Virus record (IMG/VR): IMGVR_UViG_3300014720_000016
Reading direction: 5' to 3' (one strand)
DNA length: 64,000 nt
DNA from: a virus
The position numbers were made by a program, and so were the translations under genes. This document shows, piece after piece, positions 1-64,000 of the stretch; positions within the stretch are counted from its first letter, which is position 1, and each line of letters starts with the position of its first letter. The notes beneath the pieces were generated by a model. That model was not told the origin of the DNA. It saw nothing but the letters and a program-made list of their open reading frames with translations, and ran no database searches.

Positions 1-182
1 ACGGCATCCTCTAGCTCTGCACTTTTAATCGGCTTGGCCTTAAGCTCTTTAAAGCAAGCCGTGGCGATGTTAAAAAGCCGCAGCTCATTATTATTCCAAG
101 CCGTCAGCATCTCTTTGCGAAAACGTGGATAATCCTTGGAAGGCAGCTTGATGGTGCCGCGCTCCCACTCGTAACAGCTCAT
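1..182 (-). CDS. hypothetical phage protein, runs off the window (MSCYEWERGTIKLP...)
   Basis: Hand translation from ATG at 182 is open to the window edge; AGGA upstream; not in the ORF track. Confidence 0.7.
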   Translation of the reverse strand, partial: MSCYEWERGTIKLPSKDYPRFRKEMLTAWNNNELRLFNIATACFKELKAKPIKSAELEDA

Positions 183-218
183 TGCTATGTCCTATATGCC
201 TACAGGCATTTTAGAGAT

Positions 219-365
219 TTATTCTTCTACTTCAGGCTCAACTACTTGAAGCCCAAGCTCGGGAAGGGGCATGTTGTCTGCCTTCCGTTCTGGGAGCACC
301 GCCTCTTCCGCGTTCTGAATCACTACCACTTCACCGGGAGAAATATCAAAAACTACGATTGGCAT
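219..365 (-). CDS. 48-aa hypothetical protein
   Basis: Hand translation MPIVVFDISPGEVV...VEE*; GGAGG RBS; half copy of the recurrent motif at 397-413 upstream. Confidence 0.6.
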   Translation of the reverse strand: MPIVVFDISPGEVVVIQNAEEAVLPERKADNMPLPELGLQVVEPEVEE

Positions 366-466
366 GGCTGCCTCCGTGGTGCGGTTGTGCCCGACTGGAT
401 CGGGGCGGCCCGGCCCGCTCTGGCATTCTACCTAATATATTACATAATATTTAGCATCAGATGCCT

Positions 467-1021
467 TCAGTACCTGCACTCGGGATGACGCAAGAATAGA
501 GGGCGATAACCAACGAGCTTGCCATGAAGCGCTTCTGAGGTTGTCCTTCCAACATAGACCCAATGCCACGGTTCCTTGGGCGCGGTATTCACCCAGCCTA
601 ATTCTGGTCCGACGCGAGCAAGCCACCTATAGGTTTCTGATCGGGACCTCTTTCGGCGCTTCTTGCCGCAACGCACGGAGGTATTGGACAGATCAAGCGC
701 AATTCCAGCCTGATGAGAGCTCAGTCCTAATGGAGCTGCCCATCGTCGCCGCTGTCGTAACATGCGCCTCTGCTCACTAGAGCTGCGATAGGCAGAATTG
801 ATTTCCCAGTGAATGCCGTCAGTTTCCGCCCGCGCTACTAATTCCTGGTAAGCATCTGCGGCATCTTGCCGCAGTATGTAGTCCTGGCCATCTGGACCTG
901 TTCCTATTTTCTTTCCCCAGAATGGAGCCTTGTAACCATCGCTATAAGCATCTTCGACATAGCGCAGGTTGTAACCTAGGTCTGCGTAAAACGAAAAGAC
1001 AAGGACAAGATGAAATATCAT
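467..1021 (-). CDS. M15 (VanY-like) D,D-peptidase / peptidoglycan hydrolase
   Basis: SAYRS, SSHQAGIALD and EPWHW motifs; hydrophobic N-terminus. Confidence 0.85.
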   Translation of the reverse strand: MIFHLVLVFSFYADLGYNLRYVEDAYSDGYKAPFWGKKIGTGPDGQDYILRQDAADAYQELVARAETDGIHWEINSAYRSSSEQRRMLRQRRRWAAPLGLSSHQAGIALDLSNTSVRCGKKRRKRSRSETYRWLARVGPELGWVNTAPKEPWHWVYVGRTTSEALHGKLVGYRPLFLRHPECRY

Positions 1022-1023
1022 AA

Positions 1024-1395
1024 CTAGCTCGTAGATGACGAGCCGCCATCTTTGTTAGGAGATAGAGCAGGATTCACAATGAACTGTGATCTTGTTATGT
1101 TCCCTAGCTCATCAAAATGAATGATTGCAGGCCCATCGGTGCGGTGGCACTTGCCATTCACGTAGTACTCAAGAGCGCGAACCGTTCCGTTAGGCCAGAA
1201 CCACGCAGCAGCAGGCCCATGCGTATTCGTTATAAAACCAGTATTAGTTCGCCAGTGAGCAGACTGTATAGTGCCGCGCTCTTTGTAAACAACTAGATAT
1301 GCGCCCTCTTTGGCAGAGTACAGCCTTCCCCAATCCGGGTTCCATACCGCATCAGGAGGCCCGCTTGCTAGGAATTCCAAGAATGCAAGTTTCAT
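1024..1395 (-). CDS. MORN-variant/YwqK-like repeat protein, MKL start
   Basis: HGPA..WPNG and YYVNGKCHRTDGPA repeats. Confidence 0.65.
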   Translation of the reverse strand: MKLAFLEFLASGPPDAVWNPDWGRLYSAKEGAYLVVYKERGTIQSAHWRTNTGFITNTHGPAAAWFWPNGTVRALEYYVNGKCHRTDGPAIIHFDELGNITRSQFIVNPALSPNKDGGSSSTS

Positions 1396-1437
1396 AAATT
1401 ACTGTAAGCCTTACTACTAAAAGGCCTGGAGAAATAC

Positions 1438-1722
1438 ATGATAAAGAAACTTGCAGAAATCGCAAATGAACTGGATGCAGCTGGCGAGATGGCTGCGGCG
1501 GACAGGGTAGACGCCATAATCGACAACCTACGCCAAGCAGCTGCCGGCGACATGAAGCGTCACCCCGATTGGGTGGCGGCAGCCAGCCGGGCCTTACCAA
1601 TGCTGGATTCAGCGATGGATTGTTTTACCGACAAGAATGTCACCCCTCCGGGCGATCTAGTATGGGCAATCGAAGATCTCCGCAAGATTGTGGAGTTCAA
1701 TAAAAAGAACCCCGCTAAGTAG
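1438..1722 (+). CDS. hypothetical protein with IANELD leader
   Basis: N-term MIKKLAEIANELDAAGEMAAADRVD; GGAG RBS. Confidence 0.8.
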   Translation: MIKKLAEIANELDAAGEMAAADRVDAIIDNLRQAAAGDMKRHPDWVAAASRALPMLDSAMDCFTDKNVTPPGDLVWAIEDLRKIVEFNKKNPAK

Positions 1723-1993
1723 ATTTTTTGATTGCAGCTTCTGCAAGCTGTACGGCATCGCAGTAGATGCCAAAGCCTCGAGAATCGGACTCGGCACTAA
1801 GTCGGTTCGACTCAAGCAGCGCACGACAAGCATCTAGAGCCGTATCGCGTTGCCTGCGCATTACGCAGAGGCCGCAAGGTCGATCTGCTGCACACTCATA
1901 GGTAAGCTCACCCGGACCAGCTACCGCGCAACCACCGATCTCAATCTGCCACATTAGGGCCTGGTAGGCCGCCTTCCAGTCTTTGTCTCTCAC
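1715..1993 (-). CDS. hypothetical protein
   Basis: ORF in dense minus-strand run; CxxC motif. Confidence 0.6.
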   Translation of the reverse strand: MRDKDWKAAYQALMWQIEIGGCAVAGPGELTYECAADRPCGLCVMRRQRDTALDACRALLESNRLSAESDSRGFGIYCDAVQLAEAAIKKST

Positions 1994-2004
1994 AAGATCA
2001 GTAC

Positions 2005-2541
2005 CTACTCTTCCCAGTATACCTTCTCTCCCCTTCTATAAAGCCGTAGCTCAGGAGGAGGGCTGTCCAGATTGACAGTAAAGTGCTTATCATAAATAGT
2101 AAAATAGTTATTTGGTAGCAGCCCAAAGTTACCGGCTTCAAGTGCAATCAAGGAAAGGGGCTTGTGTTCCTGAGGGTACCTAGAGAAGCCATCGCTCCAA
2201 TCTATGATAATCCCGGTATGACGAAATAGAAAATTTTCTTTTATTGTCTTTCCAGTTAACCCATCTAGGTACGGAAAATGAGTAGCAGTTATATCGCTGC
2301 CCATGCAACCCCATGGCTCAATTGCCGGCAAGGTATCGGGCACAGCTTTATCCCTCAAAACTGAAAGAGGTAGACCGCTCCAGTGAGCCCCGCTTTGCAA
2401 CTGAACATGAGTAAGCATAAGCTGACCCGGTCTAGCAAATACTCCATGAAGAATTCCCTGGGTCAGTCCAGGTTGCATATCATGGCCGAGATGCTCGTTG
2501 TCTACCCATACGTAGAAATGATGTGGCAGAGCTATATGCAT
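2005..2541 (-). CDS. hypothetical phage protein
   Basis: 178-aa ORF tightly packed in the minus-strand run. Confidence 0.7.
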   Translation of the reverse strand: MHIALPHHFYVWVDNEHLGHDMQPGLTQGILHGVFARPGQLMLTHVQLQSGAHWSGLPLSVLRDKAVPDTLPAIEPWGCMGSDITATHFPYLDGLTGKTIKENFLFRHTGIIIDWSDGFSRYPQEHKPLSLIALEAGNFGLLPNNYFTIYDKHFTVNLDSPPPELRLYRRGEKVYWEE

Positions 2542-2546
2542 CGGGA

Positions 2547-2807
2547 CTACCTCACAACAAATGCGTAGTTACCAGGAGGATACCCGGCTGGTGGGTGGGA
2601 GCGATGGTTCCATACTCCATCGCACCAATAATTCCATGACTCATGACCTTTGACTATTGAGATGCACAACCAATCGCTACTTATCTCTGGATTAGCAGTT
2701 ATCCTCTCAGGTGGCTCAATCCCAATTTCTCGCGAAACTATTCGTACTACCTCGCGCCAATCGCGCGAGGCGGCAGCAGATTGCAAAGCCCAGTCATGGA
2801 GTTTCAT
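2547..2807 (-). CDS. MKL family A small protein
   Basis: MKLHDWALQSAAASRDW..REIGI..YW. Confidence 0.75.
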   Translation of the reverse strand: MKLHDWALQSAAASRDWREVVRIVSREIGIEPPERITANPEISSDWLCISIVKGHESWNYWCDGVWNHRSHPPAGYPPGNYAFVVR

Positions 2808-2840
2808 TATTTGCCTGCATCATTACAGCAGGCTAGATCG

Positions 2841-3317
2841 TCAACTTCCTAGCTGAGCTTCTAGTTCAGCAGTGCGCTTGCGTAGGCGCTCAAGTTCATC
2901 TAGAGCATCTTTGTGCCGCTTAGCTTCCTCTGCCTGCTTGCGCTCTACGTCAGCCTTCTGCTGGCGCGCTAGCTTGTTTGTAAGCTGGCGCCGGAACAAA
3001 GGGCGACTAGGAAACGGAGGAGTTACGAAAACTTCATTATCATACAGCGTATTACCATTAAACACAAACGCAGTATAGTTGACATCGCCCCGGCATTGTA
3101 CGCGAAAGATAACTTCAGGGAATGCCTTGGATAGTGCAAGGGTCACACTGTGGCCTCCCGACCACTTTGTTTCCGGGCTAAAGCGCCGCCAGCACCATGC
3201 AACGAAATTGCCGTCCTGCCTAAAATCAGTAAGCGCATTAGCTTCTGCCGCAATCTGCGCTTCAAGGGTTGGATTCGAATCGGCAATGTCAATGCAAAAA
3301 GAGTAATAACTTCCCAT
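2841..3317 (-). CDS. hypothetical protein with C-terminal coiled coil
   Basis: KW..LSKAFPEVIF; charged helical tail. Confidence 0.7.
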   Translation of the reverse strand: MGSYYSFCIDIADSNPTLEAQIAAEANALTDFRQDGNFVAWCWRRFSPETKWSGGHSVTLALSKAFPEVIFRVQCRGDVNYTAFVFNGNTLYDNEVFVTPPFPSRPLFRRQLTNKLARQQKADVERKQAEEAKRHKDALDELERLRKRTAELEAQLGS

Positions 3318-3775
3318 TATTTTTCCTCGGCTTTTGCAGCCTTTGTGTTATAACCTGACAGTAGGGCGAAGCCCTCGTGACGGGTCCATGTAACAGATGA
3401 TGGCAGTCCGTATAGCGCCTCGGCTTCGCATCGCCCACAGCTAGCCGCGACTGCGGTACAGTCGCCAGAATGATGCGCGGATAGTTGCAGCTTGTGATGC
3501 GACACGAAGGCGCTAAATCCTCCCGGCCAAAGCGCATCCCAGCAATCGCCGTATTCATGCGTATCACTAAATAGTTTCTTCATAAGGCCGGCTACAATTC
3601 CCTCGTAGCGCACCTGAGCATCTCGCGCACTAGCGGAGCCAAGCCCACCCTTTAGATGCATATCAGCAGTAAGCAGCCGGTCATGAACAATGTATTCCAA
3701 GCACCAGCGATAATATGCAGCTCTATGAGCGTCCTCACTAATGTCCGCTGGCGGTGGGCATATGTCGTGGCTCAT
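3317..3775 (-). CDS. hypothetical protein
   Basis: HSGDCT..SCGRC metal-binding-like motif; abuts next gene. Confidence 0.7.
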   Translation of the reverse strand: MSHDICPPPADISEDAHRAAYYRWCLEYIVHDRLLTADMHLKGGLGSASARDAQVRYEGIVAGLMKKLFSDTHEYGDCWDALWPGGFSAFVSHHKLQLSAHHSGDCTAVAASCGRCEAEALYGLPSSVTWTRHEGFALLSGYNTKAAKAEEK

Positions 3776-3892
3776 GTATCACCTTGGTTTTCGCACGGAT
3801 TCTGCCATGGTAGCCATGGCTATCGCAATAATCCAAAAAGGAGCACTGAGGATAAAAGCAGCAAAGATAATAGCTATTTCCAAGTACTTTTC

Positions 3893-4279
3893 CTAGGTTA
3901 AGTGATTCTTGTATACACAATAGCCGCTTGAGAGCGAGCTTCTTGCAAAACCAGCGGCCTCTGCCGCAGCTATTGCCTCTAGAGCCCCTGCGCTCGCAGG
4001 CATATTAAAATTAAGATAAATGGCACCTAACAAACTAGGTGCATCCCACTCGGTATCGCCACCCATAGCAGAAATACCATCTTCTGAAACACCAAGCCTG
4101 TATATCATGAAGGCGCGCCGCGACACCCACTCTATCAGCAGGCTGTCCTCGCGAGCGAGTTGCAGCAGCATGTTAAATGGCACCCCGCATATTTCCTTAG
4201 GAACCGGCAAACCATAATCTGCAATTGATGCGCGGATATACTCATCGCTACCGGCCCACCAGACATTTGCTAATTTCAT
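3893..4279 (-). CDS. hypothetical protein, MKL start
   Basis: Start re-set to MKLANVWW at 4279; ATGA overlap with upstream stop. Confidence 0.65.
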   Translation of the reverse strand: MKLANVWWAGSDEYIRASIADYGLPVPKEICGVPFNMLLQLAREDSLLIEWVSRRAFMIYRLGVSEDGISAMGGDTEWDAPSLLGAIYLNFNMPASAGALEAIAAAEAAGFARSSLSSGYCVYKNHLT

Positions 4280-4815
4280 TTGCCTGCACAGCCGACGCAA
4301 AGCGATTTGATCCATCCAGAATTGACTTCGGCGTCCGCTCGCCCGCCACACTTTTCACAGACATGGCGGGAGACGCCCTCTGCCATGCGCACAAGACCGT
4401 CGATATATCTGTCGCCTCCTACATAGTAAAAGCACAGTACGCCGAACTTTTCTTTTACCTGGGTACACTGTACCTGATATATAGGCTCATGGGGCGTAAG
4501 AAAAGCAGCCTTGGCAATTACTTCATCTACGCGGTCGGCTACTTTAGGGCTGACCTTGAAAGTCGGCACGCCCCAATTAAAATGCTTTTCTAGCGGCCGT
4601 TTATTACCGGAGATGCCTGCTCGCAAGGCGCGATTATACCGCAGGTCTCGAGCACGGATGCTTCGCGAGCCACTGATATGATGTTGAATATTGGTACAGA
4701 GAACGTCAATGATGTTGTACCAGCCATCGCCGCAGCTGATGCCAATAAAGTCATTACCCCTGCGAAAGATGCGCGGGTGATCACGATATAGTTTTTCTTC
4801 CAGCCCAGGCGACAT
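4276..4815 (-). CDS. conserved phage hypothetical protein
   Basis: CGDGWY..LC, QVKEKFGxLxFY, CEKCG pattern common in phage proteins. Confidence 0.75.
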   Translation of the reverse strand: MSPGLEEKLYRDHPRIFRRGNDFIGISCGDGWYNIIDVLCTNIQHHISGSRSIRARDLRYNRALRAGISGNKRPLEKHFNWGVPTFKVSPKVADRVDEVIAKAAFLTPHEPIYQVQCTQVKEKFGVLCFYYVGGDRYIDGLVRMAEGVSRHVCEKCGGRADAEVNSGWIKSLCVGCAGK

Positions 4816-4816
4816 A

Positions 4817-5845
4817 CTACTCTCCTATCTTCAACAGGAACGCATTGTTAATTACCTTGAAGGAAGCCCTGGCTAATCCGGTTCCCAAGTAGCTCGCGAT
4901 AACAGCGGAGTTGCGCTCTCGCGTAGGTCGGATAACAATACCCTCTCGTGGATGCCCGCTATCATAGTTGCCCTCGGCAGCCGCTAAGGCTGTCTCAAGC
5001 GTAATATCAAGCTGCCTGACCCAAAGGATAGGTACTGTTGGAATTGAATAGCGGCTGCAAAATTCTTGGAAATCTTCGAAGTCAAGGTACGCTTGCCCAG
5101 AGATGTCAAACACCTGGAAAGCATAAAATGCCTTGCCACGAATACCCAGACGGTTCCCCTGGATGCTCTCGCCAACAAATTCTCCTTGGACGGCAAACCC
5201 GGCAGGCATATTTTCAAATATACCCAGCTGACGAGCCATGGTCCAGTGAGGAGATCCTTCAATGTCTTTTAGTGCATAATTACGGGTGCAGACAAATTGC
5301 GTCTCGCCCTCGGCGTCACGATGCTTTGCAAAGGTAAGGGACTGGCCATCTAGCTTGACAGCTGCATAGCACTCTACGCCACGCAACTCGTCTAGTACCT
5401 CGGGTACTGATTGCAAGCGAATCTCATCTGTTTTGTTAAACAGGTGAGTGGGAAAATTGCCGGCAATTTCGCGAGCCCCGCTGGTAGATGCAGGCTCCCA
5501 CTTTGTTACGCCAAGCTGGGCAGTGACATCGCTGCCTTCCGCAATAGGGCAGGACTCAGGAAGAACTGATACCGGCAGGGCTAGGCCCTGCGAAAGTACC
5601 CCTCGCATACGCTTGCTGCGCAGCCTAAAATTATCAGGTCGCTTGCCATCTGGCCACAAGAAAGAAAAGATGCTCCTATCAGGCAGGACGGAATCAATCT
5701 CGAAGTAAACGCAACAGTCGCCTGCCTGGAACTCTCCCTTGCGAGATACGAGCTGCCATCCAAGAACCTGGATCTTTTCGACCCTGTCTGCGCCAGGGAT
5801 CGGGGATACTGATATTACCTTCTGGATGCTTGCCAGCTTGCGCAT
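4817..5845 (-). CDS. ATP-dependent RNA ligase, DRB0094/Rnl5 type (N-terminal OB domain)
   Basis: MRKLAS..IPGADRVE..YFEIDS N-terminal domain; nucleotidyltransferase motifs KLDG, QGEFVG, REGIVIR, SFKVIN. Confidence 0.9.
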   Translation of the reverse strand: MRKLASIQKVISVSPIPGADRVEKIQVLGWQLVSRKGEFQAGDCCVYFEIDSVLPDRSIFSFLWPDGKRPDNFRLRSKRMRGVLSQGLALPVSVLPESCPIAEGSDVTAQLGVTKWEPASTSGAREIAGNFPTHLFNKTDEIRLQSVPEVLDELRGVECYAAVKLDGQSLTFAKHRDAEGETQFVCTRNYALKDIEGSPHWTMARQLGIFENMPAGFAVQGEFVGESIQGNRLGIRGKAFYAFQVFDISGQAYLDFEDFQEFCSRYSIPTVPILWVRQLDITLETALAAAEGNYDSGHPREGIVIRPTRERNSAVIASYLGTGLARASFKVINNAFLLKIGE

Positions 5846-5846
5846 G

Positions 5847-6068
5847 TCAGCCCTCCCCCTTGCCGTCCTCCGCGGCAGCGGCCTCAGCATCTTTTTCTTC
5901 AATATACTTGTGGAGAGAATCTGATACAAACCGCGAAAGGACATCAGGAGTGATTTCCGTCACTCCATAAAAAAACTTAATATGTTCAGCTGCTTCATCA
6001 TCATAATTGATGTCAGCTTTTAGGGAGCCGTCCGGCATTTCTTTAAGAGAAAGGATCTCGATCTTCAT
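5847..6068 (-). CDS. hypothetical protein
   Basis: MKIEIL start with GAAGG RBS, downstream of motif copy 6187. Confidence 0.65.
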   Translation of the reverse strand: MKIEILSLKEMPDGSLKADINYDDEAAEHIKFFYGVTEITPDVLSRFVSDSLHKYIEEKDAEAAAAEDGKGEG

Positions 6069-6186
6069 ATTTTTACCTTCATCCCGCCTCGCAATCCGAA
6101 ACGGGCTCTGTCTGGAAGTATTTTGCGGGCGCATAGCACGCGGAGTGCTGTATCTTACTGCTTTTCTGCCCGCCTTCGCCACTAAG

Positions 6187-6209
6187 GGATCAGGCGGGAC
6201 CGGGTTTAG
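6187..6209 (-). promoter_or_regulatory. recurrent oriented motif (putative phage early promoter)
   Basis: GGATC-AGGCGGGA-CCGGGTTTAG. Confidence 0.65.
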
Positions 6210-6242
6210 GCCCGACCCGTGCTGATATAGGGGCGCAAACCG

Positions 6243-6773
6243 CTATCCTAGCCCCTGAGCCGACTGCGCTGCTTGGCGTGTATATTCGTACAGGATTACG
6301 TTGGCAGCTTGCGCGGCATTGATACAAAAGCCCACTCCGGGCATAGGAATGGCAATTATCTCGCTATTAAGTAGAATATCAGGGGGCACGCCAGTCTTTT
6401 CATTGCCAATAACAATACAGGTAGGCGTTTTCATATCAAAGGCATAGCTATGCAAGCTGGCTGCATCGGGATGCAGCTCTGCTGATAGCACCCGCATATC
6501 ATGCGCGGCACAATGCTCTAATAGATCGTGAGGATTAGAAAACTTCCTGATAGTTAGGAAGTCGCTTGTTGATCCTGATAGTTCTCGGAGTACCGCTGGC
6601 GGCGGGCAATCACCGATTATATTAACGGCTCGCGCGCCAAAGCAAGCCGCCGCCCGAATTAGATAGCCTATGTTTTCTTCACAACGGAAATTGACAGTAG
6701 CTACTTCTAGTGGATAGCATATGGCATTGGAAACTTTGGCAGAATATCTTTGTTTGCGAGTTTCACTTCGCAT
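6243..6773 (-). CDS. SpoU/TrmH-family RNA 2'-O-methyltransferase
   Basis: NIGYLIRAAACFG, VIGNEKTGV, IPMPG..INAAQAANVILYE SPOUT motifs. Confidence 0.9.
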   Translation of the reverse strand: MRSETRKQRYSAKVSNAICYPLEVATVNFRCEENIGYLIRAAACFGARAVNIIGDCPPPAVLRELSGSTSDFLTIRKFSNPHDLLEHCAAHDMRVLSAELHPDAASLHSYAFDMKTPTCIVIGNEKTGVPPDILLNSEIIAIPMPGVGFCINAAQAANVILYEYTRQAAQSAQGLG

Positions 6774-6786
6774 TAGTTAAGCGCCT

Positions 6787-7077
6787 TTACTTATCATTGG
6801 TACGCAATGGCGAGCCATTGAGATAATAGAATTCGTTGATTATATTTCCTGCTTCATCATGAACCGTAACCGCCGGCCCATCTTCCCGGTGCAGTAATCC
6901 ATTCTCTAGATAATCGCGATAGCGCAAGACACCGTTTTTAAACGTGAAAATGATTTGCCTGTATTTTGTGGCTGGTGGGTTTTCGTCAATGTAAATAACC
7001 ACATCGCCGTTAACCTTGCAGCGCCAGCCAGGCGGGCAGTTTACTATATAGTCGGCATGATACATCTTCATCGCCAT
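6787..7077 (-). CDS. MORN-variant/YwqK-like repeat protein
   Basis: YLENGLLHREDGPA..YYLNG. Confidence 0.65.
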   Translation of the reverse strand: MAMKMYHADYIVNCPPGWRCKVNGDVVIYIDENPPATKYRQIIFTFKNGVLRYRDYLENGLLHREDGPAVTVHDEAGNIINEFYYLNGSPLRTNDK

Positions 7078-7307
7078 AGTAGTACCTTGTTTTTAATAGT
7101 ACCATATGGCGGGCCTAGCTTGCTAGTTCACATAAGCGGCCTGATGAACAATAACGATCTCATCCTCAGGAACAGATACCTGAATAGAAATTTCATTTCG
7201 GGCAGACCCTGCGGGTGCATTATCAGCGCATGAAGCAATTAGCACAAATGCAATGGCAATAAAAATCTTGATCAAGATACAAACCCTTTCTGTAGAAAAT
7301 GGAGAAA

Positions 7308-7691
7308 TTACCACCACGAAGTATAGAACACAGCCTGCCCGTTGCTAAGTAGCTCACGAGCGGTTGCAATAAAACGCAAATCTTCCTGATCCTGATCATA
7401 GGTATCACGCATGGCCCCAAAGAAAAAGCCATCTGTTTTCGGCAGACAACTGCGCAGGATAACATCTTCTAGCGCCGCCAAATCTTCTTCAGTAAGCCTT
7501 ACTGCTGCGCAGTTGAATTCTTCTTGTCCGCCTTTTGAAATATAAAGGCGCTCCATCCAGCCCTGAAGGCCAGGGTGCTTGCGCCAGTAGGCGAACTCCT
7601 TGGAGTTATCTACTACCAAGTCTTCGAAACCAATCTGCTTGTCACCAAGCAGTTCAGCGGGACAATGACGAGCGTACTGATCCAATCCCAT
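7308..7691 (-). CDS. conserved phage hypothetical protein
   Basis: MGLD..YWRKHPGLQGWM..GFFFG..YTSWW pattern. Confidence 0.75.
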   Translation of the reverse strand: MGLDQYARHCPAELLGDKQIGFEDLVVDNSKEFAYWRKHPGLQGWMERLYISKGGQEEFNCAAVRLTEEDLAALEDVILRSCLPKTDGFFFGAMRDTYDQDQEDLRFIATARELLSNGQAVFYTSWW

Positions 7692-7703
7692 GCTAGTCTC
7701 CAA

Positions 7704-7877
7704 TCAATCTTTGATGTAGCCCTGCTCAAGAAGCTGGACAGCGGTACGACCGTACCAGCCCTGAAGGTTATACGCAGCTCCAGAGTCGTGGAGGTACTGC
7801 CAGGCAGCGATTACCTCTTCCTCGTTATCAACTTCCCGGTCGCCTTCGATAATTGAAACTGCCGAAAAAAGATCCAT
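7704..7877 (-). CDS. small conserved phage protein
   Basis: AWQYLHDSG..LQGWYGRTA pattern. Confidence 0.7.
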   Translation of the reverse strand: MDLFSAVSIIEGDREVDNEEEVIAAWQYLHDSGAAYNLQGWYGRTAVQLLEQGYIKD

Positions 7878-7896
7878 CTTAGATTCCACTGACACG

Positions 7897-8256
7897 CTAT
7901 TCTCCTGGTCCTTCAAGATATTCGAATTGAATTTCTAGCTGTTCGCACTTGGCGCGCAGATCGCGCACATGCTGGATAATAGTTGCATCATCAGGGCAGA
8001 CAGTGCTCCACTTGATACCTAGTGCATTAAGTACGCCTTCTGCAAGGTCTCCGGCCTGCTTGGCGCAGCCTTCGGCATAACTGCTTGCCGCATCCAGCCG
8101 CTTCTGACAGCGGAGTAGATCGTCTAAGATTTCCTTGTTGCAGGATTTCAGGCGTGCCACTTCGTCGCACAGGGCAAGCACATCGGCTGCCGCTCGTGAC
8201 AGATCAACTGATGAGCCACGGTACATTTGACGAATACATTCTTCGTCTAGCTTCAT
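7897..8256 (-). CDS. hypothetical coiled-coil protein, MKL start
   Basis: AGGAAG RBS; 39 nt downstream of motif 8295. Confidence 0.7.
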   Translation of the reverse strand: MKLDEECIRQMYRGSSVDLSRAAADVLALCDEVARLKSCNKEILDDLLRCQKRLDAASSYAEGCAKQAGDLAEGVLNALGIKWSTVCPDDATIIQHVRDLRAKCEQLEIQFEYLEGPGE

Positions 8257-8294
8257 ATCTTCCTTCTTGGAGTGTCGCCGAGCTGCGCCCGCCC

Positions 8295-8317
8295 GGATCG
8301 GGGGCGACCGGGTTTAG
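8295..8317 (-). promoter_or_regulatory. recurrent oriented motif
   Basis: GGATC-GGGGGCGA-CCGGGTTTAG. Confidence 0.65.
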
Positions 8318-8334
8318 GCCGGAGCCGGCCTAGT

Positions 8335-8361
8335 AAAAAGCCCCGCTGCGGGCGGGGCTTT
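8335..8361 (-). terminator. intrinsic terminator
   Basis: AAAGCCCCGC/GCGGGGCTTT hairpin with U-tract on minus strand right after the 8367 stop. Confidence 0.75.
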
Positions 8362-8366
8362 AGGAC

Positions 8367-9125
8367 TCAGTCTTCGCTTTCGGATTCTACTGCTGCCAGC
8401 CTATCTGACATATAGGCTTTAAGCCACTCTACTAGATCGGCAGTCTTGCCTGGATCGGCCTTGATTCCTTTTGCTATAATAGCCAGCTCATCAGCCTTGC
8501 GATGCAGAGCATCGGCTGGCCCGCGCTGTGGCGGTAGGTTTTCCAGCTTATCTAGCAGCTCGACAAAGTTATTTACTTTGTACTTCGCAGCATCAGCAGG
8601 ATCATAATCAAGGCCTATGATGCGCGACCAAAGAGACATTATCTCGCGCTCATCTTCCTGTCGAGCCTCTAGTTGCGACAGTATCATCTCATCGGCGGAC
8701 GCATCCAGTTTAGCAATCTCGCCTCGCAAAAGCTTAATCAGCTGATCATAGTTCTTGTAGTCTACTCCTGGCTTCCATGGGAAAGTAAGATTAATTGCAG
8801 TCCAAGTCCGGGGGTCTCCTACCTTGCCATTCTCAGGAATATCCTGTCCCTCTGAGCGAGGCGTTCGGTTTATGGCTTCAGCAATCTTTAGATACTTGTT
8901 AAGCAGCTTCTGTACCTGTAACATTTGCTGTGACTCTGCTTTGCGCTTAGCAGCTGATCCAGGTTGTTCATTACTAATCGTAGCTCCCTGAGTCATTTTT
9001 ATGTCATCGCCGCCAGCGTCAGTCATAGCTAGGACGATCTTGTCTAGCCTGTCCGCCAGGCCGGTATGGCCGCGGGTATCCAGCTCATTAGCAATCTTTA
9101 TCAAGCTCTTAGCAACACTCCTCAT
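8367..9125 (-). CDS. hypothetical protein with IANELD leader
   Basis: MRSVAKSLIKIANELDTRGHTGLADRLD; GGAGG RBS at 9130-9134. Confidence 0.8.
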   Translation of the reverse strand: MRSVAKSLIKIANELDTRGHTGLADRLDKIVLAMTDAGGDDIKMTQGATISNEQPGSAAKRKAESQQMLQVQKLLNKYLKIAEAINRTPRSEGQDIPENGKVGDPRTWTAINLTFPWKPGVDYKNYDQLIKLLRGEIAKLDASADEMILSQLEARQEDEREIMSLWSRIIGLDYDPADAAKYKVNNFVELLDKLENLPPQRGPADALHRKADELAIIAKGIKADPGKTADLVEWLKAYMSDRLAAVESESED

Positions 9126-9207
9126 GGCGCCTCCCATAGCTTTAAAGTTATCAAATAGTAATAGGCCGGCCATATTATATTGCCGGCCGGCAATCAATCG
9201 GCGCTAC

Positions 9208-9465
9208 TTAGCGGGGATTGCAAACATAGGGACGCAAATGCCGGGCTGCCTCGCAGGCAGCGATATGCTGGATTAGCTGCCCCTCAAACTGCTCAATTAG
9301 TCGAATATGCTCCTCAGGCAGCCGACCCATGTCAAGCGAGCTTACCACTAGCTGGCCGTGAGAGGGCGAGTACCATGTGGTTGCGGGTCGTACATCGCCT
9401 GGCCCAAAATCAAGAACCCAGCCAAAGTCAGGAACGCTAGGCTGCAAAGTAAGGGTGATGCTCAT
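9208..9465 (-). CDS. hypothetical protein
   Basis: GAGG RBS; fits minus-strand run. Confidence 0.6.
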   Translation of the reverse strand: MSITLTLQPSVPDFGWVLDFGPGDVRPATTWYSPSHGQLVVSSLDMGRLPEEHIRLIEQFEGQLIQHIAACEAARHLRPYVCNPR

Positions 9466-9504
9466 GCTTGTCCTCGTAAGTTTCTGCTCCTATTTACAGA
9501 GGAG

Positions 9505-9879
9505 TCACCGTGGCGGAGCATAGGCCCGGACAACAATCTTTTTACCGGGCAGCGCTGCTAGGATGCTCCGCATAGCAGAGGCTCCCACAGGATTATGAGA
9601 ATGGATAAGTATATTGTCTGGGCAGTGATCAGGATTATTAACCAGCCAGCGGGCGGCATCCTTACCCGTTAATTCCCGCACTGTACCGTCCTCCCGGACA
9701 GTGTCAGGGTCGTGCTCAAAGCCCAGATCATGATCGAGGCAAACCATGTCATAAGCACCTGATCGGGCCAGCCCTACGAATTCGCTATAGGTGTATGCAT
9801 GGGCAAGATCGTTGCCTGCCAGAATCTTCTGAAATCCGGCGTGACGTTCTGCATCATCATCAAGAATCAGTGTCTTCAT
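9505..9879 (-). CDS. cyclic-phosphate-processing receiver (cREC-like) domain protein
   Basis: LILDDD, LDHDLG, TG, IHSHNPVGA motifs of this stand-alone receiver clade. Confidence 0.75.
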   Translation of the reverse strand: MKTLILDDDAERHAGFQKILAGNDLAHAYTYSEFVGLARSGAYDMVCLDHDLGFEHDPDTVREDGTVRELTGKDAARWLVNNPDHCPDNILIHSHNPVGASAMRSILAALPGKKIVVRAYAPPR

Positions 9880-10204
9880 TTTTGTCCGTTTGCAGTAATC
9901 GAATTTCTTTTAGCAAAGCACCAGTCATACTGGGATCAGACGACCCTGGCATGACGCCTCGAGTAAGAAGATCAATTGTAGCATCGTCAACCGGAATAGA
10001 TCCTGGGCTGAATAAGTAATTGCCGCCTAGTGAAGAAACCCAGCTACAAATGTCTAGGCTGTCAGGATCAAGGGCTAGCCTGAGCTTTCCGCTGCCAGGT
10101 ATATTAAAAGATACCACTATGCGACTGCCGTTGCGGTAAGCACTGAATCCAGCACCAGCAGGAATAGGATAGCGAAGTAATATCTCCGCATTTTCTAACT
10201 TCAT
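9860..10204 (-). CDS. hypothetical protein, MKL start
   Basis: GAGG RBS; overlaps downstream gene. Confidence 0.65.
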   Translation of the reverse strand: MKLENAEILLRYPIPAGAGFSAYRNGSRIVVSFNIPGSGKLRLALDPDSLDICSWVSSLGGNYLFSPGSIPVDDATIDLLTRGVMPGSSDPSMTGALLKEIRLLQTDKNEDTDS

Positions 10205-10222
10205 AGCGTAGCTGTTCCTCTG

Positions 10223-10456
10223 TTACTGTTTGTTGCCAAAAGTATAGTCGTTCTCAGGATCGTCAGGCACATCTATCTGCTCTGAATCGCCTAGCACGCT
10301 GATGGCATAAATGCTGACAGGCTCCCGATTTTTTCGGAACCTGTAGTTGTGCTGCGCCAGCACTATCCCGAGAATAGCCATATCTTGAGGATAGGGCAGT
10401 CGCAGGACGCACGTTCCCCATCGGTCACGGAATTCATAGGCCTTGATAAGCTTCAT
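10223..10456 (-). CDS. MKL family B small protein
   Basis: MKLIKAYEFRD..IYAISVLGD..I. Confidence 0.7.
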   Translation of the reverse strand: MKLIKAYEFRDRWGTCVLRLPYPQDMAILGIVLAQHNYRFRKNREPVSIYAISVLGDSEQIDVPDDPENDYTFGNKQ

Positions 10457-10606
10457 GGTATTCCTTACCACGGAACGTTTAGCCCGCTAAACCAGCCGGG
10501 CAAATCCCACCACGCTTCCCAAAAGGGGCCTCCGCCCATTATAATCTCGCGCTCTACCAGGCGATGCCAGTCAGAGAAAGGTGCAGCGGGGGTGCAGAAG
10601 TAATAA

Positions 10607-10783
10607 TTACTTTTCCCGGTCGAAGGCGCCACAAGAGCAGTCATGCCAATCCTTCCACCAGCCGCAATCAGAAGCGTGCTCCGCCTCAGGCTCGGAATCC
10701 CCTAGGCTGCAAGGAGCACCAGCGTCATCGGTACCACAGGCAACGCAATAACCATCTCTAGTCCAGCCGGCATGATTGTTCAT
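10607..10783 (-). CDS. 58-aa Cys/His-rich protein
   Basis: Hand translation MNNHAGWTRDGYCVACG..HASDC..DCSCG..*. Confidence 0.55.
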   Translation of the reverse strand: MNNHAGWTRDGYCVACGTDDAGAPCSLGDSEPEAEHASDCGWWKDWHDCSCGAFDREK

Positions 10784-10790
10784 AGGCGCC

Positions 10791-11054
10791 CTACCATGAA
10801 GTAATTGTTGCAGTATTATTTGGACTTACAGTTGAGCTAATATATGAATTGCAGTCAGGCAGCGCCATCATGTAGCACATACCATTGACAAATATCCTAA
10901 TGGCAGCTGGCGCCAGCCGACCGTGCAGTACGTTGTCGGCTACTACCAGGGACGCTGGCGGTGCTAGACCGAACTCACGCGCAGCTATGGCCGCCGCTGC
11001 ATACCAGTGGCGACAAGCGATTGCTTCTGCCATTTCCCACTTCAACAGCTTCAT
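10791..11054 (-). CDS. MKL family A small protein
   Basis: MKLLKWEMAEAIACRHW..REFGL. Confidence 0.75.
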   Translation of the reverse strand: MKLLKWEMAEAIACRHWYAAAAIAAREFGLAPPASLVVADNVLHGRLAPAAIRIFVNGMCYMMALPDCNSYISSTVSPNNTATITSW

Positions 11055-11151
11055 ATAACTTTATCGCGCTTCTATCTCGGGCACGCCGGATTCTAGGACA
11101 ATCTTTGCCAGGGCAAGCCGGGCCATCTCGGCGGACCAAGGCTCGACGATA

Positions 11152-11772
11152 TCACCGCCTTGTTCGGCGATTAGCTTTAGCACTCGCACGGCTTCGGCTA
11201 GTGCGGCTTCCTGTTCGTTTTCCATCGGCTACCTCATCAAGAATATTTACAATCTGGCTTATCATTGCGCCCTGACTACCCTTGGCAAGAGGATAGCTGC
11301 CGAGCAGGGCGCCGTCACTATAAACGGCAAGCATGTTCGTGTATGTGCCGGCGGGATAATCTAGCCTAGCGGAAAATACTTTGGCAAAAAGAGATCGGTA
11401 AGAAACCAACATTTGGTTACGACCGTTGTCGTCCTCCCACTCACCCAGACACAGCTCGCCATAAGGAAGGGACGGCTTTGCCGCCTCTGTATCTTCAAGC
11501 TGCGCGATTGCCTGCGCAAATAGGGCCAGAGCCCTGTTTACCGGCAGAAGCCGCGGGCACACTTTGTTTAGCCTTGCCCTGTGAAACCGCCTGCGAGCCA
11601 GCCTGCTCATCCTACAGCTACCGCTCCACCATCTAGACGCAAGATGGCCATAGATAGTCACGTCGTTCGTGCGGTGCCAGGATGCTCGAGCTAGCGAGGT
11701 ATCTTTGCCGGCCGAGATTCGCAGGTACCCATTCGAATCCTCGGCGATATAAATGTTGTTTGTTTTTGGCAT
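11152..11772 (-). CDS. hypothetical basic protein
   Basis: AGGA RBS before MPKTNN; Arg-rich tail. Confidence 0.65.
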   Translation of the reverse strand: MPKTNNIYIAEDSNGYLRISAGKDTSLARASWHRTNDVTIYGHLASRWWSGSCRMSRLARRRFHRARLNKVCPRLLPVNRALALFAQAIAQLEDTEAAKPSLPYGELCLGEWEDDNGRNQMLVSYRSLFAKVFSARLDYPAGTYTNMLAVYSDGALLGSYPLAKGSQGAMISQIVNILDEVADGKRTGSRTSRSRASAKANRRTRR

Positions 11773-11804
11773 CTGCCCTATCCTTTGTGGCAAGCTGCTG
11801 CCGA

Positions 11805-12176
11805 TTACCTAGAAAAAGAAGCGCCGCAACCACAGGTGCGCCGGACCTCGTCCGACCTGAACTTGAAGCCGCTTTCAAGCAGGGTTCGCAGGTAGTCTAG
11901 GGTTGTCCCCTTTAGATAGGGCTCGCTAAAGCAGTCGATTACAAAATGCAGCCCGCCTACAAGATAAACCGAATCTTCTTCCGGGTCAACGGCATCTTGC
12001 TTGATGAACTCAAGATTGTACATAAAGCCAGAACAGCCTCCGCCTTTTACGCCAATCCTAATCCCGAACACATCGGGATCGGGGTCGTCTGAGTAGGCTG
12101 CCCGGAATTGTAGCAGGGCTTCTCCAGTGATTGTCACTGGGCAAAGCTCGGCACTCTTGATGTCTTGTGCTGTCAT
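11805..12176 (-). CDS. iscA: IscA/HesB-family Fe-S cluster assembly accessory protein
   Basis: IRIGVKGGGCSGFMY, YLKGTTLDY, CGCGASFS; GAGGT RBS. Confidence 0.92.
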   Translation of the reverse strand: MTAQDIKSAELCPVTITGEALLQFRAAYSDDPDPDVFGIRIGVKGGGCSGFMYNLEFIKQDAVDPEEDSVYLVGGLHFVIDCFSEPYLKGTTLDYLRTLLESGFKFRSDEVRRTCGCGASFSR

Positions 12177-12189
12177 GTGATCACCTCAT

Positions 12190-12269
12190 TGGCGCGCCCG
12201 GCTCGATTTGAACGAGCATGGGTCCAGTTATCCTTTCAACGACTTAGAAGGTCGAGGGAATACGGGCGC
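12190..12269 (-). ncRNA. D-armless tRNA-like RNA, anticodon loop CUUCUAA (UCU/Arg), CCA encoded
   Basis: Acceptor GCGCCCG/CGGGCGC+GCCA; T-arm GCTCG-TTCAAAT-CGAGC; CGAC/GTCG stem; only 8 nt where the D-arm should be. Confidence 0.75.
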
Positions 12270-12287
12270 ACAAATAATTACCAGGGG

Positions 12288-12593
12288 CTAGGTAAAAAGC
12301 CTTTGGACTACATAAGGATCCGTCACGCCCTCATCATCCCCTGAAGCCTCTAGCATACGGTATGCCAGCTCTATTGAGCTTTTTGTAATCTTGGCAAGAT
12401 TTGGAGAGAAGTAGGTGCCGGTGACGACTTGTCCACCTATACTTATCTGCTCACCGAACTGGTATATACAAAAGCCAGGCTTAACAACCCAAGCATACAT
12501 CGTGCTATCATCATAGATTCCGGTGAAAGCATCCGTGTATTCGCCAACTACTTCCTGTAGATGTTCGCGAATTTCCCACTCTCTAATCTTCAT
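12288..12593 (-). CDS. MKL family C protein
   Basis: MKIREWEIREHL..GF..YFSPNLAKI; paralogue of 14512-14844. Confidence 0.7.
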   Translation of the reverse strand: MKIREWEIREHLQEVVGEYTDAFTGIYDDSTMYAWVVKPGFCIYQFGEQISIGGQVVTGTYFSPNLAKITKSSIELAYRMLEASGDDEGVTDPYVVQRLFT

Positions 12594-12856
12594 TGCTTCA
12601 TCGCAAACACTACCCGTAGTGCCGGGTGAATGGTGTCTATAAAAGTATTGGAATAAAAACCTTCGCCGTCGCTCCAACTGTAGTACTCTTTGGATCGGTA
12701 CATAACGATCTCATTGCCAGCATAAGGATCGTCTACTACGACTTCAGCAGATGCTGTGTCAAAGTCAATCCCGAACTGCGCCTTAAACAACCTGTATATC
12801 TCGTCCACGTCGCGGCGCTGGAATGCATCTAGCATCTGGTAGTGATCCAGCTTCAT
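12590..12856 (-). CDS. MKL family A small protein
   Basis: MKLDHYQMLDAFQRRD..AQFGI..YSW..GF. Confidence 0.8.
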   Translation of the reverse strand: MKLDHYQMLDAFQRRDVDEIYRLFKAQFGIDFDTASAEVVVDDPYAGNEIVMYRSKEYYSWSDGEGFYSNTFIDTIHPALRVVFAMKQ

Positions 12857-12857
12857 G

Positions 12858-13115
12858 CTATACCCTTAGAGTAATGGCGCAAGATGTGCGACGATTAAAC
12901 TTGGCAAAAGATTTGCCGAAGCCGCTTTCGGCGGTCCATTTATAGTATCCTGGCCCATCCCAAAGGTGGACCGCATCTCCATGAAGATGAGTAGGATGAA
13001 CTTCTACTGACAAGTCTACAATGCTCAGGCCGAAGTGCTCTTGAAAGATCTGCACGGCTTTGTCGGTGTCGGCCTGCTGGAAAGCCTCTAGCATTAGATA
13101 GTGATTTAGCTTCAC
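12858..13115 (-). CDS. MKL family A small protein
   Basis: MKLNHYLMLEAFQQAD..EHFGL..YKW..GF (GTG start). Confidence 0.8.
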   Translation of the reverse strand: MKLNHYLMLEAFQQADTDKAVQIFQEHFGLSIVDLSVEVHPTHLHGDAVHLWDGPGYYKWTAESGFGKSFAKFNRRTSCAITLRV

Positions 13116-13132
13116 GCCTCACCCGCCCCTCT

Positions 13133-13155
13133 GGATAGGCGCGGCCCGGCTTTAG
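13133..13155 (-). promoter_or_regulatory. recurrent oriented motif (variant)
   Basis: GGATA-GGCGCGGC-CCGGCTTTAG; its TAA is the stop codon of the upstream gene. Confidence 0.55.
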
Positions 13156-13436
13156 ACCGGAGCCCGCGCTCTAATTGCCATGGCCCACCACACAGTGATG
13201 CTAGGTTTTGTGTAAGGCGTTATTATTTCAAAGCAAGAAAAGCCATTACGCGAATCCCACACATATGACTTATACCCTGCGTCAACCCTAAGCTGGTCAA
13301 TATAAGGATATGAATCCCTTACTTCTGCCTCGACATTAGGGAGCTTTATGTTAAAGTGTTGCTCGACGCCAGCCTTAATAGCAGGCAGATCCCGCTCAGC
13401 AAAGGCAAGGCGCATCGCATAGTTGTCTAGCTTCAT
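13152..13436 (-). CDS. MKL family A small protein
   Basis: MKLDNYAMRLAFAERD..QHFNI..YVW..GF. Confidence 0.8.
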   Translation of the reverse strand: MKLDNYAMRLAFAERDLPAIKAGVEQHFNIKLPNVEAEVRDSYPYIDQLRVDAGYKSYVWDSRNGFSCFEIITPYTKPSITVWWAMAIRARAPV

Positions 13437-13449
13437 GACTGCGCAACAC

Positions 13450-13968
13450 TCAATCCCAGAACCGATCAAGGGTTTCAATGATGCCAATGAAGTCTGAGAT
13501 AGGAGAGCCGGAGCGAAAGCAGCCGACCTGGTCGGGATGATTACCCCATCGGCAATGGCCGCGGTCAATGTCGTCCTTCATCTGTACCAGTTGCTTGACA
13601 GCCGCTTCCGTAATATAGTTGTGATTAATGTATTGCTGATAGCTATATGTGCCATCGTCTTCGTGCGCAATATTGTCGCAACCGACAACACTTACCTGCT
13701 TGCAAAGACCGAGGTCATAGGGGCTGCTCTTGCGCCACTTGATAGTGGAGAACGTGCCGCCCGCCGGTTCGAGATCGTAGGCAGTGCTCTCTGGATCGGC
13801 ATAGTGAGCTTCGTAAGCAGGGATATCAGGAACCGCTACTGCCTTGTAGTACTTGCCAAGTGTGCCGAAGAAAGGGATATCATCCTGCGAGCAGGAGAAG
13901 TTTACATAAATCTTAAAGCAGTCGCCAGCAGCAACCGGCGGGCTGTAGTCAATCTTGTTAATTTTCAT
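13450..13968 (-). CDS. hypothetical protein
   Basis: 172-aa ORF, MKI start, within run. Confidence 0.65.
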   Translation of the reverse strand: MKINKIDYSPPVAAGDCFKIYVNFSCSQDDIPFFGTLGKYYKAVAVPDIPAYEAHYADPESTAYDLEPAGGTFSTIKWRKSSPYDLGLCKQVSVVGCDNIAHEDDGTYSYQQYINHNYITEAAVKQLVQMKDDIDRGHCRWGNHPDQVGCFRSGSPISDFIGIIETLDRFWD

Positions 13969-14245
13969 GCTGATAATCCCGCTTTCTTATAACGGTTAGT
14001 TGCGGCACTACGTCGCCTAGCCCGGCTGAATAACGATAGGAATAGAAGCCAGTGTCCTGGCTCCATGTATAGCGCTTGTCGCAAATACGCAGAGAAACAT
14101 AGCTGTCATCCACTACGCTGTCTAGGAGTGCGACCTCTGCTTTTGCCTGAAGGGAGCAGCCGTGATGCCTAGCGATGGCAGCAGCCAGACCATCCCAGTC
14201 GCCGCGCTCGATCATAAATATAAGCTCGTAATCTATGAGCTTCAA
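13958..14245 (-). CDS. MKL family A small protein (TTG start)
   Basis: LKLIDYELIFMIERGDW..RHHG..YTW..GF; AGGA RBS. Confidence 0.75.
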   Translation of the reverse strand: MKLIDYELIFMIERGDWDGLAAAIARHHGCSLQAKAEVALLDSVVDDSYVSLRICDKRYTWSQDTGFYSYRYSAGLGDVVPQLTVIRKRDYQHEN

Positions 14246-14246
14246 A

Positions 14247-14525
14247 TCAAATTCCTTTGCAGTAGACAATAGCCATCGGAGTAGGGTAGTTTACTGGGTA
14301 CCGCTCGGAGATCACCTGCCCTCGCCTCCAGTAGTAGATATTGTATTGCCAGCGGATCTGCACCTCTTCCATATCCCAGGCAGGCATTACTGACGTAGAT
14401 ATGCCATGAATGCTAATGGCTTCCTCAATACCCTCGAGTGGGAATAAGGATGCTAGCAGCCGAACAGCTGCTCCCCAGTCCTTTTCCCCAAGGGCAAACT
14501 TAATCGCAATGCTAGCTAGCTTCAT
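14247..14525 (-). CDS. MKL family A small protein
   Basis: MKLASIAIKFALGEKDWGAA..YYW. Confidence 0.75.
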   Translation of the reverse strand: MKLASIAIKFALGEKDWGAAVRLLASLFPLEGIEEAISIHGISTSVMPAWDMEEVQIRWQYNIYYWRRGQVISERYPVNYPTPMAIVYCKGI

Positions 14526-14844
14526 TGGCCGCCCTGAACATATCTGCGATTTCTTCGCAGGCCGATGCCTGCTTCCATGGCAAGCCGGAGCTGCGAACAA
14601 TAACATTTACAGCCGCAGTTATACTATCGTCGCTAATCTTAGTTAGACATGGCTCGAAGTATCCAGACACGCTGCCGTGCACAGAGACTGCTACAGCATT
14701 GCCACGCTGCAAAAAGGCAAATCCATCATTGTGGGGCCAGAGTAGCAGGGCATGATCCCTGGTGCGCCCTGCCCAGAAAACCTCGGGCTCTCTGCCAAGC
14801 AGCTCACTTATATGCCGCTCAATCTCCCATTGTCGCAGCTTCAT
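14512..14844 (-). CDS. MKL family C protein
   Basis: MKLRQWEIERHI..GF..YFEPCLTKI. Confidence 0.7.
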   Translation of the reverse strand: MKLRQWEIERHISELLGREPEVFWAGRTRDHALLLWPHNDGFAFLQRGNAVAVSVHGSVSGYFEPCLTKISDDSITAAVNVIVRSSGLPWKQASACEEIADMFRAANEAS

Positions 14845-14850
14845 AATGCC

Positions 14851-15114
14851 TCAACGATTGCAATCAAATACAGTCACAAGTAGCTTGTAACGCGGCACTA
14901 TGCTGCCGGAATAAAGACCAATTATTTTATCCCAGCCATACACCATGCATTCGGTTTCAATTACTACTTCGGGATGATGATCGCGATCCAGCATAACCTC
15001 AAGGTCGTACCCATCAGGAAGGACAAGTCCATAATGATCCGCAAGGGCAGTCACGGCTAGCTCGTAGTCTGCCGCCATGAACGCTTCTGAGATAGCAACA
15101 GACGCCAGCTTCAT
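14851..15114 (-). CDS. MKL family A small protein
   Basis: MKLASVAISEAFMAADY..DHYGL..YGW. Confidence 0.8.
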   Translation of the reverse strand: MKLASVAISEAFMAADYELAVTALADHYGLVLPDGYDLEVMLDRDHHPEVVIETECMVYGWDKIIGLYSGSIVPRYKLLVTVFDCNR

Positions 15115-15117
15115 ATC

Positions 15118-15616
15118 TCACCTGCCGGCCACAAAGAATGCCGGATCAAACTTGCCGTGGTGATTACCCTCAAAGCGATCAAGGAAATGCTCAGTAATCT
15201 TGCTGGGGGCACCGATGAGTTCGACCATGTCCCTGTTTTTAAGGGTGCAGACCTCGCCCGCATCATCCACATAATGCACGCGAGAAACACCAGCGTTCTT
15301 AAGGCAATGCTGGCAAAGCAAGCATGGCTTGCCGTTCTTATTCTGCCGGGACTCTGCACCCCCGGCATTGTTGAAGCGATAGATAAAAATCTTGCTGCCG
15401 CTTGCCTTGGGTCCGAGCTTGCGGAGCAGGTCCATCTCAGCGTGCATCGAGCAACGGAATACTGATCTGTTCCGGGAGTAACGCAGCTTATTGACACCAA
15501 AGTCAACTGCTACGCCACCCTTTATTGCAAAGGCAACAATCTGATGCTGAAGCTCGTCGTCCCTAAACTGGGTAGCGATAGATTCAGCGAGGTACTACAA
15601 AATCAAGATAACGCAT
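15118..15616 (-). pseudogene. cytidine/dCMP deaminase-fold protein with apparent frameshift near the start
   Basis: HAE and KPCLLC zinc motifs; frame stays open upstream to 15594, but the SD-led ATG at 15616 is 1 nt out of frame. Confidence 0.7.
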
Positions 15617-15619
15617 TTA

Positions 15620-15961
15620 TCAGGCTCCTGTGGTTAGGGTTTGCTGCCGGAAAACTTCTAGAACTGGACGATCACGCAGTTGAGCGCGAGGGTTAGTCTT
15701 TCCATCAGAGTAGTACCTCTGAGCGGATAGTGATGCTATAAAGCCCGTATCGCTGTGCCACTCAAACCTATAACCGTAGATCGGATATAGTAGCAGGGAG
15801 TCCGCTGCCCGCGCAAAGGGAATCTGGAGACTCGTCAGGCTGTAAACCTGAAGTTCATTCAGGCTTACCTCTACATTAAAGTGGCGAGCTATTATGCCCG
15901 CCGCAGTCATCCATTCCCCATCTTCAATAGCTACTAGCATCGCAGCGGTTTCTAGTTTCAT
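15620..15961 (-). CDS. MKL family A small protein
   Basis: MKLETAAMLVAIEDGEW..RHFNV..FEW..GF. Confidence 0.8.
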   Translation of the reverse strand: MKLETAAMLVAIEDGEWMTAAGIIARHFNVEVSLNELQVYSLTSLQIPFARAADSLLLYPIYGYRFEWHSDTGFIASLSAQRYYSDGKTNPRAQLRDRPVLEVFRQQTLTTGA

Positions 15962-15981
15962 AGCGATGCTAGTAGCTTACA

Positions 15982-16404
15982 TCAAAGCGCCGTCACCGCC
16001 AGCTTTGTTGTAACGTGCCCGCGCTCCTTGATCGGAGGCAGGTTTGCCATCAGTACGCGGATGCTTTCCTCGCACTCGGCAATCTCTGGGTAATTTTCCA
16101 GGAGAGTTTCCCGAGCGCTCTTGTCCATTGAAATGGCATCGTGCATACAGCTAAGCAGAACGGCGGTAGCCCGCTCCCGCTGGATGCCCATGCGCTGAAT
16201 GAAAAGTGCCATGACCGCAAGATGGGGCAGGCGAGCAGTAGGAGCCTTCTCGGTATCCTCACCCACCTTAACCTTGCCCTGAACCCGGACAGTAAAGTCT
16301 ACTGCGTGTTCACCGGGCTGCACCTCGTCACGGGCACCGCCAGACTTAATAGATCCAAGAGCAACAATCTCAATCGGGGAAAGTTCGCTAATGCTTTGAG
16401 CCAT
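15982..16404 (-). CDS. hypothetical protein
   Basis: GGAG RBS; 41 nt downstream of motif 16445. Confidence 0.75.
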   Translation of the reverse strand: MAQSISELSPIEIVALGSIKSGGARDEVQPGEHAVDFTVRVQGKVKVGEDTEKAPTARLPHLAVMALFIQRMGIQRERATAVLLSCMHDAISMDKSARETLLENYPEIAECEESIRVLMANLPPIKERGHVTTKLAVTAL

Positions 16405-16444
16405 ATTTACTCCGTGTGTGGTTTGTGCGCTGTGCCGCCGGTCG

Positions 16445-16467
16445 GGATCGGGCCGCGCCGGCTTTAG
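16445..16467 (-). promoter_or_regulatory. recurrent oriented motif
   Basis: GGATC-GGGCCGCG-CCGGCTTTAG. Confidence 0.7.
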
Positions 16468-16482
16468 GCCCGGCCCGTACTG

Positions 16483-17598
16483 TCAGGTCATCTGGCGGAT
16501 GTCGCGGTCATCTACCTGCTCCCATGCCACATTGCGTGGGTTCAGGTGGCGATTGAAATAGTCGAGAGCCGACTCGTAGGTGATCCGGTCGATATTCTTG
16601 AGGAAGGACACCTTCTCGTTCGAAGAGTTAAGGTGCTTGCGGAATCCCGAAGATGCCAGGTTCTGCTCGGCAATGCGGATTGCAATGCGGCGATTTGCCA
16701 TCATCATGTCAAACCGCTCGCGGGTAAAATGCTTCTCCGGGTTAGAGAGCACATCCAGCGTAAGGCCCTTGATGCGATCCACGTTGCTGTCTTTGGTGGA
16801 TGTCGATACAACCATGATGTGGTCGTCGTTCATCTTGTAGGCGCTAGCCGAAACCCAGTAACAAAGACTGGCCTTCTCCCGTAGCTCCTGATACAGCGGA
16901 CTCTTTAGACCATAACCAAGAGTAGCCTGGATAATCTGAAGATGATAAACCCCATCAAGCGGCAGGATGGGTGAGGCGCTCAGGACATTAATGCTGCTAG
17001 GTACAACAGGCGCATCGTGGTTGACGTGACGGAAGCCAGTATAGGTAGCGGCGCTCGTATCAGCAAACTCGGCCTGCACATCGAAGTCATCACGGTCAAT
17101 GACAATAATCTTTGAAGGCTTTGCGAATGCGCGAGCGTGCAGCTCACAAATCTGCTCAAATGTTACAGACTCAATAGCAGCCCGGACGCCGATAGGACCC
17201 ACATAGCCGAAGCGGACGCTGGAATAGTTGGCGAAGCTAGAGAAGCCGCTCTCGCTATAGGCGTCATCATACTCCTGGAGTACGATATTCTTTTCCTTGT
17301 TAAAGTGTTCGAGGGTCGGTCGATAGCTGAGGATGCGCTCTACAAACAGATCGCGGAACTTGGCCAGCTCACTGCTAAGCCCTGACAGGAAGAACACTAC
17401 CTCGTCACCGCCGGTATAGGCATTGTAGGTTAGGCAATGCTCATCTAGCTTTTCTTCAACGTCATCCAGTGAGCAGCAAATCATGTGCTCGAGCAGGTGC
17501 GACATGCCTTTGAGATGCGGATCTTCGTTCTTGACCGGCGACTCGAAAGCAATATAGATCGCGCCCAGCTCGTTGTTGGACTTCTCGAAAATCTTCAT
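16483..17598 (-). CDS. M16 (insulinase/pitrilysin) family zinc peptidase
   Basis: GMSHLLEH inverted HxxEH, NAYT, EKNIVLQE, SPLYQELREK..Y. Confidence 0.9.
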   Translation of the reverse strand: MKIFEKSNNELGAIYIAFESPVKNEDPHLKGMSHLLEHMICCSLDDVEEKLDEHCLTYNAYTGGDEVVFFLSGLSSELAKFRDLFVERILSYRPTLEHFNKEKNIVLQEYDDAYSESGFSSFANYSSVRFGYVGPIGVRAAIESVTFEQICELHARAFAKPSKIIVIDRDDFDVQAEFADTSAATYTGFRHVNHDAPVVPSSINVLSASPILPLDGVYHLQIIQATLGYGLKSPLYQELREKASLCYWVSASAYKMNDDHIMVVSTSTKDSNVDRIKGLTLDVLSNPEKHFTRERFDMMMANRRIAIRIAEQNLASSGFRKHLNSSNEKVSFLKNIDRITYESALDYFNRHLNPRNVAWEQVDDRDIRQMT

Positions 17599-17611
17599 TT
17601 AGTTCCTTTTA

Positions 17612-17950
17612 TCAGGGGTTATAGGACAGGCGGGCGAAGCATCCACAGTGCCACACTCTTGCTTTATCTCGTACTGGTGCCAGCAGCGCGGCAACATTTA
17701 TGTGCGCGCCGCATGTTATTGAAAACTGGTTAGGCTCACCTTCGTTGCCATATGCCGCAAGTCGCTCGGCGCTACGACCTGATACGTATTCGGCCAGGAT
17801 TATGTAATTGCGTTGCCACACGATCTCTTCTATATCGCTGGAGGCTAGCTGGCCGGCAATGGCGTACCAGGCAGGCGGGAATGGTAGATCAATGGCAGTG
17901 TGCCATTCTGCCGGTGCGAGGACGGTAAAGATCTGGTCAGCTAGCTTCAT
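17612..17950 (-). CDS. hypothetical protein, MKL start
   Basis: ORF in run. Confidence 0.65.
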   Translation of the reverse strand: MKLADQIFTVLAPAEWHTAIDLPFPPAWYAIAGQLASSDIEEIVWQRNYIILAEYVSGRSAERLAAYGNEGEPNQFSITCGAHINVAALLAPVRDKARVWHCGCFARLSYNP

Positions 17951-17953
17951 CTA

Positions 17954-18247
17954 TTACCCATCTTCGCGAAAATAGCCCGCCCTCGCCAGAGCAGATATAA
18001 CATCCTCGACTTCGTCATCAGGAAACTTTAAAAATATTCCTGGAGACATTATGTATAGCTCGTGAGTGTATTGCAGGCCTAGACTATACTGGCCGTAGAC
18101 TTTATCCTTGGTATGCAGCTTCTTTGCGTAAAATAAGCTAGCAGTAGTCTCCAACCCGTCACCAGTAACAATATAGGCGTGCTCGGTCCACGGTGAAACC
18201 CATGAGAGGCTCTTTAGCTTGTAGAAAACTATGCTGTCTAGCTTCAT
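17954..18247 (-). CDS. hypothetical protein, MKL start
   Basis: ORF in run. Confidence 0.65.
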   Translation of the reverse strand: MKLDSIVFYKLKSLSWVSPWTEHAYIVTGDGLETTASLFYAKKLHTKDKVYGQYSLGLQYTHELYIMSPGIFLKFPDDEVEDVISALARAGYFREDG

Positions 18248-18288
18248 GCAACTACTCGCTATCTGCTCTGGCGAACAAGCTCCTAACT

Positions 18289-18324
18289 AAAAAAGCAGCC
18301 CCGCTGCTGGTACAGCGGGGCTGC
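18289..18324 (-). terminator. intrinsic terminator
   Basis: 12-bp stem GCAGCCCCGCTG/CAGCGGGGCTGC followed by U6 on minus strand. Confidence 0.85.
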
Positions 18325-18330
18325 CGGGCG

Positions 18331-18573
18331 TCAGCTTGGTGCCGACGTAATCAGGTTGTAGTCTGCATCGAGCAGCACGTCGGTTGTGCGCTCGAAGTCT
18401 ACAGCCTTCTCTGGAGGAACAAGGCCGCGCAGCGAATGTACCTCGGTAAAGATACGAACGGGAGCGCCGCGATAAATCAGGGTTTCCCCGGCGCCCATTT
18501 GTACGTGGTTAGAAGGACGGGCAGTCAGATCGCCACGAGCAAGCATTTCACGAATAATACCATAGAGAGTCAT
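18331..18573 (-). CDS. hypothetical protein, last gene of the AAA/vWA operon
   Basis: Lies between the vWA gene and the terminator. Confidence 0.7.
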   Translation of the reverse strand: MTLYGIIREMLARGDLTARPSNHVQMGAGETLIYRGAPVRIFTEVHSLRGLVPPEKAVDFERTTDVLLDADYNLITSAPS

Positions 18574-18577
18574 CTTA

Positions 18578-19744
18578 TCAGTCCTTCCACTTCACATTGA
18601 CAACATCGCCGAACGGAGCCTTGAAACCATCGTTGTTGACCACGACCCACAGGGTGGTGATCGGACATACGGGTTCGCGGAACAAATAGCCGTCCGTAAA
18701 GCACACAACACCACGATAACCATCGGCAACAGCGAGATCAAAGCCGGGCTGCATGTCAGTGCCGCCACGACCGGGGAAAGCAAGTTGCGCCGAGGGGCGG
18801 AACTTCTTGATCTTGCCATGCACGTCGGCATCGCAAAACACAACGTCAATCTGCATGATGCGAGTCATGAGATTGAGCTGGCCGCCGACATGAGCGAGAT
18901 ACGAATCGCTCATCGAACCCGAGGTGTCAACAATCGCAAGAATCTTATTCTTGACGGTTGTCTTCTCACCCTGGAACGGGAAGCCGAACCGCTTGCTGAA
19001 GCGCTTCCAAGTAAGGCGGCGCTTAGGATCAGCGATGCGAGCCATCCACATGCGGGCCTTGGCGCGCCAGTCGATGTCATGCGATTCCACTGAAAGAATT
19101 TCTTCAATCATGGAATCGGCCATGCTACCGGCCTTGAGCGTGCGGCCACGGTCAGCGTTGCGACCCATCAGGTAGCGGCGAGCCATTTCCTTGACGACTC
19201 GCGTGCCCGTTGTGTCATCTTCTTCGGACCAACCACTGTGGTCGTCCATGCCGTCACCGAACTGATCAGCAACCTCCTGCTCGGAGAACTTTTGCTTCAT
19301 AAGAGCATAGTACTCTTCCGAAGAAAGGCCGGCAGGGAAGTTGAAGCGCGGATCGGTGTGCGAGATACAGCCTTCCGGCAGATCCCAGTTGCCATGCTGT
19401 GGATCGGTGATCAGCTGATTGATCGCCATGTCCTTAGCAATGTTTTCTGTGCGGCGGCGATCTGGCTCCATAGTCAGTCGCGTCGTACAGTGCGAAAGCG
19501 CAACGTGCAGATACTCGTGCACGATAACGCCAATCTTCTCCCGGACAGAGAAGGAGTTCATCATCTTGGGGTTCATAAGCAGCGTGGGCTTGCCATGCTT
19601 TACGAAAACACCCGCTGCGAACTTCATCTCCTCGTCTTCGATAATCGTAGACTGGTGGAAGAAGTAAGCGATGAATGGCTCCTGATCGGTCATCTCCACG
19701 ATTTCGCCCGTGGAGAGGGACTTAAGATTCAAGAGAGAGGTCAT
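18578..19744 (-). CDS. metallopeptidase-like + vWA domain protein (DUF2201-like)
   Basis: HEYLH, NIAKDMAIN, DDH..W, DTSGS MIDAS, GRGGTD, FTDG. Confidence 0.85.
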   Translation of the reverse strand: MTSLLNLKSLSTGEIVEMTDQEPFIAYFFHQSTIIEDEEMKFAAGVFVKHGKPTLLMNPKMMNSFSVREKIGVIVHEYLHVALSHCTTRLTMEPDRRRTENIAKDMAINQLITDPQHGNWDLPEGCISHTDPRFNFPAGLSSEEYYALMKQKFSEQEVADQFGDGMDDHSGWSEEDDTTGTRVVKEMARRYLMGRNADRGRTLKAGSMADSMIEEILSVESHDIDWRAKARMWMARIADPKRRLTWKRFSKRFGFPFQGEKTTVKNKILAIVDTSGSMSDSYLAHVGGQLNLMTRIMQIDVVFCDADVHGKIKKFRPSAQLAFPGRGGTDMQPGFDLAVADGYRGVVCFTDGYLFREPVCPITTLWVVVNNDGFKAPFGDVVNVKWKD

Positions 19745-19824
19745 ACATATCCTTGGGCTTGGGTTTCAAAACGCCTGGTCCAACCAGGAACGGCGCCAAG
19801 AGCTGAGTCTTGGCGCCGATTGTA

Positions 19825-20991
19825 TCAGACACTCTTCTTCTTGCGACCACGCTTTGGCGCATCGTCGCTGTCAGCCGAGTCGGCTGGCGCCTCGGTAGAG
19901 GCAGCGGCGGTGGTACCATCGGCGGCGGGCTTAGCGTAGATCTTAGCCTTCGCATCAAGCAGCGCCCGGACAGCAGCCTTCAGATCAGGGCTCTTGTTGA
20001 TGATGTCACCGTGACGATCATCAAGTGCCTCGAAGAAGGCCGAGAAGGGCTCGTGACCCATGCGGCTGTAGAACAGGGCGGCGTTGATGCGCTGCTCGTC
20101 CTTGATGTCATCGCGGTTCATCACCTCCATGACATCGCGCAGAGCCTGGATAACCTGGGTAAGCTGGAAACCCTTGGGGCTCTTGAGCTTGCCGTTGAAG
20201 ATATCCATGATGTCCAGCGGCTTGAAGTTATCACGAACCCAGCTGGAGAACGTGTTGGCTGCAACCTCGCCAACAAACGGCGCTGAGTAAACCATCAGGC
20301 GGTTGTCGCGGCCAGCAACCTCCGACAGCGAATCACGAGTATCCTCGCGGTTCATCAGGGTACGACCGAGGAAGGTCCAGCTACGGCGGCTGGTGACAGC
20401 CTCGTTCGGAACACCACGCTTACCCTCGGGAATATCCAGAAGGTTCTTGTGCTGCGTGATGAACTGCACAACGGCGGGGTGAACGCCATTGGCAGGGTCG
20501 CTGGCCCAGCTAACCCACTCGGAAGAAGTGGGAGTGAACTCGACAATCGCAAAACGATTGCAGAGAGCCTGGTCGAGCGTAGCAGTCTGGTACTTCAGAC
20601 CGTTACCGGCAGCGAACACAATCGTGCTATCCGGCAGAGTACGACCGCCAGCACGACGGTCAAGGGTCAGCTGCATGGCGAGAGGCTGCATGTCCTCACG
20701 AGCACGGTCAATCTCGTCGAGGAAGAGAACAGCGTTCTCGAGATCGTACCACCAGGTCGGAGCAGCGTAGCGGGTAACGACGGTGCCGTCGGCGAGCTTA
20801 TCGACGAAAGGCATACCGACAAGATCAGCGGGCTCAAGCTCCGACAGGCGGAGGTCAACGACCCGCATGCCGCGCTTCTGAGCAATCATTCGCACCACGC
20901 TGGACTTACCGAGGCCAGCGTCACCAGTGAGCAGGCGAGCCTGCGTGGTGGGGAGGAGCGAATCGAAATCAATGAGCTGCGAGATGTCCAT
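19825..20991 (-). CDS. MoxR-like AAA+ ATPase
   Basis: Walker A GDAGLGKS, DLVGMP, Walker B LFLDEIDRA, AAGN, ALCNRF, SRRSW. Confidence 0.9.
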   Translation of the reverse strand: MDISQLIDFDSLLPTTQARLLTGDAGLGKSSVVRMIAQKRGMRVVDLRLSELEPADLVGMPFVDKLADGTVVTRYAAPTWWYDLENAVLFLDEIDRAREDMQPLAMQLTLDRRAGGRTLPDSTIVFAAGNGLKYQTATLDQALCNRFAIVEFTPTSSEWVSWASDPANGVHPAVVQFITQHKNLLDIPEGKRGVPNEAVTSRRSWTFLGRTLMNREDTRDSLSEVAGRDNRLMVYSAPFVGEVAANTFSSWVRDNFKPLDIMDIFNGKLKSPKGFQLTQVIQALRDVMEVMNRDDIKDEQRINAALFYSRMGHEPFSAFFEALDDRHGDIINKSPDLKAAVRALLDAKAKIYAKPAADGTTAAASTEAPADSADSDDAPKRGRKKKSV

Positions 20992-21175
20992 CTGACTATC
21001 CTTGTTTAGGGGTTAACGTGCGTCCTCTTGGACGGTCGGGTTTGGGAGGACTCTGTGCTACCGACACAACACAGAGCTGTTGAAAAGAACTGGGTACGAC
21101 CCAGACTCCAAGAGCCAGCCACGCTGGTCTTTCCATACTGCCGTTCGAGCGGTCGGCTCGGCGGCTCGACCTTCA

Positions 21176-21198
21176 GGATCGGGCGGGGCCGGCTTTAG
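21176..21198 (-). promoter_or_regulatory. recurrent oriented motif
   Basis: GGATC-GGGCGGGG-CCGGCTTTAG. Confidence 0.7.
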
Positions 21199-21214
21199 GC
21201 CCGACCCGCCCTGC

Positions 21215-21523
21215 CTATTGCCTAGCGAATTTCTTTATGCAAATTCTTTCTGATGGGTTGACGGGGTAAAAGTCGTAATCCGAAAGATCGTACTCACCAT
21301 AGCCACTTAGATCATTCCAGTACCAGCAGCAGGTCCCTATCCACACTTGAATCTCAATCTGAACAAGCGCAACATTGCTTATTATACTGAAAGTAAAAAT
21401 TGGAAACGCTGCAACATTGTGACTGGCAATCTCACCCGTAGAGTTGCGACGTATCAGATCGGCAGCAGCCGCGTAGTTGCTTGCAGCACAGGCCTCGGCT
21501 ATTTCATAGTGTGACAGCTTCAT
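21215..21523 (-). CDS. MKL family A small protein
   Basis: MKLSHYEIAEACAASNYAAA..WYW..GY. Confidence 0.75.
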   Translation of the reverse strand: MKLSHYEIAEACAASNYAAAADLIRRNSTGEIASHNVAAFPIFTFSIISNVALVQIEIQVWIGTCCWYWNDLSGYGEYDLSDYDFYPVNPSERICIKKFARQ

Positions 21524-21541
21524 GTCGCCTGGTCCTCGAGG

Positions 21542-21769
21542 CTAGACCTTTTTGATGTTGCGCTTCTGTAGGAACTCCTCTTCCTTCTTTGTGACATATC
21601 GGTGCTTGTTTCGCATCTCAAGCTCCCATGCTATCTGCATCACTACTTCCTTGAGATCATCAATCTGTTTTTCAAGCTTTCGGATGGTTGCCTGGGTGGC
21701 ATCACTACTATGTGACGTTGTCATATGCTCCTCAATAGACATGGCTTTAGCAAAATGGCTGCATATCAT
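21542..21769 (-). CDS. hypothetical coiled-coil protein
   Basis: ORF in run; start may be the internal ATG after GAGGAG. Confidence 0.55.
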   Translation of the reverse strand: MICSHFAKAMSIEEHMTTSHSSDATQATIRKLEKQIDDLKEVVMQIAWELEMRNKHRYVTKKEEEFLQKRNIKKV

Positions 21770-22059
21770 TTGCCGATGCTATCGCAGTAGATTCTAATAG
21801 CTGGTGGCAGGATAGGCCTTCTAAGTACTACGCATCCCAAGTAACTCTCTGTAGATGACCAGACAGCATACTGCCCATTCCAGCAAATAGAAATAGATTC
21901 TTCTTCGCCGGACACGTCAGATACAGAATAGTCTTTGCCGATTATCAGTTTGTCTGGGTCATCAATGGGCAGACTGTAATGTTGAGCCAGATTAGCTATC
22001 GCAGCAGGCCAGTCTCTGTTGCGAAAAGCTTGCCTCATTAGATAGTCATCCAGCTTCAT
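21766..22059 (-). CDS. MKL family A small protein
   Basis: MKLDDYLMRQAFRNRDWPAA..QHYSL. Confidence 0.8.
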   Translation of the reverse strand: MKLDDYLMRQAFRNRDWPAAIANLAQHYSLPIDDPDKLIIGKDYSVSDVSGEEESISICWNGQYAVWSSTESYLGCVVLRRPILPPAIRIYCDSIGK

Positions 22060-22339
22060 CGAATAGAGCCAGGGCTTCTGCCAGCTGGGCATGGGCCCGC
22101 TGATGTGATCGAGCCAGCAGCCTTAGTCCTGCGTTCGGCCACGGAAATGCAGGGTCATCTAGATAGCTAGGAAGAATGCCCAGGTCATAGAGGGTACTCC
22201 GCGCTGCTTTCAGCAGCGCAGCTACACGCGCGCTCTCTGCCTCCCACGCTCGCCGCGTAACGCAGCCGTGGCACTCGGGAGCAGCCCAATCATAATCGGC
22301 ATCGCATGTTTCGCAGAACTTTGTAGACATGTAAGACAT
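22046..22339 (-). CDS. hypothetical protein with CxxC..CxxC
   Basis: CETC..CHGC; GAGG RBS. Confidence 0.65.
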   Translation of the reverse strand: MSYMSTKFCETCDADYDWAAPECHGCVTRRAWEAESARVAALLKAARSTLYDLGILPSYLDDPAFPWPNAGLRLLARSHQRAHAQLAEALALFDEAG

Positions 22340-22348
22340 ACACTTACC

Positions 22349-22525
22349 TCAGTTGAGGGTGGCCGTCACTGTGCAATCCACAATAGGGGATTGCATGGAT
22401 GTCAGTTCGATCTCGGCCTGCTCGCGGAAAGAATCTACCATGGCATCACGAATAGCCCGGACCTCCTCAGGAGAAAGGCCATCATCAAGGCGGAAGTCAA
22501 GTACGACCGTTACATTCTTGCTCAT
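22349..22525 (-). CDS. 58-aa hypothetical protein
   Basis: Hand translation MSKNVTVVLDFRLDDG..*; ATGA-coupled. Confidence 0.65.
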   Translation of the reverse strand: MSKNVTVVLDFRLDDGLSPEEVRAIRDAMVDSFREQAEIELTSMQSPIVDCTVTATLN

Positions 22526-22818
22526 TTGGAGATCTTCTTTCTTTTGCGGCCATACCGCATAGTTATAGTACCAGGATTACTGATCTTGAAAAAATCACCA
22601 ACGTAGATAAAGCTATAAGCTGGAGACCAGGCAATGCACCCGCCACCTATTAACGCGATCACGATTTCGGGATCATGCTTGTAATCGTGGGTGCCGTCAA
22701 TATAGCGAAACTGACTAAGGTCTAGTTCTGTTCCGGTTTGACGTGCTACTATGGCAGCAGCAGCGAACGGATCGCCACTCCCAATTGCCATTAGGATCTC
22801 GGCCTCATCTAGCTTCAC
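22522..22818 (-). CDS. MKL family A small protein (GTG start)
   Basis: VKLDEAEILMAIGSGDPFAA..IAW. Confidence 0.75.
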   Translation of the reverse strand: MKLDEAEILMAIGSGDPFAAAAIVARQTGTELDLSQFRYIDGTHDYKHDPEIVIALIGGGCIAWSPAYSFIYVGDFFKISNPGTITMRYGRKRKKISK

Positions 22819-23024
22819 TATACCCACCATGCCCAATGGACGACCATGAAATCCTCAAGTGCTTCTTCGTCGCTGCCGTACTGGAAGTTCGGGCGGGCGA
22901 GGAGTGAGGATGCCACAGCGGCACGCTGCCGCGCAATGGCTTCGGCAACGGTCAGAGTAACCGTAACCGGCTCGCCATCTTCGCCCATCTCGTTGTACGT
23001 CAGCATATCGGACAGCGGCCTCAT
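22818..23024 (-). CDS. hypothetical protein
   Basis: TVAEAIA..SDEEALEDFMVVHWA; GAGG RBS. Confidence 0.7.
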   Translation of the reverse strand: MRPLSDMLTYNEMGEDGEPVTVTLTVAEAIARQRAAVASSLLARPNFQYGSDEEALEDFMVVHWAWWV

Positions 23025-23112
23025 TGCTTACCTCTGTTGCTTGTTACCACTATGCGCTATAGCCTTTCTCAGCATGGCGTTTGACCCGTTGCGGCGGGCC
23101 GGTCGCCCCTCG

Positions 23113-23135
23113 GGATCGGGCGGGGCCGGCTTTAG
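23113..23135 (-). promoter_or_regulatory. recurrent oriented motif
   Basis: GGATC-GGGCGGGG-CCGGCTTTAG. Confidence 0.7.
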
Positions 23136-23236
23136 GCCCGCCCCGGCCTGGTAGAAAAACACGGTACTCTGATATTAATCCAGCCGGCATTGAAGAGGTC
23201 AGCGACTGTAAGTAAGCGGGTCAAGAAGGAGATCGA

Positions 23237-24010
23237 ATGAAAATCTCGGTAATCATGCAGTCTTACTTGGGCGAATACCCCGGAGCCCGCAGCAACCCCA
23301 AATATAAATTTGTACGGGCAGTCAACAGTTTCCTGCTCCAAAAGCATCCCGATAAAGAGCTTATCATAGTCTCTGACGGCTGCGAGGACACTAAGGCGCT
23401 GTATGAGAACTGCTTCTCATCTTTTTCTAATATCAAATTCGCTTATGTCGGGCGCGGCGATCTGCCGCGGACTTATGAAGTAAAGGATAACAAGAAGCAC
23501 TTCCGCGGCATACCACGCGAGGTTGGCAGGACGCTCGCAGACGCTGACCTGATAACTTATATGGATGCCGATGACATCATGATGCCATCGCGACTATCGC
23601 ATATAAATGCAGGCTGGCAAAACGCAGATGCGTCCAAGCTGTGGTCATATAGCACGATTGTTCTTGAGCCGAAGAACGAAGCATTCAGTGCCGTCTCAAA
23701 CGATGAGATCGATCTGCGGTTGTTTGGGTTCCCAATCGATACGCCCGTGTCTATACACTCTCTATGTCCTCCCGGACATATGGCATCCGCGCCATGGCTA
23801 ATAGTTCACAGGCCGCAGGTGAAAGCCAAGTGGCAGGATACGTTCGACGAGCTTGACGAGAGCGGAAAGAAGGTTTCTGGTAGTAGCGAAGACGTGCGAT
23901 TCGTAGACGATCTTTACAAAGAATCCAGCGGCCATAAGTACGACTCGCCTACATACGTTCTCTGTCACCGTAAAGCTGCGGCATCGGGCCAAGGTTCTTG
24001 GGATATATAG
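23237..24010 (+). CDS. GT-A (GT2-like) glycosyltransferase
   Basis: MKISVIM..S, ELIIVSDG, R..G, YMDADD, SED; AGGAG RBS. Confidence 0.88.
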   Translation: MKISVIMQSYLGEYPGARSNPKYKFVRAVNSFLLQKHPDKELIIVSDGCEDTKALYENCFSSFSNIKFAYVGRGDLPRTYEVKDNKKHFRGIPREVGRTLADADLITYMDADDIMMPSRLSHINAGWQNADASKLWSYSTIVLEPKNEAFSAVSNDEIDLRLFGFPIDTPVSIHSLCPPGHMASAPWLIVHRPQVKAKWQDTFDELDESGKKVSGSSEDVRFVDDLYKESSGHKYDSPTYVLCHRKAAASGQGSWDI

Positions 24011-24019
24011 AGGAAAGTT

Positions 24020-24793
24020 TTGAGGATCTCAGTAATAATGCAGTCTTATCTAGGCGAGTATCCAGGAGCTAGAAGTAATCCTGGTTATAAGTTCGTGCGG
24101 GCCGTCAACAGCTTCCTACTCCAAAGGCACCCAGATAAAGAGCTTGTCATAGTATCTGACGGCTGCGAAGACACCAAGGCGCTGTACGAAAACTGCTTCT
24201 CGGACTTTGAGAATATAAAGTTTGCCTATGTCGGACGTGGAAATATGCCACGGATGAGACAGGTAAGGGACGGCAAGAGGCACTTCCGCGGCCTGCCGCG
24301 ACAGGTGGGCCGAACCCTGGCATCAGGAGATATAATCACCTACATGGATGCCGACGACCTAATGCTGCCTAATAGATTATCTCAACTCAATAGCGCGTGG
24401 CTACAAGCAGGCCCCGACAAAATATGGGCATACAATACAATGGTTGTCCAACCAAAGACACCTAGCTTTATACTAGCTACAGACTCCCCTATTGATCTGC
24501 GCCTATTTGGTTTTCCTATAAACGAGCCGGTGTACGCCGGCCATATGGCAAAGCCCGGATACATGATTGCATCTCCACCTGCCCTGTCTCATAGGCCAGG
24601 CGTCAAGAGCGAATGGAAAGATACTTACGAAGAGTCTGATGCAAATGGCAGGAAGATCGCTGGAGGCAGCGAAGACGCATCCTTTGTAGATGGACTTCGA
24701 TCAGAAGCTCCCGGCTGCAAGCACGACTCGCCATCGTACGTTGTTTGCCATTACAAAGGCGATCCATCGTGCCCAGGCGGCTGGGACATTTAA
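24020..24793 (+). CDS. GT-A (GT2-like) glycosyltransferase, tandem paralogue
   Basis: Same length and near-identical N-terminal half as 23237-24010; YMDADD. Confidence 0.88.
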   Translation: MRISVIMQSYLGEYPGARSNPGYKFVRAVNSFLLQRHPDKELVIVSDGCEDTKALYENCFSDFENIKFAYVGRGNMPRMRQVRDGKRHFRGLPRQVGRTLASGDIITYMDADDLMLPNRLSQLNSAWLQAGPDKIWAYNTMVVQPKTPSFILATDSPIDLRLFGFPINEPVYAGHMAKPGYMIASPPALSHRPGVKSEWKDTYEESDANGRKIAGGSEDASFVDGLRSEAPGCKHDSPSYVVCHYKGDPSCPGGWDI

Positions 24794-24814
24794 TCAAGGA
24801 TGTAACTGAAAGCT

Positions 24815-25969
24815 ATGACAAAAACAAACTCAAGAAAAGTTCGCATCGCCATAACCATAAACCTTACTGACCCGAACGCCTCCTTCTTTGGGAACGGTCT
24901 GCGCCAGAACGTAGTGACCCTACGCGACCTTTTTGAGAAGTGCGAGAACGTCTCGGACTCCTACATAGTAAACTTCTCTAATACGGTGTTCCCCCCAGAT
25001 TATAATGGTCCATGGAAGCCATACCTCCAGCATCTAATCTCTTTTGAAGATGCGCTAAAGAAATGCGACCTGTTGGTACTGGCTACTGCCAAACCTAACC
25101 CTGCCCAGGATGCCAAGATAAAGGCCGCGGGCATCAAGACGGTCAACCACATCATGGGGCCTGAGTTCGCCATCATGACTGAGCAGATCCTATTTAAGGA
25201 TGAGAAGCGCGGCCTTTATAGCAGGGATCGGGGCAGCGTATCTGCCACATGGATCTCTCCCCATTTCTTTGAGCGAGATCGCTGCCTGTTCGAGACAGTG
25301 AACGACTGCCCTTCTTATGAAGCGCCCTATGTCTGGAGCCCGACATTTATCGAGGCAGACGCACAGCGACTGAAAGACGGCGATCCTGCCAAGTATCCCG
25401 GTAAATACATTCCGGGCCGCAGCGCCAAGCGCATCTCTGTATTCGAGCCAAATATAAACGTCATCAAGACGAGCCTCGTCTCGGTAATGGCTATTGAGCG
25501 TGCCTACCGTCAGTGGCCAGAAGCGATTGAAACATCAAGCATCTTCTGCACATCTGGCATCGCAACCAAGCAGGATACCATAGACTTTGTAGGCGGCCTT
25601 GATGTCTATCGAGCCAAGAAGATGTTTTTCAATAAGCGCTATCCAATTACCTGGGCGCTACAAACCCACACAGACATAGTGCTCAGCCACCAGAACCAGT
25701 GCGAACTTAATTACTTGTGGCTAGATGCCGCTTGGCTAGGCTACCCCGTAATTCACAACAGCCCAATGATGCAAGACCTTGGCTGGTACTACCGGGACAA
25801 TGATATCGCTACCGCAGCCCGGCACATCAAAGACATTGTAGATTCTTTTGATGCTAAGCACGAGGAGTATCTTCATGCTTCTCGCGGATATGCGCGGCGC
25901 TTTATGATCGGCAATCATGCCAACGTACGCGGGTACGAGAAGCTCATCTCTCAGGTCATGGATTCCTGA
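24815..25969 (+). CDS. DUF2827-like putative glycosyltransferase
   Basis: NGLRQN, WSP, FEPNINVIKT, DIVLSHQ..LNY..GYPVIHNS pattern. Confidence 0.75.
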   Translation: MTKTNSRKVRIAITINLTDPNASFFGNGLRQNVVTLRDLFEKCENVSDSYIVNFSNTVFPPDYNGPWKPYLQHLISFEDALKKCDLLVLATAKPNPAQDAKIKAAGIKTVNHIMGPEFAIMTEQILFKDEKRGLYSRDRGSVSATWISPHFFERDRCLFETVNDCPSYEAPYVWSPTFIEADAQRLKDGDPAKYPGKYIPGRSAKRISVFEPNINVIKTSLVSVMAIERAYRQWPEAIETSSIFCTSGIATKQDTIDFVGGLDVYRAKKMFFNKRYPITWALQTHTDIVLSHQNQCELNYLWLDAAWLGYPVIHNSPMMQDLGWYYRDNDIATAARHIKDIVDSFDAKHEEYLHASRGYARRFMIGNHANVRGYEKLISQVMDS

Positions 25970-26011
25970 TCGGGCTGATGTAAAGGGAATGCTCAAGAAA
26001 CGAGGTCAACA

Positions 26012-27283
26012 TTGAAACTGATAGCCGTCTATAATGTGCCAGATCTTCCTAACCTGGAGTTCAACCATCGCAAGTATGCAGACCGCCATGGCTTGCAATT
26101 CGAACGAGTGGTTCTTGGAACTGACAGCCTCGCAGAGAGGTACTCCGCTTATCTAGAGGCACTACAGAAGAATCCGGGCGAAACAATCATGTTCGTTGAC
26201 AATCACACATACTTCGCCAACTTTGACTTCCTGCCACAGCCCGAAGGGGACTGTCTGCTCCAGAAGCATGAAGACACCTACATCACTGGTCTTTTCATAG
26301 TAAAGAGTAATGAGGCCACAGCCCTGTGTTTCGAGCAGGCCCTTATGCTAGTCAACAAGCATGGCTATATGATGGGCGGGTGGCAAGAGATCAAGCGGAG
26401 CAAGATGGTATTCCCGAAAGGCTTCTCTAAAGAATATCCGCATAAACAGGACGGAGTATACCTGTGCGCAACCGTCTATGCTCACAATAACATATTAACA
26501 GTGGCCGATCAAAAGGCGGTGCTCGCGGTCACGTTTGCACACGCAAAGATGAAACCAGACGAGTGCGATTATTACGCAGAGGCTATGTGCAGCAGGCAAG
26601 GCGCATCTCCAGCTATTCCAGCCGAAGGCTTTGAGTGCTTCAACCCAGGCGGCAAGCACGCCTTTGTAACCATGTACACGCCCAATATCGCTGAGATGGG
26701 TATCCTGTCCGAAGAAAATCTAAAACTTTATTGCGCCAAGAACGACATTACCTACTACATCTACCGCGGTGTTCCAGCCGATCTAGCTGCTGCCGGCGTA
26801 GCAGACGCATGGGTCAAGCCCTGGTTAATCCTAAAGCATTTCGATCCGCACGTCACCGTATCATGGATCGATTCAGATATACTTATTGGCCCGGACTGGA
26901 AGTTAGACTTCACCCGCGAAGTAGCCTGTTTCAAAGACCCGCTGTTTACTTTCAATTCAGGCTTTATGATGTTTGCCACTACAGATAAAAATCGTGCGCT
27001 GCTGGATGACGTGATCGCTAGCATCCGCGCAATCAACGGCAAGCTGGAAGGGGTATATAACCATGGCGGCGATCAGCCCCGGTTTATTGATGCCGTGCTC
27101 AAGCACTACCCGGGATATGCTCCGCTAAGCGCGCGCCTCGGCAATACGCATCCGGGCTTTCCAAGCTCGATACCTCCGGCAGCAACAGACAAGATGCTGC
27201 ACTTCATGGGGTATGCAAAGCCGATACGGACAGCGCTTATGGCAGGTTACTCCAGTGTGATGAACCGCAAGTATAAGTGCTAA
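26012..27283 (+). CDS. two-domain GT-A glycosyltransferase (GT34/Mnn10-like)
   Basis: WVKP, WIDSD (DxD), FNSG, GDQ, HFMG; degenerate N-terminal copy. Confidence 0.7.
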   Translation: MKLIAVYNVPDLPNLEFNHRKYADRHGLQFERVVLGTDSLAERYSAYLEALQKNPGETIMFVDNHTYFANFDFLPQPEGDCLLQKHEDTYITGLFIVKSNEATALCFEQALMLVNKHGYMMGGWQEIKRSKMVFPKGFSKEYPHKQDGVYLCATVYAHNNILTVADQKAVLAVTFAHAKMKPDECDYYAEAMCSRQGASPAIPAEGFECFNPGGKHAFVTMYTPNIAEMGILSEENLKLYCAKNDITYYIYRGVPADLAAAGVADAWVKPWLILKHFDPHVTVSWIDSDILIGPDWKLDFTREVACFKDPLFTFNSGFMMFATTDKNRALLDDVIASIRAINGKLEGVYNHGGDQPRFIDAVLKHYPGYAPLSARLGNTHPGFPSSIPPAATDKMLHFMGYAKPIRTALMAGYSSVMNRKYKC

Positions 27284-27314
27284 AAAAGAACCCGCAGCTA
27301 ACGACTGCGGGTTT
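27282..27314. terminator. terminator between convergent genes
   Basis: AACCCGCAG/CTGCGGGTT stem, U6 tract on minus strand. Confidence 0.75.
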
Positions 27315-27720
27315 CTGCTATTTTAGCAGGAGATAGCGCAGGACTACATTCGTCAGCATCTATGCCAATACTGGCAAGTGCCTTGATAAAATCCTGCGTT
27401 TCTGGCAAGTCACCTACGTTGAATACCGGACAGATGCCGGGCATAGTGGCGATAGTATCGCGGTTAGCTCGCCAATGGTAGCCATACCGCTGCCCGTCTA
27501 AGTGACTGGCAGGAATACAAATCGTGTGATGGTAGGCCCAGTTGCCTTCCGCGTCGCCCCACCCGATGAAAATACCAGAGCCATACTTCTTGCTGGAAGT
27601 CCTGGGCACGGATTCTAGTGCAGTCATAAGCTGCTCTAAGTGCGGCCACCTGCTGTCAGGAGGCAGCAACTTGTTTATCTCCAGTATATGAAACTGCATT
27701 GCCCAATCATTTAGCTTCAT
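27298..27720 (-). CDS. MKL family D protein
   Basis: MKLNDWA..ILEINKLLP; paralogue of 32677-33099. Confidence 0.75.
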   Translation of the reverse strand: MKLNDWAMQFHILEINKLLPPDSRWPHLEQLMTALESVPRTSSKKYGSGIFIGWGDAEGNWAYHHTICIPASHLDGQRYGYHWRANRDTIATMPGICPVFNVGDLPETQDFIKALASIGIDADECSPALSPAKIAETRSR

Positions 27721-27994
27721 TTGATCTACTCTTTATAGCGGGCAGCCAGGGCACATCTGCCTCGTTAATTGCGCGATGCAGTTCGTCTATCAGATCAGGC
27801 GGAGTGGGATAATCAACCCAATCTTTTAGTCGGGCAAGTAGATGTATGAGTCGCACATACTCCGCATAGGAAACCGTACAGTTGCATTGGTCCAATGACC
27901 CGCAGGCACTGCATTGCAAATCCATATCAGACCTCGCCTTCTGCGGTTCCGTGTTGCTCAAGTATCCAGGCCACTGCTTCTTCCTCTGAGTCAA
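27707..27994 (-). CDS. hypothetical Cys-rich protein
   Basis: CSACG..CNC; real start probably the internal MDLQC. Confidence 0.5.
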   Translation of the reverse strand: MTQRKKQWPGYLSNTEPQKARSDMDLQCSACGSLDQCNCTVSYAEYVRLIHLLARLKDWVDYPTPPDLIDELHRAINEADVPWLPAIKSRSNEAK

Positions 27995-28316
27995 ATCGAA
28001 GGTTGATTGTGTCAGCCCTATTAGATACCAGCCATTTGCCAGTAGGATCTACACAGGAGCCGCAGCGACAACCCGGACTTGCCACATATTCCATTTCAAC
28101 AGTAAAGCGATAGTCCAGCAGTTCCTCTACTGCTGTCTGCGCGGCAATGCGATCCGGGGCGTGGCCACTTGCTAAAACAGGCCCGCCCTCGATATTGAAA
28201 ACTTCCCAGGAATAATCTCTAGTCACCTGCGCTCGAACCGTGCCTAGCCGGACGCCGTTCGTAAGCGACCACACGTCCCCTTGTTTGCGCCAGTCAGCAT
28301 TATACAAACACGCCAT
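27927..28316 (-). CDS. hypothetical protein
   Basis: GGAG RBS. Confidence 0.7.
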   Translation of the reverse strand: MACLYNADWRKQGDVWSLTNGVRLGTVRAQVTRDYSWEVFNIEGGPVLASGHAPDRIAAQTAVEELLDYRFTVEMEYVASPGCRCGSCVDPTGKWLVSNRADTINLRFDSEEEAVAWILEQHGTAEGEV

Positions 28317-28334
28317 AGCATCTCCGTTCAGATC

Positions 28335-28595
28335 TCAGTGGGTAAATACAGTAAGACGCGGCAAGGCGTGATAGCCAAGGCCATCCTCTATCTTTACCCC
28401 CGAACTCAATGTTGACCAACGCCAGCGAGTTTCGCCATTATCTACAATAACTTCCGGGATATTATTAACGTGTCTATAAACACGGATTTGCCAGTCAAAC
28501 AGTTGAAGGTGCGGGTCGCCGTACACAAGCCTCGCAGCCTCTAGCCAATCCCGCTTCTCGTATGCCTCTCGAATCAAGTAGTTGATTAGCTTCAT
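28335..28595 (-). CDS. MKL family A small protein
   Basis: MKLINYLIREAYEKRDWLEAA..WRW. Confidence 0.8.
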   Translation of the reverse strand: MKLINYLIREAYEKRDWLEAARLVYGDPHLQLFDWQIRVYRHVNNIPEVIVDNGETRWRWSTLSSGVKIEDGLGYHALPRLTVFTH

Positions 28596-28903
28596 TCGTC
28601 GTCACTCGGAAGTGCGCCCAAAGCAATGGCACAGGTGCCGCAATAGCTAGTGCGGTTACAGCCAAACTTGCAGGAAGAAATAATATCCTTTAGGGCATCG
28701 CGCATAGTGGGCGCGGCTGCAATCAGTCGAGCATCCTCGCCCTCGCCTACATATCCACCCCAAACTTCCCCGCTGCTAACGCCCATGGTTGCAACGGTAA
28801 TCTCGAAACCATCCGGTGTATCCTGAATGATCTTTATCCAAGGCGAGCCATCATCTGCGGCAATAACTTCTGCCCGCCAGGGACCAGGTGTATACTTTCC
28901 CAT
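28592..28903 (-). CDS. phage TPGPW/ARLIAAAP family protein
   Basis: YTPGPW..DARLIAAAP. Confidence 0.75.
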   Translation of the reverse strand: MGKYTPGPWRAEVIAADDGSPWIKIIQDTPDGFEITVATMGVSSGEVWGGYVGEGEDARLIAAAPTMRDALKDIISSCKFGCNRTSYCGTCAIALGALPSDDE

Positions 28904-29334
28904 TATTTCTCCAAGGCCGCTTCAACAGCCGCAAGAATATCGTCCACCCTGTCGATTTGACCATCTGCCGAATCCCACCTGTTTAACATACGGCAGCATG
29001 CCGCAAGCAGCGCTGGGGCGGCTGCGATCAGGCGCGCATTAGCAGCGCCGGTATCCGTATGCGGATTGTTCACAGCGGCAATCTGGCCAGCAGCGGAGCT
29101 GATGACGCCGTCGCCATACAACTGCCACGGGCCAGGAGCATGGCCGGTCTCGTATTCCCACTCTGGCATATAACCAAAAAGAAAATCGCTCATCGCCTCG
29201 TCCTCTGACTGAGGAGCGAAGGTTGGATCTAGTGCGGAATCCTTGCGCACAATAGCAATTGCTTCTTCGCGAGTAACACGAACGCGCTCGAAGCCGCCGT
29301 CAGGAAGGGGGCGCCGATAAACCATGTGTCGCAT
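28903..29334 (-). CDS. fusion: 22818-like domain + TPGPW/ARLIAAAP domain
   Basis: TREEAIA..SEDEAMSDF then HAPGPW..ANARLIAAAP; AGGAG RBS. Confidence 0.7.
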   Translation of the reverse strand: MRHMVYRRPLPDGGFERVRVTREEAIAIVRKDSALDPTFAPQSEDEAMSDFLFGYMPEWEYETGHAPGPWQLYGDGVISSAAGQIAAVNNPHTDTGAANARLIAAAPALLAACCRMLNRWDSADGQIDRVDDILAAVEAALEK

Positions 29335-29342
29335 ACGGACTC

Positions 29343-29660
29343 CTACTTGTAGCGGTGGGGCATTGCATTCCACTTAGCAATTGCAAGGCGGCGGATCTCT
29401 GCATCCGTATCTTGCGGAGCATAATCCTCTACTGGAAAAGTTCCCATGAATGTTTTTACCCTGTACTTGCGAGTTACCTTTGGCGCAGGCACATCTACAA
29501 TAGATGCAGAGCCGCCTCGCAATCCGCAATCGGGACAGGCGATGTGAAAACTGGATCTCAATCCGGGACCAAAGCTGTACTCATAGTCAGGCTGGACCTC
29601 GACGTATTGCACATTAGGATTACCACAGTAGTGGCAAGGTGCCGGTTTATCTGATGCCAT
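29343..29660 (-). CDS. Lar-like (restriction alleviation) zinc-ribbon protein
   Basis: PCHYCG..IACPDCG..AIAKWN. Confidence 0.6.
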   Translation of the reverse strand: MASDKPAPCHYCGNPNVQYVEVQPDYEYSFGPGLRSSFHIACPDCGLRGGSASIVDVPAPKVTRKYRVKTFMGTFPVEDYAPQDTDAEIRRLAIAKWNAMPHRYK

Positions 29661-30330
29661 GATCAAGGATCTCCACCCAGCGCTTGGTCAAAAGTTCTAT
29701 ATAATCCGATCCGCTCATATTGCCCCAGCGATAATAGCCTAGAGCCCAACCGTCATTCGCCTCTACTAGCAAGCCACCCGCATCAGTAACACCTACATCT
29801 AGGGCATAGCCGGCTGGGGCATCGCTGTATGCAGCAATCATGCGATGGACGAACTCCATTTCTAACTCGACTTCGTCGTCGCCGTCATCATATCGGGATG
29901 CCCCTACGACGCGCCCGTTGATAATATAGGTGCGAAACTCTGCCAAGAGCTGGATGGGCGGCGAGCACCACACTGGCTCGTTGAGATCTATTGTCTCGTT
30001 TGCATCGGGTGCTATGCCGCCAGTGAATGCTTTAGTTCGCAGGGGCTTACAAAAGAAGCCGGGTGGAACGGCGGAAAACGTACAGCGCTGCACCGGCCTA
30101 CGCAGCGCCCAGCGCAATGATTCGGGATAGGTGTCGCTATCTGGCAAACGGATGCGGTTTAGATCAGCATACCTGCGGACAAACTCTACTGAGCCAACTG
30201 GCACGGTCGCACTAGGATCTGCTACCGGGACCAGTTCATCATAAGTGATAACCGTTCGCTGGTGATCTGTGGCCGCAAAAAGATTGCGCTCATCGCGGCA
30301 GGCCGGTCCTGACTGAATTAAATAATGCAT
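29647..30330 (-). CDS. ATP-grasp protein (R2K clade, DUF4343-like)
   Basis: PVGSVEF, F.KP..KAFTG, EFR, YALDVG, LVEANDGWALG.Y. Confidence 0.8.
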   Translation of the reverse strand: MHYLIQSGPACRDERNLFAATDHQRTVITYDELVPVADPSATVPVGSVEFVRRYADLNRIRLPDSDTYPESLRWALRRPVQRCTFSAVPPGFFCKPLRTKAFTGGIAPDANETIDLNEPVWCSPPIQLLAEFRTYIINGRVVGASRYDDGDDEVELEMEFVHRMIAAYSDAPAGYALDVGVTDAGGLLVEANDGWALGYYRWGNMSGSDYIELLTKRWVEILDHGIR

Positions 30331-30469
30331 ATGCTCCTGCGCACCTACCAGCAGCTACCTCCAGAAGGCGTCACAGGTATAGGCGTTGTCACCCACCTGA
30401 TGGCAAACAACCTCAGGAGTTCGTGGCATAAAGAGGCTGATAAAGATCTTGAAAAGAATAGCAAACACG

Positions 30470-30880
30470 TTAGCCCGCTTTCTTTGGGAAAGTCCATCTG
30501 AACGAGCAGGAATCTCCGAATTGGTATACCCTGATCTTCAGCCATCCTGATTGCCTGGCCGTCGCGACAGAGGCAGCATCCATGCGCAAGTCTGTCAGCT
30601 CGCCCACGTTAATCCTGATCGAAGTTGTTTGCCAAACAGGATCGCTATACCGCTCCCACTTTAGTTCGATCAGCCGCTTAGAGGGCTCAACATAGTACGA
30701 GATAAAGCCCCTTGAGCGGAGGTCTGCTTCACGGGCTGCCGCATCTGCGTACCATGCCTCCAGCTTCTTTATGCGCCTCTGATCAAATAACGCTGGTGGC
30801 AGTTTGTTGTTGGTAAAAAATGTAGCGAGGTTTGCAGAGAGGTTCTCCACTCTGACACTCGGGACGCTATCGAGCTTCAT
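30470..30880 (-). CDS. MKL family E protein
   Basis: MKLDSVPSVR..FFTNNKLPP; paralogue of 38419 and 46495. Confidence 0.75.
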   Translation of the reverse strand: MKLDSVPSVRVENLSANLATFFTNNKLPPALFDQRRIKKLEAWYADAAAREADLRSRGFISYYVEPSKRLIELKWERYSDPVWQTTSIRINVGELTDLRMDAASVATARQSGWLKIRVYQFGDSCSFRWTFPKKAG

Positions 30881-30906
30881 GGCTTCTCCGGGGTTTCTGC
30901 ACGAGC

Positions 30907-30929
30907 GGATCGGGCCGACCCGGCTTTAG
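30907..30929 (-). promoter_or_regulatory. recurrent oriented motif
   Basis: GGATC-GGGCCGAC-CCGGCTTTAG. Confidence 0.7.
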
Positions 30930-30957
30930 GCCCGGCGCGGCTTGCCGCATTCCGTCC

Positions 30958-31245
30958 TTACTTTATAATGGTGATCATGCCCAGCATACCGGGCGAGCCG
31001 GACCTCGCATCTTCCCACGACATATCCTGGGACGCACCAGTCTCTTCGTGCCAGCGCATAGTGCGCCCATCGCTAAACCTTATGCGCATAGACAGGTGCC
31101 TGATGATAGGCCCCCTGTCCCATGCCGTAATCTTAAACTGCGAATGGCGAGCCGGCTCACCGAAGTGATCAAGCAGGGCATCGACAGCGGCCGCGTAGTC
31201 GCCGGCAGCCAGAGCTTGGCGGATTAGAAACGAGCATATCTTCAT
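30958..31245 (-). CDS. MKL family A small protein
   Basis: MKICSFLIRQALAAGDYAAA..DHFG. Confidence 0.8.
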   Translation of the reverse strand: MKICSFLIRQALAAGDYAAAVDALLDHFGEPARHSQFKITAWDRGPIIRHLSMRIRFSDGRTMRWHEETGASQDMSWEDARSGSPGMLGMITIIK

Positions 31246-31595
31246 CCGGCCTCCCACACCAGGGTTCCAGTAACGCGGTCGTCTCTGCGGTAGCAGAAAA
31301 TGCCAACACTATACCTGCCCATCTCCACAGGACCAACCTGAAAGCCAGGAGGCAGGGCAAGGTTAACCTGAGTCATGTCCTCGCTGGTACCACGGTGAAG
31401 TGTATTTTCGCTTGCGCCTAGGCAAACAACACTCGCAGATGTGCAAACAAGAGTCGGGTACTTGCTCTTGCAGTCGAGCTCTACGAGAATAAGGGTTTCT
31501 GAAAAAATGGACACCCAGGCTGAAGCAATCTCGATTACTCCGGGCGTAATGCTTATGCCAACCCTTTCACGAATCTCCCAATCGTGCAATTTCAT
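31242..31595 (-). CDS. MKL-start protein (family C-like N-terminus)
   Basis: MKLHDWEIRERVG. Confidence 0.65.
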   Translation of the reverse strand: MKLHDWEIRERVGISITPGVIEIASAWVSIFSETLILVELDCKSKYPTLVCTSASVVCLGASENTLHRGTSEDMTQVNLALPPGFQVGPVEMGRYSVGIFCYRRDDRVTGTLVWEAG

Positions 31596-31872
31596 GCTGC
31601 GACCTCGTTGTTGTCCAGATTACAGCCCACGTTCCCTGCGCCAGAGATGGACCAGAATAAATACCCACGCCCCTTGTCCATGTGTACTTGCGATGGTTCA
31701 TTGTAATCCCAATAAAGGTTTTTGGCATTCTATAGTAAACATTAATTTTTGAAACGGGCAGGTCATTAGGGGAAGGTGGCGGCACACCATGGCGGGCAGC
31801 GACAGCGACAGCAGCAGCGAACCAGTCGCCTGCCACAATATGCTGCTCAATAGCCCAATCATCTAACTTCAT
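31567..31872 (-). CDS. MKL family A small protein
   Basis: MKLDDWAIEQHIVAGDW..RHGV..YTW. Confidence 0.8.
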   Translation of the reverse strand: MKLDDWAIEQHIVAGDWFAAAVAVAARHGVPPPSPNDLPVSKINVYYRMPKTFIGITMNHRKYTWTRGVGIYSGPSLAQGTWAVIWTTTRSQHEIARLGDS

Positions 31873-32143
31873 TGACCCACCAGACGTTTGCTATCTTTGG
31901 CTTTTTGCCCGGACTTCTCCATTGACCAGGAGGCCCATTCGCACCCGTACGCCACAGATAAACATCAATACCATGATCAACGATTACATTGCAGCCAGTA
32001 GCGGAGGGAGCCTGCCTCCAGCGGATTTCCATGTCGCTGACATCTGCATCTGGTATGCCAAAGTGGCTTAGCAGACCGCGCACAGCAGCACGCCCGTCGC
32101 CAGCATTCAGGGCCATCTGCATTTCAATATCTAGAAGTTTCAC
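31859..32143 (-). CDS. MKL family A small protein
   Basis: VKLLDIEMQMALNAGD..SHFGI..YLW. Confidence 0.8.
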   Translation of the reverse strand: MKLLDIEMQMALNAGDGRAAVRGLLSHFGIPDADVSDMEIRWRQAPSATGCNVIVDHGIDVYLWRTGANGPPGQWRSPGKKPKIANVWWVNEVR

Positions 32144-32646
32144 TCGCTGTCCTGCTTAGCCGCCCATGCCCGTGCGCGCTGAATGTCTACATCAGTCAGC
32201 CCAATATCGGGGTCAGGCGCGAAACGGAAAAGATTACCGGCCGGAGAAAAGTCCTCGCCAGTCGCTCGCCATTCTTCCGCAAGCAACTCTGAGTCATCGT
32301 CAAGCCAGATAATGCGTCTGCCGGTTCGCAGGGCAGCGGCAACAGCTCGCGGCTTCCAAAGCTCATCGCGTTCAGGATAAACGGGCGGAGCAGCAGCTAC
32401 CGGGAAAGGCCCGATGCCTAAGCGGGGACACAGCAGAGTATTTGCTTTATTGTTTTCGTTCCATGTAGTAAGCCAGTGAACCTCGCCAAGCTCTGCAACT
32501 GCGGCAGCGGCGCTACGGCTAAACCAAAGAGGGAAGCCGTCCTCGCGACAAGTGGTCCAGTCAGACCAGCAGGAAGGGGCAGGCGGCTGGGAGCCCGATA
32601 GAGCATTGAGTACGCCATCAAAATCTAGCAGCACTAGCGGACGCAT
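32140..32646 (-). CDS. HAD-superfamily phosphatase (Swiss-army-knife RNA-repair type)
   Basis: LDFDGVL, WLTTW, WK, WLDD, GLT motifs; GGAGG RBS. Confidence 0.8.
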   Translation of the reverse strand: MRPLVLLDFDGVLNALSGSQPPAPSCWSDWTTCREDGFPLWFSRSAAAAVAELGEVHWLTTWNENNKANTLLCPRLGIGPFPVAAAPPVYPERDELWKPRAVAAALRTGRRIIWLDDDSELLAEEWRATGEDFSPAGNLFRFAPDPDIGLTDVDIQRARAWAAKQDSE

Positions 32647-32676
32647 ATTGCCTCCTGTGATCTGTGTGGTTTGCGG

Positions 32677-33099
32677 CTATTTGTTTGGTGCGATATTATT
32701 TTCCAGAACTGGCAGTACAAGCGTCTGCCCCAGAGTAGCGGTCTTGAAACCGAGCGCCGCCATAATCTTCAGAAATTTTTTAGACTCTGCAATATCGCCT
32801 ACATTATAGGTAGGCAGCAGCTGCGCATCTGCGATGTTGTCAAAATCATAATCGCCGTGAAACCCGTGCCTGTTTTCGCATGGACCATTGGGCAGGCATA
32901 CCCCGTGGTGATATGCCCACTTCCAGTCGGTAGTGCGCCAGCCAATATATATCCCAAAGCCCCTGCTCTCAGCAGACATTCGAGGAAACACCTCGAAGGC
33001 CGCGTGCAGTTCTTCCAGCTTGGGCCAGCGGCAACCTAGAGGTAGAAGGTTATTGATGCGCAGGATATCCCAACTCGCCGCCCAATCATTGAGTTTCAT
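32677..33099 (-). CDS. MKL family D protein
   Basis: MKLNDWAASWDILRINNLLP..GIYIGW..WAYHH. Confidence 0.75.
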   Translation of the reverse strand: MKLNDWAASWDILRINNLLPLGCRWPKLEELHAAFEVFPRMSAESRGFGIYIGWRTTDWKWAYHHGVCLPNGPCENRHGFHGDYDFDNIADAQLLPTYNVGDIAESKKFLKIMAALGFKTATLGQTLVLPVLENNIAPNK

Positions 33100-33316
33100 T
33101 GCGCTCACCCGCAGCGTCAAGCAGCTCCTCTGATCTCCACAGGGAAGATGTGATGAAGCCCGCGGCATGGCTAACAAAGCCCGCCTCCGTAAAAGTTGAG
33201 CGAAAATCCGCAAAGTCCTGGTCGCATTCAGCTAGCCCGCTGAAAGCGTCACGAAAGCGGGCGATGATATTTCGGCTAGAGATAACTGGACTACTCATGG
33301 TCGCCTCGTGTTTCAA
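33086..33316 (-). CDS. hypothetical protein
   Basis: ORF in run; start likely MSSPV after GAGG. Confidence 0.55.
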   Translation of the reverse strand: MKHEATMSSPVISSRNIIARFRDAFSGLAECDQDFADFRSTFTEAGFVSHAAGFITSSLWRSEELLDAAGERNETQ

Positions 33317-33639
33317 GAAGCAAGAGCTGCATCAGCCGGATGCAGGTAAATGGTACAGCCGCTGTCCTTGCCCATGAAGATGGAATGTTCTACCAGGATA
33401 GCACCGGGGACCGGTACGTAGTCAGGAACCGACTCCCTGCCAAAAGGGGCAACAGTAGGCGGAGAAAAAACTCGGCCTTCCTGCACCACAACAAAGGTGT
33501 CGCGGCTGCCACCGTCCCAATAGGACAACAGGCGACGCGGGCGGTCGGAAATAACTACGCGAAACTTGCGACCCCTGTAGCCAGGAAAAGCGCGGCGAGC
33601 AAAAGCAGCAAGAGGATGCTTGGAATCAACACGGTCCAT
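33313..33639 (-). CDS. conserved phage hypothetical protein
   Basis: AFPGYRGRKF..SYWDGGSR..HSIFMGKD.G..IY.HP; GGAG RBS; 33 nt after motif. Confidence 0.75.
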   Translation of the reverse strand: MDRVDSKHPLAAFARRAFPGYRGRKFRVVISDRPRRLLSYWDGGSRDTFVVVQEGRVFSPPTVAPFGRESVPDYVPVPGAILVEHSIFMGKDSGCTIYLHPADAALAS

Positions 33640-33974
33640 CGGGTTCTCCGGGGTTGCGGGTTCGTCGGGCTGGATCGGGCGGCACCGGGTTTAGGCCCGC
33701 CCCGGTGTGCCTTCAGGATGCCAGTGCGAATAGCCGCAGCATCTGACAGCACACGCTTGTAGACAAGCATCTCGGGCGCATCATCGGGCACGTCATCATG
33801 GACCAGTGATGCAGGTACTGAGGAGTAAGCAGACGGCTCGTCGCCATGACGCAGGATTACTGAGCCTCCCAATACCGAGCGCCAACAATACCAGCCATCT
33901 ACTTCTTCTCCGTCGAGCAGGTAGTGCCCAGTGAAAAGGCAATAGATGCAGTCGTGACGATACTTCGGTTGCAT
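33555..33974 (-). CDS. hypothetical protein whose 3' end reads through the motif
   Basis: P.YRHDC..C N-terminus; AGGAGG RBS. Confidence 0.65.
   Translation of the reverse strand: MQPKYRHDCIYCLFTGHYLLDGEEVDGWYCWRSVLGGSVILRHGDEPSAYSSVPASLVHDDVPDDAPEMLVYKRVLSDAAAIRTGILKAHRGGPKPGAARSSPTNPQPRRTRWTVLIPSILLLLLLAALFLATGVASFA
33672..33694 (-). promoter_or_regulatory. recurrent oriented motif
   Basis: GGATC-GGGCGGCA-CCGGGTTTAG. Confidence 0.7.
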
Positions 33975-34249
33975 TACTTCCTCCTTTCATTTCCAACGAG
34001 CACATTCCCGCGCCACAGATATGAACCGCCGATGTCCGCGGCAAAGCCCCAGTCATTTACCCAGGAAATATATCCGCCCTCCTTCAGGTAAATAATTATC
34101 TCAGGGCCTGTCGGATCAATATCTCCTACTCGGAACCCGTACCCACTGAAGTCAATCTGCCGTTCAAAATAGCGGGCTACCAACTGGGCAGCCTCAAGCC
34201 AGCGCCGATCTAGCAGAGCCTCGCGCACAGCATAGTCTTCTAGCTTCAT
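33974..34249 (-). CDS. MKL family A small protein
   Basis: MKLEDYAVREALLDRRW..RYF..ISW..GF. Confidence 0.8.
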   Translation of the reverse strand: MKLEDYAVREALLDRRWLEAAQLVARYFERQIDFSGYGFRVGDIDPTGPEIIIYLKEGGYISWVNDWGFAADIGGSYLWRGNVLVGNERRK

Positions 34250-34638
34250 CAATCATACCAGCAGTACAGGTGATTCTTCTCTACAACAAGATCATCAGCT
34301 TCAGCAAACGCAGCCCTGAACCTACGAACCAGTTCATCTGTAACGGGGCCATTATAATCCAGCCCCTCAATGCTTGTGCGGCAGTCCGGGCGTGAATAGT
34401 GGACCGCGTAGCCGTGCGCAAGCATACCTGGATGCGCTGTCATAAAATCCAGAAATTCTGCAATGCTTGGCGAGGCATTCTGGCACTCAGCAGGATCTGC
34501 ATGGCCGCCATCAATAAGAGCCCGCAGCCGTTCGGCATCGAGCCCGTCAAAGTGACAGATGCCACCACCATACTCAGACCCGGACGGAATACGCAGCAGG
34601 GCGTCGCGGTCGAGCTGCTTCACACCTTTGAGCTTCAT
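34249..34638 (-). CDS. conserved phage hypothetical protein, MKL start
   Basis: QNASPSIAEF..HGYAV..R.D.R.SIEG..CWYD. Confidence 0.75.
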   Translation of the reverse strand: MKLKGVKQLDRDALLRIPSGSEYGGGICHFDGLDAERLRALIDGGHADPAECQNASPSIAEFLDFMTAHPGMLAHGYAVHYSRPDCRTSIEGLDYNGPVTDELVRRFRAAFAEADDLVVEKNHLYCWYD

Positions 34639-34657
34639 AGCTTTTCCTTGGAAGGGA

Positions 34658-34966
34658 TTACCAAAAACGCCACCACGGTTTGCGGGACAAGCCTAGCGCA
34701 ATAGGGGCGGCTGAACTTGCAGGAGGAGTAGGGGGAACGGGAACTGCATCAGTGTAGCTAGGCGCAGGCACTGTTGCCAGGCGCAGACGATCTCGCAGCA
34801 GCGCATTTACCACGGCAACGTGGTGTTCGGGTGCTATGCCGGAGAGATCGAACTCGCCGTTTGCGGTGCCTACTATGCTGCCGTGGCTGGTGATAACAAT
34901 AAAGTTTTCTATCACCACCTTGCCTGTACCGGGCACCGTGAGTGATGGCCCGTTAGTAACTATCAC
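34658..34966 (-). CDS. hypothetical protein with KPWWRFW tail
   Basis: GTGA-coupled start; C-terminal KPWWRFW. Confidence 0.6.
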   Translation of the reverse strand: MIVTNGPSLTVPGTGKVVIENFIVITSHGSIVGTANGEFDLSGIAPEHHVAVVNALLRDRLRLATVPAPSYTDAVPVPPTPPASSAAPIALGLSRKPWWRFW

Positions 34967-35208
34967 GGCAGACCCTGCTCGGCCTTTGCGGCATTGTAGA
35001 TCGCAGTCATATCCGCAAGAATCTTTTCTTTGCTGCCGCGCAGACCGAACTCGCGTCGTGCGATGGTGAAGCACGAAGGGGCTTTTGCAGTAAGGCGCAT
35101 ACCGAGCAGTTCCAGCTTCATGCCCCGGACAATAGTGCCGAGGCGGAAAAGGGCAACGCCGTCAGCACCACTGAAAACAACTGCTGACTTGCTAACTTCA
35201 ACTGGCAT
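34963..35208 (-). CDS. hypothetical protein
   Basis: MPVEVS start with GGAG RBS, 47 nt after motif 35255. Confidence 0.7.
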   Translation of the reverse strand: MPVEVSKSAVVFSGADGVALFRLGTIVRGMKLELLGMRLTAKAPSCFTIARREFGLRGSKEKILADMTAIYNAAKAEQGLP

Positions 35209-35254
35209 GGTTACTCCGTTTTGTTTTGCCCGATGGGCCGGGCGGCACCCTCCG

Positions 35255-35277
35255 GGATCGGGCGGCACCGGCCTTAG
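35255..35277 (-). promoter_or_regulatory. recurrent oriented motif
   Basis: GGATC-GGGCGGCA-CCGGCCTTAG. Confidence 0.65.
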
Positions 35278-35342
35278 GCCCGCCCCGGCATAGCTGCTGT
35301 CGGCCTGGCAGCGCATTCGATTTCAAATCCACCTAGCTTCAT
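35274..35342 (-). pseudogene. truncated MKL family A remnant ending inside the motif
   Basis: MKLGGFEIECA.. then frameshifted QADSSYAGA; stop is the TAA of the motif. Confidence 0.55.
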
Positions 35343-35644
35343 GGCGCCCAGTCCACATCTGCCCATATGGTAGCCCTCGTTCTATCGGAAAAGAGAGTTT
35401 CATACTGCATCAGTTCTCGCTTGTAAAAGCACTTGTAAAAGCAAGAGTCATCTTCTTCCCAGACATAGACAACGTCCCCTACGCGCACCTCTATCTCGCG
35501 GCAAGGCTCACATACTCTTTTGATGGCTGTGCATGAGGATAAATCTGGAAAAGTTACTCCGAAGTGCTGCTCCATTATCCTGAGAGCACCAGCCCAATCG
35601 CACTCGTCCAAGGCGCAGCGGATCGCATAACCCTCAAGCTTCAT
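35339..35644 (-). CDS. MKL family A small protein
   Basis: MKLEGYAIRCALDECDW..QHFGV..YVW. Confidence 0.8.
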   Translation of the reverse strand: MKLEGYAIRCALDECDWAGALRIMEQHFGVTFPDLSSCTAIKRVCEPCREIEVRVGDVVYVWEEDDSCFYKCFYKRELMQYETLFSDRTRATIWADVDWAP

Positions 35645-35656
35645 CGCGCCTCCAAC

Positions 35657-35929
35657 CTAAGAAGTGCTGGGCATATAGATGTTGATGACAATACCTGCAT
35701 TATACCAAGCCGTGCCCCTATAGAAGCCCCTGCCCTCTCTCCACGAATAGCAGTCCCTGCCGGCTCCAGTCCAAATCTCTACCTCGGGGACAAACATGGA
35801 GTCCACCAGCAGATCCAGACGGCAGTCATCAGGTATCGCAATTTGAAAATGATCCGCTAGTGCAGCAGCAGCTCCTCGCCAGTCACCAGCTCCTAGGCGA
35901 TCAGCGACCAGGTAGTCCGCTAGCTTCAT
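35657..35929 (-). CDS. MKL family A small protein
   Basis: MKLADYLVADRLGAGDW..DHFQI..YSW..GF. Confidence 0.8.
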   Translation of the reverse strand: MKLADYLVADRLGAGDWRGAAAALADHFQIAIPDDCRLDLLVDSMFVPEVEIWTGAGRDCYSWREGRGFYRGTAWYNAGIVINIYMPSTS

Positions 35930-36198
35930 CGCGTAAATATCCTGGCCAATGGTTTATCTACAAGAACAGACTGGCGACTCCAGAAACCATCGTATTCTTC
36001 CCACACATAGCGATAGCCGTCAGCCAGTATATTAACTTCTAGTGGCGAGCCGTCGCCCGTGAAGGGCTGCCCGGTTTCAAGAACGCTAAAGGGTAGGGCC
36101 GAGAATGGCTGGCCAAAATGATCTGACATTATGCGCAGGACTCGTGGCCAGTCCTTGTCGCCAAAAGCGATCAGCATTTCTGCGGCAGCCAGCTTCAC
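35926..36198 (-). CDS. MKL family A small protein (GTG start)
   Basis: VKLAAAEMLIAFGDKDW..DHFG..YVW..GF. Confidence 0.8.
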   Translation of the reverse strand: MKLAAAEMLIAFGDKDWPRVLRIMSDHFGQPFSALPFSVLETGQPFTGDGSPLEVNILADGYRYVWEEYDGFWSRQSVLVDKPLARIFTR

Positions 36199-36485
36199 AT
36201 ACGCTCCCAAATGTCAAATGCTTGGAAATATTTATACAGTGTGCCGGCATCCCTTGGGCCGTCAAAACCGCTTGTGCTATACCAGTAATATTTCGTATTG
36301 CGATGCACTACAATGATGGCGCACTTGAGAGTATCGTCCGGCGGCAGTCTGTTGATGGCCGGGCTAATGCTACGAGTTACCTCGGCAATCCCCGGCGCGC
36401 AGAAGTGCTCGGCCAAGATACTGCCTGCTGTTACATAATCGGCATCGTTCATAGCGCACAGCATTTTATAGGATAATAGCTTCAT
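36195..36485 (-). CDS. MKL family A small protein
   Basis: MKLLSYKMLCAMNDADY..EHF..YYW..GF. Confidence 0.8.
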   Translation of the reverse strand: MKLLSYKMLCAMNDADYVTAGSILAEHFCAPGIAEVTRSISPAINRLPPDDTLKCAIIVVHRNTKYYWYSTSGFDGPRDAGTLYKYFQAFDIWERM

Positions 36486-36748
36486 GGAACTTTACCCCAT
36501 ATAGCTATCCACTCATTATCATGTCCTGCTTTTACGCTATATCGCGCATCGGGATGCCAGACGTAAACACGGCCTGCTCTAGCGATCCGCACCTGATTAT
36601 TGGTTGCCTTACGAATGCTCATGTCCAGAATGGCGGGCGAGGCAGCGTCGAAACCCTCTAGGTTAAACACATCAGCGACTGCATTGGCTGCCGTTAGCCA
36701 GTCGCCGCGCTCTATCGAATCGCGCACAACCCAGTCCCGTAGCTTCAT
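36482..36748 (-). CDS. MKL family A small protein
   Basis: MKLRDWVVRDSIERGDW..VFNL..YVW. Confidence 0.8.
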   Translation of the reverse strand: MKLRDWVVRDSIERGDWLTAANAVADVFNLEGFDAASPAILDMSIRKATNNQVRIARAGRVYVWHPDARYSVKAGHDNEWIAIWGKVP

Positions 36749-36756
36749 GCTCTGCC

Positions 36757-37062
36757 TCACGGTACGAAAAACATTACGCTGATTCTGCTAGCACCAGGCG
36801 GATCATGTACGACTGCCCCGAAGCCTACACTCTCAGTCCAATAGTATTTGTGTCCACAACAGCGCACCGCAACCTGGCGTGATATCTTCGGGAAAGAGGA
36901 AGCCATTCCATAAGTAATCACATACCGCCCCCGATGACAGAAGTCTGCAAGTTCTTGCCGGACATTGGCGGGCAGGTCGAAGTGATGCGCTAGGGCTGCT
37001 ACTGCTGCCGCATAGTTTTGTTCCGCCAAGGCGGATATGATCGGATAGTCCTCAAGTTTCAC
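36757..37062 (-). CDS. MKL family A small protein (GTG start)
   Basis: VKLEDYPIISALAEQNY..HHFDL..YYW..GF. Confidence 0.8.
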   Translation of the reverse strand: MKLEDYPIISALAEQNYAAAVAALAHHFDLPANVRQELADFCHRGRYVITYGMASSFPKISRQVAVRCCGHKYYWTESVGFGAVVHDPPGASRISVMFFVP

Positions 37063-37348
37063 GGCAGTCCCCATCTAGCGGAGCCCATATGTAAATCGCA
37101 TCATGCGTGCCCCACCAGATGTGAGTCTTGCCGCTAACCCAGGTAAAGGTTTTGCCTTGATAGCAAATCTTTATTTGTGGCGGGATGCTTTGGCCGGGAA
37201 TCCTGCTATCCTGTATTCGCGCTTGCAGTACCATGTCGTGCGATGGCGGCAGTCGGTGCAAGCCGAATAGATCACAGGCTGCGTCAATAGCGGCCGTCCA
37301 GTCATGCCTGGCAAGGGCGTCCGCTATTGCCCAGCTATCGAGTTTCAT
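37052..37348 (-). CDS. MKL family A small protein
   Basis: MKLDSWAIADALARHDW..LFGL..FTW. Confidence 0.8.
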   Translation of the reverse strand: MKLDSWAIADALARHDWTAAIDAACDLFGLHRLPPSHDMVLQARIQDSRIPGQSIPPQIKICYQGKTFTWVSGKTHIWWGTHDAIYIWAPLDGDCRET

Positions 37349-37634
37349 GGCGCCTATGATGTACTACGAACGCGCTATCACCGAGCGTAGTGCCATACTG
37401 GGAAAAGCTCCCATCGTCTGCCCAGAAATAATTCATATAGTTGAAGCGCAACCCGAGCATGTAGTAGGGCTTGTCTTTTTTTACCACAAGGAAATCTGGG
37501 CGGGTGGCAATAGCTAGCCGCACCCCTGCTCGCGCAGTATCCGGCAGATCGAAATGCTCCATAAGGATCTCTAGTGCTGCCTCGTAGTTCTCGCCTTGAA
37601 TGGCGGAGAGTATAGCGTAATTATTTAGCTTCAT
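37335..37634 (-). CDS. MKL family A small protein
   Basis: MKLNNYAILSAIQGENY..EHFDL..YFW. Confidence 0.8.
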   Translation of the reverse strand: MKLNNYAILSAIQGENYEAALEILMEHFDLPDTARAGVRLAIATRPDFLVVKKDKPYYMLGLRFNYMNYFWADDGSFSQYGTTLGDSAFVVHHRRHETR

Positions 37635-37951
37635 GATATTCTATAGGCGTGTTCGTGATAGAGTGGTCTGTCTATGTATGCGCGATTCGTGGCCATACTA
37701 GTCCGCATTACACTAAAGCCGTTGCCTTTTTTCCAGAAGTATGCTGTGCCGTTATGGCGTAGAGTAAAAGTTGCATAAGGAAAAAATCCCTCGTAACTGG
37801 AATCCACATAGTCCGCTCGGCTATCGTACAGGCTTGCGATCTCGCGGGCCTCGCGATCTGACAGGTTGAAGTAGCCTATAACTATGCTTATGGCCATTCG
37901 CCAGTCGCGGGAATCTAATGCATCTGCCATAAGCCACGAGTCCAGCTTCAT
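37631..37951 (-). CDS. MKL family A small protein
   Basis: MKLDSWLMADALDSRDW..YFNL..YFW..GF. Confidence 0.8.
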   Translation of the reverse strand: MKLDSWLMADALDSRDWRMAISIVIGYFNLSDREAREIASLYDSRADYVDSSYEGFFPYATFTLRHNGTAYFWKKGNGFSVMRTSMATNRAYIDRPLYHEHAYRIS

Positions 37952-38160
37952 GCGCTGCCCTCGCTGCCCTCCTGCTTATCGGGCTTGCCGTGAGAGGCAC
38001 CAGACATATAAGCTGCTGTCAGGGCTGCTCGAATCTCCCAGACCGCGAGATCATGGAAGTCCAGAGCATCGCTACGTCGGGTTTGCAGCGTGGCAACCCC
38101 GAGATATTCTTTTGCAATCCGCTCGATCTCTTCGGAAATGTTTGCCATAGTGCACCTCAT
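37948..38160 (-). CDS. small conserved phage/prophage protein
   Basis: IAKEYLG..TL.TR.SD.LDFHD.AVW.IRAAL.AAY..G. Confidence 0.75.
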   Translation of the reverse strand: MRCTMANISEEIERIAKEYLGVATLQTRRSDALDFHDLAVWEIRAALTAAYMSGASHGKPDKQEGSEGSA

Positions 38161-38456
38161 AATTTTATTTCTAGTTGCAGGTCAATCGCCAGCGGGCAGT
38201 AGATCGCGCACCACGGCTTGGTAATAGGATAGGAACGCGGCTCTTCATAAAAGCCTTCATCGTTATCCCACCAATAACTGCGCATCTCCGGCATCTGAAT
38301 AAAGGATTGCCGCAGGCCGGGGAATGCTACTGGGCGCTTCACATCTGCCCGGATCAAAGTAATACCCAGCCCGAAGTGGTCCGACATAAGCCGGACTACA
38401 GCAGGCCAATCTCCGGCGTCAAACGCCGTGTTCATCAGGTAGGTTGCCAGCTTCAT
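38157..38456 (-). CDS. MKL family A small protein
   Basis: MKLATYLMNTAFDAGDW..DHFGL..YWW..GF. Confidence 0.8.
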   Translation of the reverse strand: MKLATYLMNTAFDAGDWPAVVRLMSDHFGLGITLIRADVKRPVAFPGLRQSFIQMPEMRSYWWDNDEGFYEEPRSYPITKPWCAIYCPLAIDLQLEIKL

Positions 38457-38877
38457 CCTTGGAAATATCCCAGTAAAAATCTTTAAGCATCTCAGCAGGA
38501 CCTATTAGGCGGAGACGCATAGTGCTCGCGGTCGCAATCCTGGCTAGGTTTTGCGGACCAACAATCAGGGTGGCTAGGTCGACTAGGTTTGTAGCTACCG
38601 CAGCATCCAGCTTCGCGACGTAGCGCGGTCTATTGTACCAGTAAATAAAAACCTTGAATGCTTCGGGAGCTGGTTCTGCACGAGGTGCCCAGCCCATGAT
38701 ACGGCGAGCCGAGTTCGTGCGATTGATTGCGGCATTGCAACCGGCAAACCACGACAGCGCCGCTTCGGTTCTATGGCCATCTATTGCTGCCGGAGCCAGA
38801 TTATTGCCTGCTATAAAAGCGGCAAAGTTATCCTGTAACACTTGCAGGCGGAACTCGGGCATGGAGTGCAGCTTCAT
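38419..38877 (-). CDS. MKL family E protein
   Basis: MKLHSMPEFR..FIAGNNLAP. Confidence 0.75.
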   Translation of the reverse strand: MKLHSMPEFRLQVLQDNFAAFIAGNNLAPAAIDGHRTEAALSWFAGCNAAINRTNSARRIMGWAPRAEPAPEAFKVFIYWYNRPRYVAKLDAAVATNLVDLATLIVGPQNLARIATASTMRLRLIGPAEMLKDFYWDISKDEAGNLPDEHGV

Positions 38878-38879
38878 GG

Positions 38880-39080
38880 TTACTCGATTGCCTCACGCTG
38901 GAAAATACCCATCCACTGGGTACCGCCGGTATAGTCATCGCCGTGGCAAGCCTTGTCTTCCCAAGGCCATTCCGCAAACCGGGCATCTGCAAAACGGCGA
39001 GCAGCAGCATAACTAGCAGCGATCTCAATAATGCGGCCTTCGCGGGCAGCATCACCTGCCTCTACTACCCATACTGTCAT
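38880..39080 (-). CDS. small 'EGG' family protein
   Basis: MTVWVVEAG..EG.II..AS; paralogue of 48631. Confidence 0.7.
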   Translation of the reverse strand: MTVWVVEAGDAAREGRIIEIAASYAAARRFADARFAEWPWEDKACHGDDYTGGTQWMGIFQREAIE

Positions 39081-39394
39081 GGCATTCTCCTGTAAGGAAC
39101 TCTGCCTTCTACTACAATTAACTTGGCTGGCTTGGCTGGCACCGTGATGACCCGCGCTCCACCAGTAAGGCGCAGGAATAGAGATCCATCTACACAGGTG
39201 AATACAACCGTGTCGTGCGGCGGGCCAAGGCGAACGTGCACACGAAACCAGTAGCTAGCGGGCCAGTAACTAATATCCCAGCCTTCAGCCGCGCCAAAGT
39301 CCTGCCTTGGAAAGTGGCGGGAGAATATTTGCAGAATCCTGGCAACATCGCCTGCCCGTGCTGCGTCCTCTATATCCCAGGCTTCTAGCTTCAT
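39077..39394 (-). CDS. MKL family A small protein
   Basis: MKLEAWDIEDAARAGD..RHFP. Confidence 0.75.
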   Translation of the reverse strand: MKLEAWDIEDAARAGDVARILQIFSRHFPRQDFGAAEGWDISYWPASYWFRVHVRLGPPHDTVVFTCVDGSLFLRLTGGARVITVPAKPAKLIVVEGRVPYRRMP

Positions 39395-39401
39395 GCTGGC
39401 C

Positions 39402-39806
39402 TCAGAAAAGGGTAAGGCGGTATCTGCGGTTGTCGATATGGATTACGCCATTGTGATAGGTCTCATCGGCAGAACAAACTCCGCCATGCTGCATGGCACC
39501 GATAACAACAATATGCTCGCGGGCAACGCTAGTAGCCAGCCGCAGGGTAAGTTCTAGGATGGCAGAAAACGCAACATTCTGTTCAGTGCCAAAGTCAATC
39601 GTGAAGGCATTAGCTACCGTTAGTACGCTACCGCTGCGCCGCAGCGGGTAGTCGAGGCGATCAGCAACCCGCCTAACACCCACATCCTGCCTAACTGCAT
39701 TTAGCTCAGCGAGCCAGATGTCGTCCAGATAATAGTCAATGCCTTCTTTCATGGCATAGAGGTTATGTAGTAGCTGCTTGTCCGATTGCTGAAGAAATGA
39801 ACTCAT
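39402..39806 (-). CDS. hypothetical protein, paralogue of 47295-47705
   Basis: Y.MKEG..Y.L.D.W.AE.N..R; ends IDNRRYRLT. Confidence 0.7.
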   Translation of the reverse strand: MSSFLQQSDKQLLHNLYAMKEGIDYYLDDIWLAELNAVRQDVGVRRVADRLDYPLRRSGSVLTVANAFTIDFGTEQNVAFSAILELTLRLATSVAREHIVVIGAMQHGGVCSADETYHNGVIHIDNRRYRLTLF

Positions 39807-40177
39807 GGCTTCTCACTTTGTTGGTTGCTCCGGGGTTGCTGCTGCGGATCGGGCGGGGCCCGGTTTAGCGCCGGGCCGACACGCAGCGTACCAATAGTAT
39901 CCACTACATGCACGCGCAGTACACTGCCGTCTTGCCAAAAAAGCATCGCCGATATGTTATCACCTATTCTACCTAGGTAGCCGAGGAACCTGCCTGTGCT
40001 GCGCAGTACTCCGCACACATCGCCGTCACTGCTCCGAAAAACCATAGCAGCTTCTGGTCTGGTACAAAAAATATCTACAAATTCTGCCGGCAGGCGCACA
40101 CCGAAATCGCCCTGAATGCAGGCTGCGACTTGCTCGGGGGTGCCATAGCACAGTATGCTTCGCTCATTTAGCTTCAT
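39803..40177 (-). CDS. MKL-start protein whose 3' end reads through the motif
   Basis: MKLNERSIL..GDFGV; tail GPALNRAPPDP is the translated motif. Confidence 0.65.
   Translation of the reverse strand: MKLNERSILCYGTPEQVAACIQGDFGVRLPAEFVDIFCTRPEAAMVFRSSDGDVCGVLRSTGRFLGYLGRIGDNISAMLFWQDGSVLRVHVVDTIGTLRVGPALNRAPPDPQQQPRSNQQSEKP
39846..39868 (-). promoter_or_regulatory. recurrent oriented motif (variant)
   Basis: GGATC-GGGCGGGG-CCCGGTTTAG. Confidence 0.6.
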
Positions 40178-40793
40178 AATTGCTCACAGTAATAGCGGAC
40201 GTGTCAAAGCCCAGCCGACTCGCTACACCCTGGGCAACAAGATTGCGATACAGCTGCGGAAAGTGTTGCGCCCAGATTGTACAGCCGTAGCGGTAGGTAT
40301 CGCTTCCGCGGCCGCCTGTTCCGGTGCAGATGCCAATCGCTTCCAAGACGTCAGTGGCCCGGCAGTTCCAGTGCTCCTTTGACAGGATCTCTCCCTTGAA
40401 ATGGATATTGCAAGAGATGCCGGGATAATAGCTGCGCGGAAAGCCAATGTCGTTGCCCCAGTTTGTGCTGCGGCCACGGGGCGCAGAGTGCGAGTTGCTG
40501 CAATCACCGGTATAAATATCGCTGAATTTAAAATCGGTCAGCGTAGACTTAGCAGCGGGATCGGTCAGGCGAGCAAAGTCCAGGAAGAAAGAGCTGTTGT
40601 TTAGCCAGGCCTCTAGTTCGGCAATGGTGCTGCATTGCACTGCAAACGCATCAGCAGAGGCAATGATACGAGCACGGCGACTGGCATACTGCTGCCTTGC
40701 GCGGCGATCAAGCAAATGCTTGCGGAATTTTTCCCTCTCCAGAAATACAGTGCCGCTAGCACGGCACACCCAAACTGTTTGTTGGCGTCGCAT
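40164..40793 (-). CDS. hypothetical phage protein
   Basis: CSNSHSAPRG..TNW..GTGG; AGGAG RBS. Confidence 0.75.
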   Translation of the reverse strand: MRRQQTVWVCRASGTVFLEREKFRKHLLDRRARQQYASRRARIIASADAFAVQCSTIAELEAWLNNSSFFLDFARLTDPAAKSTLTDFKFSDIYTGDCSNSHSAPRGRSTNWGNDIGFPRSYYPGISCNIHFKGEILSKEHWNCRATDVLEAIGICTGTGGRGSDTYRYGCTIWAQHFPQLYRNLVAQGVASRLGFDTSAITVSNYEAK

Positions 40794-40795
40794 AG

Positions 40796-41434
40796 TTACT
40801 CCTGTAGCGGTGGGTCAGTCCCGTTGTGAGCGGCATCCGATTCACCCGCTGCACGGTCCTGCGGATCGGGCGGGGCCGGCTTTAGGGCCGGGCCGACTGC
40901 CAGCGTACCGGCGCGGGTCAGCAAGGCCTGTAGCTGCTCTTGCTTTGATTTATTCAGTAGCCGCTTCCTGATGCTCCTTATGACACCGCCATAATACTTT
41001 CCTTGAAATTTTGCATCGCGCTCCCGCTTGGAGGTTAGTCGGATGCCGTACAAGGAATGAGCAACCGTAGATTGATTTAGTCCAATCTCCTTGGCGACCT
41101 CTCTCTGAGTCAAGCCCGCACCAAAGTGCAGCCGGACGCACTCCGCCTGCCTAGCGGTACAGCAGGTGTCCACTATATGCAGCAGGAAGGCCCAAAGAGC
41201 TTCCTGGGTCAGCACTGGCAGCGCATCAATCGCGCTGCAATCTGGAGCCAGATTTATTTTTGCTTCTACGGGATCTGGGCTTGTGCACATTGCGGCAAAT
41301 CTATTGCGGCTTACGGCAGCAGCATGACGAATATATGCAGAGCACTTCGGCGAACAATAGCCGCCAGAATTACTGCGATTAGGCCGAGATACAAAAGCCC
41401 CGCAAATGCGACATGAAAAACTCACCTGGGTCAT
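40796..41434 (-). CDS. zinc ribbon + sigma-70 region-4-like HTH protein
   Basis: CRICG..YCSPKC; TARQAECVRLHF..GLTQREVAKEIGLNQSTV. Confidence 0.7.
   Translation of the reverse strand: MTQVSFSCRICGAFVSRPNRSNSGGYCSPKCSAYIRHAAAVSRNRFAAMCTSPDPVEAKINLAPDCSAIDALPVLTQEALWAFLLHIVDTCCTARQAECVRLHFGAGLTQREVAKEIGLNQSTVAHSLYGIRLTSKRERDAKFQGKYYGGVIRSIRKRLLNKSKQEQLQALLTRAGTLAVGPALKPAPPDPQDRAAGESDAAHNGTDPPLQE
40863..40885 (-). promoter_or_regulatory. recurrent oriented motif
   Basis: GGATC-GGGCGGGG-CCGGCTTTAG, inside the 3' end of the HTH gene. Confidence 0.65.
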
Positions 41435-41443
41435 AGCGATTTC

Positions 41444-41761
41444 CTAGGACTGGGACGTGGGATTGGCGTGCCAGTGCAATATCGTAAATGGATGGCCATA
41501 GAAGTGGTTTCGACGCGCAGTAAGCCCCTCGTAGTCGCAGCGATACTCGGTATAGTTATAATTCACGATAACGTGTGCCATCGGATAGTTGCCGCCATAA
41601 TCAGTCAACCAATGTTCGTCTGCGCTAAAGTGGCGTACCGTAGGAGGAGTGTCTATTGAACGCAGCGCCGGCACTCCGAAATGGTCTGCAAAAATTTGCA
41701 GGATTCTGCCCGTGTCACCGTCTGTGGCTGCCAGTTGGATTGCAGCTATTGCTAGCTTCAT
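41444..41761 (-). CDS. MKL family A small protein
   Basis: MKLAIAAIQLAATDGD..DHFGV. Confidence 0.8.
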   Translation of the reverse strand: MKLAIAAIQLAATDGDTGRILQIFADHFGVPALRSIDTPPTVRHFSADEHWLTDYGGNYPMAHVIVNYNYTEYRCDYEGLTARRNHFYGHPFTILHWHANPTSQS

Positions 41762-42021
41762 CCGCCTAGTCTCGGTGGCAGGTACAGGGATGGGCTGTAC
41801 TCGCTAAACATATTAGATCTCACAATCCCGTCTTCCGTCCAGCGCATAAATAGTTTGCGGACAAACAGGCTGGGATTGCGCTGGCCCACAGGGTAGTGCA
41901 CTAGCCAATCGGATGCAGGAACGCCGGCTACCTCCGGGCTATGACGGGCAAAGATAGCTAGTACTGCGGCATGATCTCGCTCAGCCAGGGCGCGCTGCAT
42001 TTCCCAGGTATCAAGTTTCAT
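41758..42021 (-). CDS. MKL family A small protein
   Basis: MKLDTWEMQRALAERD..RHSP..RW..G. Confidence 0.75.
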   Translation of the reverse strand: MKLDTWEMQRALAERDHAAVLAIFARHSPEVAGVPASDWLVHYPVGQRNPSLFVRKLFMRWTEDGIVRSNMFSEYSPSLYLPPRLGG

Positions 42022-42031
42022 GGAACCCTCG

Positions 42032-42316
42032 CTAGCCAATAACGGTAAAGGCCCGCGCAGGCAGGCGAACATAAAGCACATCCCCCGGCTCGACAGTATA
42101 GGAACCAGTGGAAAAGCTCCACTCGGAACTCCAACGATATGCAGCTCCGGCCCTAGCAAGAAACACTACTGCGTCTGATCTCTCGTAATGATGGCTACGA
42201 GAAACCTGCGGGCGCGCTACTGGCTCCAGACCGAAGTGCTTGCACATAAGGCGATAGACGCTGTCGGTGCTGTCCTCATAAAGAGCCATCCACATCTCGG
42301 CATCGCACAGCTTCAC
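42032..42316 (-). CDS. MKL family A small protein
   Basis: VKLCDAEMWMAL..KHFGL..YRW. Confidence 0.8.
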   Translation of the reverse strand: MKLCDAEMWMALYEDSTDSVYRLMCKHFGLEPVARPQVSRSHHYERSDAVVFLARAGAAYRWSSEWSFSTGSYTVEPGDVLYVRLPARAFTVIG

Positions 42317-42633
42317 TGTACTTCCTTTTGGAATGCAAGAAAGATTGAAGTTATTTCCTCGCGAGGGGCAATCGCGATGTCCGCGTCTAGCTTCTGTAGG
42401 TGCACCACACTAAGCTTGTGCTGGTCCGGCCAAAAAGAGGGCAGACATATGCCGGTATCCCACGCATTAAAGCTAACACCGGGCCAGCCGCCATGGACGA
42501 TACAAATGAAGATAGATCTGCCGTACCAATAGGTTGTGCTCGGATAGTGCCTAACGTGCGCTCCAAATTGCGGAGCGATTGCGCCTATCCAATCATCAAG
42601 TGTTAGCTGGATAGCAGCGTCACGTAGTTTCAT
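42313..42633 (-). CDS. MKL-start protein
   Basis: MKLRDAAIQLTLDDWIG. Confidence 0.65.
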   Translation of the reverse strand: MKLRDAAIQLTLDDWIGAIAPQFGAHVRHYPSTTYWYGRSIFICIVHGGWPGVSFNAWDTGICLPSFWPDQHKLSVVHLQKLDADIAIAPREEITSIFLAFQKEVQ

Positions 42634-42832
42634 CGCAGCCCTCTCGCCGGTCAATCTCTGTAAATTCTCCCAGGGTATCTTTGGCCATCAGCCGGAGCGG
42701 CAGCACATGCGAGTACCCGGCTGCAAAAGCGTCAAGGTATGCCTGCATTTTCTGCGGTGATACGGCTTCAAGCCTATACAGCACGCGCCCGTCCCTGTCC
42801 CATATCTCGTAGCAGTCTGTTAGCAGTTTCAT
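42620..42832 (-). CDS. MKL family B small protein
   Basis: MKLLTDCYEIWD..LPLRL..DTLGE..EI. Confidence 0.7.
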   Translation of the reverse strand: MKLLTDCYEIWDRDGRVLYRLEAVSPQKMQAYLDAFAAGYSHVLPLRLMAKDTLGEFTEIDRREGCDETT

Positions 42833-43092
42833 GGCACAGGAGCACCAATTAAATCGAGTTCGGCGATGGAAATAAAATCAGAACTATTGGCCCAGAAATC
42901 AGGCCTCTCTTCCGAGTAGAGGAGAAAACTGCAATCCCACGTAGGATCTTCCCGCAACATCTCTGCTAGCTCGTCAGCCTCAATCTTCAGCAGCACCTCT
43001 ACAGCAGCTAGCGCCGACTCTCGGCTAGCGTGAACGGAGTTCAGGTAGCCGCCCTCGTAGCGGCTACCTTTCATGATTGCGTAGACTTTCAT
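42829..43092 (-). CDS. small 'EGG' family protein
   Basis: MKVYAIMKGSRYEGG..SVHAS. Confidence 0.7.
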   Translation of the reverse strand: MKVYAIMKGSRYEGGYLNSVHASRESALAAVEVLLKIEADELAEMLREDPTWDCSFLLYSEERPDFWANSSDFISIAELDLIGAPVP

Positions 43093-43108
43093 GGTAAAAC
43101 CACTCGCC

Positions 43109-43140
43109 AAAAAGAAACGCTACTTTTAGGAAGTAGCGTT
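43109..43140 (-). terminator. intrinsic terminator downstream of tRNA-Ile
   Basis: AACGCTACTT/AAGTAGCGTT 10-bp stem then UCUUUUU. Confidence 0.7.
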
Positions 43141-43177
43141 AAGTTTATTATTTTTAGTGTAACTTCTAGAAGAATAA

Positions 43178-43254
43178 TGGTAGGCTATCTGGATACTGCC
43201 TCCAGCTCATAACGATTTATAAGATCGCCTGTGACCACTAGCCACCCACAGCCC
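43178..43254 (-). tRNA. tRNA-Ile(UAU), non-canonical T-loop, CCA encoded
   Basis: Acceptor GGGCTGT/ATAGCCT+ACCA; D stem GTGG/TCAC; anticodon arm CGAT-CTTATAA-ATCG; T arm CTGGA-GGCAGTA-TCCAG. Confidence 0.75.
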
Positions 43255-43264
43255 ATGTTTTATT

Positions 43265-44161
43265 TCATTCTTCTAGACTACAGCAACTTTCTGACAAACC
43301 CTTACACCACTCTACAAACTTGTCGAACTCCTCTTTAACAAACTTTGGATTATGCCTGCCCATATCCTTGACGACATAGGACTTGTATCCGTACTTCTCA
43401 ATAACTTTCAGCTTAATCGCATCTCGTGTCTGAACTTGCAAGAGTGAATGCCCTGGCCTTATGCCTTCTTTATAGTGCCAAATGCCATTCCAAAGTACTG
43501 CTACCTTTAGATCAGGGATAACTACGTCTGCGTCCCAGCCGTCAAACATCGGCTCGTTGCAAACTATCGCCCATTTCTCCGCACACATCTCAGAAAAAAG
43601 AATCTCATTCTTACTACGCCTGACCATTTTTTGTGCAGACAAGCGACCTATTATGCTTCCGTATTTCTTTCCAGTAGCGCTGGAGGCGCAAGGCTTTGAA
43701 CAGAACTTCCTATGTCGTCGTCTCCACTCTACCGTAAATATCTTGCCACAAGTTTCACAAGATATATCCTGGTCAAAGTGCCCCCTAGATACTGCAATCG
43801 CTCCCAGTGACTTAGTCAGGCCGGCAGCAATCTTCTGGTTCAATGTAGCCTGGTCTCTGGTTTTTGCCTGTGCGACGTTGGCACATTTCTGTGTACACCA
43901 AGTTTTGGACTCTTTGCCACCAGTCTTGTTCGCAAACTGTTTGCCGCACTCAGGACAAATGCTCAGTACATCTTCGTGTTTCTTTTTATTTCTTATATGC
44001 CCGACATCTATGCCGCGTTCGTCGCAGAACATGCCAAGCTGGTACACACCATTCTTCGTTACTGGAAGACCTAGCTTGGCCAGAGCCTCTCGAAAAGAAG
44101 CTGATGAGGCTATTACATCGCTTAGATCGTGTCTACCCAGCAAGCATTCCCGTACAGTCAT
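43265..44161 (-). CDS. putative homing endonuclease (zinc-ribbon repeats + PD-(D/E)XK/Vsr-like domain)
   Basis: CPECGK..WCTQKC, CETCGK..FCSKPC; SKNE..DADVVIP..AVLWNG.WHY; adjacent to tRNA; AT-richer. Confidence 0.65.
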   Translation of the reverse strand: MTVRECLLGRHDLSDVIASSASFREALAKLGLPVTKNGVYQLGMFCDERGIDVGHIRNKKKHEDVLSICPECGKQFANKTGGKESKTWCTQKCANVAQAKTRDQATLNQKIAAGLTKSLGAIAVSRGHFDQDISCETCGKIFTVEWRRRHRKFCSKPCASSATGKKYGSIIGRLSAQKMVRRSKNEILFSEMCAEKWAIVCNEPMFDGWDADVVIPDLKVAVLWNGIWHYKEGIRPGHSLLQVQTRDAIKLKVIEKYGYKSYVVKDMGRHNPKFVKEEFDKFVEWCKGLSESCCSLEE

Positions 44162-44236
44162 GGCCCCGCCTAAACACCGAGCTACCGTGCTCGCATATGT
44201 TTATTACAGTGCCGTACTGCCGCACGCTATAAAAAC

Positions 44237-44536
44237 CTACTTATATACCCTGTACGGGCCTAGCTTTGGATCGGAGAAGTATACACCTCGGTTTACTGAT
44301 TGAAAGCCGTACAGAGTAGACCATTCGTACACAAAGCGAGTAGACCATATCTGGGCGGCCAATACTCCTTCTTCGTCATCGTCTTGCAGGGCGTAGTCGC
44401 TACGATGGCTATCCATAACGCTTATTACCGGATCAACCGGAACAGCCAAGCCGAAATGCTCGGCAATCCTCCCGATCACTGTCTCATAGCGGCCTTCGCT
44501 AAATAGCAGTAGTATTTCTCCTGTTTCGAGTTTCAT
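44237..44536 (-). CDS. MKL family A small protein
   Basis: MKLETGEILLLFSEGRY..EHFGL..YEW..GF. Confidence 0.8.
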   Translation of the reverse strand: MKLETGEILLLFSEGRYETVIGRIAEHFGLAVPVDPVISVMDSHRSDYALQDDDEEGVLAAQIWSTRFVYEWSTLYGFQSVNRGVYFSDPKLGPYRVYK

Positions 44537-44555
44537 GCCGTCCTTCGCCGCTTCA

Positions 44556-44578
44556 GGATCGGGCCGGTCCGCTTTTGG
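44556..44578 (-). promoter_or_regulatory. recurrent oriented motif (degenerate)
   Basis: GGATC-GGGCCGGT-CCGCTTTTGG. Confidence 0.5.
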
Positions 44579-44593
44579 GGCCGGCCGGTACTG

Positions 44594-45064
44594 CTAGGCC
44601 TCGCCAGTAGCGCGTTCCCGATAAATCTTGGTAGGCGTATAAGGAAAGGTTACTGGTGTGCGGGAGTCGCTATTTACAAAATGCGATTTGTGCCTCTTGC
44701 CTTCGCTGTCAGTAAACCATTCCCAGAAAATAATTCCCTGGGAGTCATATGCCGCATCGCCCCGCTTGAACACATGACTACACCGGCGATTCTGGTATAG
44801 CTTCTGGCCGTCCTCTTCTCCGATCTCATTCCATTCATCATCGTTGCCTGAGAGTGGCAGGATAGGCTTGAAGAGGGCGACTTTAGAGAATAGGTCTACC
44901 GCATATGGCGCGGAGCTGCCTGAGTGACCTTCATCTTCAAAAACTTGGAGTAGCTTTAGTACGTGCTGGCACATAGCTTCCTGCATGCCATCTGCGTATG
45001 AACCGTCATCATTTAGCCAGCCTGCGGCTCGGAATTCTCGTAGTGCGTGATCTGTATAGCTCAT
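44594..45064 (-). CDS. conserved phage hypothetical protein
   Basis: F..EGHSGSSA..PL.G.DDEW..QNRRCS.VFK..VTFPY.P. Confidence 0.8.
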   Translation of the reverse strand: MSYTDHALREFRAAGWLNDDGSYADGMQEAMCQHVLKLLQVFEDEGHSGSSAPYAVDLFSKVALFKPILPLSGNDDEWNEIGEEDGQKLYQNRRCSHVFKRGDAAYDSQGIIFWEWFTDSEGKRHKSHFVNSDSRTPVTFPYTPTKIYRERATGEA

Positions 45065-45089
45065 TAGCCCTTGCCTTCCCTACTAGCGA

Positions 45090-45275
45090 TTACTCCCAGC
45101 CGTATCGTGTGCAGACATACTCCCCGCAAAGTTTTCCTTTGCGCTCGCAAGCCCCACAAGCGTTCTCTAGTGTGTCGGCCTTAGTAGCTGCAATGGCTGC
45201 CACGACGATTGCTGTGGCAGCTAGCGCAGTGAAAAGGCTTCCAAGTAAAAACGGGAGGTTGTCATCCCTATCCAT
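45090..45275 (-). CDS. small membrane protein
   Basis: One hydrophobic segment plus Cys-rich tail; GAGG RBS. Confidence 0.6.
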   Translation of the reverse strand: MDRDDNLPFLLGSLFTALAATAIVVAAIAATKADTLENACGACERKGKLCGEYVCTRYGWE

Positions 45276-45282
45276 GCGTACC

Positions 45283-45495
45283 TCACTTATCGGCGTGTTG
45301 TAGGACGGCTACCATGTCAGCAGCTTCGTCGGGGTCGTAAAATTCCTGTAGATTTTCCCAGCCCCAGAAGGTTCTACGGGATTGCACGCGCCATGCAGTG
45401 ATCCATGTACGGGCTGCTAGGCGGAATTGCTTTACTGGCATTACCCTGTATTTGGGCTTGCCGTACAACGCTGGCACGGCCACACTGGTAATCAT
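45283..45495 (-). CDS. hypothetical protein
   Basis: ORF in run. Confidence 0.55.
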   Translation of the reverse strand: MITSVAVPALYGKPKYRVMPVKQFRLAARTWITAWRVQSRRTFWGWENLQEFYDPDEAADMVAVLQHADK

Positions 45496-45524
45496 ATGCC
45501 GTTCGCCCGTTGCGAGTAGTTATT

Positions 45525-45600
45525 TGGTGGACCCGATGGGGCACGATCCCACGACCTCCAGAATGCAAATCTGGCGCTCTCCCAGCTGAGCTACGAGCCC
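45525..45600 (-). tRNA. tRNA-Ala(UGC), CCA encoded
   Basis: Acceptor GGGCTCG/CGGGTCC with G3:U70; D arm GCTC/GAGC; CCAGA-TTTGCAT-TCTGG; T-loop ATCGTGC. Confidence 0.92.
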
Positions 45601-45734
45601 GTACCTAACTTACTCTTCCGTCTGCAAAAAATAGCCCGTATTTTTACAGACGGGCAAACTGCTTACTCTTTCGTGCCGGGTTTAGCCGTGGTGTTTTTCG
45701 TAAGCGCGGATTCCACACTCAACCGCTGATGCTT

Positions 45735-46442
45735 TCACTTTAGGGCAACCTTGCCATGCTTGAAGCCCTGATCAAGCGCTTCCTGTACAGTAAGCTGGAA
45801 TGAGCCGGTGCTCGTATCAAACTTCTCAGGATTTTTCGCTTTGATGGGCGACAGCTCGTGAGTGCCTACAATAGATGCTCCAAACGGATCGCCTGGGAAA
45901 ATAGTCCAGAGGACTGGAGGATCGCCGGGATTCTGACCAGGTCCGAGCAGCGCGGTTGTCTGCTTGGTCTGTGGCAACTTGGATGGATCCAGCGGAACCT
46001 CTACAGAATAACCGCCGCCCTTAGTTCCATGGGTTCCCTTTGGATCTGAAGCCGTAACTACCATATCTGGAGGAAGAGTAGCGAGGTCTGCCATGCCTAC
46101 GGTGCCGGGGATGTCTGCAACATAGCCTTTAGCCGGGGCGCTGATTGCTGGATGCGAGTATGGCTTCCAGTTGGCGGACTTCAAGCTGCTAGCGGTCTGA
46201 TCTTCGTCAAAGAATGAGCCAAGGCGATTGGGCGAAGAAGGATTGCGCTGGTCGAGGATCTTTGCAAGATAACCGGATTTTTCTGCACCTTCAATTGCAG
46301 AAGCAACAAGCTGTTTAGCATCTGACTCTTCTGCTGTTTGCTCTAGGGCTGCGTCAATCCTGTCGGCTGCCGCGGTAGCACCGGCGGCATCCAGTTCATT
46401 TGCAATAGCGACAAGCTGTCGGGCGATCTGTGTTTTTTTCAT
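45735..46442 (-). CDS. hypothetical protein with IANELD leader
   Basis: MKKTQIARQLVAIANELDAAGATAAADRID; AGGA RBS. Confidence 0.8.
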   Translation of the reverse strand: MKKTQIARQLVAIANELDAAGATAAADRIDAALEQTAEESDAKQLVASAIEGAEKSGYLAKILDQRNPSSPNRLGSFFDEDQTASSLKSANWKPYSHPAISAPAKGYVADIPGTVGMADLATLPPDMVVTASDPKGTHGTKGGGYSVEVPLDPSKLPQTKQTTALLGPGQNPGDPPVLWTIFPGDPFGASIVGTHELSPIKAKNPEKFDTSTGSFQLTVQEALDQGFKHGKVALK

Positions 46443-46494
46443 GTATTCCTTTCAGTAGCGGTTCTCTGAGGCGCCGGATTAAAAGTCGCAGACA

Positions 46495-46911
46495 TCAAAA
46501 TCTCCAGAGAAAATAAGTGCAGTGCCCGGTGGTATTATAGACTCGCACCTTGAAGGCGTGCGCTTGAGAGGCGATGCTACGGCCCAGGGGGCTGAGTCGC
46601 AGGGATCTGATTGACGCAAGGTCTGTCCACTTCCGGGTCTCGATCCAAACGCCATCGTCCTGGGTTGTCCATTGGAGAAAAAGGGATTGCTCATTCTCTG
46701 TAGTAGGTTGCAGCAGGTTAGACCAGCCTGCTGCCCGGCGCTTCTCGTTGGTAATGGCGATGTATTTATTCTGCCATTCCAACCAGCTTACGAGATTACG
46801 GAGTCGGCGCTTGCCGAGCGCGACTGGCTTCAGATCATTAGCGGTGAAAAAATTGGTAAGGGCAGCATCAATAGCGTCAGCACGAACATGCGGAATATTG
46901 GAAAGTTTCAC
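46495..46911 (-). CDS. MKL family E protein
   Basis: VKLSNIPHVR..FFTANDLKP; GGAG RBS. Confidence 0.75.
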   Translation of the reverse strand: MKLSNIPHVRADAIDAALTNFFTANDLKPVALGKRRLRNLVSWLEWQNKYIAITNEKRRAAGWSNLLQPTTENEQSLFLQWTTQDDGVWIETRKWTDLASIRSLRLSPLGRSIASQAHAFKVRVYNTTGHCTYFLWRF

Positions 46912-46956
46912 AGGTACTCCGGGGTTAGTGTTTGGTGCGGGGCGGTTCAGCGGTCA

Positions 46957-46979
46957 GGATCGGGGGCCGCCGGTTTTAG
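46957..46979 (-). promoter_or_regulatory. recurrent oriented motif
   Basis: GGATC-GGGGGCCG-CCGGTTTTAG. Confidence 0.65.
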
Positions 46980-46994
46980 GGCCGGGGCGGGCTG

Positions 46995-47258
46995 CTAGCG
47001 AATCCAGATGTCTGCTGCTGACATACGACTTTCATTACCATGACGGCGATGCCAGGCGGTGAAGCCTTTCGTCTCGCACCATGCATATGCACGCTCGGGA
47101 AGATAAATCTCTACCTGAAACAGATTCATGCCGCGCATTACGTCCATCCTGTATTCGGGCGGCATGTCTACCCCGTAATGGCGGGCGAGGGCGGCAACAG
47201 CAGCGGACCAATCTTTTCGAGAGACGGCTTCTCTGATCTCGTAATCGGCCAGCTTCAC
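46995..47258 (-). CDS. MKL family A small protein (GTG start)
   Basis: VKLADYEIREAVSRKDW..RHYGV..YAW..GF. Confidence 0.8.
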   Translation of the reverse strand: MKLADYEIREAVSRKDWSAAVAALARHYGVDMPPEYRMDVMRGMNLFQVEIYLPERAYAWCETKGFTAWHRRHGNESRMSAADIWIR

Positions 47259-47294
47259 GGGCACTCCGGCGGGGGCTAGGTTTTTGCTAGATGT

Positions 47295-47705
47295 TCAAAC
47301 AGCAGTCAGCTTATACTTCTTGCCATCAATCTCAACAACTTTTCCATCACAAGTATCTGACTTCAACTTTTCAAGCCCGTTATTTTTTAGGGCAAAGTCG
47401 AAGGCTAGGTAGAGGGAGAGGGAGAAGGAGAAGGCGTCGACAAAGTCGAAGGCGAGATCGCACGTGAGGGCGAGATCATTGTTTGCAGCAAAGTCAAAAA
47501 GAAATATGTTACCTTGAAAAAGTTTATCACCTCGGCGAGAAAACTTATGTTCCTGTTTGTTTTTGATGCGTGGATAACCATACTCTTTACGAAGTCGGTT
47601 TGCTTCAGCCCACCAAAAATCATTCAGCACATACTCAACACCTTCTTCCATATTGTAAAAGGTTTCACGAATAGCAGCATCAGTTTGTTCAATAGTGAGC
47701 GACAT
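47295..47705 (-). CDS. hypothetical protein with low-complexity [LF]-x insert
   Basis: AGGAG RBS; paralogue of 39402; ends KVVEIDGKKYKL. Confidence 0.75.
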   Translation of the reverse strand: MSLTIEQTDAAIRETFYNMEEGVEYVLNDFWWAEANRLRKEYGYPRIKNKQEHKFSRRGDKLFQGNIFLFDFAANNDLALTCDLAFDFVDAFSFSLSLYLAFDFALKNNGLEKLKSDTCDGKVVEIDGKKYKLTAV

Positions 47706-47718
47706 TTTATCTCCTGTA

Positions 47719-47973
47719 TCAAAACGGCTTGAAAAAGACTTCAGCCACATCAGCTTTCGGGATTAGCACAAAAGAATCATCTGATGGATCCAATGGGTAA
47801 GGCAAATCGTTACGACTGCCAGCATCAACCGACCACGCATCGCCATGATCGAATTCAGGTACGATATCAAAAGGTTTGTGGTCAGGGGTGCCGGCATAGA
47901 ACTCATGCGTAATTCCGTTTGCAAGACGCAGCCACCAGTAGCCTGTTACTTTTTGGGCGTTAATTCTTGTCAT
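47719..47973 (-). CDS. hypothetical protein
   Basis: ORF in AT-rich three-gene block. Confidence 0.65.
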   Translation of the reverse strand: MTRINAQKVTGYWWLRLANGITHEFYAGTPDHKPFDIVPEFDHGDAWSVDAGSRNDLPYPLDPSDDSFVLIPKADVAEVFFKPF

Positions 47974-48006
47974 ATTTCCCTTGCCACCAAGATAGCGCTC
48001 AATCCC

Positions 48007-48252
48007 TTATCCTACGCTGACGAGTTCAAGATGCTGATCCCAGCCGTGATAGGAAAAGTGCTCTAACTCTCCTGGAGAAAGATAATAGCTGCCGCACTCG
48101 ATCAATTGAATTTCAATAGAACCGTGATTCTCTGCTGAGAGATCTCCCTCCCAGAGGTCAATGCTCACAACCTTGCCAACAAATCTGTCTCCTTTATTAT
48201 GAAAGAAGGAGCCCTTTTTGATGGCAACGAAATCACCAACCTTGATAGTCAC
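48007..48252 (-). CDS. small SH3/KOW-like protein
   Basis: IKVGDFV..GKVVSI; GAGGAG RBS. Confidence 0.6.
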   Translation of the reverse strand: MTIKVGDFVAIKKGSFFHNKGDRFVGKVVSIDLWEGDLSAENHGSIEIQLIECGSYYLSPGELEHFSYHGWDQHLELVSVG

Positions 48253-48261
48253 AAAGACTCC

Positions 48262-48630
48262 TCAATCCGCGTGCCAAAAGATGCGGAGAATTTTGCTGTC
48301 AGCGGGGTCTGTGATCACCAGCGGATCTAGCCCGTCGTTCAGCACATCATTGATGAAATGCCGGCAGTAGCAATCTTCACTAAGCGGCTGCGGATCAAGT
48401 GTGTCATCGAACTCACAGCCCCACGTCGCTTCGCCCGCAGCTAGATCAGCAAGCGACAGCCCGTTGTCGGCCATCATCTTCTTCAGCCGGGATTTAGATG
48501 CGCGCTTCCAGAGTTGAGGATTGGACGCCGCAGCAAACGCAGCGGAATCAGCCGGGTCAAAGCGGGCGTGAACGTGTACGGCAGCATAGCGAATAATCGT
48601 AGGAATAATAGCGGCGGTGCTTAGCTTCAT
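48262..48630 (-). CDS. hypothetical protein, MKL start
   Basis: ORF in run. Confidence 0.65.
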   Translation of the reverse strand: MKLSTAAIIPTIIRYAAVHVHARFDPADSAAFAAASNPQLWKRASKSRLKKMMADNGLSLADLAAGEATWGCEFDDTLDPQPLSEDCYCRHFINDVLNDGLDPLVITDPADSKILRIFWHAD

Positions 48631-48834
48631 TCACTCCACCACTTCGCACTCGGATACTGCAATCCAATCACAGCCGCCGCTCCAACTATCTGGGCCGTCT
48701 TGCCGCTTGTCGGCCCAATGCCATCCTGCAAACGTCTCGGCGGCAATACGCCGGGCAGTCGCTTGAGAGGCACAGATTGCAATGATATGTCCGCCTTCGT
48801 GGGCCTCGCCCTCTTCAACCGTCCAAACTTTCAT
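48631..48834 (-). CDS. small 'EGG' family protein
   Basis: MKVWTVEEGEAHEGGHII. Confidence 0.7.
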   Translation of the reverse strand: MKVWTVEEGEAHEGGHIIAICASQATARRIAAETFAGWHWADKRQDGPDSWSGGCDWIAVSECEVVE

Positions 48835-49085
48835 GGCAACACCTGGTGCGCGTCAATGCGGATAAAATCTACGCAATTTGCCCAGCGGTTCTCGGCCGTT
48901 TGACGCCAGCGGAAATCTGGATCGAGGTCAGGACTGGCTTCGCGGTTGAGTCCCTCTTCATCGGCAAGAAAAGCGCTGACCGCGCCCTTTGCGCCTTCGA
49001 GCGTAGTATGCACGCTGCGCACATGCCCGCCTTCGTAGAGCTCGCCAACGGTAACAATGAAAATATTATTGCGGGTCATGTTCAC
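48831..49085 (-). CDS. small 'EGG' family protein
   Basis: IFIVTVGELYEGG..SVH.T; AGGAG RBS. Confidence 0.7.
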   Translation of the reverse strand: MNMTRNNIFIVTVGELYEGGHVRSVHTTLEGAKGAVSAFLADEEGLNREASPDLDPDFRWRQTAENRWANCVDFIRIDAHQVLP

Positions 49086-49088
49086 TCC

Positions 49089-49304
49089 TTATGCAGCCTG
49101 AATGTCACGGCGAATGCTATTCAGAGTGCTATAGGCTTCCGCGTAGTACTGGAAAGCGGCTTCATAGCTGCTCCAGCCCTTCTCGGCAGCGCGGTCACAG
49201 AAGTCGTCAAACCCGCAACATTCCACGAAATAATCCCAGCCATCGCTCTCATAGTTGTCAAGAGCATACTGGTAAATGCGATCATAAACGGCGCGGTTAT
49301 CCAT
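49089..49304 (-). CDS. hypothetical protein
   Basis: YALDNYE..GWD..VEC; GGAG RBS. Confidence 0.7.
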   Translation of the reverse strand: MDNRAVYDRIYQYALDNYESDGWDYFVECCGFDDFCDRAAEKGWSSYEAAFQYYAEAYSTLNSIRRDIQAA

Positions 49305-49329
49305 GTCGGCTCCAGCTGTTTGTGAGTGT

Positions 49330-49608
49330 TCAATCAGGGAAGGCAGAGGCCATACGGGCAATAATCGAATCATCTGCACGAGCGAGTGCGATCTTTTCTC
49401 CGGCAAGAAACCGTTTAATCATTGACAGGGTAACGCTGCTGGCTTCCATGCCCAGCATCGCCTCAGCCGCCGCTCGTAGTGCGGAATACTGGACAAACGT
49501 AATGCCAAATTCCTGCTTATTATAGCCATCATTGGCAGAGATGCCACTGAATACTGATGCAGTATATGCCCGACGGAATCCAGCGAACTGCTTAGGGGTA
49601 ATCTTCAT
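49330..49608 (-). CDS. hypothetical protein
   Basis: MKITPKQ start after GGAG. Confidence 0.65.
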   Translation of the reverse strand: MKITPKQFAGFRRAYTASVFSGISANDGYNKQEFGITFVQYSALRAAAEAMLGMEASSVTLSMIKRFLAGEKIALARADDSIIARMASAFPD

Positions 49609-49698
49609 TACTGCTCCAGCGCAATAGTAACCGGCGGCAGGACTCGCACCTGCGTCTCCCGTGAACAATACGGGGCTTTGCTACTAAGCTACACCGAT

Positions 49699-49729
49699 AA
49701 AAAAGCGCCCCTTTTTATAGGGAAGGGGC
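49699..49729 (-). terminator. probable intrinsic terminator
   Basis: GCCCCTT/AAGGGGC stem followed by U6 on minus strand. Confidence 0.55.
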
Positions 49730-49740
49730 AAACCCCCTGA

Positions 49741-50157
49741 TCACTTCAGGCGCTCAACAGCAGCGGCCAAGCGATCAGCAAGGCGGTTCACTTCGGCACG
49801 GGCGGCATCGCTGCCGACCTGGGAGTCACCGCCCACCTTTACCGAGAGGCGGTCGGCATTTTCCCGGAGGAAAGCCACACCCTTATCGGTAACGATGAGG
49901 TCGAGAACAATCCCCACGAAGTGAGGAGCGTAGAGGGTAACGGGGAAGGTGGCGTTCACTCCGTAGACGCTGATAGCACCCTTCTCCGAAACCTTGGCAG
50001 AGTAGCCACGGGGAGCGCCCTTGTTCTTCTCTGCTGCATCAGCGCGGGCCTTCTCAGCAGCAAGGGCTGCCTGAGTCTCCTGCAACCGTCGCAGGAGGTC
50101 TGCGAGATCGGGGCTGGTGTTGTTGGCAACGGCGATACCATCGGTCTTGACGAGCAT
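49741..50157 (-). CDS. KVSEKG..FPVTLY family protein (paralogue of 62740-63165)
   Basis: Coiled coil then GYSAKVSEKGAISVYG..FPVTLYA; high GC3; own motif and terminator. Confidence 0.8.
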   Translation of the reverse strand: MLVKTDGIAVANNTSPDLADLLRRLQETQAALAAEKARADAAEKNKGAPRGYSAKVSEKGAISVYGVNATFPVTLYAPHFVGIVLDLIVTDKGVAFLRENADRLSVKVGGDSQVGSDAARAEVNRLADRLAAAVERLK

Positions 50158-50268
50158 GTGCTCTTTCCTTTTTATTTGACATTCCCCTAGCCCCTAACCA
50201 TTAGGGGTTTTGGTTCCTGTCCCTCCGCCACTTGCGTTTGCCGGGGGCGGCGACCGGCTCGACCTTCA

Positions 50269-50291
50269 GGATCGGCCCGCACCGGCTTTAG
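50269..50291 (-). promoter_or_regulatory. recurrent oriented motif
   Basis: GGATC-GGCCCGCA-CCGGCTTTAG. Confidence 0.7.
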
Positions 50292-50314
50292 GGCCGGGCC
50301 GACCTGGGAGGATA

Positions 50315-50617
50315 TCATGTGCTGCGCTGATCTGAACTTGTCCAAACCGTAGCGCTTACTACCTCTACCTTGCTGTAGTCCCGGTCTGCGGGCCAGCCGG
50401 GCGCAGGAGCATAAAAGGCATAGAAGCTACCCGCACACCATTCATAAGGATCTGGACCAACCCAGGCTCTAACGGCAGGGCTGTCATCTTCCACTTCCTT
50501 TATGACGATCTGCACGCCCGGTAAGTTTATGTCAAAATGTTGCAGCAACAGGCGCACTGCCGCTTCATACCGCCCTTCGGATATAGCGGTTTGCAGCAGG
50601 TAGGATTCCAGTTTCAT
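50315..50617 (-). CDS. MKL family A small protein
   Basis: MKLESYLLQTAISEGRY..QHFDI..YEW. Confidence 0.8.
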   Translation of the reverse strand: MKLESYLLQTAISEGRYEAAVRLLLQHFDINLPGVQIVIKEVEDDSPAVRAWVGPDPYEWCAGSFYAFYAPAPGWPADRDYSKVEVVSATVWTSSDQRST

Positions 50618-50620
50618 GAT

Positions 50621-50893
50621 TTATCTTTCGGGCACAGAAGTAATAGCGGCAACCGATCCCGGATAGTGTGCAGCCCTGCGTCGTACTGTGCCGTCACGAG
50701 AATAGGAGATTCTCTTTGATCCCATATAGAATACTACGGCTTTCCAGGTAAAGCTGTTTACGTCCCATACATCCAGCTCTATAGAGGTGTGGGGCGGGAG
50801 CGTGATGCCTAGTTCCGCGGCTACCAGGTGGACCGCCTCTTCGTAATGCTTGCCGGTTATAAGTTCATCAAGGCGGTAGGTCAGTATCTTCAT
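50621..50893 (-). CDS. MKL family A small protein
   Basis: MKILTYRLDELITGKHY..ELGI. Confidence 0.7.
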   Translation of the reverse strand: MKILTYRLDELITGKHYEEAVHLVAAELGITLPPHTSIELDVWDVNSFTWKAVVFYMGSKRISYSRDGTVRRRAAHYPGSVAAITSVPER

Positions 50894-51083
50894 GGGCGTC
50901 CATCTGTTGCTGTAGCCAGGGCCTAATGTAGGTGCAGATCGTACAGCTGATTGGGTGTTCGTTATCCGCATCAGCCCAGTTCGTTAGTCTCCCTACGCCA
51001 TAGTGCTCGATTAGGATTGGGAGCATACGGGAAAAATCCCCGCTGGCGATTGCATCCTGTACGGACCATTCATCTATTTTCAT
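50868..51083 (-). CDS. MKL family A small protein (short)
   Basis: MKIDEWSVQDAIASGDF..EHYGV. Confidence 0.7.
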   Translation of the reverse strand: MKIDEWSVQDAIASGDFSRMLPILIEHYGVGRLTNWADADNEHPISCTICTYIRPWLQQQMDAHEDTDLPP

Positions 51084-51345
51084 TCGGCGTCCATATTACC
51101 ATTGCGGTCAGAGGCCCGTGTCCGCCGGTTCCAATGGCGGAATAGAAGCCGCCATCTTCCCATTCAAACCCGCGGTGGTGCAGCCATATGCGGATAGCGT
51201 AGTTTGTATGCGGAACGCGGGTAACTTTTATTTCTTTTAAAGGCGGGTCTATAGCGTAGCCGTAGGCTTGTGCCAGGATTGTTGCGGCATCCATATGCCG
51301 GCCTTCCCGCAGGGCTTCCCGTATTTGATATGAGGCTAGCTTCAT
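51070..51345 (-). CDS. MKL family A small protein
   Basis: MKLASYQIREALREGRH..AYGY..FEW..GF. Confidence 0.8.
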   Translation of the reverse strand: MKLASYQIREALREGRHMDAATILAQAYGYAIDPPLKEIKVTRVPHTNYAIRIWLHHRGFEWEDGGFYSAIGTGGHGPLTAMVIWTPNENR

Positions 51346-51629
51346 CGTGGATGCCATATCTTCATTGCCGCGAAGGGGGGATTTGCTCCAACATGGCCAT
51401 GCCGATAGCCATACCTAACCGTCCACTCATACCAGTCTCCTTTGACACAGAACAGCAACGAGGAGAGCCCTGTCCGCCTTTCTATCGGCAGATCTGGAGC
51501 CGGCCCTAGCCCGAAGTGCTGGAACAGGATCGCCATTGCTTCCCGGTTATCGGCTGCGGCATCATCAGCTGTACCCCTGCGGGCACGAGCATCTAGGGCC
51601 GAAAGAATCGCAAAAGTATCTAGCTTCAT
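51342..51629 (-). CDS. MKL family A small protein
   Basis: MKLDTFAILSALDA..QHFGL..YEW..GY. Confidence 0.8.
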   Translation of the reverse strand: MKLDTFAILSALDARARRGTADDAAADNREAMAILFQHFGLGPAPDLPIERRTGLSSLLFCVKGDWYEWTVRYGYRHGHVGANPPFAAMKIWHPR

Positions 51630-51648
51630 GCGGCCATGCTCCTACCTA

Positions 51649-51921
51649 TTATACTCGTTTGCTCCAGATCACAGCCCGGGGATCAGTCCGGTAATTGTAG
51701 AATGTGGCATGTCGGAAGCGGCCTCGCTCACTCCATTCATACCAGTATTCTTCTATATAAACTAGTATGCGCGAAGAATCCGACCCTGTGATAGAATTTA
51801 CTTTTATTTCAGCGCTGGGCGGCAGTTCGCTCTGTGCAAAGTTTTGCAATAGAGCATTGCAAGCGCCACGGTAGTCACCAGCAGCCAGCAGGTCAGCAAT
51901 CAGGAAATGCTGTAGTTTCAT
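51649..51921 (-). CDS. MKL family A small protein
   Basis: MKLQHFLIADLLAAGDY..QNF..YEW. Confidence 0.8.
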   Translation of the reverse strand: MKLQHFLIADLLAAGDYRGACNALLQNFAQSELPPSAEIKVNSITGSDSSRILVYIEEYWYEWSERGRFRHATFYNYRTDPRAVIWSKRV

Positions 51922-52175
51922 AGCGGAAACCATATATGTACTAGTGGGGGGGCGAGGCGCCGTGGCAGTCCGCTGCTGCGAAAGCCGGCTGCGGCTGTCC
52001 AGGAATACCACTTCGCATCATAGTAAATCATTTCCGCGATAGGAGCTACGCGCCGGACTATTTGCAAATCCCCCGGCACTTCGCCAAGACCGAAGTGGTG
52101 AAATAGGACTTGTACGGCCCCTACATTGTTGCCGGACTCTAGGGCGTCGATGATTGCAAATTTATCCAGTTTCAT
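51918..52175 (-). CDS. MKL family A small protein
   Basis: MKLDKFAIIDALESGN..HHFGL..YSW..GF. Confidence 0.8.
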   Translation of the reverse strand: MKLDKFAIIDALESGNNVGAVQVLFHHFGLGEVPGDLQIVRRVAPIAEMIYYDAKWYSWTAAAGFRSSGLPRRLAPPLVHIWFPL

Positions 52176-52282
52176 GGCGGCAGAATCCGATTCCTGCCTA
52201 CCAGCCGTTCGGCAATCCGCTCACGGAGCGCAAGCGTAAGGCAAACAAAACCCAAAATCAGTGCAAGCACAGGTGCAGTCAT
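52172..52282 (-). CDS. 36-aa single-pass membrane microprotein
   Basis: MTAPVLALILGFVCLTLALRERI..*; ATGA overlaps at both ends. Confidence 0.55.
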   Translation of the reverse strand: MTAPVLALILGFVCLTLALRERIAERLVGRNRILPP

Positions 52283-52587
52283 TGTGGCCCCTTCCATACA
52301 ACAGCGCGAACTGGTACGGGATTTTCAGGTGGTGTTACTGAGCCGCTATAGCGCGACTTCACGGCTATGCTCCAAAAACTATCGGTTTCAAACCAGGCAT
52401 AGCATCTATTCCAATGCGGACCTGCAATAATCTCGATGCCCCATTCTACGCCCCAGGCTTCGGGGCCTTGTGCCTCGATGCGATCTATGTGCAGGTCTAG
52501 CTCGAAGTGCGCCTGTAGTAGTGCGGCTGCGGCAGCATAGTCGCCGGAGATCAGGGTATCCCGCATCAGCCAATCGTCCAGCTTCAT
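52279..52587 (-). CDS. MKL family A small protein
   Basis: MKLDDWLMRDTLISGDY..AHFEL..YAW. Confidence 0.8.
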   Translation of the reverse strand: MKLDDWLMRDTLISGDYAAAAALLQAHFELDLHIDRIEAQGPEAWGVEWGIEIIAGPHWNRCYAWFETDSFWSIAVKSRYSGSVTPPENPVPVRAVVWKGPQ

Positions 52588-52874
52588 GTAGCGCCTGCTG
52601 GGTGCCAGAGATTTATATAAATTTGCAGTACATCGTAGTCATACAGGGGATAGCTGTGTGATCCGGTAGTAAAGCCGTGGATGCTGTGCCATGCATACCA
52701 GTCATCGTTGACCCAGACGCACAGCTCGGTTTCATTGCCCCGGCCTGTGTAGTTGCGTATCTTTGGCAGGTGCTCTACCTGTGGCAGCCGGAAATAGCGC
52801 AGCAGGATACGTACGGCTCCATAGAGATCGCCCGTAGCAATAGCCTCTCGTATTTCGAATGATTCTAGTTTCAT
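52584..52874 (-). CDS. MKL family A small protein
   Basis: MKLESFEIREAIATGDL..RYFRL..YAW..GF. Confidence 0.8.
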   Translation of the reverse strand: MKLESFEIREAIATGDLYGAVRILLRYFRLPQVEHLPKIRNYTGRGNETELCVWVNDDWYAWHSIHGFTTGSHSYPLYDYDVLQIYINLWHPAGAT

Positions 52875-52922
52875 TGGATTACTGCGACAGTAAGCTGCGC
52901 AGTAATTATTACATTCCGGGGA

Positions 52923-53198
52923 CTACCAGACAGTGCCACGCTGTGCCAGGGTAAAGGGGTAGCGACAGATATCTTCCACAAATCCGTCATCCCTGTGAGA
53001 AATAATATAGATATCTGAGGCATGGTAGATGCGGACAGAGATCCATGCTCGCGGGAAGTTCTCACGATTTCGTAGGGTTCTTTCGTCTGCAATCTTATGC
53101 GGCAGCGGTATGCGGAAGTGATCGGCAACTAGCTGGATTGCGCGGGTGGGATTGCCGGCTTCTAGTGCTTCAGATATACCCCAGCTAAGTAGCTTCAT
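52923..53198 (-). CDS. MKL family A small protein
   Basis: MKLLSWGISEALEAGN..DHFRI..GF. Confidence 0.8.
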   Translation of the reverse strand: MKLLSWGISEALEAGNPTRAIQLVADHFRIPLPHKIADERTLRNRENFPRAWISVRIYHASDIYIISHRDDGFVEDICRYPFTLAQRGTVW

Positions 53199-53491
53199 GC
53201 CGTTTGCCTCCAGGCTCCTGGAAAGAATATTGTGTTTTGTTTCGGTGGAAAAGCCAATGGGTCCCGATGGAAAGCGCCTGCGGGTATTGCCCATGCATTC
53301 CGTAAGGCATATGTGTACGTGTAGCCAGGGACATCTAGGCGAATATACGTCATCCACCTAATTGCCTCAACCTCCCACTTCTCATCTAGGCGGTTGTGTA
53401 GTTCGGGAAAAGCTTTAGCAAATATTTCCACTACAGCACGCAGGTCGCCGCGCTCTACCGCATCCTGGATTGCCCATGACGCCAGTTTCAT
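53195..53491 (-). CDS. MKL family A small protein
   Basis: MKLASWAIQDAVERGD..KAFP. Confidence 0.75.
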   Translation of the reverse strand: MKLASWAIQDAVERGDLRAVVEIFAKAFPELHNRLDEKWEVEAIRWMTYIRLDVPGYTYTYALRNAWAIPAGAFHRDPLAFPPKQNTIFFPGAWRQTA

Positions 53492-53706
53492 GATTTGTAA
53501 TCCGCTAGCGGGATCTCAGTCTTGCCCCCTAGTGCGTCAATGGCAAATAGCCGCAGCGGAAGCGTTACATGGGGAGAATCGCGATACATTTGCGCGTATC
53601 GAAGGGCTATACGACGAGCGTGCTCGATGCCGCGTACATCTGGTGTTGTTTTGAACATGTACCTGCTGTCAGAGTCCAGCACAAAATAACTCCTGATTAG
53701 CTTCAT
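53488..53706 (-). CDS. MKL family B small protein
   Basis: MKLIRSYFVLD..LPLRLFAIDALG..EI. Confidence 0.75.
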   Translation of the reverse strand: MKLIRSYFVLDSDSRYMFKTTPDVRGIEHARRIALRYAQMYRDSPHVTLPLRLFAIDALGGKTEIPLADYKS

Positions 53707-53718
53707 ATACCCTCTGCT

Positions 53719-53928
53719 CTAATCAAGCTCCACTTCACGCCGCTCACCTAGGGCATCTACCTGAATGAAACGCAGTGGCAGCATACGCTGGCGCTCATAG
53801 TAAGAGATTCCCCGTAAAAAACTTGCGCTTATTCCTGCGCGCGTACCCCTATCAAACAGCGAGGGCGGGATACTGCCTAGCAGGCGGTTGCGGTTATCGT
53901 AGACTAGGTAATGCTGGATTAGCTTCAT
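53719..53928 (-). CDS. MKL family B small protein
   Basis: MKLIQHYLVYD..LPLRFIQVDALGE..EV. Confidence 0.75.
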   Translation of the reverse strand: MKLIQHYLVYDNRNRLLGSIPPSLFDRGTRAGISASFLRGISYYERQRMLPLRFIQVDALGERREVELD

Positions 53929-53941
53929 GATCCCTTGTGGA

Positions 53942-54223
53942 CTATTTCTCCATCGTCGGTTTCCATTCTGCTGGCAACCATAGGACAACAACATCTTCAT
54001 CCCCGTAAAAATCCGAGAAATATCCAGGTGGGCTGCCATCAAACCACTCGGCGACCGCGCCATCAACTACGATCTCAATACCTAGTATTCGGTTAGCGCG
54101 CTTTATACGTTCCGCACAGGCGTCTGGTACTGGGATGCCGAAGGCGGCACAGAGCAGCCGCTCGGCGGCAGCATAGTCCCCGGCTTCTAGGGCGGTTTTG
54201 ATCTGGTATGATTCGAGTTTCAC
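53942..54223 (-). CDS. MKL family A small protein
   Basis: VKLESYQIKTALEAGDY..AAFGI..EW. Confidence 0.8.
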   Translation of the reverse strand: MKLESYQIKTALEAGDYAAAERLLCAAFGIPVPDACAERIKRANRILGIEIVVDGAVAEWFDGSPPGYFSDFYGDEDVVVLWLPAEWKPTMEK

Positions 54224-54226
54224 TCT

Positions 54227-54574
54227 TCATCCACTGAAAGGAGATTTCTTTGATTTCTTTTTTGCGGGCGCTACATGCGATAGCACGTATTTCAGATCTG
54301 AGCGTAGCAGTTCTACTTCTGCCCGCAGGTCCTGTAGTTGTCTAAGAATATCTGCTTCAGCAGGACTAGGGGCTTGCGGGGGCGGCAGGACTAGGGATAC
54401 CCCGCATTTAGGGCAAGCCTCGCCCGTAGTAAGGGTACTGCACGCGCCACAGCACCGGATCAGCGTGGTAGCAGGGAGTGTGGTCGTATTAGGCAGGGGA
54501 TAGGTGCCAGTGCCATCGGTAATGCGGAAGCAGTACTAGCAAAACACGCCCGGCAGATGGTTGCAGAAGCTCAT
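54227..54574 (-). pseudogene. zinc-finger/coiled-coil gene with an in-frame TAG at codon 13
   Basis: MSFCNHLPGVFC*YCFR..CCGAC..CPKCG..; ATGA-coupled start; fills the gap exactly. Confidence 0.6.
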
Positions 54575-54759
54575 TCTTTTTCCCCTGGAGTTATATTCAG
54601 CGCATCCCCTAGTGCGTCTATCTCGTATAGTGCCAGGGGTGTTTGTGTAATAGCCGCAACCCATGCAAAGTCTACAATCGCATCATGCTGCGGCGGTATC
54701 TTGCCCACTACTTCACCGGTGCCTTTTATCCGTATTTCGTAATGGCGGATTAGCTTCAT
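54571..54759 (-). CDS. MKL family B small protein
   Basis: MKLIRHYEIR..PLALYEIDALGD. Confidence 0.75.
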   Translation of the reverse strand: MKLIRHYEIRIKGTGEVVGKIPPQHDAIVDFAWVAAITQTPLALYEIDALGDALNITPGEKE

Positions 54760-54949
54760 GACCCATCTCCAGAATATGCAAATCACCTAGGGCATCTACG
54801 GCGGCTATATGTAGCGGGGTGAGGTGCTTGTAGATTATGCTATAGAGATCCCGCATATGGCACATATGCTGCTCGGATGCATCATCGCCAAACCGGAGCA
54901 CAAGACCCCGGTTTGCATCCACCAGTAAGTATTCTGTAAATAGTTTCAT
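54713..54949 (-). CDS. MKL family B small protein
   Basis: MKLFTEYLLVD..PLHIAAVDALGD. Confidence 0.75.
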   Translation of the reverse strand: MKLFTEYLLVDANRGLVLRFGDDASEQHMCHMRDLYSIIYKHLTPLHIAAVDALGDLHILEMGHEANPPLRNTDKRHR

Positions 54950-55368
54950 GCTCCAGCCGAGGTATTCCAGATTATGTCATTCAGCATATCTGCTGGCACT
55001 TCTGTAATTCCTGATAGGCGGCGTGTGATAGTAATGCTGCCATCGCTATGCACTTTGCCTTCCCATAGCTTTGGTGGTACGAAATTGGTTTTATTTACTG
55101 GGGCGGGCGGTGATGACAGTTCGGTTGCAATGAACGCATCTACTTCCTGTTCGGTAGCAGGCCGGAGTAGCTGCCCCTTGATAGGGTGGCCGCTCTTTAC
55201 TTTGTTATTTACGGTTGGCACAGAACAGCAAAAGGCCTTAGCGGCAGCGCCAGCATTTATAAAAAACTGTCCATTGCTGGAAACCAGCGGGTGGCTTGGC
55301 TTGCCTTGCGCGCCTAGTACGCGAACCTTTACGACGCCCGCTTCAACAATCTTCTCTAGTTTGTTCAT
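54946..55368 (-). CDS. putative NUMOD1/HTH-like DNA-binding protein
   Basis: NGQFF.NA..AAK.F.CS..TV..KG pattern. Confidence 0.5.
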   Translation of the reverse strand: MNKLEKIVEAGVVKVRVLGAQGKPSHPLVSSNGQFFINAGAAAKAFCCSVPTVNNKVKSGHPIKGQLLRPATEQEVDAFIATELSSPPAPVNKTNFVPPKLWEGKVHSDGSITITRRLSGITEVPADMLNDIIWNTSAGA

Positions 55369-55453
55369 GTTTTCCCCTGCTTGTTTTTGTTATGACTGGT
55401 TGGCTAACAAGCAAGCTTTACAACAAACTTTAGCATTGTTTTTTTCTAAAACA

Positions 55454-55657
55454 TTACTGATCGCCAATATTCACAAACTTGAAGCCGGCATCCAGGTCAT
55501 AGGCGGTTAGCGGAGCATCCTCGGAATAGTTCCAGGTTTCGGCTGCCATCAGCGAACGGGCGGCAGCTTCGCTGATTGCGATAGCAACATTGCAGCCCCG
55601 CCAGCCGAGGTTCTGAATCCAAAGCCGCATTTTTTGACACTCGTTGCTAGTAGTCAT
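55454..55657 (-). CDS. hypothetical protein
   Basis: AGGA RBS; in run. Confidence 0.55.
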   Translation of the reverse strand: MTTSNECQKMRLWIQNLGWRGCNVAIAISEAAARSLMAAETWNYSEDAPLTAYDLDAGFKFVNIGDQ

Positions 55658-56015
55658 AGCAATCCTTTTCGTTCTTGAAGTCTACGCCAACAGAATAGTA
55701 ACCATTAGAGCTGCCGGACCAGCGGATTGTGACATAGCCACGGATCGTGGCGAACTTATAGAAAGTCCAGCCGGTCAGCCCTTCGTCATCATCGACCAAT
55801 CTCTGGAACACAACCTCTGCGGTAAGCAGAGGGACTCCAATCAGATCGGCAATATCGCCATCGATCTGCTCGATGCCTACGCTCTCGCAGCAGTCCTGAT
55901 GGTGATACATGCGGAAGATTTCGCCATCGCTGCAATGGAAGCGTACATCATCTTCCTCAATGCCAGAAATACGCGTAAGGGTTTTTCCACGGATAGGCAG
56001 GGCGTCAGCGGTCAT
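55647..56015 (-). CDS. conserved phage hypothetical protein
   Basis: MYHHQDCCESV..WTFYKFAT..IRW.G.SNGYYS. Confidence 0.8.
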   Translation of the reverse strand: MTADALPIRGKTLTRISGIEEDDVRFHCSDGEIFRMYHHQDCCESVGIEQIDGDIADLIGVPLLTAEVVFQRLVDDDEGLTGWTFYKFATIRGYVTIRWSGSSNGYYSVGVDFKNEKDCYDY

Positions 56016-56659
56016 GGCAGCTCCACTATGCCGCCGGTAGTATAGGCAGCATTGCTATAGATTGTGTCTATTATGCGAATCTGAGAATAAGAGGCTTGGT
56101 GAACGTGGCCAAACAGGGCAGCCTGAAAGCGGTGCGTGCGGTATTGCAGGGCAGTGGCCAGCGCAGGAATACCGTAGTGGACTCCTGGTCTATCTGAATC
56201 AAAGATGCCTGCTGGCGGGGCGTGGCTCAGTAGGATGTCACCGGGTGCAGACAGGCCTGAGTCCCCGTCAAAAATATCCGAGATTATCGCAGCCATCTCG
56301 GGTGTACGCACTTCGCCAGCCCATTCGCCTGCAATGTATGGTATCTCTCGGAATCCAATCCATTGCAGTCCGGCTACCTGTACGGGTGTCAGGTCTGCTC
56401 GGGTAGCTGGTAGAAAATCTGCAAGTTCTATATAGTCGTGATTACCAGGGACGTAGATTAGCGGGCGGTTGCCTAGCCAGGTACGAATAGGATTGAGAAA
56501 TCGCTGTAGCCAAGCGGTTTGGAACGGGACTTCCCTCTCAATAATACCGCGTGTGCTATTCGGGAACAGGTCGCCTGTATGGACCACTACGTCCACATCG
56601 GGCAACGGGTTGTCCCAGAAGCCCCAGCCATGCGTATCGGAAAGATGATAAATCTTCAT
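56012..56659 (-). CDS. calcineurin-like metallophosphoesterase
   Basis: DTH, GD, GNHD, SH.PP, FGHVH motifs. Confidence 0.9.
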   Translation of the reverse strand: MKIYHLSDTHGWGFWDNPLPDVDVVVHTGDLFPNSTRGIIEREVPFQTAWLQRFLNPIRTWLGNRPLIYVPGNHDYIELADFLPATRADLTPVQVAGLQWIGFREIPYIAGEWAGEVRTPEMAAIISDIFDGDSGLSAPGDILLSHAPPAGIFDSDRPGVHYGIPALATALQYRTHRFQAALFGHVHQASYSQIRIIDTIYSNAAYTTGGIVELP

Positions 56660-56683
56660 TCGCGCTCCGTTCGGCAAGCCCGA

Positions 56684-56706
56684 GGATCGGGGGCGACCGG
56701 CTTTAG
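56684..56706 (-). promoter_or_regulatory. recurrent oriented motif
   Basis: GGATC-GGGGGCGA-CCGGCTTTAG. Confidence 0.7.
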
Positions 56707-56742
56707 GCCCGACCCGGCCTATTAATTGGTGCAGCTAGCTGT

Positions 56743-57567
56743 ATGAAAAAACTAGTTACCCGGATTGTTGAACTTGCTCATTACGCAGACCGTCACGGCT
56801 ATTATAAAATAGCAGAAGATTTAGATGAGTTAAGCTCCTCGATGATCGACGAGACCAAGACTGGCCCTGCTACAAAGCTGAGCGATCTACCTGACTGGGA
56901 AGCAGGCGGGGGCTACAACAATATCATATCGCTCCTAAAGAGCGCTACTCCAGCGGAAGTAGATTACTGGCGCAACTGGTACGGCAATGCGCGACAAGAC
57001 GTAGAGGCTCTAGCGGCTAAATACGGCGAACCTTTTGAGCGGGTAGCGGCTGTCGTGGCCGTGCTTAGTCCGGGCAACAAATGGGCATCTAATCTGCGGG
57101 CAGCCGAGACTATCCTGCTAGAAGTGCATGGCGAGCCAGGTGTCGGAGTGGTACCGCGCAAGGGCAAAGGGGCCGGCACGTCAGACATCTACCGGGATTT
57201 CATTGCTGAAGAATTTCCGTCAAATGTTCCATACCGGGATGTGTCTGCTTATCCTGCCAATGCACGAAAGGCGCGGGATATCCTTGTGACGGGAAATATC
57301 GGCCAAAGCCTGTCGGGTCCAAAGGTTACTGTATTCTATGACAGTCTTGTGCATCCTGAGTGGGCGCGGGACCGCATGGTTCTGGACGGCCATGCGATAA
57401 ATATCTGGCGTGGCGTCAAGGTACCACTAAAAGGGCTGACTGCTCCTAGTAAGGAGGAGCGGGCGGCTATGCTAGCAGACTACCGCCGGGCTGCTGCGGA
57501 TAGCGGTCTAAGCGTGCAGGAAGTACAGGCGATTACCTGGTTCCTTTGGAAGAATATAGAAGAATAG
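56743..57567 (+). CDS. IANELD-like leader fused to a helical DNA-glycosylase-like (DUF7178-like) domain
   Basis: LAHYADRHGYYKIAEDLD leader; WY..A, VAVLSP..W..N, SGPKV..F, LDGHA, VQAITW. Confidence 0.6.
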   Translation: MKKLVTRIVELAHYADRHGYYKIAEDLDELSSSMIDETKTGPATKLSDLPDWEAGGGYNNIISLLKSATPAEVDYWRNWYGNARQDVEALAAKYGEPFERVAAVVAVLSPGNKWASNLRAAETILLEVHGEPGVGVVPRKGKGAGTSDIYRDFIAEEFPSNVPYRDVSAYPANARKARDILVTGNIGQSLSGPKVTVFYDSLVHPEWARDRMVLDGHAINIWRGVKVPLKGLTAPSKEERAAMLADYRRAAADSGLSVQEVQAITWFLWKNIEE

Positions 57568-57582
57568 TTTTTATAGCCGGCC

Positions 57583-57990
57583 TTAGGGCCGAGGCGGGCC
57601 AGTATAGATCAGCTGCAAAGTAGAGAAGCCTACTACTGCCGGAATACGCAGACGCCGGCCCGACTCCGAACAAGTAACAAAAACCATACTGCCATTTGCA
57701 TCTACGAGATCGGTGTGAGTAGGAGTGGTATTATACACATCTAGCCGGCGCACATGATTGCTAAACCGGATAAAGGTGCCTTCAATAGCAATACTGGTAC
57801 CAAGAAAGTTCTGTAGCATGTTGACTAGGGGAGCAGCCAGTCCACCTAGCTCCACAGGCACATCCGGGCTATCTACTGTAGCAACATGGGAAAAAGTATA
57901 TGTTCCGGCAGGATTGCAGGCGGCTGGAGGCTGCGGCACAGGTGCGCTGCAACCGCTTGCCAACAGGACCGCGGCTAGGATTTTTTTCAT
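57583..57990 (-). CDS. putative lipoprotein
   Basis: MKKILAAVLLASGC lipobox-like signal; GAGG RBS. Confidence 0.7.
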   Translation of the reverse strand: MKKILAAVLLASGCSAPVPQPPAACNPAGTYTFSHVATVDSPDVPVELGGLAAPLVNMLQNFLGTSIAIEGTFIRFSNHVRRLDVYNTTPTHTDLVDANGSMVFVTCSESGRRLRIPAVVGFSTLQLIYTGPPRP

Positions 57991-57996
57991 TTTTCC

Positions 57997-58083
57997 TCAG
58001 AAGAAGGGAGCAAGAACCATAATTCCAATAAAAAAGATTACCGTACCGGCAATCATAATGTCAAGCGGTTCAGCGTCTCTCAT
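57997..58083 (-). CDS. 28-aa membrane microprotein
   Basis: MRDAEPLDIMIAGTVIFFIGIMVLAPFF*; AGGAG RBS. Confidence 0.5.
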   Translation of the reverse strand: MRDAEPLDIMIAGTVIFFIGIMVLAPFF

Positions 58084-58091
58084 GGTTTCTC

Positions 58092-58283
58092 CTAGGCGTG
58101 AGCAGCCGGCACATACCGGGCAACGTCTGCAATAAGTAGTTCATAAGCGGCATCAAACCGTTCGGGCTGGAACGGCTCTCCGCTATTGAATGCATTCATC
58201 AGAGCTTCATCCGTTTCCCGGAAGCCGTGCATGAGTGCAATATTGAGGAAAAAGTTTGTCATTTCTTTTGCTTCATTCTTCAT
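58092..58283 (-). CDS. hypothetical protein
   Basis: MKNEAK start after AGGAG. Confidence 0.65.
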   Translation of the reverse strand: MKNEAKEMTNFFLNIALMHGFRETDEALMNAFNSGEPFQPERFDAAYELLIADVARYVPAAHA

Positions 58284-58605
58284 TGTTACTCCTGGGGTCA
58301 GCGGAAGCGGCAATGGCACGGTGCATTGCACGGGTTGCGGCGTGTCTGGTAGCATGGGCTTGGAAGTCGCCGCATGTAGAGAAGCCGCTTTGGAAGGAAA
58401 AACAGCGAACATTATACATGCGGGGGCCTCGTGATGAGGCCTCACTAGAGACAAACCACAGCCGGCCCCTGCCGTCTTTTAGACCTGACTGGGGCAGGCG
58501 TGTACGGAAGAAGCGCATAGTACTAGGACTGAACCAGTAACTGCCGGTGCTGTCAACAGCAGCCCGGATAGAGTCCATGGAAATGCTTTCGACGTGCATG
58601 ATCAC
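58273..58605 (-). CDS. conserved phage hypothetical protein
   Basis: G.YWFSP.TMRFF.TR..FVSSE..R.Y.VR; AGGAG RBS. Confidence 0.75.
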   Translation of the reverse strand: MIMHVESISMDSIRAAVDSTGSYWFSPSTMRFFRTRLPQSGLKDGRGRLWFVSSEASSRGPRMYNVRCFSFQSGFSTCGDFQAHATRHAATRAMHRAIAASADPRSNNEE

Positions 58606-58650
58606 TCCTTATAGCCACGCCCGGTTGCGGGTCAAGTGGTGTGCTGTTGC

Positions 58651-58673
58651 GGATCGGGCGGAACCGGGTTTAG
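58651..58673 (-). promoter_or_regulatory. recurrent oriented motif
   Basis: GGATC-GGGCGGAA-CCGGGTTTAG. Confidence 0.7.
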
Positions 58674-58754
58674 GGCGGGGTCGACCTGGCAGTCTAGGGT
58701 GTCAATGCTTGCAGGCCGGGCCAGCTTCGTGTCTAGTTCTGGGAAAACCTGCGC

Positions 58755-58976
58755 TCAGTAATCCCAACCACGCTCTGCCCGGTTAGCGCAGGTATCACAC
58801 TGATAGCCACGCGCCCGGTCAGCAGGCGTTAGGCGGTTAGGAGCTTTGCAGTTAGGACAAGGAAGATTTCGGGGATTATCCGCTGTAGCAGCTCGGAGCG
58901 CAGAGCCACCGCCTGGATCTGCAAAGTCGCAGAGATAATCCTCATCCTCATAACCGAAGTCATCATCATCGTACAT
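58755..58976 (-). CDS. small zinc-finger protein
   Basis: FADPGG.SALRA..PCPNC..YQCDTCA. Confidence 0.75.
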   Translation of the reverse strand: MYDDDDFGYEDEDYLCDFADPGGGSALRAATADNPRNLPCPNCKAPNRLTPADRARGYQCDTCANRAERGWDY

Positions 58977-59017
58977 ACTGCTTCCGTTGCTAGAGGTTGG
59001 TCGCTAGTAAGAATCTT

Positions 59018-59203
59018 TTATTTTCCTGCAAGCCAGTTCAGGGCTGCACCCAGTCTGCGGGTTGACAGGACGAATTCCCCATCAGATGTGCAGCAAAGAA
59101 AGGCATCATCTCCCGGGTCATGAATCACAACCCAATCACCACGAACCCAACGGGTGTGGGATGGCTGTATGCCGTTGTCTATAATGCGAACAGAAATGTC
59201 CAT
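59018..59203 (-). CDS. hypothetical protein
   Basis: GAGGAG RBS; 31 nt after motif. Confidence 0.65.
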   Translation of the reverse strand: MDISVRIIDNGIQPSHTRWVRGDWVVIHDPGDDAFLCCTSDGEFVLSTRRLGAALNWLAGK

Positions 59204-59233
59204 GGCCTGCTCTCCTCGGTCGTTCGGCCTTCA

Positions 59234-59256
59234 GGATCAGGGGACACCGGCTTTAG
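59234..59256 (-). promoter_or_regulatory. recurrent oriented motif
   Basis: GGATC-AGGGGACA-CCGGCTTTAG. Confidence 0.7.
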
Positions 59257-59270
59257 GCCGGACGGGACTG

Positions 59271-59528
59271 CTATCGTGACCGGATGTTGATTTGATTCGA
59301 AAGATACCTAGGAACGCAACTAGATCGGAATCCCTCGAACTCAAGCCAAGAATAACGGGCCGAAGGCATATCTACTGTTACTTCTAATAGGTAATGCGGG
59401 TGGCAGTAGATGTGCCTTGTGTATTCTGGCGGTATGATTATGCCGAAATGTTCTGCAAGAATGGCAATAGCTGCGGGCCAATCTTTATTGGAAATAGCCT
59501 CTCGCACCGCATAGCTAGCTAACTTCAT
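59271..59528 (-). CDS. MKL family A small protein
   Basis: MKLASYAVREAISNKDWPAA..EHFGI..YSW..GF. Confidence 0.8.
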   Translation of the reverse strand: MKLASYAVREAISNKDWPAAIAILAEHFGIIIPPEYTRHIYCHPHYLLEVTVDMPSARYSWLEFEGFRSSCVPRYLSNQINIRSR

Positions 59529-59530
59529 AC

Positions 59531-59752
59531 CTAGCCTTGCCGTGCAAGGGCCTGCACGGCGACAGCGTAGGCCGCATCCAAGTCGCGTGGCAGATCTAGC
59601 GCCATAGCATCGAGCAGCCCGCGCAGGGCTGCACGCAACTGCTCATTCTCCTGCCGTAGTTGTTCCTTTTCCTGCCGCAGCAAATGGGCGTCAAAGAGGG
59701 CAGCGTCTCGCTCGTCGCTAACAATAGCGAGACGGTCATGAATGGCAGGCAT
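59531..59752 (-). CDS. small coiled-coil protein
   Basis: LRQEKEQLRQENEQL heptad repeat; GGAG RBS. Confidence 0.65.
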   Translation of the reverse strand: MPAIHDRLAIVSDERDAALFDAHLLRQEKEQLRQENEQLRAALRGLLDAMALDLPRDLDAAYAVAVQALARQG

Positions 59753-59809
59753 GATTCAACTCCCGGTAAAAAAGCGCACGTTTTTATCTGGAACGTGCAA
59801 ACCAGTAAG

Positions 59810-60415
59810 TCAACGACGAACCGAACGGGGCTTCCAGCTAGGGTCGAACACACGGGTGGTAGTCTCACCCTTCGGGCTCATGACAGTACGGCTAACCGTG
59901 TTGCCGCCAACGTCTGCCCAATCCTCGCTCTTACGACGGCGGAACATAGGAGCCGGAAACCGATTAGGAATCTTGGCACCAGTCTCCGGGTCACGGGCCT
60001 CACAGACGTTCCAGCTCTGAAGCACGCTATTGTATTTGCAGAAAACACGCCGACCATCCGCGTGCTGGACAACACGGTGAAGCTGACCACGCTCACCCCG
60101 GCTACCAAGAAGCGGATTACCCGCCGGACGCTGGTAGCCTTCCCACAGGATAATCTTGCCGTCAATATCCGGCTCACGGCTAATGGGAGTAACAAAATCC
60201 AGGATTTCTGGACACTTGACAATGTCGCCATACTGGACAGCCAGGGCAGACACCTTGCCATCCATGTGCTGTTGGAGAATGGCCTGCACACGGGCAGTCT
60301 CGGTAATCTGCTCCATGAGAGTGCGAATCTCCTGCATGATTGCAAAGGAGGCACTCAGGTTGCTGCCAACGCGGCTACGAACAGTCTCACCAATCTGGGG
60401 AATACGCTCGGTCAT
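59810..60415 (-). CDS. hypothetical protein
   Basis: GGAG RBS; 36 nt after motif. Confidence 0.7.
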   Translation of the reverse strand: MTERIPQIGETVRSRVGSNLSASFAIMQEIRTLMEQITETARVQAILQQHMDGKVSALAVQYGDIVKCPEILDFVTPISREPDIDGKIILWEGYQRPAGNPLLGSRGERGQLHRVVQHADGRRVFCKYNSVLQSWNVCEARDPETGAKIPNRFPAPMFRRRKSEDWADVGGNTVSRTVMSPKGETTTRVFDPSWKPRSVRR

Positions 60416-60450
60416 ACACGCTCCGTGGTTTGCTGCGGTTGTGGCTAAGG

Positions 60451-60473
60451 GGATCGGGCGGCACCGGGTTTAG
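60451..60473 (-). promoter_or_regulatory. recurrent oriented motif
   Basis: GGATC-GGGCGGCA-CCGGGTTTAG. Confidence 0.7.
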
Positions 60474-60508
60474 GCCCGCCCCGACTAGCAGGGGTTGCCC
60501 CCTGCCGC

Positions 60509-60987
60509 TCAGAAACGCTTGGTCAGTGGAATAAAGTTCGTATTTTCTTCACCGTCTTCGGTGATCTCACAATCCGTATCTGCATCCATGTCACGGCAAT
60601 CATCGGCAATCATCCTGCCGTCATCAAAGGTGGCACAGCCTGTGAATGCCATGCCGCTCTCCTCATAGAACAGGCGGAAGTGGAGACTGGGGAACCGTTC
60701 TGCTAGGCGGGTCATCACTCCAAGCGGGGGACTCCAAGCGGGGGACTCCATGCCGTGTCAAAGACTACAGAAAGAGTACCATCTGAATGCAGGTTCACAT
60801 CGAAACAGTCTGCATCCCACTTGGTACCCCAGTTGGCTACACGCCAGTCATAGGCGTCAACGCCATCTGGAAGGGGATGGATGGACTGAAAAGGGGTATC
60901 ATTGTCAACCAGCAAGGCAGCGACGCCAGCAAGGTCACGCTCAGATCCGCCGCAGATTTCCAGGATATTGTTGCACCAGTTAGGCAT
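60509..60987 (-). pseudogene. DUF1281/YubB-like ferredoxin-fold protein split by a 14-bp tandem duplication
   Basis: MPNWCNN..WR..NWGTKWD..FDTAWSPP then frameshift to L..RFP.L.F.L.YEE.G..F.G. Confidence 0.8.
60717..60750. repeat. tandem repeat ACTCCAAGCGGGGG x2.4
   Basis: Units 60717-60730 and 60731-60744, partial 60745-60750. Confidence 0.95.
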
Positions 60988-60996
60988 AAACACTCC

Positions 60997-61518
60997 TCAG
61001 AGAATGGACATTTCGTTGGAAGCTGGGGTATAAGAACCACGAACACGGAGCCAGTTCTCCATGCCAGCAAGATCATGAAAGAAAAAACGCTTGTCGCAAA
61101 CAATGGTATGGTATGGGGCTACTGTGTGATCGACAACACTAGGAACACGCAGCATCAGGTTCATGACATTGAGCAGAGCGCCATAGCCACACTCCTGCTT
61201 CTGACCCTTCTTGACAAGCGGGTGTTCCTCGGGGGAATCAGTAGGCAGCAGTTGCAGTTGCAGCCCGTCGCCCTCTTTCAAGCGACCGTCAAAGAACTCG
61301 AACACTGTGCGGCAGATAACCGCCGGGTCGCGGACATCGGGCATACGGAAGTCAGGATTAGCAGCGGCAGTATCCCGCAGGTGGGAGACAACCGCTTCCG
61401 TCAGGGCATCAGCCAGGAGCAGGTAGACGCTAAACCACCTGCCATGAGCCTCGGCTTTTTCAGGAGCAATACCGGGCAAGCGGGCAAACGATGCGACAGC
61501 GTTATCATACAGGCTCAT
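60997..61518 (-). CDS. hypothetical protein
   Basis: GGAGG RBS. Confidence 0.75.
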   Translation of the reverse strand: MSLYDNAVASFARLPGIAPEKAEAHGRWFSVYLLLADALTEAVVSHLRDTAAANPDFRMPDVRDPAVICRTVFEFFDGRLKEGDGLQLQLLPTDSPEEHPLVKKGQKQECGYGALLNVMNLMLRVPSVVDHTVAPYHTIVCDKRFFFHDLAGMENWLRVRGSYTPASNEMSIL

Positions 61519-61530
61519 GGCAATACCTCC

Positions 61531-61836
61531 TCAGTTGCGGTCACGAAAAACCGAGAAACTTACCCAGAGAACGTCCTCAAACTCCTTGATTGAGAACAGG
61601 TGAATGCCACGGCCTCGCACTCCGGCATCCTCTTTCAGTTGGCAGACCGGCTGGATGCCAAACACTCGGCGTACATCATCCGGCTCTTGACCTGCAATGT
61701 ACCGGAAGAAAGCCGCGCCAAAGTTTGGATTGTTTCTAATCCAAGCCTCACGGGTGCTCTCAGCACGCATCCAGTTGCGAATATCAGCGATGGTGCCGGT
61801 ATGAGCCGGCTTCTCTGCAACAATCACGAGACTCAT
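61531..61836 (-). CDS. hypothetical protein
   Basis: GAGG RBS; 30 nt after degenerate motif. Confidence 0.7.
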   Translation of the reverse strand: MSLVIVAEKPAHTGTIADIRNWMRAESTREAWIRNNPNFGAAFFRYIAGQEPDDVRRVFGIQPVCQLKEDAGVRGRGIHLFSIKEFEDVLWVSFSVFRDRN

Positions 61837-61865
61837 GGTATCCCTCGTTCGGTGGTTGCGGTAGA

Positions 61866-61888
61866 GGAGCGGGGTGACCCGGCATTAG
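61866..61888 (-). promoter_or_regulatory. recurrent oriented motif (degenerate)
   Basis: GGAGC-GGGGTGAC-CCGGCATTAG. Confidence 0.5.
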
Positions 61889-61964
61889 GCCCACCCGGTA
61901 TAACAGAGCGCAACCCGCTCTGCTACGCACTCGCCGTGTGCGGCGAGCGGCGTTCTGCACTTCA

Positions 61965-61987
61965 GGATCGGGCCGCACCGGCTTTAG
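61965..61987 (-). promoter_or_regulatory. recurrent oriented motif
   Basis: GGATC-GGGCCGCA-CCGGCTTTAG. Confidence 0.7.
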
Positions 61988-62270
61988 GCCCGACCCCGTC
62001 TGTCAGAATACCGCTTGTCACTAACAGCAATCAACAAACTTCTACCAGCTAAAGCAACAGAGTGCTGGCACATATCCCGCAGACAGCAAGCAGGTATGTA
62101 GTATATACCCGTACATACAGGTATATACCCGTAAAGAAAAGAAACTCTCTCCCTAGCGGTGTCGGGCGGTTTCACCTATATCCTTTCCGAAACTACCACC
62201 AGACAGAAAACTTTTGCAAAAAAACACGTCTAGCGATTATGTCAACCGGCATCTGGAGGGAAGGGAAAGG

Positions 62271-62565
62271 GGATCGTTTTCTACCGGCTTTAGGATCGCA
62301 ATAGTCAGAAAAAAAAGAAAACTGCTACAGGATCAGTTCCCACCGGCTTTAGTGCCAATAAGAAAATAAAGACACACCTATCCCGTCCCCGGTTGTCCCG
62401 TTGACACGCACGCAGGAGGATCGGTTTCCACCGGCTTTAGGCCAGATCCCGTTTGTCATGTACCAGCAAAGAGCAACCGCTAGGGGATCACAGGACACCG
62501 GCTTTAGGCCCAATGCCAGCTACCAGCAAGCCAACCCGATAAGGATCAACCCGCACCGGCTTTAG
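62271..62565 (-). repeat. cluster of five direct copies of the GGATC-N8-CCGGCTTTAG motif
   Basis: Copies start at 62271, 62330, 62418, 62485 and 62543 in A-rich non-coding DNA. Confidence 0.9.
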
Positions 62566-62739
62566 GCCAGATCCCGTCTGTCAGAATACAACTAGGAGAG
62601 ACAGCTACCAGGCAAAAAAAAGACAATAGTGCACCCGCCCCCGGTCGTCCCGTTGGCAAAAAAATGCAGGTTATTACCACTAGGGGCTTTCCCCTAGCAG
62701 GGGAAGGGAGCCGGGTTGCCCCGGCCCCCTCCCATCCGG

Positions 62740-63165
62740 TCACTTGACCTTGGCAACAACCGCTGCAAGGCGGTCGGCAAGGCGAAGCACCTCGGCACGG
62801 CTGGCTTCGGTACCAGCGGTACCTACCCCGTCAATCTTGACGGAGAGGCGGTCTGCGTTCTCACGCAGGAACTCAACACCCTTGTCAGTCAGGATGAGGT
62901 CCAGCGTCATCCCCACAAAGTGCGGGGCGTAGAGGGTGGTTGGGAAGCGGGCACTGGTCCCGTAGATGCTAATGCACCCCTTCTCTGAAACCTTGGCTGA
63001 GTACCCTCGTACCCCGCCAGCCTTGGCCTTCTCAGCGGCATCGGCTCGCGCCTTCTCCGCTGCCAGTGCGGCCTGAGCCGCCTGCAACTGGGCAAGCAGG
63101 GCAGCCACATCCGGGCTGGTGGCAGTGTTATTGGCGACGGGCGTTCCGACCTTGATGAGCGTCAT
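62740..63165 (-). CDS. KVSEKG..FP.TLY family protein (paralogue of 49741-50157)
   Basis: MTLIKV start after GGAG; GYSAKVSEKGCISIYG..FPTTLYAPHFVG. Confidence 0.8.
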   Translation of the reverse strand: MTLIKVGTPVANNTATSPDVAALLAQLQAAQAALAAEKARADAAEKAKAGGVRGYSAKVSEKGCISIYGTSARFPTTLYAPHFVGMTLDLILTDKGVEFLRENADRLSVKIDGVGTAGTEASRAEVLRLADRLAAVVAKVK

Positions 63166-63266
63166 GGTGCTCTCCCTTGTATTCAGGCTCCACAGGCTAC
63201 CCGACCACCGGGCACCCCGCTTCACCTTTGCGACCCCATGTGTGGGGGCCGCCGTTCTGCTCAAGA

Positions 63267-63835
63267 GGATCGGGCCGCACCGGCTTTAGGCCCGACCCCG
63301 ACTGTCAGGAAACAATCGACAAAATATCATATGCAAACCTGCAAACCTGTCAGGTGCCAGATGCCATCCCCTAAGAAAACCCAAAGGGGATCAATCAGCA
63401 CCGGCTTTAGTGTCAGTAAAAAAATAACAAGTTATCACATGCCAAACCCTAGCAGGATCACATACCACCGGCTTTAGTACCAAGTGACAGCGACAATAGT
63501 AGCCCCGCCCCCGGTTGTCCCGTTGGCATAATCAAAAAAAGATAACAGCCACACCATGTAGGTGCTGGTAGTATAACAGGCTATAGCCTGCCGCATAGGT
63601 TTATAAGTATGCCTCTACCCGTAGGGAGACAGATCGCGCACACATGAGGATCGTTTTCCACCGGCTTTAGTCCCGGTCACAATATCAGAAAAACTTGCAA
63701 ACCCTAGCATGTCTAGTCAAATGATTATGGTTCTCAACCTCACTATCCTTTCCTAGCTAATAGCAGATACACCCCTCCCGCCCCCGTTTGTCACGTTGGC
63801 ACGCACGCATGAGGATCGTTCGCAACCGGCTTTAG
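63267..63835 (-). repeat. cluster of five direct copies of the motif
   Basis: Copies start at 63267, 63388, 63455, 63648 and 63813. Confidence 0.9.
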
Positions 63836-63847
63836 GCCCGGCAGCCG

Positions 63848-63875
63848 TACCATATGTGACAGGCCGCATATGGTA
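63848..63875. repeat. inverted repeat at the motif orientation switch
   Basis: TACCATATG-N10-CATATGGTA. Confidence 0.85.
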
Positions 63876-63899
63876 TGCCACTGTCAGACCGGGTCGGCA

Positions 63900-63922
63900 C
63901 TAAAGCCGGTCGTTCCTGATCC
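63900..63922 (+). promoter_or_regulatory. recurrent motif in the opposite orientation
   Basis: CTAAAGCCGG-TCGTTCCT-GATCC, the only inverted copy seen. Confidence 0.75.
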
Positions 63923-64000
63923 TACAAAGAAAAATGGCCTGTATGTCAGAAAAAAAGACAATAGTACGCCCGCCCCCGCTTGTCGCGTTGGCCACACACA

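Follow-up and report, generated by a model that had tools for sequence, protein, structure and literature searches.

The window, a stretch of 64,000 nucleotides from IMG/VR record IMGVR_UViG_3300014720_000016, comes from one arm of an uncultured 370-kb phage and is populated by small, fast-evolving genes, about half of which start with Met-Lys-Leu (MKL) on bodies that are unrelated folds. In the explanation that we favor, and to which we give an even chance, MKL forms the opening turn of a conserved helix of 12 to 15 residues, a common protein-level element fronting unrelated, fast-diverging accessory proteins. The shared N-terminal module marks half of the genes of the arm and ca. 15% of the genes in a 372-kb relative.

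MKL starts across the arm and its relatives

Motif counts and gene calls delimited a minus-strand arm (1024..59528) of ca. 150 small genes, 76 of them starting with MK[LI] (66 MKL and 10 MKI). A gene caller blind to MKL returned 151 genes (56 MKL and 9 MKI), and the edited set, in which eight starts were corrected within the same ORFs and three genes were added, contained ca. 154. The recurrent start on unrelated genes described in the original prediction is therefore real. The word ATGAARCT(N) had 55 minus-strand copies and a single plus-strand copy, against a shuffle expectation of 4.69 ± 2.29 with the strands summed (0 of 100 shuffles reached 56), and the predicted plus-strand reading, AG[CT]TTCA[TC], had 66 copies versus two on the opposite strand. 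Family A, with 46 window members by HMM, contributed 45 to 46 of the MK[LI] starts. Counting this family once did not reduce the frequency to background, since MKL still opened 17 of 90 window families versus 2 of 128 core families (Fisher P = 8e-6) of G001, the complete relative (371,675 bp) used as comparison genome.

All genes that follow are on the minus strand unless stated otherwise. Family A forms long runs, such as nine consecutive genes of 88 to 106 amino acids at 35339..37951 (HMM, junctions, and AF2), mostly joined by ATGA/GTGA or by 11- to 14-nt overlaps, and eleven consecutive genes at 50315..53491, all MK[LI] (HMM and junctions). A mixed block at 12590..15114, defined by HMM and relatives, combines six family A genes (12590-12856, 12858-13115, 13152-13436, 13958-14245, 14247-14525, and 14851-15114) with an MKI gene (13450-13968) and an E-type gene (14512-14844). 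The latter type, starting MK[LI]x[DEQ]WEI[RE], is also found at 31242..31595 and 12288-12593 and resembles family A helix 1 more than any other genes outside that family. Families B (six genes), C (three), D (two), and E (three) were all recovered as predicted. Family D (27298..27720 and 32677-33099) has 140 amino acids and starts MKLNDWA, and family C (46495..46911, 30470-30880, and 38419-38877) has 136 to 152 and starts [MV]KLxS[IVM]P. The family B proteins, of 62 to 78 residues with MKL[IFL] starts, are encoded in a block at 53488..54949 (53488-53706, 53719-53928, 54571-54759, and 54713-54949) and at 42620-42832 and 10223-10456. The predicted singletons starting at 1395, 4279, 8256, 10204, 17950, 18247, 34638, and 48630 were also recovered. 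The one at 1024..1395 belongs to an HR[ED]DGPA / MORN-repeat family (family search, AF2, and Foldseek), two are adjacent at 17612..18247 (17612-17950 and 17954-18247), and the one at 34249..34638 has an MKL orthologue in G001 at 48% identity. The syntenic orthologue of 17612-17950 is only 29% identical, between flanking genes at 70 to 98%, and MKL is present in both copies. Other singleton MKL genes are located at 3893-4279, 7897-8256, 9860-10204, 39803-40177, 42313-42633, and 48262-48630. Three enzymes, an M16 peptidase (16483..17598), a metallophosphatase (56012-56659), and a glycosyltransferase-like gene on the plus strand (23237-24010), have ordinary MKI starts and are outside the module.

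Within the arm, a conserved MoxR-type AAA+ ATPase (19825-20991) and a VWA/DUF2201 metallopeptidase-like protein (18578-19744) form a pair (18578..20991) that served as anchors for finding relatives. In G001, MKL opened 54 of the 180 genes at 0 to 80 kb versus 3 of 148 in the core (140 to 320 kb). Unrelated contigs had zero to one MKL per 10 to 20 kb, and a distant relative fragment that lacks family A showed no MKL enrichment, while non-A MKL starts were still present in a more distant relative, L046 (ClpS 65% identical). The trait is thus confined to this phage clade and to its small-gene arm, with 75 to 90 tagged genes per genome and an array gene content that differs among relatives.

Constraint on the peptide and a predicted N-terminal helix

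In the alignment of the 46 family A sequences, with a mean column identity of 18%, M1 and K2 alone are invariant, and L3 and W63 alone reach 90%. When the A1 profile was searched against 1.84 billion representative proteins, 133 of the best 150 matches started with MKL or MKI, and most of the remaining ones had a wrongly called start with the motif shortly after it. Among non-A MKL orthologue pairs between the window and G001, K2 was kept in 100% and L3 in 92%, with ca. 50% identity over the remaining protein, whereas non-MKL pairs kept positions 2 and 3 in 52 to 70%, similar to their bodies. The Lys codons (AAG:AAA, 51:23) match body usage (68% AAG) and codon 3 makes use of all six Leu codons, with Ile as the chief replacement, so that selection acts on the peptide and not on a DNA word. 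Upstream of the MKL starts, the DNA showed no conservation beyond a weak SD-like G at -8/-9. The overuse of CTA at codon 3 (29 observed versus 13 expected) reflects a small effect at the level of RNA or DNA, of which avoidance of AAGCTT explains only part. These data show selection for the residues K2 and L3 themselves; the comparison of synonymous positions of codons 2 and 3 that had been proposed gave free synonymous sites and fixed residues, a peptide signal.

MKL opens a helix of 12 to 15 residues with the pattern MKL-[DEN]-x-[WYF]-x-[IM], or, in its longer form, M-K-L-[DEN]-x-[WYF]-x-[IMA]-x-x-[AL]-[LI]...G. Residues 4 to 12 of 50 non-A MK[LI] families scored like family A helix 1 (P = 4e-6 versus the N termini of non-MKL families and P = 2e-9 versus segments after internal K[LI]), although about half of the non-A families have MKL in common and lack the extended helix. 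The AF2 model of family A (pLDDT 94) has helices at 2-13 and 17-28 and five strands, with no match to its structure in the PDB. The model of the HR[ED]DGPA family (pLDDT 92.6), with a helix at 3-14 followed by beta-hairpin repeats, matches MORN1 and junctophilin (Foldseek probability of 1.00), and 13 members of this family in G001 carry the helix as MKLDxWEAISSLLxAGG. The helix is therefore predicted on at least two different folds. Comparisons by hhalign among 20 MKL families found them unrelated except for one B-type pair, a separateness judged from shallow alignments, and no frame-shifted relics of family A were found in non-A bodies. Among the options raised originally, a protein-level N-terminal tag agrees best with K2 and L3 kept under synonymous drift and with a helix common to unrelated folds.

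We propose that this jumbo-phage lineage puts the MKL helix ahead of many small, unrelated accessory proteins, where it may act as a docking, targeting, or fold-capping handle read alike in all of them. It could have spread by gene duplication and 5'-end recombination inside the arrays. The ATGA and 14-nt overlaps would be ordinary operon compaction with translational coupling, in which a Lys codon starting with A permits the overlap and may aid coupling. Against a handle, no partner, cleavage site, or localization signal was identified.

Gene junctions and alternative explanations

All ten ATGA/GTGA junctions listed in the original prediction were exact, and the tails NEAS, NEAK, HETR, NEVR, and DEAG were all found. 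Gaps of ≤5 nt to the upstream gene were more common for MKL genes than for others in the window (44/73 versus 19/74; P = 3e-5) and in G001 (56/80 versus 85/230; P = 5e-7), with an odds ratio of about 4 in both genomes. The upstream stop was overlapped by exactly 4 nt (ATGA/GTGA) in 19 of 73 MKL genes and by 11 to 47 nt in another 15; ATGA is also present in half of the non-MKL genes here and is common among bacterial genes, in which adenine is enriched at the fourth coding position (PMC5850271). The statement that many of these genes lack an obvious SD was correct in that their duplexes are weaker than those of non-MKL genes (P = 0.002 and 0.007), but they are still stronger than random sites, the mean anti-SD energies being -4.6 for family A, -5.0 for non-A MKL, -5.8 for non-MKL, and -3.0 for random sites. 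The weakest were those of coupled MKL genes (-3.9 versus -5.0 kcal/mol, with random sites at -3.0).

With weaker SD and tighter junctions in MKL genes, translation may help to keep K2. It is possible, if unlikely, that AUG-AAR-CUN (Met-Lys-Leu/Ile) favors efficient initiation, re-initiation, or early elongation and has been kept for coupled, SD-poor genes; the set would then be a natural case of N-terminal sequence tuning. In E. coli reporters, Lys/Asn followed by Ile/Tyr at codons 3 to 5 gave the highest protein yield irrespective of the synonymous codon (PMC6920384), which resembles the largely codon-independent Lys and hydrophobic residue after the start described here. However, the published motif accepts Asn and prefers Ile/Tyr, while MKL is at positions 2 and 3 and is strictly Lys-Leu (Ile minor); family A never has Asn for Lys or Tyr/Phe for Leu, and AAA is not preferred over AAG. 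Termination-reinitiation coupling is similar in having starts that overlap or lie a few nucleotides from the upstream stop, with weak SD in coupled genes, but it accounts for a second codon starting with A and not for the invariant Lys-Leu or the following helix. Many coupled genes lack MKL, and core genes, including late genes, nearly never have it (3/148). Of the SD-independent (re)initiation first suggested, the correlates with closer junctions and weaker SD hold, while the strict K/L, the near absence from the core, and the similarity out to residues 12 to 15 are left unexplained. The 8- to 9-nt word ATGAARCTN could also be a microhomology for in-register insertion, duplication, or deletion of cassettes, which we consider very unlikely. 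The unit-length genes in arrays with precise junctions, their variable content, and the sharp drops of similarity between relatives at gene boundaries would agree with it, for instance at 15114, up to which similarity extends before being lost inside a family A gene. Yet similarity would in any case drop at gene ends where conserved and fast-evolving genes alternate, and a DNA word predicts the reverse of what was found, i.e., synonymous positions that vary like the bodies under fixed amino acids. The upstream flank is not conserved, and out-of-frame stops at nt 12 to 14 showed no synonymous bias (GAT, 27 versus 24.4 expected; AGY Ser, 12 versus 11.7), which leaves the suggested recombination junction unsupported. 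The window and G001 have diverged almost to saturation at synonymous sites, and breakpoints are therefore not mappable.

Since the helix is integrated in the fold of both AF2 models, as a confident, packed part and not a free tail, its conservation could be purely structural. Inheritance without a common reader, in which other genes received a copied 5' end from an abundant family or all descend from a single ancestor, with K2 and L3 kept by the first helix of each fold, seems to us improbable. It would be consistent with this integration, with the conservative Ile as the sole frequent substitution at position 3, and with the co-occurrence of MKL enrichment and family A across relatives. Nevertheless, a residue with only a structural role would seldom be as invariant as Lys2 is at a mean identity of 18%, both K2 and L3 are retained by families otherwise alike in nothing (e.g., B and C), and homology of the bodies was absent by HMM, hhalign, and frame-shift searches. 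Least probable of all is that the early MKL proteins are processed to a bare Lys or Leu and then passed by the phage ClpS to ClpAP, which would remove them on a timer. Bacterial N-degrons include Leu as a primary and Lys as a secondary destabilizing residue (PMC5850271). Jumbo-phage ClpS genes are already known without such a motif (PMC7824862). The ClpS evidence comes from G001 and two further clade members, among which the gene is conserved with synteny, and not from the genome of the window itself. In G001 it is located within the MKL arm (75,119-75,421; 91 bits) and, aligned to solved ClpS chains, keeps in the aligned core an NDD motif and a His, which we take to be the N-degron pocket residues. 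Peptide deformylase and a ClpP-like protein are also encoded in G001, but no L/F-transferase gene (Leu_Phe_trans) was found there, nor a processing peptidase tied to MKL proteins. The encoded N terminus is Met, the AF2 models show it as a packed helix and not a free tail, and L3 is followed by acidic residues, which disfavor ClpS binding.

Comparison with known phage elements

More tentatively, the MKL helix may be an address label for one machine, either ClpS with ClpP (timed proteolysis), the MoxR-VWA pair, or a capsid-loading apparatus, all of them encoded in or near the arm; the 75 to 90 tagged genes would then be a library of interchangeable, fast-evolving effectors forming one class. By analogy, the nearest known counterpart is the capsid targeting sequence (CTS) of T4, ca. 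10 residues that are the sole common part of diverse, fast-evolving small proteins (IPI, IPII, IPIII, and T-even relatives) thought to act in the host arms race (PMC3012670; PMC9026906). In both cases the N-terminal residues are the best conserved on unrelated phage proteins, here MKL plus a helix of ca. 12 residues on family A, MORN-repeat, and other proteins. In the CTS, residues 8 and 10 determine processing, in which the propeptide is cut off by the prohead protease gp21 (PMC9026906). We found no clear motif of this kind, with [LI]xE at residues 6 to 22 in 28% of family A, 20% of non-A MKL, and 17% of non-MKL proteins. PF03420 (gp21-type, Peptidase_S77) had no match in G001 or in the control genomes, a search without a positive control, while the ClpP-like protein at 170.9 kb of G001 matches head-maturation-protease PHROGs. 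Unlike the CTS, the MKL helix is integrated in the predicted fold, is present in 75 to 90 genes per genome versus a handful in T4, and belongs to an arm headed by promoter-like repeats, away from the head genes. If the address label were confirmed, the capsid-targeting idea would extend to another phage lineage and to a much larger set of proteins. Among the hundreds of small orphan genes that large phages carry without a handle for their study, the MKL module defines a coherent class and an experimental entry point.

The repeats are a promoter-like element, CCTAAAGCCGGT-N7-GATCC, with an 11-copy cluster at the head of the arm (61986..63834, minus strand) and 15 more copies ahead of gene blocks down the arm (26 in total, in one orientation). 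The PeSL motifs of T4-like phages combine a promoter with a stem-loop and mediate the shuffling of modules in hyperplastic regions (PMC4122927). The likeness is an arm of small variable genes with a repeated promoter-like GC hairpin element, and the difference is that the element is here between gene blocks and not at MKL starts; the first gene after a copy was MK[LI] in only 5 of 15 cases. Whichever reading holds, the MKL criterion is an aid for correcting start-codon calls in these genomes.

MKL starts in the small-gene arm of a jumbo phage

The window is a 64-kb piece of an uncultured jumbo phage, with nearly all genes on the minus strand. Recognizable among their products are an RNA ligase, an M16 peptidase, a metallophosphatase, and a MoxR-type AAA+ ATPase together with its VWA/DUF2201 partner. 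When 12 kb of the window were compared with a phage collection at the DNA level, nothing matched. The only relatives found in IMG/VR were a complete genome (G001; 371,675 bp, carrying direct terminal repeats and a MoxR protein 92% identical to that of the window), a fragment of 24.8 kb from a closer relative, and a distant one of 71 kb; contigs with an identical MoxR protein were 99.98% identical to the window. The minus strand of the window maps onto G001 from ca. 362 kb, across the ends, to ca. 73 kb, and thus represents the small-gene arm adjoining the genome ends. Positions 58000 to 63264 correspond to 362 to 371 kb plus 3 to 6 kb of G001, i.e., the window spans the position of the terminal repeat and genome ends of this relative, placing the arm on both sides of its physical ends.

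On the minus strand the word ATGAARCT is present 55 times, on the plus strand only once, against 4.7 ± 2.3 in shuffles for both strands together. A gene caller based solely on codon usage and gene packing returned 151 genes, 56 of them starting with MKL and nine with MKI; after moving eight starts within the same ORFs and adding three genes, the corrected set comprised 154 genes, with 66 MKL and 10 MKI starts. The original prediction that many genes share this beginning is therefore borne out, and its particulars were accurate as well: the ten ATGA/GTGA junctions that it listed are exact, as are the C-terminal tails, and we recovered the largest MKL family (family A, 46 members in the window), the singletons, and the smaller families B, C, D, and E. 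As a proxy for the rest of the genome we used the complete relative in place of the window's own genome. Of the 499 genes of G001, 74 start with MKL; its first 80 kb contribute 54 such starts among 180 genes, and its core (140 to 320 kb) 3 among 148. MKL was not enriched in a distant relative fragment lacking family A, and unrelated contigs had none or one per 10 to 20 kb. The pattern is both genuine and strong, and it is peculiar to this clade and this region.

To define families, we clustered the full protein sets of the window and of G001 without the first six residues, using BLAST and then HMM iteration. Of the 91 window families, 17 in addition to family A start with MKL, compared to 2 of 128 families in the G001 core (Fisher P = 8e-6), and restricting the analysis to families of ≤160 amino acids gave 16 of 67 versus 2 of 46 (P = 0.007). 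Hence, with family A counted once and the G001 core as control, the frequency remained above background, and the claim that the excess goes beyond one family stands. The bodies of these families really are unrelated. Comparison of 20 multimember MKL families by hhalign, with MKL removed, found no relationship except for one B-type pair, and the other two reading frames of non-A MKL genes lacked any family A signal, which rules out that their bodies are frame-shifted family A copies. Ten small MKL proteins had no match in Pfam, nor did one family A member by tblastn against the phage collection.

The structural models also differ. Family A (pLDDT 94) has helices at residues 2 to 13 and 17 to 28 followed by five strands, with no PDB match by Foldseek at E ≤ 0.001 or in an exhaustive VIA-align comparison with 48,161 chains (best Z, 3.1). 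A family with HR[ED]DGPA repeats (Pfam DUF6745) has 15 members, 13 MKL members in G001 and two in the window, one of which (1024-1395) starts with MKL. Its model (pLDDT 92.6) has a helix at residues 3 to 14 and then beta-hairpin repeats, matching MORN1 and junctophilin with a Foldseek probability of 1.00.

Selection on residues 2 and 3 and the helix behind them

The family A alignment has no conserved stretch. Mean column identity is 18%, M1 and K2 are the sole invariant positions, and apart from them only L3 and W63 reach ≥90%. A family A profile run against 1.84 billion proteins retrieved only 266 representatives, and among the best 150 of these 266 matches 133 start with MKL or MKI. Among orthologues shared by the window and G001, every pair of non-A MKL genes retained K2 and 92% retained L3, with the remainder of the protein ca. 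50% identical, while in non-MKL genes positions 2 and 3 were no better kept than the bodies. The synonymous positions of these two codons are largely free, pointing to a peptide signal: Lys is encoded as in the gene bodies (51 AAG and 23 AAA), all six Leu codons are seen at codon 3, and Ile is the chief replacement. Codon 3 does depart from body-like codon use in that CTT is below expectation and CTA is in excess (29 observed versus 13 expected). The HindIII-type palindrome AAGCTT is depleted in the whole window (8 sites versus 21.6 ± 4.7 in shuffles), in contrast to CTAG (247 versus 256), suggesting restriction-site avoidance, with which the scarcity of CTT after AAG agrees. The excess of CTA is not accounted for in this way. 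Overall, the pattern points to selection on the peptide and not on a DNA word of 8 to 9 nucleotides.

The common part exceeds three residues. The MORN-type proteins start MKLDxWEAISSLLxAGG, and family A starts MKL[DE][DS][YWF]x[IM]xx A[LIF]xxGD. When each of 50 non-A MK[LI] families was given one vote, residues 4 to 12 scored like helix 1 of family A (P = 4e-6 against N termini of non-MKL families and 2e-9 against segments following internal K[LI]). This extended helix is present in about a third to half of the non-A families; B and C have MKL alone in common, and a few MKI starts on ordinary enzymes (M16 peptidase, metallophosphatase, and glycosyltransferase-like proteins) represent background. 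Among the explanations put forward originally, we rate highest, at about even confidence, a protein-level N-terminal tag, with MKL as the start of a helix module, given the retention of K2 and L3, the free synonymous sites, and the helix on unrelated folds. Such a module may have spread onto unrelated small accessory proteins.

Alternative explanations for the MKL start

Inheritance with structural constraint only we consider improbable, given that the MKL bodies are unrelated. A recombination junction at the MKL word, as also proposed originally, appears very unlikely. Similarity among relatives does fall steeply at gene boundaries, in one case holding up to the start at 15114 and being lost inside that family A gene; however, the synonymous sites of the word are free and the sole conservation upstream of it is a weak Shine-Dalgarno (SD)-like G. 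That MKL genes turn over fast is shown by gene 17612-17950, only 29% identical to its syntenic counterpart in G001 (45,489-45,842) between neighbors at 70 to 98%. As a class they diverge faster than their neighbors: orthologues are on average ca. 44% identical in family A and 54% in the non-A MK[LI] genes, compared to 63% in all others. Replacement and divergence are indistinguishable with the genomes compared, since the window and G001 are close to saturation at synonymous sites and low-identity pairs share codons at identical residues about randomly.

The proposal of SD-independent initiation or reinitiation fared better in part. MKL genes do sit closer to the upstream gene, with gaps of ≤5 nucleotides in 44 of 73 versus 19 of 74 other genes in the window and 56 of 80 versus 85 of 230 in the G001 arms (odds ratio of about 4). 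Their SD duplexes are weaker, with mean energies in the window of -4.6 (family A) and -5.0 (non-A MKL) versus -5.8 for other genes, and of -3.9 versus -4.8 in the G001 arms; random sites gave -3.0. Both features make a translational contribution plausible. In E. coli, an early Lys or Asn with Ile or Tyr after it increases yield whatever the synonymous codon (PMC6920384), and bacteria generally favor A as the fourth coding nucleotide (PMC5850271). As the main cause, however, translation conflicts with the strictness of both residues (Lys is never replaced by Asn, nor Leu by Tyr or Phe), the lack of preference for AAA over AAG, the scarce use of MKL by the phage's core genes, and the many coupled genes without it. 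Translation may help to keep the Lys; as the explanation of the pattern we consider it rather unlikely.

In nine cases (e.g., 14512-14525, 27707-27720, and 37335-37348), the upstream gene and the MKL start overlap by exactly 14 nucleotides, yielding tails such as NEAS*, NEAK*, and HETR*. The overlap arises from a stop at nucleotides 12 to 14, made by Asp/Asn and then Ser/Asp codons, and a +2-frame stop at nucleotide 12 is enriched (20 to 25% versus 7 to 11%). A start built to stop both other frames, a "universal junction," was rejected, as synonymous codon choice is unbiased; the stop simply follows from residues 4 and 5 being Asp-Ser or Asp-Asp.

Candidate readers and other features of the arm

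The nearest described system is the T4 capsid targeting sequence. Unlike the latter, MKL proteins show no enrichment of its cleavage motif, so that T4-like cleavage was rejected, and a search for a gp21-type protease, run without a positive control, detected none. An N-degron timer read by ClpS is a lead only and seems highly improbable. G001 encodes a ClpS homologue inside its MKL-rich arm (75,119-75,421, i.e., L006:15119-15418), and two further clade members carry others (L044:6014-6310 and L046:10001-10309), with the order VanY ... ClpS ... HNH ... Ogg kept in all three. Judging by synteny, the corresponding site would lie just beyond window position 1. Aligned to solved ClpS chains, the G001 protein keeps an NDD motif and a His, which we take to be N-degron pocket residues. 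Genes for a peptide deformylase (137,962-138,366) and a ClpP-like protein (170,857-171,444) are present in G001 as well. Against this reading, the encoded N terminus is Met-Lys, the models show a packed helix, and no L/F-transferase gene was found in G001. A single metagenome scan with the G001 ClpS as query returned distant ClpS genes only; ClpS genes were already known in jumbo phages (PMC7824862). Separately, a DUF7178 protein is encoded on the plus strand (56743-57567), and its G001 orthologue resembles ClpS only at a weak, subthreshold 20.5 bits.

A promoter-like element, CCTAAAGCCGGT-N7-GATCC, lies within GC-rich hairpins; the minus strand has 26 copies and the plus strand one. The minus-strand copies extend from 6208 to 63834, 11 of them being densely clustered where the arm begins (61986-63834, its head), and mostly lie 24 to 130 nucleotides upstream of the first gene of a block, with no preference for sites ahead of MKL genes. 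The largest plus-strand block in the arm (23237-27283) contains two glycosyltransferase-like paralogues (23237-24010 and 24020-24793), a DUF2827 protein (24815-25969), and a 423-amino-acid orphan; none of these genes has a counterpart in G001, so the block looks like an inserted island. Two minus-strand tRNA genes, tRNA-Ala(TGC) at 45525-45600 and tRNA-Thr(TGT) at 49629-49698, lie among the small genes, and in G001 the same arm has tRNA genes for Thr, Met, Ser, Leu(TAA), and Gln.

Follow-up and report, generated by a model that had tools for sequence, protein, structure and literature searches.

A 64,000-nt stretch of viral DNA (the window, analysed here over its whole length) carries some 46 small paralogous genes, and the question it raises is what such a family is and what it does for the virus that keeps it. 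The source is an uncultured T4-related jumbo phage of lakes, the T4 relationship being seen in matches to rIIA, the family B polymerase and the baseplate wedge. A first-pass annotation had described a constant N-terminal helical module joined to a hypervariable C-terminus, and had proposed an inhibitor or adaptor repertoire.

A family of 46 small paralogues

We seeded a family HMM from 11 regular-expression matches and iterated it over all 864 six-frame stop-to-stop segments of the window. The search converged at exactly 46 members (E 2e-10 to 2e-25), every one on the minus strand, with no hits in the other five frames; together they make up ~30% of the genes in the window. The first-pass count of about 46 is thus borne out, as are the runs of nine at 35339-37951, twelve within 50315-54223 and seven within 12590-15961. 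The members are listed below with their HMM E-values and, where given, dN/dS against the orthologue in a related phage genome, L022.

2547..2807, minus strand, member, 86 aa, E 2.2e-15
10791..11054, minus strand, member, 87 aa, E 4.3e-19
12590..12856, minus strand, member, 88 aa, E 1.3e-23; second AlphaFold model, pLDDT 92.9
12858..13115, minus strand, member, 85 aa, GTG start, E 1.9e-20
13152..13436, minus strand, member, 94 aa, E 2e-24
13958..14245, minus strand, member, 95 aa, TTG start, E 2e-22
14247..14525, minus strand, member, 92 aa, E 2.3e-20
14851..15114, minus strand, member, 87 aa, E 4.3e-20
15620..15961, minus strand, member, 113 aa, E 8.3e-18
21215..21523, minus strand, member, 102 aa, E 3.2e-18
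21766..22059, minus strand, member, 97 aa, E 2.5e-21
22522..22818, minus strand, member, 98 aa, GTG start, E 5.7e-18
28335..28595, minus strand, member, 86 aa, E 1.3e-16
30958..31245, minus strand, member, 95 aa, E 9.8e-19
31567..31872, minus strand, member, 101 aa, E 4e-23
31859..32143, minus strand, member, 94 aa, GTG start, E 4.7e-19
33974..34249, minus strand, member, 91 aa, E 2.4e-16; dN/dS 0.11
35339..35644, minus strand, member, 101 aa, run of nine, E 2.3e-25; dN/dS 0.23
35657..35929, minus strand, member, 90 aa, E 6.1e-25; dN/dS 0.05
35926..36198, minus strand, member, 90 aa, GTG start, E 2e-20; dN/dS 0.14
36195..36485, minus strand, member, 96 aa, E 7.4e-19; dN/dS 0.33
36482..36748, minus strand, member, 88 aa, E 2.3e-19; dN/dS 0.17
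36757..37062, minus strand, member, 101 aa, GTG start, E 2.8e-19; dN/dS 0.28
37052..37348, minus strand, member, 98 aa, E 2.5e-19; dN/dS 0.16
37335..37634, minus strand, member, 99 aa, E 3e-18; dN/dS 0.47; 37355-37531 replaced in lake variants (replacement joint)
37631..37951, minus strand, member, 106 aa, E 4.9e-20; dN/dS 0.11
38157..38456, minus strand, member, 99 aa, E 1.5e-24; first AlphaFold model, pLDDT 92.1; 5'-end insertion in variants, joint 38442/38456
39077..39394, minus strand, most divergent member, 105 aa, E 1.8e-10, profile positions 1-54; dN/dS 0.12
41444..41761, minus strand, member, 105 aa, E 4.6e-14; dN/dS 0.14
41758..42021, minus strand, member, 87 aa, E 1.8e-13; dN/dS 0.37
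42032..42316, minus strand, member, 94 aa, GTG start, E 1.6e-17; dN/dS 0.13
44237..44536, minus strand, member directly downstream of the Tad3 homologue, 99 aa, E 5.4e-17; G001 orthologue 81% identical
46995..47258, minus strand, member, 87 aa, GTG start, E 3.4e-24
50315..50617, minus strand, member, 100 aa, run of twelve, E 5.2e-22
50621..50893, minus strand, member, 90 aa, E 1.8e-11
50868..51083, minus strand, truncated member, N-terminal helices only, 71 aa, E 9.1e-12, profile positions 1-31 only
51070..51345, minus strand, member, 91 aa, E 2.4e-22
51342..51629, minus strand, member, 95 aa, E 1.3e-18
51649..51921, minus strand, member, 90 aa, E 3.2e-22; missing in a lake variant, joint 51624>52171
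51918..52175, minus strand, member, 85 aa, E 8.7e-20; missing in a lake variant, joint 51624>52171
52279..52587, minus strand, member, 102 aa, E 1.7e-17
52584..52874, minus strand, member, 96 aa, E 3.4e-24
52923..53198, minus strand, member, 91 aa, E 8.9e-18
53195..53491, minus strand, member, 98 aa, E 2.4e-15
53942..54223, minus strand, member, 93 aa, GTG start, E 1.4e-20
59271..59528, minus strand, member, 85 aa, E 1.7e-23

Members are 71-113 aa long (median 94), start with ATG (37), GTG (8) or TTG (1), and range in pI from 4.3 to 9.5. Residue 2 is Lys in 46 of 46, and residue 3 is Leu in 43 and Ile in 3. Tandem neighbours are separated by less than 60 nt at 23 junctions, 9 of which are 4-nt overlaps; the truncated member, reduced to ~31 N-terminal profile positions, overlaps with the one after it. 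Identity to the closest paralogue has a median of 32% and a maximum of 48% over >60 aa, so the earlier remark that no two were near-identical was correct.

The conserved columns of the family alignment (M1, K2, L3, I8, A11, D16, W17, A20, L24, H27, F28, G29, V39, I49, I51, Y58, W60, G65 and F66) include no conserved Cys or His set, and the remaining columns carry <1 bit. Because the conserved positions are mainly hydrophobic or glycine, they look like the core of a fold. The N-terminal motif of the first-pass annotation stands as a consensus but not as a rule, its full regular expression being met literally by 0 of 46 members; its late [YF]xW-x(3-4)-G[FY] signature is exact in 18 of 46 and found in loosened form in 24 of 46.

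Database searches and predicted fold

Ten members compared with Pfam and PHROGs gave nothing below E 0.02; among 88 members (alignment A2, which includes those of a relative, G001), no Pfam family was matched in more than three; the family profile reached a best E of 0.045 against PDB sequences; and tblastn of one member (46995-47258) against 50,697 phage records returned nothing. These searches detected no enzyme or known family in Pfam, PHROGs or PDB sequences and no match in cultured phages, in keeping with the first-pass annotation, which had not recognised the family. One candidate, Ig_7/CHU_C (PF19081), was rejected: the E of 1.5e-21 reached by a 3,212-aa protein adds up from 30 near-identical repeats, each scoring just -2 to 4 bits on a Y-x-W-S-x-x-x-G motif.

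AlphaFold models of two members (pTM 0.83) exceed pLDDT 90 throughout and have the same alpha2-beta order: two N-terminal helices, the first of them (residues 2-14) confidently modelled and integral to the domain, followed by, and packed on, a five- to six-stranded antiparallel sheet, all in one compact domain. Foldseek and VIA-align found no structural relative (best Z 2.9 and 3.1 for the two models), and neither model matched a known inhibitor, sponge or immunity-protein fold in this search.

The proposed contrast between a constant N-terminus and a hypervariable C-terminus holds between paralogues, where identity is 34% in the N-terminal part and 16% in the remainder. It does not hold between orthologues, in which the first 30 residues change by 10.6% and the rest by 12.9% (p=0.24); orthologues are 77-98% identical at short range, and the C-terminal part is not hypervariable there. 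A docking helix pair carrying variable heads as two modules is likewise at odds with a single compact domain modelled at this confidence.

Age, selection and turnover

G001, a complete 371,675-bp IMG/VR relative, has 46 members too, on one strand and all at 3.9-77 kb. With 46 copies in each, the family belongs to the kind in which one phage genome of >200 kb holds tens of homologous small genes, and its copies share one orientation, are tightly packed and keep to an accessory region. In a tree, 33 of 45 window members fall closest to a sequence from the other phage genome; individual members have been kept since before the related phages diverged, and the first-pass view of an old, retained and diversified expansion is supported. 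Reciprocal best matches against G001 were obtained for only 21 of 46 members, and 8 exceed 60% identity; MoxR and vWA from the same region are 93-98% identical in the two genomes, and the family diverges fast at long range.

L022, a closer relative than G001, provided 16 syntenic orthologue pairs, for which dN/dS computed on whole genes ranges from 0.05 to 0.47 with a median of ~0.17, the same as for neighbouring genes. The members are real genes under purifying selection. Whole-gene dN/dS in these 16 pairs gives no hint of positive selection and thus does not establish an arms-race signature of the classic type.

Gene content differs among close strains. In one lake variant two members are precisely deleted, and the joint falls within the opening codons of two paralogues; lake variants carry a 565-nt insertion at the 5' end of the member at 38157..38456; L022 holds one extra member; and G001 has a frameshifted member at 30615-30873. 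Strains gain and lose units via recombination at shared 5' ends.

Genomic setting and closest known systems

The members sit in a co-oriented accessory arm, in ten blocks across 57 kb that are mixed with other genes and delimited by a repeated, strictly oriented intergenic motif, TAAA-N13-GATCC. A homologue of the Thoeris inhibitor Tad3 (PF25185, 3e-32) lies in the same block as four members. Other neighbours encode an RNA ligase, two tRNAs, a SpoU methylase and an R2K ATP-grasp protein, with a weak, sub-threshold match to the HAD domain of RNA-repair proteins; genes for an M16 peptidase, a DUF2201 peptidase-vWA protein and MoxR lie at 16483-20991. Judged by these few annotated neighbours among many genes of unknown function, the neighbourhood appears to be of counter-defence type. 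The repertoire proposed in the first-pass annotation fits this context, but its two-module docking design is not supported.

Phages G and 121Q contain >30 tandem small genes (Hua et al. 2017, PMC5646251). The present family resembles these arrays in its dozens of diverged, co-oriented and tightly packed small-protein copies in an accessory region; it differs in showing no sequence relation to them (by the tblastn search of one member), in being spread over many blocks rather than in single arrays, and in its predicted alpha2-beta fold, the phage G copies being zinc ribbons. The family is new, whereas jumbo-phage small-paralogue arrays are a kind already known. In T4-type hyperplastic regions, gene modules are shuffled by way of PeSL promoter/stem-loop cassettes (Arbiol et al. 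2010, PMC2839356; Comeau et al. 2014, PMC4122927). Like those regions, the arm is plastic and holds orphan genes, close strains differ by gain or loss of units at short conserved sequences, and a strictly oriented intergenic motif recurs. Unlike in PeSL shuffling, the joints here fall in the paralogues' own conserved first codons, and whereas T4 hyperplastic regions hold mostly unrelated orphan genes, here one family has 46 members.

More distant parallels come from eukaryotic viruses and from virion proteins. As in the ASFV MGF360/505 and poxvirus host-range families, a scaffold is duplicated in a variable arm, old paralogues are retained and copy content varies among strains; those families serve host range and immune evasion, but belong to another virus realm, have other folds and encode much larger proteins. 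T4 internal proteins share a 10-residue capsid-targeting leader, and the family is like them in having a Met-Lys N-terminus before diverse small proteins in a plastic T4-type locus. By contrast, its N-terminus is a structural helix with a variable position 10 and no conserved cleavage motif. Such a leader was rejected, with only M1, K2, L3, I8 and A11 conserved and positions 9-10 at ~1 bit; to our knowledge, 46 packaged internal-protein species would lack precedent.

A possible repertoire of binders and its alternatives

We tentatively favour, at somewhat less than an even chance, the reading that the family is a diversified repertoire of small putative binders for host takeover or counter-defence, because the genes are real and selected, their confidently predicted fold is unmatched and counter-defence genes lie nearby. 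The 46 stand-alone genes of this one orphan family each encode a predicted compact ~90-residue domain, in which an almost freely variable surface overlies a conserved hydrophobic core. Each paralogue would be a candidate binder with no enzymatic activity, blocking or redirecting its own host protein during takeover, and defence proteins would be among these targets. As in large eukaryotic DNA viruses with their terminal multigene families, such a repertoire would have been built by duplication and surface divergence. Against it, whole-gene dN/dS shows no positive selection, the fold resembles no known inhibitor, sponge or immunity protein, the annotated neighbours are few, and 46 maintained specificities are many for one host.

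The array may instead have arisen largely as a side effect of duplication by recombination in a hyperplastic region, its copies persisting without distinct targets under selection that is weak, redundant or of dosage type. The deletion, insertion and replacement of units at conserved 5' ends, the truncated and frameshifted copies, and the view that arrays of this sort reflect growth of the genome through tandem duplication (Hua et al. 2017, PMC5646251) all favour this, but it is made unlikely by the great age of the paralogues, each a distinct syntenic orthologue at dN/dS ~0.17, and by the 46 copies in both sampled genomes, where loss or homogenisation would be expected of redundant copies. 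Improbable, too, is a phage polyimmunity set, possibly a very reduced SUKH offshoot, in which the members neutralise different toxin domains, one apiece, from the abortive-infection systems of hosts or from competitors. SUKH/SMI1-KNR4 proteins (PF09346, PF14568) are likewise small alpha+beta proteins in arrays of diverged paralogues, and in work by Zhang, Iyer and Aravind polyimmunity loci are reportedly typically tandem arrays of this sort. Locally, (L/I)P-x-D-Y after a helix and a Y-x-W strand are shared, with (L/I)P-x-(D/E)-Y after helix 2 and Y-x-W in many members resembling SUKH-1 motifs (alignment A3), and one G001 member (29631-29942) reaches 22.1 bits on SMI1_KNR4 (PF09346, positions 4-57), with 15.6 bits on SUKH_6. 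The former score, however, is below the Pfam cut-off of 25.4 bits and concerns 1 of 88 members, the remaining 87 having no SUKH match up to E 1; comparing A2 (88 sequences) with A3 (a shallow profile of seven Bacillales SUKH-1 domains) by hhalign gave a probability of 0.15% over 5 columns, and these two results leave the SUKH lead unsupported. The family domain also falls ~40 residues short of SUKH, without the latter's C-terminal helix; SUKH structures are absent from the matches listed for either model, though the fold is still possible; and no adjacent toxin gene was recognised among the scanned neighbours, unlike in SUKH polyimmunity.

A role as small nucleic-acid-binding regulators of phage or host gene expression, as proposed for the ~35 zinc-ribbon copies of phage G (Iyer et al. 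2021, PMC7824862), seems very improbable: nine members are basic (pI >8), but 14 are acidic, the alignment has no conserved basic patch, helix-turn-helix or zinc ligands, and no DNA-binding fold was detected among the fold-search matches of the two models. It is also rather unlikely that the family serves the phage's own processes, with Met-Lys-Leu and the first helix as a class tag whose N-terminus is read by the M16 peptidase, the metallopeptidase-vWA protein or MoxR for processing, timed degradation or delivery. These three genes do lie in the same arm, and the start is widespread there: among minus-strand ORFs of at least 50 aa, the window has 77 that open with M-K-[L/I], 46 of them family members and 31 from other families. 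In G001 this bias marks the accessory arm alone, at ~40-47% of ORFs over the first 40 kb compared with ~0-10% in bins from 120 to 320 kb. Because K2 uses both Lys codons and L3 five Leu codons, selection acts largely on the residues. Further, hhalign alignments to four other small families extend over no more than the first 13-26 residues (probability 27-68%), and one to a fifth covers 33 residues (11.5%). Yet Lys at position 2 is a common start favoured in translation, the M16 peptidase and a phosphoesterase themselves start MKI, and in the AlphaFold models the first helix is no detachable leader. There is no conserved cleavage site, because position 10 and its neighbours are variable, and the MoxR-vWA pair has been assigned to virion assembly (Iyer et al. 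2021, PMC7824862).

The binder repertoire could also be joined to such a tag. On this combined reading, which we consider improbable, the family would be both a new binder scaffold and the largest block of ~80 accessory-arm proteins with a genuine Met-Lys-Leu tag, a class in which several unrelated families would have this start and a first amphipathic helix in common, read by phage machinery (the M16 peptidase, metallopeptidase-vWA or MoxR) or by a delivery route. If true, a giant phage would thereby manage its host-directed proteins as an entire cohort, by a means not previously known.

A single family accounts for about 30% of the minus-strand genes

Starting from 11 regular-expression matches, a family profile was iterated over the 864 stop-to-stop segments from all six frames of the window until it converged at exactly 46 members (family A; E 2e-10 to 2e-25), all on the minus strand, with none in the other five frames. 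All 46 open with a start codon (37 ATG, 8 GTG and 1 TTG), residue 2 is always Lys, and residue 3 is Leu in 43 members and Ile in 3. The proteins are 71-113 aa long and have pI values of 4.3-9.5. Counting non-nested minus-strand ORFs of 60 aa or more, of which the window has 155, the family accounts for ~30%. They are highly diverged: identity to the closest paralogue within the window has a median of 32% and a maximum of 48% over >60 aa, and one member (50868-51083) retains the N-terminal helices alone. The tandem runs of nine, twelve and seven genes described in the first-pass annotation are exact by profile membership; the sequence motif written there is a consensus only, its full N-terminal expression fitting 0 of 46 members and its late signature, as written, 18.

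The family recurs in related phages. G001, an IMG/VR genome of 371,675 bp (CheckV 100%) that encodes rIIA, a family B polymerase and baseplate-wedge proteins, matches the window in patches at 65-87% nucleotide identity and likewise carries 46 members, on a single strand and all within 3.9-77 kb; its remaining ~295 kb holds none (among 4,734 segments). Shorter related contigs carry 7-17 members apiece. A position next to a genome end was considered and abandoned: the "direct terminal repeat" of G001 is merely a 127-bp assembly overlap, so the start of its map is arbitrary.

IMG/VR scans with two members returned nothing in one case and G001 alone in the other, and neither a 12-kb megablast nor tblastn of one member matched anything in 50,697 phage records. 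No cultured phage is close to the window. When 1.84 billion representative proteins were searched with the profile, 263 matched at E ≤1e-3; the ones listed are virtually all free-standing proteins of 75-132 aa. Three giant CHU_C/Ig_7 proteins from that search were rejected as a repeat-summation artefact of summed 1-4-bit repeat matches. The matches in a 5.8-billion-protein search are all unnamed metagenomic proteins without Pfam domains, and a dedicated search turned up no fused or longer form, a result of little weight. The stretch occurs in sequencing runs from lake and freshwater metagenomes; the 24 runs listed include no RNA data set, the single RNA-Seq-labelled one probably being DNA.

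Family A members are predicted to share one scaffold

Two members were modelled with AlphaFold2, from alignments of 45 and 88 sequences:

38157-38456, minus strand: family A member, pLDDT 92.1, pTM 0.83
12590-12856, minus strand: family A member, pLDDT 92.9, pTM 0.83

In both models, helices at residues 2-14 and 17-28 precede five to six strands. Most of the conserved columns hold a hydrophobic residue or glycine (I8, A11, W17, A20, L24, F28, G29, V39, I49, I51, Y58, W60, G65 and F66); D16 and H27 are likewise conserved, and most other columns carry under 1 bit. Read from the alignment, this is the pattern of a fold core beneath a surface that varies, and no active site is apparent. Two copies of 38157-38456 co-folded with alignment A1 gave a homodimer score of 0.09 (mark 0.42).

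The proteins had been proposed to be constant docking helices joined to hypervariable heads. The N-terminus is indeed better conserved between paralogues, with 34% identity over the first 30 residues and 16% over the remainder, but orthologues change equally in the two parts (10.6% and 12.9% of residues differ, p=0.24). Because the helices belong to the domain in both models, we describe the protein as one scaffold with a better-conserved N-terminal core rather than as two modules.

Neither model has a relative in the PDB by Foldseek (best E 0.06 and 0.21) or among 48,161 chains by VIA-align (best Z 2.9 and 3.1; by that tool's own note, models without a clear match typically score Z 7-8). Foldseek against BFVD (best E 0.07) and an ESM Atlas shape search (TM at most 0.43) found none either. 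Weak recurrent structural matches to PepSY-like proteins, sliding-clamp domains, PsiB and Ugi-2 all lie within noise, and Myb/SANT clusters at 0.85 in the language-model atlas are at noise level. A SUKH lead, raised when one G001 member matched SMI1_KNR4 and SUKH_6 below threshold, was dropped at profile level, the profile-profile probability against seven Bacillales SUKH-1 domains being 0.15%.

The copies are old, individually constrained and subject to turnover

When the members of both genomes are placed in one tree, 33 of the 45 from the window sit closest to a G001 member, so the expansion is older than the split from that phage; recent duplications are only a few. Against L022, a closer relative (dS 0.2-0.65), 16 members are syntenic with dN/dS of 0.05-0.47 (median about 0.17), the same values as their neighbouring genes. 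Against G001, only 21 members have reciprocal best matches, 8 of them at >60% identity. The following cluster provides a reference over the same distance:

16483-20991, minus strand: M16 peptidase at 16483-17598, DUF2201 metallopeptidase-vWA at 18578-19744 and MoxR AAA+ ATPase at 19825-20991

Its MoxR and vWA proteins are 93-98% identical to those of G001 (MoxR 93%, vWA 98%), and their surroundings are far less conserved. Where dS is unsaturated in the G001 comparison, dN/dS is 0.2-0.4 for family A versus 0.02-0.1 for the enzymes. Every copy is therefore under constraint, although the family as a whole diverges several-fold faster than core genes. The MoxR and peptidase-vWA pair has been described in T4-related "group 2.2" jumbo phages (Iyer et al. 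2021, PMC7824862).

Units are also gained and lost between lakes. In contigs from other lakes, a joint (51624>52171) whose ends fall in the first codons of two paralogues deletes exactly two members, a 565-nt insertion lies at the 5' end of member 38157-38456, and member 37335-37634 is partly replaced; L022 has one additional member. The G001 orthologue of member 12858-13115 (G001 30615-30873) is split by a frameshift and is probably a pseudogene or an assembly error.

An oriented motif divides the gene arm into blocks, one of which encodes a Tad3 homologue

The motif TAAA-N13-GATCC on the coding strand (GGATC-N13-TTTA on the plus strand) occurs in 27 strictly oriented copies at window positions 6187-63922, with 0.48 expected. 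Twelve lie within 62271-63922, and copies fall mostly between gene blocks, cutting the arm so that ten blocks contain the 46 members. G001 has 69 copies, on one strand and confined to 340-371 kb plus 0-130 kb. The motif may act as a class-specific promoter or processing signal. In one lake contig, 35287 is followed directly by 50264, so that 14,976 bp are missing, and the second end is at a copy of the motif; this joint, from a single contig with a 33-nt side, may be a motif-mediated rearrangement.

The block from 46957 to 40884 combines four family A members with a homologue of the type I Thoeris inhibitor Tad3. Tad3 acts directly against ThsB, the Thoeris sensor (review PMC13728456). The homologue and other features of the neighbourhood are as follows:

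44594-45064, minus strand: Tad3 homologue, 156 aa, PF25185 E 3e-32, directly upstream of member 44237-44536
37948-38160, minus strand: DUF6900 protein, 70 aa, E 4e-20, interrupting a run between members 37631-37951 and 38157-38456
45525-45600, minus strand: tRNA-Ala(TGC), within the small-gene arm
49629-49698, minus strand: tRNA-Thr(TGT), within the small-gene arm
23237-27283, plus strand: sole sizeable plus-strand block, four genes (DUF2827 protein, E 4.5e-82, and proteins of 257, 257 and 423 aa)

The DUF6900 gene holds the same position in four related contigs. Read depth over the tRNA-Ala gene is raised by contigs of other organisms. The three 257-423-aa proteins have no PHROG match, the 423-aa one no Pfam match either, and a scan with the DUF2827 gene for the host found no close bacterial relative. 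The window also encodes an HNH endonuclease, an RNA ligase, a sigma-region-4-like protein, a SpoU methylase, an R2K ATP-grasp protein and a VanY peptidase.

The MKL start extends to other small families

An M-K-[L/I] start is found in 77 minus-strand ORFs of the window, and because 31 of these belong to other families, it is not specific to family A. The 31 (at least 50 aa, minus strand, 1024-56659) include small families, the M16 peptidase and a phosphoesterase. Members of the second small family open with MKL(I/F)..Y and close with a D-A-L-G motif:

42620-42832, 53488-53706, 53719-53928, 54571-54759, 54713-54949 and 10223-10456, minus strand: second small family, 62-78 aa

Several further families have two to five members (e.g. 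30470/38419/46495, 27298/32677 and 12288/14512). G001 (30-2843 and other sites up to 75.8 kb) holds a 14-member family with an MKL-D-x-W-E start and then L-H-R-x-D-G-P-A repeats, which we take to resemble MORN or YwqK-type repeats; just two members (1024-1395 and 6787-7077) occur in the window.

Candidate roles of the family

We infer that family A is a repertoire of small binders that would be aimed at host proteins. This reading draws on the small size of the proteins, their lack of a catalytic signature, their variable surface and the long-term retention of each copy, together with fast long-range divergence, strain-level turnover and a counter-defence neighbourhood. A less likely account takes the shared MKL and first helix as a class tag that would be read by phage machinery (the M16 peptidase, the peptidase-vWA or MoxR). 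Consistent with a tag are the MKL starts in other families, the restriction of the M-K-[L/I] bias in G001 to its accessory arm, and hhalign alignments of four other small families with family A over the first 13-26 residues only (probability 27-68%). A nucleotide-level cause of the MKL start was considered and rejected: CTA at codon 3 is mildly enriched (42% versus 26% elsewhere, p=0.02), and both Lys codons occur.

Arrays of >30 small genes are on record in jumbo phages (Hua et al. 2017, PMC5646251; Iyer et al. 2021, PMC7824862), so this kind of array is already known. Family A itself is new and, judging by the models, its fold probably is as well. Solving the structure of a single member would be likely to add a new fold. 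To our knowledge, giant phages repeatedly spend tens of kilobases on expanded families of tiny proteins, none with a known function. Family A offers a clean example, with 46 old copies, purifying selection on each, a confident predicted fold that has no structural neighbour, natural gain and loss variants among lakes, and a verified anti-defence gene class (Tad3) represented in a block that also contains family members. Should the N-terminus be a tag, it would point to an unknown post-translational handling in phage infection. If the members bind host or defence proteins, the family would supply a ready stock of small inhibitors and offer insight into the defences of a freshwater host that is itself uncultured.
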